This document shows positions 1 through 39,859 of a DNA stretch of 39,859 nucleotides, in pieces (the first letter of the stretch is position 1; each line of letters starts with the position of its first letter). Made by a program: the position numbers and the translations under genes. The stretch spans positions 1-39,859 of the forward strand of contig CAJXLG010000003.1 of NCBI GenBank assembly GCA_913055885.1, read 5' to 3'. This stretch comes from an uncultured Rhodospirillales bacterium. Lineage in GTDB: Bacteria > Pseudomonadota > Alphaproteobacteria > Rhodospirillales > CAJXLG01. The notes beneath the pieces are model-generated. The model had not been told where the DNA came from. It did no database searches and saw only the letters and a list, made by a program, of their open reading frames with translations.

Positions 1-3000
1 CCGGGCGCGTCCAGACAGGCGAAGCGCACCAGCGCCCGGGGCGGTCCGTCCGGGGCGTCGGCCGGCGCGTCGTCGGCCCGGACCACCGTTCCGCCCAGCG
101 CCCGCAGGCGCGCCTCTAGCGCCCCCACCAGCGGGGCATCCCGGGCCTCCGCCGGCACGTCCAGCAGCCAGCGCCCGGCGGCGGCGCTGGCGTGCGGGAC
201 GGGAGGCGGCGCGGCCACGGGCACGGGAGCCACGTGATAGGCGCCGATCCCCGCTTCCGGGGCCACGTCCGGGGGCAGGGGCGGCGTGGTGGGCGGCCAG
301 AAGCGGCGCCGGTCGAACGGATAGCTGGGCAGGGTGGGCGGTGCTTCCGTCTGGTCGCCGGCCACCGCCGTCCAGTCGGGGTCCACGCCCGCCTCGTGCA
401 GGGCGCCGAGGGCCTCGCGCAGGGCGACCGCGTCGCGCCGGTCCGGGCGCAGGGAGGTCACCCGGACGCCGTCGTTGGCGCCCGTGTCGCGGCGGCGCGC
501 CAGGGCCGTGAGCACCCCCTTGGGCCCGATTTCCAGGAAGCGGGGCGGGCCGCGGTCCGCCAGGGCACACAGGGCGTCGTCGAAGGCGACGGGCCGGCGC
601 AGGTGGTCGCGCCAATAGGCCGGCCGCGACAGCCGCCCGGGCGGCGCCATGTCGCCCTCCAGGCAGCAGGCCATGGGCACGGCGGGGTCGGCCAGGGCAA
701 CGCCGGACACGGTGTCCGACCAGGCATCCAGGATCGGGTCCATGAGGGGGGAATGGAAGGCGTGCGCCGTTTCCAGCCGCCGCCAGCGCAGTCCCTCGGC
801 GGCGGCCAGGGCCTCGGCCCGGTCCACGGCGTCCGGATCGCCGGCGATGACGGTCTCGTCCGGCGCGTTCAGGGCGGAAACGGCCAGGTCCGGCGCTTCC
901 GTGGCGGCGATCAGGCGCTCGGCGGTGGCGCGCCCGGCGGTCAGGGCCGTCATGGCGCCCGGCCGGGTGCCCTCGGCCACCAGGCGGCCGCGCACGGCGA
1001 CCAGGCGGGCGGCGTCGGCGACGGACAGGACGCCGGCTGCCGCCGCCGCGGCAAAGGCTCCCAGGCTGTGGCCCGCCACCGCCGCCGGCTTCACGCCCCA
1101 GGCCGCCCACTGGGCCACCAGGGCCATCTGCAGGGCGAACAGGGCGGGCTGGCCGTACCGGCTGTCGGCCAGGCGGTCGGCGTCGCCCAGGACGTCGGGC
1201 AGGGGCCGGTCGAGGAAGGGCGCCAGGTGGTCGCCCACGGCCTCCAGTTCCGCCCGGAACGCGGGCTCGTCGGCCAGCGCCCCCAGCCCCGCCCCGGCGT
1301 ACAGGGCGCCCTGGCCGGAAAACAGGAAGGTCACGCCGCCGCGCCGGGCCGGCATCGCCGGCCCGGCCGCGTGCTCGGCGGCGGCGCGCAGGGCGGCGAC
1401 GGCGGCCGGCCGGTCGTCGGCGACGATGGTCCGGCGCAGCGGCGGATGGGCCCGGTTCAGGGCGGCCGCGCGCGCCACGGCGGCCAGGGGCGGGGCGTCG
1501 GGCCCGTCGTCGGCGAGGGTATCGGCCATTCGGCGCAGCGCCGCCGCCAGGGCGGGGGCCGTCATGGCGCCCACCGGCACCACGTGCGGCCCCGGCGGAT
1601 CGGCGGCCGGCGCGGCCGGCGCGGGGGACGGCCCGGCCTCCAGGATGACGTGGGCGTTGGTGCCGCTGCCGCCCAGGGAGCCGACCCCGGCCATGGGGCG
1701 CTCGCCCGGGGCTTCCAGGGGGGTCGGCCGGGCAGGCAGGCGCAGGGGCACGCGGGGCCAGTCGATGGCCGGGTTGGGGGTGCGCAGGTGCAGGTGCGGC
1801 GGCGCCTCGCCCGCTTCCAGGGTGAGGACCGTCTTGATGAGGCCGGCCATGCCGGCGGCGGATTCCAGGTGGCCGATGTTCGTCTTCACCGAGCCCGCCA
1901 GCGCCGAGCCGCCGTCGTCCGCCAGGACGGCGCCCAGGGCGTGGGCCTCGATGGGGTCGCCCAGGGGCGTGCCCGTGCCGTGGGTCTCCACGAAGGCAAG
2001 GTCGCGTGGCCGCCCCCCGGCCCGCCGCAGGGCATGCCGGACGACGGCTTCCTGGGCCTGGCGGCTGGGGGTGGTGATACCGCTGGACGCGCCGTTCTGG
2101 TTCACCGCCGACCCCCGCACCCGGGCGCGAATGCGGCGCCGGGCCCGTTCCGCGTCGGCGGCGCGCTCGACGACCACGACGCCACAGCCCTCGCCCCGCA
2201 CCATGCCGTCGGCCGCGGCGTCGAAGGCGCGGCAGCGGCCCGTGGGCGAGAGCATGCGCGCCCGGCTGGCCACCAGGGACGAGAAGGGCGACAGGATCAG
2301 GTTCACCCCGCCCACCAGCGCCCGGTCGCAGTCGCCGGCCCGCACGGCCCGGGCCGCCAGGTGCAGGGCCACCAGCGAAGAGGAGCAGGCGGTGTCCACG
2401 GTAAGGGCCGGACCCGTCAGGCCCAGGGTGAACGCCAGGCGCCCGGCGGCGAAATTGAGCGCGTTGCCTGACAGGTAATAGCTGTCCGGCGGCAGGTCGG
2501 GGACCCGCCGGAGCAGGTCGCCGTAGTCGTTGGTGGAGGCGCCCACGAAGACGCCGGTGCGGCTGTCGCCCAACCGGTCGGGTGGCAGGCCCGCGTCTTC
2601 CAGGGCCGCCCACGCCGTCTCCAGGAGCATCCGGTGCTGCGGGTCGAGGCTCAGGGCCTCGCGCGGGCTGAGGCCGAAGAGGGCGGCGTCGAAGCCGTCC
2701 ACCCGGTCCAGGAAGCCGCCCGTGCGGCAGGCGATGTGGTCGGGCCGGCCCGGGTCGGGATGGTACCACGCCTCGGCGTCCCAGCGCTCGGGCGGCACCG
2801 GGCCCACGCCGTCGCCGCCGGCGCGCAGGAAGGCGTGAAACGCGGCGGGCCCTTCCCCGGCGCCGGGAAAGCGGCACCCCATGCCGGTGAGCGCCACCGG
2901 CCCGGCGTCGCCGCCGTCGTCGTCGGCCCCTTCCCCCTCCAGCCCGTCCACGCGCCGCTGCAGCTCCAGGGCAAGCAGCATGGTCTGCTTGTGGGTCAGG

Positions 3001-3038
3001 CCGCGCAGGTAGTCCAGGAACTGCTTTTCGTCAGGCAT
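1..3038 (-). CDS. Type I PKS subunit 3, partial (module 5: docking-KS-AT(malonyl)-start of a probable KR region); 3' end outside the window
   Basis: Not in the ORF track, so translated by hand from ATG 3038: [29 protein letters not shown]...GMGCRFPG...DTACSSS...[12 protein letters not shown]...KTNIGHLESAAG...FSGQG...GHSLG...HAFHS...LPSYPFDRRRFW. GGAG lies upstream and ATGCCTGA overlaps the upstream stop. Confidence 0.93.
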   Translation of the reverse strand, partial: MPDEKQFLDYLRGLTHKQTMLLALELQRRVDGLEGEGADDDGGDAGPVALTGMGCRFPGAGEGPAAFHAFLRAGGDGVGPVPPERWDAEAWYHPDPGRPDHIACRTGGFLDRVDGFDAALFGLSPREALSLDPQHRMLLETAWAALEDAGLPPDRLGDSRTGVFVGASTNDYGDLLRRVPDLPPDSYYLSGNALNFAAGRLAFTLGLTGPALTVDTACSSSLVALHLAARAVRAGDCDRALVGGVNLILSPFSSLVASRARMLSPTGRCRAFDAAADGMVRGEGCGVVVVERAADAERARRRIRARVRGSAVNQNGASSGITTPSRQAQEAVVRHALRRAGGRPRDLAFVETHGTGTPLGDPIEAHALGAVLADDGGSALAGSVKTNIGHLESAAGMAGLIKTVLTLEAGEAPPHLHLRTPNPAIDWPRVPLRLPARPTPLEAPGERPMAGVGSLGGSGTNAHVILEAGPSPAPAAPAADPPGPHVVPVGAMTAPALAAALRRMADTLADDGPDAPPLAAVARAAALNRAHPPLRRTIVADDRPAAVAALRAAAEHAAGPAMPARRGGVTFLFSGQGALYAGAGLGALADEPAFRAELEAVGDHLAPFLDRPLPDVLGDADRLADSRYGQPALFALQMALVAQWAAWGVKPAAVAGHSLGAFAAAAAAGVLSVADAARLVAVRGRLVAEGTRPGAMTALTAGRATAERLIAATEAPDLAVSALNAPDETVIAGDPDAVDRAEALAAAEGLRWRRLETAHAFHSPLMDPILDAWSDTVSGVALADPAVPMACCLEGDMAPPGRLSRPAYWRDHLRRPVAFDDALCALADRGPPRFLEIGPKGVLTALARRRDTGANDGVRVTSLRPDRRDAVALREALGALHEAGVDPDWTAVAGDQTEAPPTLPSYPFDRRRFWPPTTPPLPPDVAPEAGIGAYHVAPVPVAAPPPVPHASAAAGRWLLDVPAEARDAPLVGALEARLRALGGTVVRADDAPADAPDGPPRALVRFACLDAP

Positions 3039-6000
3039 CCCCGTTTTCTCCGTCGTCGGCGGCCGTGTTGTCCACGTCGCCCAACAGCCGGTCGATGGCA
3101 TCGTCGTCCAGGTCCGCCACCCGGGCCGCGAGATCGACGGCCGATTCCCCGTCGGCCGGCGGCGTTTCGGCGTCCGGCCCGGGGCCTGCTTCGTCCCCCG
3201 TGGCCGCCGCATCGGGGAACAGCCGCGTCACCAGATGGGCGGCGAGGCTTTCCGGCGTGGGATACTCGAAGGCGATGCTGGGCGGCAGGTCGAGGCCCAG
3301 GGCGGTCTCCAGCCCCTGGCGCAGGCGTACCGCCATGACGGAATCGAGCCCCATCTGGAAGAAGCCGCGATCGGCCTCCACGGCCTCGGGGCCGGGCAGG
3401 TCCAGCACGTCGGCCACCCGGCGCGCCACGGCCCCGGTCATGGCGTGGGCGCGCGCCGCCGCCGGCAGCGCCGCCAGTTCGCGGGCCAGGGCGCCGTTTT
3501 CGGCCGGCGCGGTGTCCGCCTGATCGGGGCCGGGGGCGTCGCCGTCGCCGGCCCCGCCTTCCATCTCTTCCAGGAACGGGCGCCGCCGCCGGGCCTCCTG
3601 GACGGCGCGGAACGTGGGCCAGTCGAAGCGGCCCGCCGCCGCCCGGTCCACGCCGCGCGCCATCAGGCTGCCCAGGGCGGCCAGGGCGTCGGGCCCGGGA
3701 AGCGGCAGGAAGCCCATCCGCGCGAAGTACGCCGCGGCCGTGTCGTCCACCAGGCCGGCGCCCTGCCACCAGCCCCAGTTCACGGACAGGCCGTGCGGCC
3801 CGCGCGCCCGGCGGGCGGTCATCATGGCGTCCATCGCCGCGTTGGCCGCGGCGTAGGCGCCCTGGCCCTCGGCGCCCCAGAGCGCCCCGCCCGTGGAGAA
3901 GCAGACGAACCAGTCGGGCGGCCGGTGGGCGGTGGCGTCCGCCAACAGCCGGGTGCCCGTCACCTTGGGGCCGGTGGTCGCGGCGATGTCGGCGGCGTCC
4001 AGGTCTTCCAGCCGGGCCGAGCATACCACGCCGGCGGCGTGGAAGATGCCGCGCAGCGGCCCGTCGCCGGCCTCGGCCGTGGCCACCAGGCGGGCCACGT
4101 CATCCGCGCGGGTCACGTCGGCGGCCTCGCACACCACCGTGCAGCCGGCGGCCTCCAGGGCGGCCAGGCGTTGCGCCCCGGCGTCGTCCGGCCGGCCCCG
4201 GCGGCCGGCCAGGACGAGGCGGCGGGCGCCCCGGTCGGCCAGCCATTCGGCCACCGCCAGCCCGATGTCGCCCAGGCCGCCGGTTATGAGCCATGTGCCG
4301 TCGGCGGCGATGGCGGGGCCCGCGTCGGCGTCCGGGGCCGCCGGCATGCGGGCCAGCCGGGGGACGAAGCGGCGGCCGTCGCGCCAGGCTACCTGATCCT
4401 CGCCGTCCCCGGCGGCGATGGTGCGCAGCACGAGGTCGGCCAGGGCCCCGGGATCGAGCGCTTCCGGGGGCAGGTCGGCGAGGCCGCCGCCCGTGTCGGG
4501 CCGTTCCACCATGGCCACGCGGCCCAGCCCCCACAGCGCCGCCTGCAGCGGATCCGGGGTGTCGCCGGCGCGCGGCGCCTGGCCGCCCCGCGTGAACAGC
4601 CACAGGGTGTCGGGGCCGTCGGCCACGAGGTCGCGCACGGCGGCGATTTCCGACTCCACCGCGCCGGCCGGGTCGGCCGGCGCTTCCGGCGGCAGGCGCA
4701 GCACCCGGGCGCCCTCGGCGAAGCCCGGCGCGGCCGCCGCGGCGGCGGGGTCCAGCAGGCGCGCCGAAGCGCCCAGCCGCTCGGCCACGGCGTCGGCCAC
4801 GGGGCCCCGCCCGAGGACGATCCAGGACGGATCTTCGGGCGTGGCGGCTGCCGGGACGCCCGCCTCGCGCCAGACGGTATGGTAGAGGTCGCGGGGCTGG
4901 CGCGTCGGGGGCGGTGTGGCCACCGGGCCGGGCCCGCTGGTGAACCAGTGGCGCTTGTGCTGCCACGCATAGGTCGGCAGGTCCACGCGGCCGGGGCCCG
5001 GGTCGCCCAGGGCCGCCCAGCGCGGAGTCAGCCCGTCCACGTAGAGCCGCCCGGGCACGTTCAGCAGCTGGCGGCGCTCCGGCGCGTCCCGGTTGAGGCA
5101 GCACAGCACCCGGGGCGGGTGGGCGGCGTCCATGGTCTCGGCGCGCACCGCCTCGGTCAGGACCGGGTGCGGCCCCATCTCGACGACGTGCGTCACGCCC
5201 CGGTCCACCAGGCGCGCCACGGCGTCGGCGAAGCGCACCGGGCGGCGCAGGTTGGCCCACCAGTAATCGGCGTCCAGGGGCGGCGCGTCGGGCGCGTCCA
5301 GGGGGCCGCCGACCACGGTGGAGTCCATGGGAAGGCCCGGGGCGCGGGGCTGCAATCCGGCCAGGGCCGTCAGCAGGTGGTCGCGCAGCGGGTCCACCTG
5401 CGGGCCGTGCGAGGCGACGTCCACGTTGACCCGGCGGCAGAAGATGTCCCGCGCCTCGAGCCGCGCGGCCATGGCCTCCAGGGTCCCGGCGTCGCCGGAC
5501 AGGACGGTGGAATGGCGGGCGTTGCTCACGGCGACGGCGACGCGCTCCGCCGCCCCCGGATCGTGGTCGCGGGCGTGGTCGTCGATGGCCCGCGCCGCCG
5601 CCTCCGCGTCCAGCCCCACCAGGAGCATGCCGCCCCGGCCGCTGATGCCGCGCAACAACCGGCTGCGCTGGCAGATCACACGGGCGGCGTCGGCCAGGTC
5701 GAGGGCGCCCGTGACGGTGGCGGCGGCCACCTCGCCCATGCTGTGGCCGACGGCCACGGCCGGGGTGACGCCCAGGTCGCGCAACAGGGCGGCCAGGGCC
5801 ACCTGAAGGGCGAAAAGGGCGGGCTGGATGGTATTCACCGCCTCCATGGGCTCGCCCGCTTCCAGCAGGGCGGCCACGTCGGGCCCGCCGGCCGCGCGGC
5901 AGGCATCGGAGGCCTGGCGCAGGGCATCGCGGAAAACGGGCTCGGTGGCCAGGAGCCGGCGGCCCATGCCCGCCCACTGGCCGCCCTGGCCCGGGAAGAC

Positions 6001-9000
6001 GAAGGCCACGCGGACCGTGGAATCCGGCTTCGCCACGCCCTGGTGGACCGCCGGCTCGCCGTCGGCCGGCGTTTCGCCGGCCGCCCAATGGCGCAGGGCG
6101 GCCGCCGCTTCCGCCCCGGAGCCCGCGGCCACGGCGAGGCGGTGCGGATGATGGGCGCGCCGGCGCGCGGCCTGCAGGGCGATCCGGGTGAAGTGTTCCG
6201 GCGTGGCGTCGGCCACCCGGTCGGCCAGCCGCCGGGCGAGGTCGGCCAGGGCCCGCGGGTCGCGGGCCGACGTTACCAGCAGGGCGCCGTCCGCAGCCGT
6301 ATTCGCCGCCCCGGGATCGGTGTCCTCCTGTTCGGGCGGCTCCTGGACGACCATGTGCGCGTTGGTGCCGCTGAAGCCGAAGGAACTGACGCCGGCCAGG
6401 CGCGGGCGGTCCGCCGGCCACGGGCACGCCCGCGACGCGACGCGTACCGGCAGGGTGTCCCAGGCGACGTGCGGGTTGGGGGTGTGGAAGTGCAGGCTGG
6501 GCGGCACGTGGCCGGCGTTGACCGCCAGCACGGCCTTGGCCAGCCCGGCCAGGCCGGCGGCCCCTTCCAGGTGCCCGAGGTTGGTCTTGACGGAGCCGGT
6601 CAACAGGGGCTGGTCGGGCGGCCGGCCTTCCGCGAAGACGTCGCCCAGGGCCGTCGCCTCGATGGGATCGCCCAGGGGCGTGCCGCTGCCGTGGGCTTCC
6701 ACATAGGCCACGTCCGCCGGGGCCACGTGCGCGTCCGCCAGGGCGGCGCGGATGACCCGTTCCTGGGCGGGGCCGTTGGGCGCCGTCAGGCCGGCCGAGC
6801 GGCCGTCCTGGTTGGTTGCCGACCCGCGCACCACGGCGAGGACCGGATCGCCGTCCGCGCGGGCGTCGGCCAGGCGCTTGAGGGCGACGACCAGGCAGCC
6901 CTCGCCCCGGACGAAGCCGTCGGCGTCGGCGTCGAAGCTGCGGCACCGGCCCTCTTCCGAGAGCATGCGGGAGCGCGCGAAGTTCACCGCCACGCCCGGT
7001 TCCAGCATGACGTTGACGCCGCCGGCCAGGGCCATGTCGCACTCGCCGTCGAGCAGGCTCTTGCGCGCCAGGTGCGTGGCCACGAGGGACGACGAACAGG
7101 CCGTGTCCACCGCCAGGGCCGGCCCCTCCAGCCCCAGGACGTAGGCAATGCGCCCGGCCGCCACCGAGCCCGCGTTGCCGGTGGCGAGGTGCGGATCCCC
7201 GCCCGGGTTGTCGCCCGCCGCCATCTGCAGATGGAGGTAGTCGCTGCCGCAAATGCCGACGAAGACGCCCGTGGGCGTGCCGTCCAGGGCCGTAACGTCC
7301 TGGCCGGCGTCTTCCAGCGCCTCCCAGGCCACTTCCAGCAACAGGCGCTGCTGCGGGTCCATGGCCGCCGCCTCGCGCGGGCTGATGCCGAAGAAGGCGG
7401 CGTCGAAGCCCGCCACGTTGTCCATGAAGCCGCCGTGCCGGGCGTAGGTGTAGCCCGCGCGGTCCGGGTCCGGATCGTAGTAGGCGTCCACGTCCCAGCG
7501 CCCGGGCGGCACTTCCGCCACCCCCTCGACGCCCGCCATCAGGCCCTGCCACAGGCTGTCGCGGTCGTTCAGGCCGCCGGGCAGCCGGCAGGCGAGGCCG
7601 ACCACCGCGATGTCGCGCTCGCCCGACCGGTCGCCCGCGTCCGTTTCGCGGGCGGGGGCGCGGCCGGTCGCCGGGGCGCCCTCGGGCGTCGCCAGTACCC
7701 TGGGCGCCAGGAAGGCGGTCAGGGCCTCGACGGTGGGGTGGTCGAAGGCCAGGGTGGCGGGCAGGGTGATGTCCAGCGCGGCGGCCAGGCGGTTGCGCAG
7801 GTCCACGGCCATCAGGCTGTCCAGGCCCAGGTCGCGCAGGGGCTGGCCGCCGGGGATGGCGGCGTCCGGTTGCAGCCCCAGGGCCGCCACCGCCTCGCGG
7901 CGGATCAGGGCGGCCAGGGCGGCCTCGTCGTCCGGCCGCGCCGGGGCCGTGACGGCCTCCGGCCGGGGCGCGTCGTCGGCCGCCGCCGGCGCCTCGGCCG
8001 CCGGGGCCCGCGCCGGCTGCCGCCGGGCTTCCGCCAGGGGCGCCATGAGGTCGGGCACCGTGCCGGGCGGAAAGGCGGCCAGGAAGCGCGGCCACTCGAC
8101 CGGCAGCACCGCCGTCTGCGCTTCGCCCAGCATCAGGGCGCGGCGCAGCGCCTCCAGGCCGTCGTCCAGGGGCATGGGCCGCATGCCCAGGGCGGCGACG
8201 CGGTTCGCCGCGTCGGGGTCGGCCAGGGTGCCGGCCTCCGCCCACGGCCCCCAGTCCACCGCGAGGCCCGGCAGCCCCAGGCCGTGCCGGTAATGCGCCA
8301 GGGTGTCCAGGGCGGCGTTGGCCGCCGCGTGGTTGGCCTGGCCCGGGCTGCCGAGCAGGGCGGCGCCGGCCGAGAACAGCACGAACAGTTCCACCGGCCG
8401 GTCCAGGCTGAGTCGGTGCAGGGCCCAGGCGGCATCCACCTTGGTGCGCAGCACGGGATCGAAGGTGTCGGCGGTCTGGCTGCCCAGCGGGGCGTCCGCC
8501 AGGGTGCCGGCGGCGTGGACGATGCCGCGCAGCGGCGGCCCCTCGGCGTCGATGCGCTGAACCAGGCTTTCCAGCGCGGCGACGTCCGTGACGTCGAGGT
8601 CCACTTCCTCGACCCGCGCGCCGGCGGCCTCGGCGGCGGCGATGGCCGTCCGGCCGTCGTCGTCGGCCGGGCGGCGCCCGGCCAGGAGCAGCCGGCCGGC
8701 GCCCCGCTCGGCCAGCCACCGGCCCACGTGCGGGCCCAGGCCGCGCCGCCCGCCCGTGACCAGATAGGTGCCGTCGGCGCGCGCGGACGGCTCCCGGGCA
8801 TCCCGCAGGTCCAGGACCAGCCGGCCCACGTGCTGCCCGGCCTGCATCCCGGCCAGGGCCTCGCGCGCCCGGCCCACGGGCCGTGCCGTAACGGGCAGGG
8901 TGGGCAGCGCCCCGGCCGCCACGTCGTGCAGCACCCGGTCGTAGAGGGCGGCCACGGCATCGGGCGCCTCGGCCACCTCGTCCGCTACCATGATGGGGTG

Positions 9001-12000
9001 GTAGGCCACGTCGGGCCGATAGGCGCGCGCCGCCTCGACGGGCCAGATGTCCCGCCGGCCGATTTCCAGGAAACGGCCGCCCTCGGCCAGGACGTCGAAG
9101 CTCTCGGCGATGAAGGGATCGCGCAGGCTGTTGAGGACCACGTCCACCCCGGCGCCGTCGGACCATGCGCGCACCGCGCCGGCGAAGCCGGGCGTCCGCG
9201 AACTGGCCACCCCCTCGACGCCCAGGGCGCGCAGGACGGGCCATTTGTCCGGGTGGGCGGTGGCGAAGACCCGGGCGCCCGCCTGATGCGCCAGATGGAT
9301 GGCGGCCAGCCCGACGCCGCCCGCCCCGGCGTGGATCAGGACGCGCTCGCCGGCCCGCAGGCCGCCCCGGTGAAGCAGGGCCACGGCGGCGGTCAGGCAG
9401 GCCACCGGCAGGGCGGCGGCGTGCACCGGGTCCAGCCCCCCGGGCAGGGGCCGCGTCAGGCCGGCCGCCACGGTGACGTGGGAGGCCAGGCAGCCGCTGG
9501 CGATGGCGATCACCGGGTCGCCGGACTGCAGGTCGGTGACGTCCGGGCCCACACGCGTCACCCGGCCGGCGCATTCCTCGCCCGGCGGGCCCGGCTCGCC
9601 CGGATACAGGCCCAGGGTATTGAGCACGTCGCGGAAGTTCAGGCCCACGGCGTCCACGGCGATTTCCACCTCGCCGGCTTCGGGGGCGCGGCGCGCCAGG
9701 GGCTGAAAGGCCAGCCCGTCCAGGCTGCCGCGCCGCGCCACGTCGAGCCGGAACGGCCCGTCGCCGATGACCGTCCGCCCCGGCGCCTCGGTCAGGGCCG
9801 GGACCAGGGCGCGGTCGCCGCGCAGCGCCACTTCCGCCGGCGGCGCCGGCCGGCCCAGGATTTCCAGGACGGCCTCCCGGGACGGTCCGTCGCCGGCCGC
9901 GCCCGCCGGGTCCAGATCGATCAGGGTGCACGGCAGCGCGGGATATTCGCGCCGCGCCACCCGCAACAGCCCGCTCAGGCAGGCCAGGGCCGGGTCCGTG
10001 TCGCGGGCGCCCCGGGTGATCCAGACCACCCGGGGCGGCGGGTCCCAGGCCGCCGCGTCCACCGTGGCGAGGAGCTCGGCGGCCCGCTGGCACACCGCGC
10101 GCGCCGCGTCGCCCGGGGCGTCGGCGGGGTCCGCCGCTTCCTGGCGGATGACCAGGGCGGGCGGCGTGGCCCGTTCCGCGAGCGCCGAGGGATGGTGCGC
10201 CGTGGCCACCGGCAGGCCGGCGTCGGCCAGGGCATCGGCCAGGCCCATGGCGTCGTCGCCCAGCACGACGACCGGCGTGTCCGCCGCGCGGCCCCGGATG
10301 AGCCGGGCGGCGGGGGCAAGGCGCGCGGCCACCACGCCGTGGCCGTACAGGCCGGTATCGGCTTCGGGGACGACCAGCGGCGTTTCGAAGCCGTGGGCGG
10401 CCAGCAGGTCCTGCCACGCCCGCCCCGACACCAGGGGGCCGTCGGCGCCGCGACGGGCGTCGTCGGCCCGCCACCAGCCCTCCGTCAGCCCGAAGGTGAC
10501 CGCCGCGCTGGCGCGCTGGGCGAAGGCCTCCAGCAGCACCAGGGCGCCGCCCGGGGCCATTCGGGCCCGGAGGTTGGCGATGGTGGCGTCAAGGTCACGC
10601 GTGGCGTGGAGAACGTTGGCGGCCAAAACAAGGTCGAACGGGCCATCCGTTGCCGGGGGCTCGCCGGCGGGGGCGGCCGCGTCCGGGGCTTCCAGGTCGA
10701 GGACGGCGAAGCGCATGCCGGGCACGTCCCCGAAGCGTTCGCGGCCGTGCTCGACGAAACGCGGCGACACGTCGGTATAGCAGTAGTCGAAGCGCCCCTC
10801 GGGCAGCCGGGGCAGGACGGCCCGGGTCAGGCTGCCCGTCCCGGCCCCGACTTCCAGGATGCGCAGGGTCCGGTCGGCGGGCACGTCGGCTACCAGCCGT
10901 TCCACCGTCGTGGCGGCAAGGTCGGCGAGGGCGCGGCCCAGGGGGGAGTCGGCATAGACCGTTTCGGCGTCGGCGAGGGCGCCTTCCGGGAACAGCAGGG
11001 GCAGGGGGTCGCCGCCCGCCAGGACCCCGGGCAGCCCCTCCAGGCAGCGGCGCACCAGGGCGCTCTCGGCGTCGGTGCCGGTGTGGGCCGCCGCCAGACG
11101 GTCCAGGGCGGCCAGGGGGTCGTCCGGCGGCGTCGATGCACCGCCCGCGTCGGCGGCGATCCGGGTAAGCAGGTGGAAGAGCGGCCGGCGGTCGGCCGCC
11201 ACGGCGCTTTCGGGCACCCCTTCCAGGACGTGCGCGACGGCGGCCGGCAGCAGGGCTTCCATGCCTTCCAGGAAGGCGCCGTAGTCGGCCAGCTCGGCGT
11301 CGGCCGCGAGGGCGTCGCGCGGGTCGGCCAGCGCCCCGGCCAGGGCGGCGCCGTCGGGCAGGGGCGGTGCCCGCCGGGGCCCGGGCGCCTCCGACCAGGC
11401 GATCCCGTAAAGCCAGTCGGCGGCGGGCGGGCGCGCCGCCGCCCGGCCCGAGCCGAAGCGCAGGCCGGAAAGCACCAGGGCCGGCCGGCCCGCGTCGTCG
11501 ACCAGGGAGAGGTCGGCGACGGGCGTTTCGCCGTCGCGCCACGCGGCATGAACCCAGTGGACCGGTCCCGTCCCGGCGACCAGGGTTGCCGCCTCCAGGG
11601 CGGCCGGCAACAGGGGCGCGGGGTGCGACGGGTCGCCGGAAGCCGGGGCGGCGCCCAGCACCTGGAGCGCCGCGTCCACCAGGGCGGGATGGGGCTGGTC
11701 CGGCGTCTTTCCGTCGCCGGCGGCGTCGTCGGCCACCTCGGGGGGCGGCGCCAGCCGGCCCAGCATCCCGCCATCGCCCGTCCAGGCCGCCGCCAGGCCC
11801 CCGAAGGCGGGGCCCAGGTCGAGGTCCAGGGCCGCCTGCCCCTGGCGGATGGCGGCCGGGTCCACGGCGTGCGGACAGGCGGCCCGCAGGGCCGCCATGT
11901 CGAGGGCGCCGGGCCGCGCGTCTTCGGTCAGCGGCGCGACGCGGGCGCTCACGTGCTCGTGCCAGCCGCCCTCGCCGTCCGGCGACAGGATGCGCACGCC

Positions 12001-15000
12001 GTGGGCGCCCGCGCCGTCGGGGTCGAGCAGGGTGCGCAGGGGGATGGACACCCCGTCCGTCAGGTCCACGGGGGTGGCGAAGGCCACATCACGCACCACC
12101 ACGCCGGCGCCATCCAGGGTGTCCCGCCCGGCGGCCAGGGCCATGGCCAGCAGGCCGCTCCCGGGCAGCAACACCCGGCCCTGGACCCGGTGTTCGTCCA
12201 GCCAGGCGGGCCGCGCCCGCGACGGGTGGCTTTCATAAAGGACCGTGTCCAGCGGCAGGTCAACCCGCCGGCCCAGGAGGGCGCGCGCCGCGTCGCCGCT
12301 GCCGTCCACCGGCAGCCAGTACCGTCGCCGCTCGAACGGGGTGTGGGGCAGGTCCACGACGGGCCCGCCGCGTACCGCGTCCACCTTGTCGGCGGCGCCC
12401 GGATGGCCGGCCAGGAACAGCCCGGCCGCCGCCTCGGCCAGGCCCCGGTCGGCCGCCCGGTCGCGCCGCGCGGTGGCGATCGCCCGGGGCTTCCGGCTGG
12501 TGGCCGCCGCCTCCGCGATGGCTTCGGCCAGGGGCAGAAGGTGGGGGCGCGGCCCCATCTCCAGGAAGGCCGCCGGGGCGTCTTCCAGAAGGGCGCGGAT
12601 GCCCGCCTCGAAATCCACCGGGGCCTGCATGTGGCGGCGCCAATACCCCGGATCACCCAGGGTTTCCAGGCCGACCCAGCCGCCCGTCAGGTTGGAGGCC
12701 AGGGGGATGGCGGGCTCGCCCGGCGTCAGGCGGCCCGCCACGGTTTCCAGGGTGGCGGCGGCGGGTGCCATGGCCGGCGAATGGAAGGCGTGGGCAACGG
12801 ACAGCCGGCGGACCGACAGGCCGCGGTCCGAAAAGGCCTGCACGACGGCGGCCACGGCGGCCTCCGGACCGGCCACGGTGGTGCCGGCGGGCCCGTTCCG
12901 GCCGGCGATGGTCACCTCCGGGTGGTCCTCCAGGAGGGGCGCCACCGTCGCGTCGGGGGCGGCGACGGTGGCCATGGCGCCCGGCGGCAGGTCCGCCATG
13001 AGGGCGCCGCGCTCCGCCGCCAGGACGAGGCCGTCCGCCAGCGACAGGGCGCCGGCCACGACGGCGGCCGCGATCTCCCCGACGCTGTGGCCGATCACCG
13101 CCGAGGGCGTCACCCCCCACGCCTGCCAGAGGGCGGCCATGGCACACTCGAAGGCCACCAGGGCCGGCTGGGCGTGGCGGGTATCGTCCATGTCGGGGGC
13201 CCCGGGTGCCCCCGACAACAGGGTGGTCAGGGGCGCCTCGGCGAAGGTCCAGCCGGGCCGGCCGCGCAGGACCGCGTCGCCCCGCTCGACGACCTCCCGG
13301 AAAGCCGGCTGTTCGGCGAGCAGCGCGCGGGCCATGCCCGGGTATTGGGCGCCCTGGCCGGTGAACAGGAAGGCGACCCCGCCGTCGCGGGACGGGTCCT
13401 CGACCCCGGCGGTGGTCCCTGCCGCCAGCGCCGCCAGCGCCGACAGGGCCTCGTCCGCCGTTTCCGCAACGACGGCCGCGCGCGCGGGCAGGCGCGCGCG
13501 GCCCCGGGCCAGGGTGGTGGCGACGGCGCGCGGGGATGGCGCGTCGGGCGCCCGCAGCCGGCCGGCCAAGGCCTCCGCCAGGGCGCGCAGGGCGTCCCCC
13601 GTGCGCGCCGACAGGCCCAGCATGACCGGCCCGTCGGGCGCCTCCGCCGGCGCCTCCGCGGCGGGCGGCTCGGTGACCACGAGATGGGCGTTGGTGCCGC
13701 TGTAGCCGAAGGAACTGAGGCCGGCGGCGCGCCGCCGTTCCCCCGCCGGCCAGGCGCGCCCGCCGCGCGGCAGGCTCAGGGGCAGGCGGTCCCACGGGAT
13801 CCGGGGGCTGGGCTTTTCCAGATGGAGGTTGCCGGGGATGCGCTCGTGGCGCAACGCCGCCAGCACTTTGAGCAGGCCGCCCACGCCGGCCGCCGTTTCC
13901 ATGTGGCCGAAGACGGATTTGACGGCCCCCAGGACCAGCGGCCGGTCGGCCGGCCGGTCGCGGCCGTAGACGTTGGCGGCGGCGGCGGCCTCGATGGGGT
14001 CGCCCAGATCCGTGCCGGTGCCGTGGGTTTCCAGAAGGTCCACCTCGGCCGGGGTCACGCCGGCGTCGTCCAGGGCGGCGGTCATGACCGCTTCCTGGCT
14101 GGGGCCGTTGGGCGCGGTCAGGCTGCCGGAACGGCCGTCCTGGTTGACGGCCGTGCCCGCGATGACGCCGAGAATGCGGTCGCCGTCGGCCCGCGCGTCG
14201 GCCAGCCGTTTGAGGACCACCACGCCGCAGCCCTCGGAGCGGACGAACCCGTCGGCCCGGTGGTCGAAGGGCTTGCAGCGGCCGTCCGGGGCCAGCATGC
14301 CGGCCTGCGACAGGGCGATGTGGCCGGCCGGGGTCAGCATCACGTTGACGCCCCCGGCCAGGGCCATGTCGATCTCGCCCAGGCGCAGCGCCTGACAGGC
14401 CAGGTGGCTGGCGACCAGCGACGACGAACAGGCCGTGTCCACCGCCACCGCCGGCCCGCGCAGGCCCAGCAGGTGGGAAAGCCGGCCGGCCACCACCGAG
14501 TTGCCGTTGCCCGACCCGAAGTGGCCGTCCATCACCGTGGCGTCGCCGCCGGGACCCGCCACCAGCCGCGAATAGTCCTGGCCGGCGACGCCCATGTAGA
14601 CGCCGGTGCGGCTGTCGACAAGGCCGTCGGGCGCGATGGCGGCGTGTTCCAGCCCTTCCCAGGCCGCTTCCAGGACCAGCCGCTGCTGCGGGTCCATGCT
14701 GCGGGCCTCGCGTGGGCTGATGCCGAAAAAGGCGGCGTCGAAGCGGTCGATGCCGTCCAGGAAACCGCCCTCGTTGACGTTGGTGAAGCCGGGCTGCGGC
14801 GGGCCCGGGCGATAGAAGTCGGCGGTGGGCCAGCGCGTGGCGGGGATGGGGCCCACCGGGTCGTGCCCGCTGTCGAGCAGAGCCCACAGGCTTTCCAGGT
14901 CCCCCACGCCGCCGGGCAGGCGCAGCCCCGCCCCGACGACGGCGACGGGCGCGCTGCGCGCCTCGGCGCCGTGCGCTTCCAGGCGTTTCTCCAGGGACAG

Positions 15001-15056
15001 GGCGTAGAGCGCCAGCTTCTGCGGGGACAGGGCCAGCAGGCGGTCCAGGGTCTCGG

Positions 15057-15060
<4 letters not shown>
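3031..15060 (-). CDS. Type I PKS subunit 2, 4009 aa: module 3 KS-AT(mal)-DH-cMT-ER-KR-ACP; module 4 KS-AT(methylmalonyl-like)-KR-ACP
   Basis: Two KS domains with DTACSSS/HGxGT/GH(M/L)E. AT3 [21 protein letters not shown] and [42 protein letters not shown] and [12 protein letters not shown]3 [18 protein letters not shown]4 GQGGQW/GHSMG/VDVASH. KR4 [19 protein letters not shown]. ACPs LGLDSLM and MGLDSVM. Confidence 0.96.
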
Positions 15061-24866
<9,806 letters not shown>

Positions 24867-25067
24867 TCAGGTCCCCCGGCCTGCTTCGGGCCCGGCCTTG
24901 TCCAATTTGCTGCCGGGCACCCGGCCGGCTCACGGGGGGTGCCGCCCGCTGGCGCCACCCCGGAAACGGCTGGTTTCGCCGGCCGTGTACACCACCACTA
25001 GCTGCAGAAATCACGCCTCAAGGACGCACGAAAAAGGTGCCGCTTGCAACGTTGAAGCCCCTTACTC

Positions 25068-25116
25068 TTATGATGCCCCCTACCCCGCCCCTTTTATGAT
25101 GCCCCCTACCCCGCCC
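25068..25116. repeat. 23-bp perfect direct repeat (TTATGATGCCCCCTACCCCGCCC x2, 26-bp period) in the divergent intergenic region
   Basis: Copies at 25068-25090 and 25094-25116. A degenerate partial copy (TGAAGCCCCTTAC) lies just upstream. Confidence 0.9.
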
Positions 25117-25339
25117 TGAGGGGAGGAGCATCGTCTGCGGGCCTTCGATACCTGGCCCCGACCCCGATCGGGGCCGCAATCGGCACGGCGCAGAGCCAAC
25201 ACAGCCTGTCGAGCCCGTGCGAAATCCGGGCTAGGATGGCGGATTGTGGTCCGGGAAGTTCCCAGGGTGCAAGGGGCAGAGTCCGTCGAATGTGACGGAT
25301 CGTTGACGGCCCGGGCCGGACCGGCGTTCCCACGGAGGA

Positions 25340-25367
25340 TTGCACGTCCCGGGTCGTGCCCTACAAT
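25340..25367 (+). promoter_or_regulatory. Putative sigma70 promoter of the FAAL-kinase-PPTase operon
   Basis: TTGCAC (25340-45), N16, TACAAT (25362-67), about 100 nt upstream of ATG 25467. Confidence 0.6.
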
Positions 25368-25397
25368 AATGTGCCGCAATGGCGTGTCCGGATCCCG

Positions 25398-25432
25398 CCG
25401 GCGGACGCGGGCGGGTCCGGCGCGTCCGCCGG
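25398..25432 (+). other. 12-bp-stem hairpin in the predicted 5' UTR of the FAAL gene
   Basis: CCGGCGGACGCG-N11-CGCGTCCGCCGG; no U-tract follows. Confidence 0.45.
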
Positions 25433-25466
25433 GGAGCGGCGGTTATCGCAAGGGGGGAATGGCGCA

Positions 25467-28400
25467 ATGAACGAGGACGGCCCGGCACCATGGCCCGCCG
25501 GGGCGGGCGACCTCAGTGACTGGGTGACGCGCGGGGCGGAAGCCGACCCGGAGGCCCTGGCGCATGCCCTGGTCGGTGCGTCCGGCGATCCGGAACGACG
25601 GTTGACGCGCCTGGCGCTGCGGCGGCGGGCCTGGGGCGTGGCCCGCGCCCTGCGCGAGCGCCTGCCGGCGGGTGAACGGGTTCTTTTGCTGTTTTCCTGT
25701 CCGCTGGAGTTCCTGGCCGGTTTCGTGGGATGCCTGGATGCCGGCCTGATCGCCGTGCCGGCGCCGCCGCCGGAGCCGTCGCGCCTCAAGCGCGCCCTGC
25801 CGCGCCTGGGCGCCATTGTCGAGGACTGCGGCGCGGCCCTCGTCCTGGCGGATACCACCATCGCCGGGCTGGTCACCGGCGGAAGCGCGGCCGACGGCGT
25901 CCTGGGAACGCTGCCGGTGATCGACGTGGCGGACTGCCCGGAATCGGAGACACCGCCCGAGGGCCGCGTGCGGCCTGACGACGTGGCCTACCTTCAGTAC
26001 ACCTCCGGCTCCACCGCGAGCCCGCGCGGGATCATGGTGCGCCGCGCCGCCCTGGCCGACAACCTGCGTTACAATCATGCCCTGTGGCGCTACGGGCCGG
26101 ACAGCCTGGCGGTCAACTGGATGCCCTACTACCACGATTACGGCCTGGTGGAAGGGCTGTTGCAGCCGCTGCACGCCGGCATTCCCGCGCTTCTGTTGTC
26201 GCCCACGGCGTTCCTCCGGGCGCCCGGGCGCTGGCTGCGGGCCATAAGCGCGCACGGCGCCACCCACGCGGCCGCCCCCAATTTCGGCTATGCCCACTGC
26301 GTCGCGCGGGTGTCGGAAGCGGAGATGGCGGATCTGGACCTGACCCCATGGCGGGTTGCCAGCACCGGGGCCGAGATGGTCCGTCCGGCGACCCTGGAGC
26401 GTTTCGCCGCCCGGTTCGCCCCGGCCGGGTTCGACGCGCGGGCGTTCATGCCGTCCTACGGTCTGGCCGAGGCGACCCTGCTGGTGACCGCGGCCCGGAC
26501 GGAAGCGGCCGCGCCGGCCGAGACCCTGCCCTCGGACCTGGCCATGACCGTGGATCGGAGCGCCCTGGCGTCGGGCGAGGCCCGGCCGGTGGCGGAGCCC
26601 GGGGCGGGCCTGCGGCTCGCCTGCTGCGGCCGTCCCGGGCCGGGCACCGAGGTGCGCATCGTCGATCCCGACAGCGGTGCGGTCTGTTCCGACGGCCGCG
26701 TCGGCGAGATCTGGGTGCGCGGGGGCGGCCTGGGCGCCGGCTACTGGGGCCGGCCCGAAGACTCCGCCCGGACCTTCGACGCCCGGCCGGCCGGGGCACC
26801 GACGGACGGGCCGGGCTACCTGCGAACGGGCGATCTGGGATTCATGGTGGACGGCGGCCTCTATGTCTCGGGCCGGCGCAAGGAACTCATCGTGGTGCAC
26901 GGGGTCAATCACGTGCCCCACGACATCGAGGCCACGGCGCGCGCCGCCGTGCCCGCCCTCGCGGAAGCGGACTGTGCCGCTTTCGCCGTCGAGGGCGATG
27001 GCGCGGAACAGGTCGCCCTGGCCGTGGAGGCGGGGCGGGACGTGCCGGATGACGCCCTGCCCGGGATGCGCGAGGCCATCGCCGCCGCCCTGTGGGAGAC
27101 CCACCAGCTCACGCCGGCCCACCTGGTCGTCCTGGGGCGGGGCGGGCTCCCCAAGACCTCGAGCGGCAAGGTCCAGCGAACCCACTGCCGTACCCTGCTG
27201 GAAGGCGGGGGCTTCGAAAAGGTGCGTCGCATCTTCACCGGCGGCGCCGAGGCCGCGCCCGCGGAAGATTCCGCCATCGGGGCGGAGACGGCGGACGCCC
27301 AGCTCGTGACCCACCGGACCGGGGAGGATCGGAACATGGCGGCCCACGACAGCAGCGCCAGCGCCGACGAGCTCATCACGGCCCTGCGCGCCTATGCCGC
27401 CGAGCGTATCAACCCCACCATCATGGACGAGCGGCGCGCCCTGCCGCCGAACGTGGTGCTGGACTTCGGGGCCCTCGGCCTCCTGGGCCTGCGCGTTCCC
27501 CGCGCGCTGCATGGCAAGGAACTCACCTGCGTGGACTTCGCGCGGGTGCTGGAACAGATCGGCGGCATCGACGTCAGCCTGGGGGTCTTCACCATCCTGC
27601 AGAACGGCCTGGGGCTGCCGCCCCTGCTGGGCCATGGCACGCCCGAACAACGCGCCGCCCTGGTGCCCACCCTGGCGGAGGGGCGTGCCCTGGTGTCGTT
27701 CGCCTACACGGAGCAGGGGGCGGGCTCGAACGTCCGCGCCATCGAGGCGGAGGCCCGGCCCGATGCCGAGGGCACACTGCGCCTCACGGGCACCAAGTTC
27801 TGGAGCGGCTCGTCCGCCTGGGCCTCGACCATCCTGGTTTTCGCCCGCGAGGTGGACGCCGCCGGCCGCCCGCTGGGGATTTCCGCCTTCATCACGCGCC
27901 GCGGCATGCCCGGCCTGCGCACCTCGGACGAAGCCCTGACCATGGGCCTGCGGGCGACCATCCAGAACCGCGTGGAACTGGACCGTGTGCCGGTGGGGGC
28001 GGCGGATCGGCTGGGCGCGCCCGGCCAGGGCCTGCAGATCGCCCAGGAGGCCATGAGCTTCACCCGGTTGTGCCTGGCCGCCCTGTGCCTGGGGACGCTG
28101 CGCCGGGTGACCCGGGTCATGCACCGCTTCGCCAGCCGGCGCACCGTCATCACCGGCCCGCTGGAGCGCCATCCCACGATCCAGGCCCGCCTGTCGCACT
28201 GGACGGCGGCGGCCACGGCCCTGGACGCGCTGGTGGCCGAAACGGCGCGGCGGGTGGACCGGGACGGCGACGCCAACCCCCACCTTTATGCCGCCTGCAA
28301 GGCCCTGGCGCCCGAGCTGTTGTGGGGGGCGGCGGACGACGCCATGCAGCTTCTGGGCGGGCGCGGCTACATGGAGCACAACCTGATCGCCATGGTGTTC

Positions 28401-29297
28401 CGCGATGCCCGCGCCATCCGGATTTTCGAGGGGCCGACGGAGAGCATCAACCACCACCTCGGGGCGGCGGTCCTCAACGACCGGGCCGGGCTGGACCGGC
28501 TGCTGCGCCACGACCTCGACGCGCCGGACGCGGCCGACCGGCTGGCGGCCGCCGCCGACGCGGTGGAAGGCATGGACGCGGCGGACGTACCCTGGTCCGA
28601 TGCGGGCGCGTTGCGGGCCCGCCGGGCCCAGGGTCTGGGCGACGTGGCGGCCTGGAGCCTCATGACCGCCTGCCTGGAAGGGGGCGGGGCCGCCGACGGG
28701 GACCGGCCGCGGGCCCTGACCTGGTGCCGGGCGATGCTGGACGAGGCGCGCCGCAGGGCCGCAACGTCAACCCCGGGCGAGGCCGCCGTCCTGGATTCCG
28801 GGGAGCTGGCCGGCCTGGTGGGCGGCTATGCGGCGCGCATCGGCGACGGGAGCTTTGCGTCGGCCGGTGTGGAAACCGGGGTGGAGCCCGAGCTTGCGCC
28901 GGGCGACGCGGCCGCCCCGGCCCCGGCGGCCCCGGTTACCCCGGCGGCGCCGGCGGGCGGGGGCGCCGCCGACGACCTGGAGCAGTGGATGGTGGCCTGG
29001 CTGGCCCGCACGCTCGGCCTGACGGCAGGCACCGTGGCGCCGGACCGGCCCTTCGCCACCTACGGCCTGGACTCGGTCACCGCCTCCATGCTGGCGATGG
29101 ACCTGGAGGGGCACCTGGGCCGCTCCGTGGACGCCACGGCCATCTGGGATTATCCGTCGCCGCGCGCGCTGGCCGCCCATCTGGCGGCGCCGGCCGGCCC
29201 CGGAGCGGCCGCCGACGGGACCGCCGACACCGACGCCGAGTCCGCCGGCGCGGCGGCCGAACTGGATGCCCTGCTCCGCGAGTTCGGGCATGACTGA
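25467..29297 (+). CDS. Fatty acyl-AMP ligase - acyl-CoA dehydrogenase - ACP tridomain loading protein (~1276 aa)
   Basis: FAAL motifs AYLQYTSGSTASPRG, WMPYYHDYGL, PSYGLAEATL followed by a FAAL-type insertion, LRTGDLG, PKTSSGKVQR. ACAD motifs FAYTEQGAGSN, GTKFWS, LGGRGY, IFEGPTE. ACP YGLDSV. Start moved from GTG 25356, which overlaps the promoter, to ATG 25467 after AAGGGGGG. Confidence 0.92.
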   Translation: MNEDGPAPWPAGAGDLSDWVTRGAEADPEALAHALVGASGDPERRLTRLALRRRAWGVARALRERLPAGERVLLLFSCPLEFLAGFVGCLDAGLIAVPAPPPEPSRLKRALPRLGAIVEDCGAALVLADTTIAGLVTGGSAADGVLGTLPVIDVADCPESETPPEGRVRPDDVAYLQYTSGSTASPRGIMVRRAALADNLRYNHALWRYGPDSLAVNWMPYYHDYGLVEGLLQPLHAGIPALLLSPTAFLRAPGRWLRAISAHGATHAAAPNFGYAHCVARVSEAEMADLDLTPWRVASTGAEMVRPATLERFAARFAPAGFDARAFMPSYGLAEATLLVTAARTEAAAPAETLPSDLAMTVDRSALASGEARPVAEPGAGLRLACCGRPGPGTEVRIVDPDSGAVCSDGRVGEIWVRGGGLGAGYWGRPEDSARTFDARPAGAPTDGPGYLRTGDLGFMVDGGLYVSGRRKELIVVHGVNHVPHDIEATARAAVPALAEADCAAFAVEGDGAEQVALAVEAGRDVPDDALPGMREAIAAALWETHQLTPAHLVVLGRGGLPKTSSGKVQRTHCRTLLEGGGFEKVRRIFTGGAEAAPAEDSAIGAETADAQLVTHRTGEDRNMAAHDSSASADELITALRAYAAERINPTIMDERRALPPNVVLDFGALGLLGLRVPRALHGKELTCVDFARVLEQIGGIDVSLGVFTILQNGLGLPPLLGHGTPEQRAALVPTLAEGRALVSFAYTEQGAGSNVRAIEAEARPDAEGTLRLTGTKFWSGSSAWASTILVFAREVDAAGRPLGISAFITRRGMPGLRTSDEALTMGLRATIQNRVELDRVPVGAADRLGAPGQGLQIAQEAMSFTRLCLAALCLGTLRRVTRVMHRFASRRTVITGPLERHPTIQARLSHWTAAATALDALVAETARRVDRDGDANPHLYAACKALAPELLWGAADDAMQLLGGRGYMEHNLIAMVFRDARAIRIFEGPTESINHHLGAAVLNDRAGLDRLLRHDLDAPDAADRLAAAADAVEGMDAADVPWSDAGALRARRAQGLGDVAAWSLMTACLEGGGAADGDRPRALTWCRAMLDEARRRAATSTPGEAAVLDSGELAGLVGGYAARIGDGSFASAGVETGVEPELAPGDAAAPAPAAPVTPAAPAGGGAADDLEQWMVAWLARTLGLTAGTVAPDRPFATYGLDSVTASMLAMDLEGHLGRSVDATAIWDYPSPRALAAHLAAPAGPGAAADGTADTDAESAGAAAELDALLREFGHD
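27323..27338 (+). promoter_or_regulatory. Internal Shine-Dalgarno plus in-frame ATG at the start of the ACAD domain
   Basis: GGAGG (27323-27), 8 nt, ATG (27336), in frame with the FAAL ORF. Confidence 0.5.
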
Positions 29298-30330
29298 CGC
29301 GGAAGGGGGGATCGCCGGGTCCTGGCTCGCCCGCGTTCTGGGGCTGCCGCCGGACGCACTGGCCGGGGTGACGGTCGAGCCCGTGGCGGCGGAGGCGGCC
29401 TTCTGTGGCCGTCTCGCCCGGGTTACCGCCAGCCACGGCCTGCCCGGGCCGGTGGTCGTCAAACGGCCCGCCGCCGACCCGGAAATATACCGCATGATGG
29501 CCGGCATGGGGTTCTACACCCGCGAGCACAGGTTCTACGCCGATCTGGCCGCCGAGGCCGGCGTGGACACGCCCCGCCTGTTGGGCGTGGATGACGCGGA
29601 CGGCGAGGCCCCGGTCCTGGTGCTTGAGGCGTGCGCGGCCGGGCTGCCGGGGGACCAGTTTTCCGGGATCGACGCCCACGACGCCGTCGCCATCGCGCGC
29701 GCCATGGCGGGTTTTCATGCCCGGCTGCGCGAGGACGGCCCGGCGGCGGCCCGGACGGCATGGGTGCCCGGTTTCGACGACGGGCCGGATATGACGGCGT
29801 TCTATGACGCCTGTTGGCCGGACTTCGCGCGGCGCTTCGGCCATTGCCTGCCCGACTGGCTGATGGCGGCGGGGCCCGCCCTGGGGCCCCGGCTGGCGAC
29901 CCTGCGCCGGGGGCTGGCGCGCCCCCCGCTTACGGTCCTCCACGGCGACCTGCGCCTGGACAACCTTCTGCTGCGGCCGGACGGGCCGCCCGTGTTCCTT
30001 GACTGGCAGACGGTCGTCCGGGGTCGGGGCGGCTTCGATCTTGCCTATCTCGTTGCCGGCAACCTGCGCCACCATGACGCGGCCGCCATCGACACCCTGG
30101 TAACGGCCTACAGCACGGCCCTCGGCGAGGCGGGCTGGGAGGCCTACGACGAATCGGCCGTGCGCGACGACGTGCGCCATGGCGTGGCGTTTCTCTGGGG
30201 GCGGACGGTGACGGCTGGCGCGCGGCTGGGTTTCGCCGGCGGGGACCGGCGGGCCCGGTTCGAGGCGGCCCTGGCCCGCTGGTGCGCCGCGGCGGAGGCG
30301 CTGGGCGTGCGCCGCATCCTGGGGGCCTGA
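29290..30330 (+). CDS. Phosphotransferase of the APH/choline/ecdysteroid-kinase-like family (~346 aa)
   Basis: VVVK, REHRFY, LVLE, Brenner-type HGDLRLDN, FLDWQ, DLAY. ATGACTGA overlaps the upstream stop. Confidence 0.88.
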   Translation: MTDAEGGIAGSWLARVLGLPPDALAGVTVEPVAAEAAFCGRLARVTASHGLPGPVVVKRPAADPEIYRMMAGMGFYTREHRFYADLAAEAGVDTPRLLGVDDADGEAPVLVLEACAAGLPGDQFSGIDAHDAVAIARAMAGFHARLREDGPAAARTAWVPGFDDGPDMTAFYDACWPDFARRFGHCLPDWLMAAGPALGPRLATLRRGLARPPLTVLHGDLRLDNLLLRPDGPPVFLDWQTVVRGRGGFDLAYLVAGNLRHHDAAAIDTLVTAYSTALGEAGWEAYDESAVRDDVRHGVAFLWGRTVTAGARLGFAGGDRRARFEAALARWCAAAEALGVRRILGA

Positions 30331-30332
30331 TC

Positions 30333-31097
30333 ATGAAACCGCCGGACGCCGCGGCCGAGGCCGTCGTCTGGGTGTGGGTCATGCCCACCGCCGGCGTTCC
30401 GGACCCGCCGCCGGGCCTTTCGACCCTGCTGGAGCCCGCCGAGCGGGCGCGCGCCGACGCCTTCCACTTCCGGGCGGACGGCCATGCCTATCGCTGTGCC
30501 CACCTCCTGCGCCGCCTGGCGCTCACCCACCGCGTCCCGGAGGTGGCGCCCGGCGCCTGGCGGTTCGTCGCCGACGCCCGGGGGCGGCCGGCGCTGGCCG
30601 GCGACGGCCCCGGCGGCGGGGTTGATGTGAACCTCACCCATACCCGGGGACTCGTCGCCGTGACGGTGGCCGAGGGGGTTGTCGCGGGGGTGGATGCCGA
30701 GGCGCTCGACCGCCGGGGGCTCGAGCCGGCCCTGGCCGACCGCGTCTGCACCCCGGAAGAGGGCGCCCGGCTGGCGGCGCGGGCCGGTGACGGAACGGTC
30801 TGGCGGCGCACCTTTGTGCGCTTCTGGGTGCGCAAGGAGGCGGTGGCCAAGGCCGCGGGCCTGGGGCTGGCGGCCGATCCCGCCACCATCCACGTGGCCG
30901 GGCGCCCGCGTCCCGCCTTCACGGCCGGGGCCGGGGCCTGGTCCCGGGCCGGGCCGTGGGCCCTGTGGGATCTGCCGCCCGAGGCCGGGCACGCGCTTGC
31001 CTTGGCCGCCCGCCCCTGGCCGGCCCGGGCCCGGGTGGTTTACCGCCGGGTTGACGGGCCGGCGCTGGCCCGGCTGGCAACGCGGCCGGTCCGGTGA
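30333..31097 (+). CDS. Sfp-type 4'-phosphopantetheinyl transferase (~254 aa)
   Basis: GRPAL, VNLTHT, GVDAE, FWVRKEAVAKAAGLGL. ATG lies 2 nt after the kinase stop. Confidence 0.92.
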   Translation: MKPPDAAAEAVVWVWVMPTAGVPDPPPGLSTLLEPAERARADAFHFRADGHAYRCAHLLRRLALTHRVPEVAPGAWRFVADARGRPALAGDGPGGGVDVNLTHTRGLVAVTVAEGVVAGVDAEALDRRGLEPALADRVCTPEEGARLAARAGDGTVWRRTFVRFWVRKEAVAKAAGLGLAADPATIHVAGRPRPAFTAGAGAWSRAGPWALWDLPPEAGHALALAARPWPARARVVYRRVDGPALARLATRPVR

Positions 31098-31099
31098 AC

Positions 31100-31490
31100 G
31101 GGCGGGGCGCATCCGTTCCGACCGACGTGCGGAAGCCGCCCGCCCGACCCTTGCGGAGGGACCGCGCCTGGTTTTCCAGCTGGGCGGCCCAGAGCCGCCG
31201 CACCGGCAGCTCCGACGCGGTCACCTTCAGGCGCACCGTGCGCGGCAGAAGGGTCCGGGGGAAGGCCCCGAAATCCGCCTTTTCGGGAAGGCTCACCCCC
31301 TCGGAGGCCACCTCGGACACCACCTTTCGGGGCTGGCTGTCGGCGTCGAAGCGGGTGTCCCGCTTGAATTTCTTCAGGCCCGCCCGAAGGGTGTCACCGT
31401 CCTTTTCGGTCCGGAAGCCGGCGTCGTTGAGGGTACAGGTTGGGTGGAAATCCCCGGCGCCGTTATTGCGAATGGCCCGGGCCAGTTTTG
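31100..31490 (-). pseudogene. Probable gene remnant of unknown family at the junction of the two blocks
   Basis: The middle of ORF 30919-31572 has protein-like composition and GC-rich third positions (LARAIRNNG...FKRDTRFDADSQPRKVV...VRLKVTASELPVRRLWAAQLEN). It has no convincing start/RBS, and its tail runs antisense into the PPTase. Confidence 0.4.
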
Positions 31491-31629
31491 CCCGCGTCCG
31501 TCGGGGTGGTGTAAGAGGTGAGCCGCCCCGCGCCCGCGTCACCCGAATAACCCAGTAGACACACCGGGACATTTCTCAGTGTCGCTACCGGACCAGATTC
31601 TGGTGTCGATTGACACGCGGAACGGGCCG

Positions 31630-33585
31630 TCAACGGCCGCGCTGGGGCCGGACGAAAACACCGTCCAGCCAAAGCCCATCCACTTCCTCTCCTGCACGAA
31701 AGAATGCCACAGCCTCTTCCGGCCGTTCCACAATAGGCTCGCCGGGCCCGTTGAGAGAGGTGTTAAGAAGCACGGGCACCCCGGTGCAGTCAGCAAACCG
31801 GCGCAACACAGTGGCGAAAGCTTCCGGGCTGTCATCAGCAACCGTCTGCACCCGGGCCGTCCCGTCGATGTGGGTGATCGCCGGCAGGGCGGGACCGTCG
31901 ATGACGCGTCCCGTGAACAGCATATAAGGCGCCGGTAACGGACAGCCGGCGAACCAGGTGTCCGCCGCGCCCGCCAACACCATGGGCGCGAGGGGCCGCC
32001 ATCCCTCGCGCCCCTTGATCCGATTGACGCGTGGCCAGTTGCCCGCCGCCCGTGGGTCGGCGAGCAGGGACCGGTGTCCCAGGGCACGCGGACCCATTTC
32101 GCTGGCCCCTTCGTACCAGGCGACCACACCGCCGCCGGCCAGAACGGCAACCGCGGCTTCCAGGGCGGCATCGCCGCGGTGAACGGTATAGCCAGCCTCC
32201 GCCGTTAACGGCGCCAGCGCGGCTTCCCTTCGGGCGGGTTCCGGCGGCGGCCCCTGATAGGGGCTGGGGCCCAAGCCGGCCGCGGCCGACCACGGCATCT
32301 CCAGGATTCCATGATACACCAGGAGGGCTGCCCCCAGCCCCAGCCCCCCGTCATCGCAGGCCGGCTCGACGAACGTGTGGGCGAAGCCGCTGCCCTGCGC
32401 CACGGCTGTATTCGCCGGGCAATTCAGGGCTGTGCCGCCGGAAAGGCAGAGAGCCTCAAGGGGGGTGCCATTGGCCGCCATCATGCGCCGGGCCGCATGG
32501 GCCGCCGCCACCATAGTGTCCTCGGTAAGGGCCTGGGTGCTGGCCGCGATGTCAGCGTTTACCGGATCGGTGATGCGATCAGGGTCGCCCACGGCCCCGG
32601 TTTCTCTTCCCAGATCCTCGGTACCGGCCAGACAGTGCCGCCACCACGCCTCGCGATAGTCCGCGGCGTCGGGGAAGCGGTGTACGAAGTCAGGCCAGTT
32701 GCCGACGAACCGGGTATCGTGGAAGCGGGGCCGCCCCCACGCGGCGAGCCCCATGAGCTTGCCGGCCGCTGTCGCCTGCCCCAGGTTGAGCCGCTCGCCG
32801 ACGGCGTCGTACAGCGGGCCGATGTAAAGGTGGTGGGGGGTCAGCGCGCGCAGCCAGCCATCCAGCCCCGCAAAAATCAGGCCGGCATTGTCTTCCCACG
32901 GGCGGGTGTAACCGTCATGGGTCAGGATAACGGCACGGGCATGCGGGGATTGATAGTACGACGAAGCCGCGTGGCAGTGGTGATGATCCAGCAGATAGGC
33001 TGGCCGTTCCACGCCGTCGAACGTGAAAACGGCGGGATAGTGGAAGCCGATCGGTTCCTCACCCCGCAGGCGGGCCCGCACATCCAGACCGGGCAGGTCG
33101 CCCAGGCCCGGCTCTGCTGTCCACGGAGAGACGACCGAGAATTGGTTCAGCCACCCGTGCCAGGCAATGGCCGCCGGATCCGCCAAATACTCGGGCAAAT
33201 AGTGACGATAGTGCGTCAGCCCGTTGTCCAGATAATAGCGCAGATTGCCGCCAAGGAAGGACGCCACACCCTTGCCGTGCGCCGCCAGTTCTTGCTCGAA
33301 CGCGCCCGGCGCGGCGTGGCCGCTGATCCGTCCCGGACGCAGGGCCGCACGGCCCTCGTGGAACAGCGCCAGTTCCTTGCCCTGGGTGGAGGTGATGGCG
33401 ACGGCATCGACGTCGTGGAAAGCCACCCCCGCCGCCGCCAGGGCCCGGTCAATGTGTCGCGCCCCGAGTCCCATGGCATGGCGTATCCGGTCGTGGCGCT
33501 CGCGCAGTACGAAAGCTGCCGGTCGCCCCGACCGCAGGACGACCACACTGGCATCATGTCCAAAATTCAGGCCCAGTATCACCAT
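31630..33585 (-). CDS. O-carbamoyltransferase, NodU/CmcH/TobZ family (~651 aa)
   Basis: ILGLNFGHDAS, HHHCHAAS, GKLMGLAAWG, LSGGTALNC, GPRALGHRS, IKGREGWRPLAP, HIDGTARVQ, LLNTSLN. AGGAGG precedes ATG 33585. Confidence 0.93.
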   Translation of the reverse strand: MVILGLNFGHDASVVVLRSGRPAAFVLRERHDRIRHAMGLGARHIDRALAAAGVAFHDVDAVAITSTQGKELALFHEGRAALRPGRISGHAAPGAFEQELAAHGKGVASFLGGNLRYYLDNGLTHYRHYLPEYLADPAAIAWHGWLNQFSVVSPWTAEPGLGDLPGLDVRARLRGEEPIGFHYPAVFTFDGVERPAYLLDHHHCHAASSYYQSPHARAVILTHDGYTRPWEDNAGLIFAGLDGWLRALTPHHLYIGPLYDAVGERLNLGQATAAGKLMGLAAWGRPRFHDTRFVGNWPDFVHRFPDAADYREAWWRHCLAGTEDLGRETGAVGDPDRITDPVNADIAASTQALTEDTMVAAAHAARRMMAANGTPLEALCLSGGTALNCPANTAVAQGSGFAHTFVEPACDDGGLGLGAALLVYHGILEMPWSAAAGLGPSPYQGPPPEPARREAALAPLTAEAGYTVHRGDAALEAAVAVLAGGGVVAWYEGASEMGPRALGHRSLLADPRAAGNWPRVNRIKGREGWRPLAPMVLAGAADTWFAGCPLPAPYMLFTGRVIDGPALPAITHIDGTARVQTVADDSPEAFATVLRRFADCTGVPVLLNTSLNGPGEPIVERPEEAVAFFRAGEEVDGLWLDGVFVRPQRGR

Positions 33586-33589
33586 GGGC

Positions 33590-35140
33590 TCACGCCTCCT
33601 CTGCCCCGCCAGTGGCCAGTTGGAGCCACAAGCGTTTATACATGAACACGTGTGGCGCCAGACGCACCGCTTCGCCGGCCGCATGACATGCCTCGGCTGC
33701 CTGGCCCCGGGCCGCCAGAGCCCGGCTCAGGGCATACGCCGCTTCCGCGCGGCCGGGATGGGATGCGAACAGTTCCCGGGCCACGCCTTCCCCTGTTTCC
33801 GCGTCGCCGGAGTCCAGGGCCGCTTCCACAACAGCCAGGCGTTCCTGAACCCAGGCTTCGGTCAGCTGCTCCTGTACCGCCGCACTGTCCGGGGCGTTGG
33901 CGGCGGCCTGACGGGCGTGGCTGAGCGCCGCCGACGGCGCCCCGCGTGCGAGCAGGCAGGCGCACAGGTCCATACGGGTTTGCACGCCAGCCCGGCCGTC
34001 CGCTACCAGTCCTTCCAGGACCGGCTCTGCGGCCGCGAAAGCCCCGGAAGCCAGGAGCCGGTCGGCCAGCGCCCGGTCGGCGCTCCTGCCCTGCTGGGCT
34101 TCCAGGGTCTCGGCGGCTCGGTGGACGGCTGCTGCCCGATCGACGGCGGTGTCCACGTCCGGTCCCGGATCGGGAACCCATTGGCGGCCCGTCACGCCCT
34201 CGTGGTACAGGACGCCGTCCGGCCGACCCAGGTAGGCGCGGGCGACGGCGGCGTTACCGTTCGCCCACCGTGCCTGGAACGCTTCCAGGCTCTCCGGTGC
34301 CGGCGCCAGGACGGTGCCGTCGTTGTCGGACCCGACCCCACGCGCCGTCACGTTCAGCAACGCCTCGTGCCGTTCCGGCGTGGCCCGCGGCTCCATGAGC
34401 GGATACAGCGCATTGAAACGGCGCATGAAGGCCGTCGCGGGCGCATCCAGGGCAACGTTGGCGGCCGAGGTATTGGGAGCTTCCGGCAGCAAGGCCGCGG
34501 AGAGGCCCAGGCACGCGCGGAAGTCGCTCACCACGGACCCGCCCACAAGCGCGCCACGCTCGAAAAGCCGGATCCGCAGGTTCTCCCGGCCAAAGGCCGC
34601 CGCCCACCGGTCGAGTACCGCCTTCTGGTCGAAACAGAAGCGATCGGCCGCCCCGTTCATCCAGCGGTCGATGGCAAGGGCGGTATTGCCGCGCTTGACC
34701 TGCTGGCTGTATTCGCTCAGCAGGTAGGCGTCCTGGCGGCGCAGGTAGATGATGATGGTGATGGTATCGGCAAGCGAGGCCAGGAGCCCCTTGAGCCGGG
34801 CCATCTCGTGCGGCGCGGCCGGGGTCAGGCCCTCGTCCGACAGAATCAGGGCAGTGGCGCCGCTGTTCGCCGCCTCATCGTAGAATGCTTCGGAAAACCA
34901 AAGCCGGAAGCTTTCGATGTCCCCGAAACCGGCACCGAAAGCGGCCCACTCGCGGGGCTCCGCGGCCGCGGCCGCATCACGGGCAAAAAGAGACAGACGC
35001 CTGTGCTCCATGGTACCAAAGCCGGGCGTCCGGGGAACCAGCCACCCCGCCTCGCGCAGGGTATCGGCAGCGGCGGCGAGGGCGCGCTGCAATGCCGTGG
35101 ACCCCGTCTTGGGCAGGCCAACGTGAAGATAAACGTGCAT
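33590..35140 (-). CDS. Sulfotransferase-fold (P-loop) protein with C-terminal TPR-like helices (~516 aa)
   Basis: N-terminal LHVGLPKTGSTALQ (PAPS 5'-PSB-like loop), LILSDE, YLRRQD..LSEY and a helical Ala/Leu-rich C-terminus. TGATG overlap with the upstream gene. Confidence 0.72.
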   Translation of the reverse strand: MHVYLHVGLPKTGSTALQRALAAAADTLREAGWLVPRTPGFGTMEHRRLSLFARDAAAAAEPREWAAFGAGFGDIESFRLWFSEAFYDEAANSGATALILSDEGLTPAAPHEMARLKGLLASLADTITIIIYLRRQDAYLLSEYSQQVKRGNTALAIDRWMNGAADRFCFDQKAVLDRWAAAFGRENLRIRLFERGALVGGSVVSDFRACLGLSAALLPEAPNTSAANVALDAPATAFMRRFNALYPLMEPRATPERHEALLNVTARGVGSDNDGTVLAPAPESLEAFQARWANGNAAVARAYLGRPDGVLYHEGVTGRQWVPDPGPDVDTAVDRAAAVHRAAETLEAQQGRSADRALADRLLASGAFAAAEPVLEGLVADGRAGVQTRMDLCACLLARGAPSAALSHARQAAANAPDSAAVQEQLTEAWVQERLAVVEAALDSGDAETGEGVARELFASHPGRAEAAYALSRALAARGQAAEACHAAGEAVRLAPHVFMYKRLWLQLATGGAEEA

Positions 35141-36357
35141 CAGGCGACACGCTCCGCCAGCCCCCACAAAGCATCCATGAAAGCCCCATCGCCGTCCTCC
35201 CCGGCGGCCCGTGCCTCGGCCAGCACGTCGCGGGCTTCCGTCATCCGCCCCGCGCCGGCCAGCAGCCGCCCGAGCTGGGCCCACGCCTCCCCGTCCCCGG
35301 GGACGTCGGTCACACGGTGGCGCAGGATGGCGAGCGCCGGCTCAAGTTGTCCGTGCTCGGCGAGCCGGTCCCCCGTGCGCCGGGTGCCCCGGTCCAGGGT
35401 ATGCCGCGCCAGGTCCACCGTCAGCCGGACAACGGTATCCGTGTCCAGCGCCGTTTCGCTGCCCGTATGGGGAACCACGCGCGGAGCGGGAAAAGGGGCT
35501 GTCGCCCCGTTGCCGAAAAGACGGGCGTTGCCTTCCTCGAATCGGGCCATGAAAGCGTCCAGACGTGAAGCGGGCAGCCCGGGAACCGTCCCATCAGAGG
35601 CCGCTGCCAGGGCTGCCGCCATGCGGGTCCGCCCGTCGCTGTCGGTCGCGCCGGCGTCTGCCGTGCCGGCAACCGGCGCCCGCTCGTTCAGGCGGCGCAG
35701 AAAGGCCGTGGCCGCCGCGTCGGGGAGTGCGGCGGTATCGCCGGATGCTTCCGGGAGAGCGACGGGCAGGTCCAGATCCGGGGGCGTATCCGCCGGGCCC
35801 GTCAGGACATGCACGGCTTCCGCGCCGAACACCCGGGCCAGTCGTGTCCTCAAGGCTTCATAGTCGAGCGGCGGCATGGGCGCCGGGAGGGCGTCGGGGG
35901 ACGGATGGGGGCTCTCCGCCCGGTGGGCCAGGTCGGCGAGGTGGAGGGGGCTGCCCGCCGCCACCGTTTCCGGATAAGCGTGAAGCAACACGTCATCCTG
36001 GCGCACCAGGTGGAGACGCACCCGGATCCGGGTGGCCAGGGAAGCGAGGCCGTCGCGCACGCGGGCAAGGGCTGTGATGGACAGCCGCGCCAGGGCGCGA
36101 TCCGACAGGATCAGGCGCTGAGGCGCCGCCGCCTCGGTTTCCGCCATCAGGGCTGCCGGCGGCCGGCATTCCCGGCGCGAAGGCTCGCGCCCGCCGTACA
36201 AGGCCGCCACCCTGTGGCCCGCCTGCGGGAATCCTGCCTGCGTGGCGGTCGGATAGAGGATGCCGTGTTGCCGCAGGGCCTGGCGGCCTGCGCGCAAGCG
36301 TGCCTGGGTCCGGCGGGTGGCCGGACCGTCCACACCGATATGGAGGTCGATCACCAT
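35140..36357 (-). CDS. Degenerate paralog of the adjacent sulfotransferase-fold/TPR protein (405 aa)
   Basis: Collinear similarity to 33590-35140 (LILSD, RQD, AxAFxRRxN, AFxARxxxGN), but the P-loop reads LHIGVDGPATRRTQ. Confidence 0.65.
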   Translation of the reverse strand: MVIDLHIGVDGPATRRTQARLRAGRQALRQHGILYPTATQAGFPQAGHRVAALYGGREPSRRECRPPAALMAETEAAAPQRLILSDRALARLSITALARVRDGLASLATRIRVRLHLVRQDDVLLHAYPETVAAGSPLHLADLAHRAESPHPSPDALPAPMPPLDYEALRTRLARVFGAEAVHVLTGPADTPPDLDLPVALPEASGDTAALPDAAATAFLRRLNERAPVAGTADAGATDSDGRTRMAAALAAASDGTVPGLPASRLDAFMARFEEGNARLFGNGATAPFPAPRVVPHTGSETALDTDTVVRLTVDLARHTLDRGTRRTGDRLAEHGQLEPALAILRHRVTDVPGDGEAWAQLGRLLAGAGRMTEARDVLAEARAAGEDGDGAFMDALWGLAERVA

Positions 36358-36395
36358 GGCTCGGGCACTTGTTCCCGTCCGTCGGCGGCCCCCGT

Positions 36396-36401
36396 ATTAT
36401 A
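36396..36401 (-). promoter_or_regulatory. Possible -10 box for the sulfotransferase-carbamoyltransferase operon
   Basis: Perfect TATAAT on the minus strand 38 nt upstream of ATG 36357; no clear -35. Confidence 0.4.
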
Positions 36402-36603
36402 GACACACTGGGAATGGCGCCGTCCATGCGGTCGGCTCTGCCCATCGTGTCGGGCAACGGTGCCGTGCGATCCCTTTTCCGCCCACCAGGGCCCCGGCCA
36501 CGGTCGATCCGTCGAGCAATCGACACGAAACGGACGGCGCCCCGTCCCGGTCAGGGACGAAAGCCTGCGTGGTGACTGAACGCCCGTTTGAACGGAAAAG
36601 GCT

Positions 36604-37227
36604 TTAGCTGCCCGCATCCAGCAGGGCCGCCGCCTGTGTCCACGTGTGCACGCGTGCGTCAGCCGGCGCGTCGGGATGACGGCCGTGGGGGTCGTACAGC
36701 ACCCGGCGTACCCCGGCCGGGAAACCGGGTTCGGCGAACAGTTCCGGCAGGTCGTCCACAAAGGCGTCGGGCAGCAGGGCCGCGATACGGGCTGCTTTCG
36801 CACCGCGTGTGGTTTCCAGGAAGACGGCCCCGGCATCAAGGGCCGCGGCATCCATCACGCCGCTGACACGAAGCCAGGCCCGCGCCGCACCGTGCAGGTC
36901 ATGCCCCGCACCGTCCTGCGACAGTGCCGTGCGGTGACTTACCACCATCAGCCGCCAACCCGCCGCCCTCAGACGGGCCAGGGCGTCGAGGGCACCGGGG
37001 CAGGGCGTGGCAAGAGTCATGCGCGGCCCGTAGACACGCCCCTGCACCCGGGTCCAGGCGGTATTGCCGTGGGCGGCGCGCAGATGGTCGCGCAGGCCCG
37101 TCTTGTCGGACGGTGCATCAGGCGTGGCAAGGCCCATTTCCGTGGCAACCGCATGAAACGCTGCACCATAGCAGGCCAGGGTATTGTCCAGATCCACCCC
37201 CAGGCGCCGGGTGCCACCCCCCGTCAT
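36604..37227 (-). CDS. HAD-superfamily hydrolase (~207 aa)
   Basis: Motif I GVDLDNT, VSHRT, Lys in GAK, motif IV FVDD. ATGA overlap at 37224-37227. Confidence 0.82.
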   Translation of the reverse strand: MTGGGTRRLGVDLDNTLACYGAAFHAVATEMGLATPDAPSDKTGLRDHLRAAHGNTAWTRVQGRVYGPRMTLATPCPGALDALARLRAAGWRLMVVSHRTALSQDGAGHDLHGAARAWLRVSGVMDAAALDAGAVFLETTRGAKAARIAALLPDAFVDDLPELFAEPGFPAGVRRVLYDPHGRHPDAPADARVHTWTQAAALLDAGS

Positions 37228-37688
37228 CCGGTCCCTCGCTCGGCATGGCCGCGAAGATGGGCCAGAAAAGCCTCTCCCGCGGGCGTCCCCTCCGCCGGCG
37301 CCCACGGCGCGAAAGCGGTGCCGCCATAGGGGCCCGGCGCCGTTTCCAGGTAAACGGCGGCCTCGGACAAGGCAACCGCCGTATGCCAGGCCTGCGGGGC
37401 GAAATGGACCAGATGCCGTGGACCTCCGGCCTCCAGCACCGTGGCCGAAGCCAGCGCGCCCTCGGTCGTGAAGATCACCAGCGCCAGCCGGCCCGCCAGA
37501 ATGGTGTAGGTTTTGCCGTCCCCCGCTCCATGATGCGGTGGAACATACCCGTGGTTGGCAAGGGCGATCACCATCTGCTGCACCGGCTCGTTGTGGCTGT
37601 CGTGCAGGCACAGGCGTGTGCGGCCGCGCGGGTGGGCGCATGCCTGATACGCAAGGCGGTCGAACGTCGCCGCATCAACAACGGTCAT
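37224..37688 (-). CDS. WbuC-family cupin-fold metalloprotein (154 aa)
   Basis: RTRLCLH...VQQMVIA...YVPPHH, WHT, E..PGPY. ATGA-coupled on both sides. Confidence 0.8.
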   Translation of the reverse strand: MTVVDAATFDRLAYQACAHPRGRTRLCLHDSHNEPVQQMVIALANHGYVPPHHGAGDGKTYTILAGRLALVIFTTEGALASATVLEAGGPRHLVHFAPQAWHTAVALSEAAVYLETAPGPYGGTAFAPWAPAEGTPAGEAFLAHLRGHAERGTG

Positions 37689-38785
37689 GCCGCCACCTCG
37701 CGCACCGCTTCCCCCACCAGGTCAGCGACGGAGCGGGCATCGTCGAGCGTCATCCCGGCGTGGACGGGCAGGCACAGGGCGCGGCCCGCCAGGGCCGCGG
37801 CACGCGGCGCATCCGTGATGCGTGCCCCAGCCAGTCCCGGCTGCGCCGGCAGATGGTCGCCCGCCCGGGTCTTGGCCTCCACCCCTTTCTGGGCAAGAGC
37901 CGCTTGCAGGGCATCCCGGGCGTCGTGCAGCACGGGGTACATGAACACTACGTCGTCCCTCTCCCGCGCCGTTACGGGCCGCGCCGCCGCGTCCGGCAAC
38001 GCCGCATCATAGGCGGCCGCCAGGGCACGGCGATGGGCGGCCGCGGCGGCCGCGCCGGGCAGGCGTTCCAGGAGGACGGCCGCCTGCACGGTGTCCAGGC
38101 GGCTGTTGAAGGCCGGCGTCACACAGGTCTCGCGATCCCGCATGCCGTTGTAGCGCAGGGTGCGCAGGGCCGCATCCAGGGCGGGATCGTCCGTCACCAC
38201 GGCGCCCGCTTCGCCCACGGCGGCGAGGACCTTCATGGGGTTCATGCTGAAACACGCCAGGTGTCCCCAATTGCCGGCGGGGCGGCCGTCGCGTTCGGCG
38301 CCGAAGGCCTGCGCGGCGTCCTCGATGAGCCACAGGGCCCGCCGGCGCGCCAGGTCAGCCAGGGTGTCCATGGCCGCCAGGCGGCCGTTGTAGTGCACCG
38401 GCAGCAGGGCCTTGGTGCGTGACGTCACCGCTGCCTCGGCCGCCGCCGGGTCCAGGGTCATGTCATCCGTCACGTCGACGAGCACCGGCGTTGCGCCCGT
38501 GACCAGCACCGCACCGGCCGTGGCCGGCCACGACAGGGCGGGGACCACCACCTCGTTACCGGGGCCGACGCCGGCCGCCCGCAAGGCGAGGTACAGGGCC
38601 GCCGTCCCGGAACCAGACCCCACCGCCGACCGCCGGCCGCACGCCTCGGCCATGGCTGCCTCGAAATCGGTCACCTCCGGGCCCAGCAGGAGTTGCCCGT
38701 GGGCCAGTACGCGGTCCATGGCCGCCGTGTAGCGGGCACGCTCCGCCGGATCGGTCACCGAAAGATCCTGGAAGGGATAGCGCAT
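37685..38785 (-). CDS. DegT/DnrJ/EryC1/StrS-family PLP sugar aminotransferase (366 aa)
   Basis: GPEV..FE, SGTAAL, PVHYNG, IEDAAQAFG, FSMNPMK (PLP Lys), NSRLDTVQAA, LCLP. Confidence 0.93.
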   Translation of the reverse strand: MRYPFQDLSVTDPAERARYTAAMDRVLAHGQLLLGPEVTDFEAAMAEACGRRSAVGSGSGTAALYLALRAAGVGPGNEVVVPALSWPATAGAVLVTGATPVLVDVTDDMTLDPAAAEAAVTSRTKALLPVHYNGRLAAMDTLADLARRRALWLIEDAAQAFGAERDGRPAGNWGHLACFSMNPMKVLAAVGEAGAVVTDDPALDAALRTLRYNGMRDRETCVTPAFNSRLDTVQAAVLLERLPGAAAAAAHRRALAAAYDAALPDAAARPVTARERDDVVFMYPVLHDARDALQAALAQKGVEAKTRAGDHLPAQPGLAGARITDAPRAAALAGRALCLPVHAGMTLDDARSVADLVGEAVREVAA

Positions 38786-38791
38786 GGCGAC

Positions 38792-38820
38792 AGAATAGCA
38801 GGTCGCGGGCCGCCGGTCAC
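38792..38820 (-). promoter_or_regulatory. Putative leaderless promoter for the aminotransferase operon
   Basis: Minus strand GTGACC-N17-TATTCT with an extended TG, then 6 nt to ATG 38785; no SD. Confidence 0.5.
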
Positions 38821-38829
38821 GGCGGAGGG

Positions 38830-38859
38830 TTGCCGCCGCCCGGGGGCCTCGGTTATCAA
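38830..38859 (+). promoter_or_regulatory. Putative leaderless promoter for the methyltransferase
   Basis: TTGCCG-N18-TATCAA, then 6 nt to ATG 38866; no SD. Confidence 0.4.
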
Positions 38860-38865
38860 GGCTCC

Positions 38866-39531
38866 ATGGCCTTCGTCGATTTCCTGAGCAGCCACCACAA
38901 CCGCACCAGCCGCGACTATCTGGCGCGTGTGACCCAGGTGGACAAGGCGGCCTGCGCCGAGGTGGCCATCCAGTACGGCTACGATTACTGGGACGGCGAC
39001 CGGGCCTTTGGTTACGGCGGCTACGTCTACGACGGCCGCTGGTATGGCGTTGCCGAACGCATGGCCCGTCACTACGGCCTCGCGGAGGACGCCCGCATCC
39101 TCGACGTGGGCTGCGGCAAGGGCTTCCTGCTCTACGAGTTCACGCGCGTCCTGCCGCGGTGCACCGTGGCGGGGCTGGACATCTCGCGCTATGCCATCGA
39201 CAATGCCAAGCAGGAGGTGCGGCCACGTCTCGTGGCGGGGACCGCGGCCGAGCTGCCGTGGCCCGATGACAGCTTTGATTTCGTGGTATCCATCAACACC
39301 TTGCACAATCTTTATAATTACGACCTTTGGTCGGCCATTCTGGAAATCGAACGCGTGGGGCGCGGTCCGGCCAAGCATATCACCGTGGAATCCTACCGCG
39401 ATGAACGCGAAAAGGTGAACCTGCTCTACTGGCAGCTTACCTGCCGGGCGTTCCACACACCGGCGGAATGGGCCTGGCTTTTCGGACAGGCCGGCTATTC
39501 AGGGGACTGGGGCTTTATCTTTTTCGAGTAG
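38866..39531 (+). CDS. Class I SAM-dependent methyltransferase (~221 aa), of a type seen in surface-polysaccharide loci
   Basis: ILDVGCGKG, GLDIS, LPWPDDSFDFV, NTLHN; N-terminal DYWDGDR..GYGGY.YDGRW. Confidence 0.9.
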   Translation: MAFVDFLSSHHNRTSRDYLARVTQVDKAACAEVAIQYGYDYWDGDRAFGYGGYVYDGRWYGVAERMARHYGLAEDARILDVGCGKGFLLYEFTRVLPRCTVAGLDISRYAIDNAKQEVRPRLVAGTAAELPWPDDSFDFVVSINTLHNLYNYDLWSAILEIERVGRGPAKHITVESYRDEREKVNLLYWQLTCRAFHTPAEWAWLFGQAGYSGDWGFIFFE

Positions 39532-39606
39532 CGGGCCGCCTTGACGCCCCGTCTTACCATTCGTGAACATCGCAGGATCGTGCCGCTGGACGGGAAACCG
39601 TGATCC

Positions 39607-39859
39607 ATGCCCACCGCCCGGCCCTTGCAGCTCGGTTTCATTGGCGGCTCGGCGCAGTCCGCCGTGGGGCCCGTGCATTTCGCCGCCTGCCGGCTCGACG
39701 GTCTTTTCGATGTGGCAGCCGGTTGTTTCAGCCGCGATTCCGCCACCAACGCCGCCACGGCGGCCCGCTACGGCGTGGCACCGGAGCGGACCTATGACGA
39801 CCGGGTCACCATGCTGGCCGCGGAAAAGGGTCGGCTGGACGCCCTTGTTGTCCTCACCC
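39607..39859 (+). CDS. Gfo/Idh/MocA-family oxidoreductase, N-terminal part (runs off the right edge)
   Basis: Hand translation MPTARPLQLGFIGGSAQSAVGPVHFAACRLDGLFDVAAGCFSRD...RTYDD...LDALVVLT(P) matches the NAD-binding N-terminus of this family. Confidence 0.85.
   Translation, partial: MPTARPLQLGFIGGSAQSAVGPVHFAACRLDGLFDVAAGCFSRDSATNAATAARYGVAPERTYDDRVTMLAAEKGRLDALVVLT

Follow-up and report, generated by a model that had tools for sequence, protein, structure and literature searches.

The stretch of DNA analysed here (the window, 39,859 nucleotides) is the whole of contig C3 of a 393-contig alphaproteobacterial metagenome-assembled genome (MAG), whose rpoB fragment is 73% identical to that of Azospirillum. 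Its plus strand carries genes for a loader, a kinase and a 4'-phosphopantetheinyl transferase (PPTase), divergent from three minus-strand cis-AT polyketide synthase (PKS) genes that contain, as assembled, five pairs of KS and AT domains, with C-methyltransferases (cMT) embedded in two of the modules. Pfam and the ORF layout recover all the elements of a preliminary description of this DNA at the coordinates given there, and its arrangement of two divergent coupled operons is borne out: junction overlaps are of 4 to 8 nt, with ATGA between pksA and pksB, and ATGnnTGA both between pksB and pksC and between the loader and the kinase, whose start overlaps the loader stop by 8 nt. The ATG of the PPTase lies 2 nt past the kinase stop. 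The features are as follows.

3..3038, minus: pksC 5' part, KS-AT and KR start of the terminal module (Pfam KS 105-476 and AT 628-945 of a 1070-aa frame)
3031..15060, minus: pksB, 4009 aa, KS-AT-DH-cMT-ER-KR-ACP / KS-AT-KR-ACP (Pfam, motifs)
5077..6003, minus: atypical AT (GHSMG ... VASH) of pksB module 2 (AT alignment)
8236..8772, minus: KR of pksB module 1, with the same Tyr-to-His change as the KR at 15774..16289 (KR alignment)
10540..10857, minus: embedded cMT of pksB module 1 (PF08242, aa 1402-1507, E 9e-21; SAM-binding motif LEVGAGTG)
15057..24866, minus: pksA as assembled, 3269 aa, KS-AT-KR-ACP / KS-AT-cMT-KR-ACP (Pfam)
15774..16289, minus: KR of the pksA cMT module, His for catalytic Tyr (GQANHAAAN; KR alignment)
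16959..17249, minus: embedded cMT of pksA module 2 (PF08242, aa 2540-2636, E 5e-18; motif LEIGGGTAG)
17810..23781, minus: repeat block R, 5,972 nt, C-terminal half of KS1, AT, KR, ACP, KS2, AT (exact matches to the ends of contig C53)
24867..25466: divergent intergenic region between pksA and the loader gene (ORF layout)
25467..29297, plus: tri-domain loader FAAL-ACAD-ACP (Pfam: AMP-binding E 3e-53, three ACAD domains, PP-binding)
29290..30330, plus: EcKL/APH-family small-molecule kinase (PF01636, E 5e-14; PF02958)
30333 (or 30282)..31097, plus: Sfp/HetI-type PPTase (PF01648, E 5e-13)

The pksC frame opens at 3212, with a likely ATG at 3038 that overlaps the pksB stop, and leaves the contig at 3; the contig ends there, so that the window contains no left flank of this gene. 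To the right of ~31.6 kb lie a carbamoyltransferase, TPR proteins and a DegT aminotransferase, which lack counterparts in related clusters and are probably not members of this one.

The Pfam assignments support the earlier view of a cis-AT PKS that is primed with lipid through a FAAL, branches its chain by cMTs and comes with an ACAD-bearing loader, a kinase and a PPTase of its own. Four of the five ATs in the window have HAFH. The exception is the second AT of pksB, the VASH-type AT already reported, and one further AT of the line, outside these five, has GTSMG...FASH. The "probable methyl" formerly proposed for the fourth module is not supported: that module lacks a cMT, and the proposal goes back solely to the VASH-type AT. 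The Cys-His-His residues are kept in every KS examined, eight in total, of which five lie in the window and three on C53. In each of the three genomes whose PKS genes could be fully read (Roseovarius aestuarii, Rhodovibrionaceae A322 and this MAG), His replaces the catalytic Tyr in the KRs of both cMT modules, and the reduction state at these two positions is therefore uncertain.

The loader frame opens at 25356, and the database-called protein of 1276 aa places its start at 25467. The best PDB match of its FAAL part is 7r7g (E 2e-108, FAAL domains), a 572-aa "Polyketide synthase" FAAL chain that we take to be the Ols FAAL; its ACAD part is closest to canonical, SCAD/VLCAD-type enzymes (4n5f, E 4e-39). 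The canonical ACAD catalytic Glu (RIFEGPTE) and the carrier serine (GLDS) are both kept. In a search of 5.8 billion proteins, in which 8000 candidates were scored, the fusion of AMP-binding, ACAD and PP-binding domains occurs in 11 of the 15 protein clusters listed. The FAAL review PMC11837247 contains no passage on FAAL-ACAD-ACP fusions ("dehydrogenase" occurs there once, in a figure abbreviation, and "kinase" 0 times). In the kinase, K66, E87, HGDxRxDN and DWQ are invariant among seven relatives, and the PPTase matches HetI weakly (51 bits, below the cut-off).

Recovery of the left flank, suggested earlier as the way to the release domain, led to contig C134 of the same genome, found with the Roseovarius tail as query (57% identity). 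It overlaps the left end of the window by 75 nt, in frame and with 73 of the 75 positions identical, and carries KR, PP-binding, Sulfotransfer_3 and Esterase domains (Pfam). On sequence grounds, C134 completes the terminal module of pksC as KS-AT-KR-ACP-ST-X-esterase, X being an extra conserved stretch of ~170 aa between the sulfotransferase (ST) and the esterase. By homology the ST stands close to the activating sulfotransferases of CurM and olefin synthase (Ols): it matches 4gbm, "CurM Sulfotransferase" (E 2.3e-78 over residues 30-324), and 4gox (E 8.8e-78), and the PRSGST and PPELHLLP stretches are identical in these matches. The architecture, earlier described as apparently orphan, does have relatives, and this release end changes the predicted end of the product. 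The release hydrolase belongs to PF00756 (esterase-D/antigen-85-like). A structure of the CurM thioesterase (TE) exists in the PDB; a PDB sequence search at E<=0.001 gave no match between it and the hydrolase, and it is absent from the 50 Foldseek matches listed for the hydrolase (model pLDDT 70), which comprise ferulic acid esterases, antigen 85 and S-formylglutathione hydrolases.

The five-module collinear product proposed earlier was read off a collapsed contig. The first 76 nt of C53 are exactly 17885..17810 of the window and its last 77 nt exactly 23781..23705; R is present in a single copy in the bin, yet C53 both enters and leaves it. Since both ends of C53 match both ends of R exactly, the pksA of the window is a repeat-collapsed path A-R-C, which joins the 5' end of a first gene (A) through R to the 3' end of one further along (C). 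R has an anomalous G-ending codon usage; a G3 skew of at least 0.35 is found in 11 of 2119 windows along the genome, every one of them inside pksA. The true line most likely runs A-R-B-R-C and has nine KS, like that of the isolate Rhodovibrionaceae bacterium A322 (G002). The C53 proteins are same-order orthologues of the A322 genes located between two 98.2%-identical copies of 6.6 kb, in what is an isolate genome. Two MAGs, G003 and G004, show this contig pattern too (2205/751/385 aa and 2277/799/392 aa), with the break at the same position. The assembly graph and the relatives with enough data (4 of 4) indicate nine KS in this genome, and the most likely order is: loader; [KS-AT-KR-ACP-KS-AT]-DH-ER-KR-ACP; KS-AT-DH-ER-KR-ACP; KS-ACP (no AT); [KS-AT-KR-ACP-KS-AT]-cMT-KR-ACP; pksB; pksC.

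We think that the window represents the core of a gene cluster, real and intact, that directs the synthesis of a polyketide lipid primed with a fatty acid and that belongs to a rare alphaproteobacterial family (probability about 0.7). The FAAL would adenylate a fatty acid and load it onto the loader's own ACP, where the in-cis ACAD, given its canonical catalytic Glu, would most likely produce a 2-enoyl-ACP. The cis-AT line, in which HAFH-type ATs predominate, would then add malonyl units, with methyl branches presumably supplied by the two SAM-dependent cMTs. The ST of the terminal module, being of the CurM/Ols activating type, is predicted to sulfate the final beta-hydroxyl; the serine hydrolase would free the chain and, by analogy with CurM/Ols, decarboxylative sulfate elimination may leave a terminal alkene. 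This last step is the weakest, because the hydrolase comes from another family than the CurM/Ols TE. Conserved accessories are the P450, a protein of SnoaL-like type, a type II thioesterase (TEII) and the EcKL-type kinase; the last may phosphorylate a hydroxyl, either on the product or on an intermediate. The likely product is a long, methyl-branched polyol lipid built on a fatty-acid primer, which would leave the line as a terminal alkene or in sulfated form.

Release could be something other than alkene formation: hydrolysis to a beta-sulfated acid, or acyl transfer to an acceptor alcohol to give a sulfated, perhaps phosphorylated, lipid ester. We regard this as a possible outcome, if not the expected one. 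It would agree with the PF00756 hydrolase and its GxSMGG / D / H triad, with nearest folds that include the antigen 85 mycolyltransferases, and with the presence of the additional X stretch. PF00756 occurs in none of ten other ST-bearing PKS tails sampled, three of which have Abhydrolase_1, the family expected for CurM/Ols; moreover, a passage of PMC11730487 expects sulfated metabolites from an ST that lacks a proper TE. On the other hand, the ST is ~50% identical over its whole length to two characterised activating STs, and the order KR-ACP-ST-hydrolase is that of CurM/Ols. It is also conceivable, though unlikely, that the five-module A-R-C path is the true order and that C53 comes from a co-assembled close strain with a longer version. 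Roseovarius aestuarii indeed has exactly five KS, in a genuine form without segment B (genes of 3172, 3923 and 2121 aa) that differs from our nine-KS model; the assembler gave A-R-C as a single contig, and the two mismatches in the C3/C134 overlap hint at strain heterogeneity. However, any genome holding C53 needs R on both of its sides, whereas the bin holds only one R, and A322, G003 and G004 all have the long form. Besides, pksA itself looks composite: its residues 1-360 are 66% identical to the FAAL-adjacent PKS of A322 versus 55% to the 3449-aa paralogue of that PKS, and its C-terminus is nearest to the 3449-aa type, that of the later gene.

Two further readings appear much less plausible. 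The kinase and the ACAD might act together in the manner of LvaA/LvaC or ACAD10/11, the kinase phosphorylating a 4-hydroxyacyl thioester and the ACAD eliminating the phosphate to give an enoyl starter. Translational coupling of kinase and loader in the four genomes in which the two genes could be seen side by side (this MAG and three relatives), a conserved P450 that could supply the hydroxyl, and a weak PDB match of the kinase, to 3dxp (E 0.033), whose deposited name is "putative acyl-CoA dehydrogenase", would fit such a pair. We consider it very improbable: according to a passage of PMC12440821, a catalytic Asp together with an HCMR motif defines the ACAD10/11/LvaC type, whereas all ten fused loaders examined have the canonical Glu in R[IV]FEGPTE and none has HCMR, and the best ACAD matches are SCAD/VLCAD-type. 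That the cluster is decayed or silent, and without product, is hardly credible. This copy is indeed known from a MAG only, and one might take the KRs with His for Tyr, and the module without an AT, as signs of decay. Nevertheless, decay by frameshift, a possibility raised in the preliminary description, was not seen: the PKS frames are unbroken, with 0 frameshifts and 0 stops in ~8,300 PKS codons of the window as well as in C53 and C134, and the catalytic motifs are intact. The odd features are kept in orthologues at only 45-57% identity, which points to purifying selection on them.

One of the closest known systems is Ols of Synechococcus/Picosynechococcus PCC 7002 (FAAL-ACP-KS-AT-KR-ACP-ST-TE), whose release mechanism, together with that of CurM, is described in a passage of PMC11730487. 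Ols shares the FAAL priming with a fatty acid onto a cis ACP and the KS-AT-KR-ACP-ST-hydrolase end; however, it has one module versus five (Roseovarius) or nine (here), and its TE is of Abhydrolase_1 type, whereas here a PF00756 hydrolase is preceded by the extra ~170-aa domain. Also unlike Ols, the present system has an ACAD inserted in the loader, two cMTs, and modules that are fully reducing or lack an AT; an EcKL kinase, a P450 and a SnoaL-like protein accompany it, and its host is alphaproteobacterial. The curacin A PKS resembles it in being a multi-module cis-AT system with embedded cMTs and an activating ST past the last ACP of its terminal module, CurM (ACP-ST-TE), but the present cluster lacks an HMG beta-branching cassette, an NRPS module and a GNAT loader, and the hydrolase family differs. 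A likeness to myxobacterial and cyanobacterial PKSs had been noted before; the domain logic does resemble theirs, but the host is an alphaproteobacterium. ACP-dependent ACAD-like desaturases, in which an ACAD flavoenzyme stands beside a FAAL and a carrier protein and is expected to desaturate the carrier-bound acyl chain, as here, occur in lipopeptide pathways. Unlike those, the ACAD of our loader is fused between FAAL and ACP in one polypeptide. On the polyketide side, TcsD of FK506 is likewise an ACP-dependent acyl-CoA-dehydrogenase-like desaturase, according to the abstract of bioRxiv 10.1101/736256.

No characterised counterpart of the cluster was found in the papers covered or among database names, as the preliminary description had supposed, and no product names for the four syntenic clusters described below appear in the source databases or the literature searched. 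Taken as loader, kinase, P450, SnoaL-like protein, TEII and ST-X-esterase together, the cluster is present in 4 of 185,579 species genomes and on one metagenome contig. The full ST-X-esterase tail is found at 4 of 23 confirmed loci in the 185,579 genomes and at 1 of 14 loci in the metagenome collection, and kinase relatives of at least 44% identity are present only in the same four genomes. The relatives are Roseovarius aestuarii G21610-S1, Rhodovibrionaceae bacterium A322, a Rhodovibrionaceae MAG and a Pseudomonadota MAG. They share with the present cluster the PKS gene order, the loader (48-55%), the kinase (44-56%) and the ST-X-esterase end (43-57%), and all four keep the P450, the SnoaL-like protein and the TEII (52-61% identity). 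Loader and kinase are adjacent in all three relatives with both genes on the locus, the kinase being seen only in part in the Rhodovibrionaceae MAG (L107). Across its full length PksB shares 54.6% identity with its Roseovarius counterpart, and it shares 48.3% with a 4064-aa protein of A322. The P450 adjoins the kinase in the relatives, whereas here it sits on C134, beyond the PKS.

The cluster is a FAAL-primed, sulfotransferase-terminated polyketide synthase (PKS) without a characterised counterpart in the literature, as the preliminary description had supposed; we call it uncharacterised because no paper on the cluster or on its product was found in the published literature (supplementary files aside). 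A 2025 review of FAALs (PMC11837247) discusses neither ACAD fusions nor kinases. The PKS genes of the window, with domains from Pfam, are:

24866 to 15057, minus strand: pksA, 3269 aa, KS-AT-KR-ACP / KS-AT-cMT-KR-ACP
15060 to 3031, minus strand: pksB, 4009 aa, KS-AT-DH-cMT-ER-KR-ACP / KS-AT-KR-ACP
leaving the window at its left end past KS-AT, minus strand: pksC

Neighbouring cluster genes overlap by 4-8 nt or stand 2 nt apart, which bears out the two divergent, coupled operons first described, and the at least five cis-AT modules are likewise found by Pfam on the three minus-strand genes, with KS and AT motifs intact. Cys-His-His is kept in all eight KS examined and the active-site Ser in all six ATs, the ACP serines are present, the cMTs carry SAM motifs, and DH and ER motifs are in place; this is the constitution of a cis-AT modular type I PKS, the one exception being a KS-ACP protein without AT on C53, another contig of the same genome. 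Decay by frameshift, against which the proposal had been staked beforehand, is absent, with no frameshift found in the cluster genes. Four of the five window ATs have the motif HAFH, which we take to be malonyl-type by the AT motif-to-substrate rule, and the fifth has VASH; the C53 AT reads GTSMG...FASH. By the typing rules that we assume for KRs, W-type domains occur in the three DH-less modules and LDD in the reducing ones. In both cMT modules the KR (15774-16289 and 8236-8772, minus strand) reads GQANHAAAN, with His at the usual position of the catalytic Tyr, and this change is common to the three genomes compared (this MAG, Roseovarius aestuarii G21610-S1 and the isolate Rhodovibrionaceae A322); the DH and ER motifs of the pksB module with such a KR are intact.

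We think that pksA is most likely a repeat-collapsed hybrid and that the assembly line of this genome has nine KS, because of the way in which C53 ends, the arrangement in Rhodovibrionaceae A322, the types of the two ends of pksA and the contigs of two related MAGs. Three further PKS KS domains of the genome lie on C53, in the order ...DH-ER-KR-ACP / KS-AT-DH-ER-KR-ACP / KS-ACP without AT / KS..., with two unusual features:

L020 (contig C53) 3704-10327, aa ~590-909: AT with GTSMG (versus GHSxG) and FASH, the A322 orthologue having FASH as well
L020 (contig C53) 10327-12582: stand-alone KS-ACP, 751 aa, KS triad intact, ACP motif GMSS

The KS-ACP protein keeps remnants of the KS-AT and post-AT linkers, without an AT between them, and counterparts of 751-799 aa are conserved in three related genomes. 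C53 opens with 76 nt that recur exactly at window 17885..17810 and closes with 77 nt that recur exactly at window 23781..23705; these places are the two ends of a block R of 5,972 nt (pksA aa ~362-2352). Because both ends of C53 match those of R, C53 leaves the end of R and re-enters its start, and the resulting graph (5' part of pksA, R, C53, R, 3' part of pksA) needs two copies of R. In A322, scaffold C7 holds the loader, the kinase, a P450 and the divergent PKS, and overlaps scaffold C1 by 6017 identical nt; two 6.6-kb PKS copies of 98.2% identity (C7:91993-98580 and C1:19283-25870) belong there to one assembly line, the repeat stretch recurring 19 kb further on, and this line, with nine distinct KS, closes with KS-AT-KR-ACP-ST-esterase in 2351 aa (ST, sulfotransferase domain). 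The proteins of C53 find their best A322 matches in order: the C-terminus of the first PKS (43%), a 2241-aa protein (45%), a 774-aa KS-ACP (53%) and the N-terminus of a 3449-aa protein (59%). The N-terminus of pksA is closest to the FAAL-adjacent PKS of A322 (66%, versus 55% to the 3449-aa type) and its C-terminus is of the 3449-aa type. The contigs of the related MAGs G003 and G004, with frames of 2205/751/385 aa and 2277/799/392 aa, are broken at the same place. A five-KS haplotype like that of Roseovarius may co-exist in the population, and pksA as assembled is a fully open, plausible 3269-aa gene; that such a MAG gene can be a repeat-collapsed hybrid is a caution for genome mining. If pksA is collapsed, any collinear product prediction made from it is off by four modules, and on the C53 graph and the relatives the five-module collinear product first proposed gives way to nine KS as the most likely number.

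Block R has a second peculiarity, a sharp switch of synonymous codons to G-ending ones (window 17810-23781, minus strand, pksA aa ~362-2258). The third-position G-C skew is +0.4 to +0.5 in R against a genome mean of -0.13, GCG makes up 84% of GCG+GCC in R against 34% outside, and the corresponding figures are 63% against 24% for GGG and 88% against 43% for ACG; a G3 skew of 0.35 is reached in 11 of 2119 genome windows, all 11 in pksA. The shift begins at the R boundary and stops about 100 codons ahead of the R end. The orthologous stretches of Roseovarius and A322, at about 50-70% amino-acid identity, are shifted likewise, and the shift is therefore not due to a chimeric assembly or to recent transfer. 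A contig chimera with a foreign organism is also contradicted by the exact C53 joins at both ends, and a recent horizontal transfer of R by amino-acid identities inside R (~50-70%) that are no higher than outside. Among the readings tried none explains the bias; that three lineages with no more than 50-60% amino-acid identity between them keep it across one ~6-kb region would speak for selection on the nucleic acid itself, perhaps through recombination or mRNA properties of the repeat.

The release domain that was sought on the left flank is found on contig C134 of the same genome, as KR-ACP-ST-X-esterase. The loader has its nearest full-length relative (54% identity) in Roseovarius aestuarii, whose PKS genes encode 3172, 3923 and 2121 aa, the last being KS-AT-KR-ACP-Sulfotransfer_3-Esterase; compared with the window's own genome, this tail matches C134 at 57% identity. 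No exact suffix/prefix overlap joins the ends of the window with any contig, and the link to C134 is an imperfect 75-nt overlap of its start with the left end of the window, 73 positions being identical, in frame. The C134 frame reads:

154-326: KR
461-525: PP-binding
578-792: Sulfotransfer_3
thereafter: C-terminal hydrolase, PF00756 'Putative esterase' in Pfam

Downstream follow a SnoaL-like protein, a type II thioesterase and a P450, and the order KR-ACP then ST is the same in Roseovarius and A322. The ST matches the CurM sulfotransferase, 4gbm, at E 2.3e-78, and also 4gox, at E 8.8e-78; SSPRSGSTLLRVMLAGH, PPELHLLP and DKSP align identically, and we take these stretches to include the loop that binds PAPS and the catalytic Glu and His (ELH). 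The tail thus shares with the CurM/Ols off-loading module the KR-ACP-ST order and the homology of the ST, but the decarboxylating thioesterase of CurM/Ols type is absent from it and PF00756 stands there instead. The GxSMGG serine, CGDxD aspartate and RHD histidine of the esterase are kept in all three sequences, and its AlphaFold model (five-sequence alignment, mean pLDDT 70, pTM 0.59) has ferulic acid esterases, antigen 85 and S-formylglutathione hydrolases as its nearest neighbours among the 50 Foldseek matches listed. Between ST and esterase lies X, a conserved stretch of ~170 residues. In ten other ST-bearing PKS tails, sampled from 19 partial matches, the ST is followed by Abhydrolase_1 (3/10: two cyanobacteria and one Pseudomonadota MAG), Condensation (6/10) or PF00975 (1/10), and by PF00756 in none; the C134 tail, with PF00756, thus differs from the sampled cyanobacterial ones, with Abhydrolase_1. 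The tails in which a CurM-like ST precedes a C-terminal Condensation domain, with no hydrolase (L205, L206, L208, L209, L213, L214), come from Planctomycetota, Verrucomicrobiales, Bacteroidales, Williamsia, Arhodomonas and an Exilibacterium MAG.

The starting end of the pathway is encoded on the other strand:

plus strand: loader, FAAL-ACAD-ACP (Pfam), 1276-1313 aa
plus strand: APH/EcKL kinase, PF01636 and PF02958 (Pfam)
plus strand: ACPS-family PPTase, PF01648

The loader proposed in the preliminary description is upheld in each of its parts. The best 15 PDB matches of its adenylation domain are all FAALs (7r7g, 3kxw, FadD23, FadD32 and FadD28 among them; E 2e-108 to 8e-64), the NCBIfam model 'fatty-acid--AMP ligase' matches at E 1.7e-119 and 400 bits, under its 775-bit cut-off, and the carrier domain has the motif YGLDSV with its Ser, so that a FAAL-type adenylation domain and a cognate carrier, as needed for FAAL-ACP starter loading, stand together. 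The ACAD part matches PF02771, PF02770 and PF00441 and has its catalytic Glu in RIFEGPTE (loader aa ~1023-1030), a motif shared by all ten fused loaders compared, as in a canonical alpha,beta acyl-CoA/ACP dehydrogenase. The kinase, also correctly recognised as APH-like, carries every catalytic motif of the EcKL/APH small-molecule kinases (N-lobe Lys/Glu, HxDxxxxN, DxQ), K66, E87, H226-G-D228, N233 and D246-W-Q248 being invariant in seven sequences; its structural neighbours in the protein Atlas are all APH/EcKL with generic labels, and it remotely resembles 3dxp (E 0.033). A class V lanthionine kinase, LxmK, is discounted by 33 bits against an NCBIfam cut-off of 315. The hallmarks of the ACAD10/11-LvaA/LvaC type, according to PMC12440821, are a catalytic Asp together with an HCMR motif; the later idea that the kinase and the ACAD are such a phospho-elimination pair fails, with HCMR in none of ten fused loaders and Glu in all ten. 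In the PPTase, PF01648 covers aa 136-231 (E 5e-13), the HetI model reaches 51 of the 370 bits set as its cut-off, and Pfam detects no N-terminal lobe.

By homology, the FAAL would load a fatty acid onto the cis ACP, the ACAD with its canonical Glu would, as we infer, give a 2-enoyl starter, malonyl-type ATs would extend the chain and the two cMTs would add methyls. The predicted outputs are a beta-OH, two fully reduced units and one unit from the AT-less KS-ACP (modules 1-4), then a beta-OH, an alpha-methyl with OH or keto, a fully reduced alpha-methyl, a beta-OH and a final beta-OH (modules 5-9). The ST, of activating type by homology, would sulfate this final hydroxyl, and the chain may then shed CO2 and sulfate on release, following Ols/CurM, whose sulfate-activated, decarboxylative olefin mechanism is described in PMC11730487. 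A terminal alkene by decarboxylation and sulfate loss is the least secure step of the scheme, because the hydrolase family differs from that of CurM/Ols; the CurM-like ST speaks for it, and its main rival is release as a sulfated acid or by acyl transfer. The joint reading, to which we give a probability of about one in five, is that the family makes an envelope or signalling lipid of a new class by PKS chemistry not yet described, in which the ST is coupled to an antigen-85/esterase-D-type domain (for acyl transfer or a non-CurM elimination), the EcKL kinase adds or exploits a phosphate, the Tyr-to-His KRs are functional and specialised, and, as a separate matter, the codon bias results from selection on nucleic acid. 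To our knowledge, sulfate-activated off-loading to a terminal alkene comes from very few PKSs, the curacin PKS and the olefin synthases of cyanobacteria. A family from proteobacteria that has the ST but another hydrolase fold would show whether decarboxylative release depends on a CurM-type TE, and could supply new parts for alkenes or sulfated lipids.

Of the 23 confirmed loci from 185,579 species genomes, 4 have the complete ST-X-esterase tail (Roseovarius aestuarii, Rhodovibrionaceae A322, a Rhodovibrionaceae MAG and a Pseudomonadota MAG), as does 1 of 14 loci in the metagenome collection (L216). Kinase relatives of at least 44% identity are confined to the same four genomes, the remaining scanned loci having at most 35%; the Roseovarius kinase was missed by the kinase genome scan and by insensitive word-indexed protein searches and found in other comparisons. 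The P450, the SnoaL-like protein and the type II thioesterase are present in all four at 52-61% identity. The cultured R. aestuarii and A322 put the family within experimental reach.

As to the host, the window (39,859 nt) makes up contig C3 in full, and the assembly to which it belongs (2.96 Mb, 393 contigs) is estimated to be 88.6% complete and 3.0% contaminated, and GC along the window is 0.69-0.79. The sole rpoB fragment of the genome has at most 73% identity to Azospirillum and 69-71% to Rhodospirillaceae/Acetobacteraceae MAGs; on these identities the host is a deep Rhodospirillales-like alphaproteobacterium, and an actinomycete, a myxobacterium or a cyanobacterium is ruled out. The right part of the window holds other genes:

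31630-39456, minus strand: NodU-like carbamoyltransferase, two TPR proteins, a 345-aa ORF without annotation, a DegT/EryC1 aminotransferase and a 233-aa ORF

The genes right of ~31.6 kb have no counterparts in the related clusters and are therefore placed outside the cluster, probably as a separate glycan or envelope locus.

A loader with FAAL, ACAD and ACP in one polypeptide is a compact way of starting a polyketide from an unsaturated fatty acid. In a search of 5.8 billion proteins with 8000 candidates scored, fusions of AMP-binding, ACAD and PP-binding domains proved rare, being found in 11 of the 15 protein clusters listed, including the window's own; one is also found in Burkholderia sp. 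FERM BP-3421. The presence of the three domains in other fusions suggests that the unsaturating loader is a reusable module. In metagenomic proteins (P0011-P0014, P0008), FAAL-ACAD-ACP is joined to a class I/II aminotransferase (1605-1620 aa) or to a luciferase-like monooxygenase (1669 aa).
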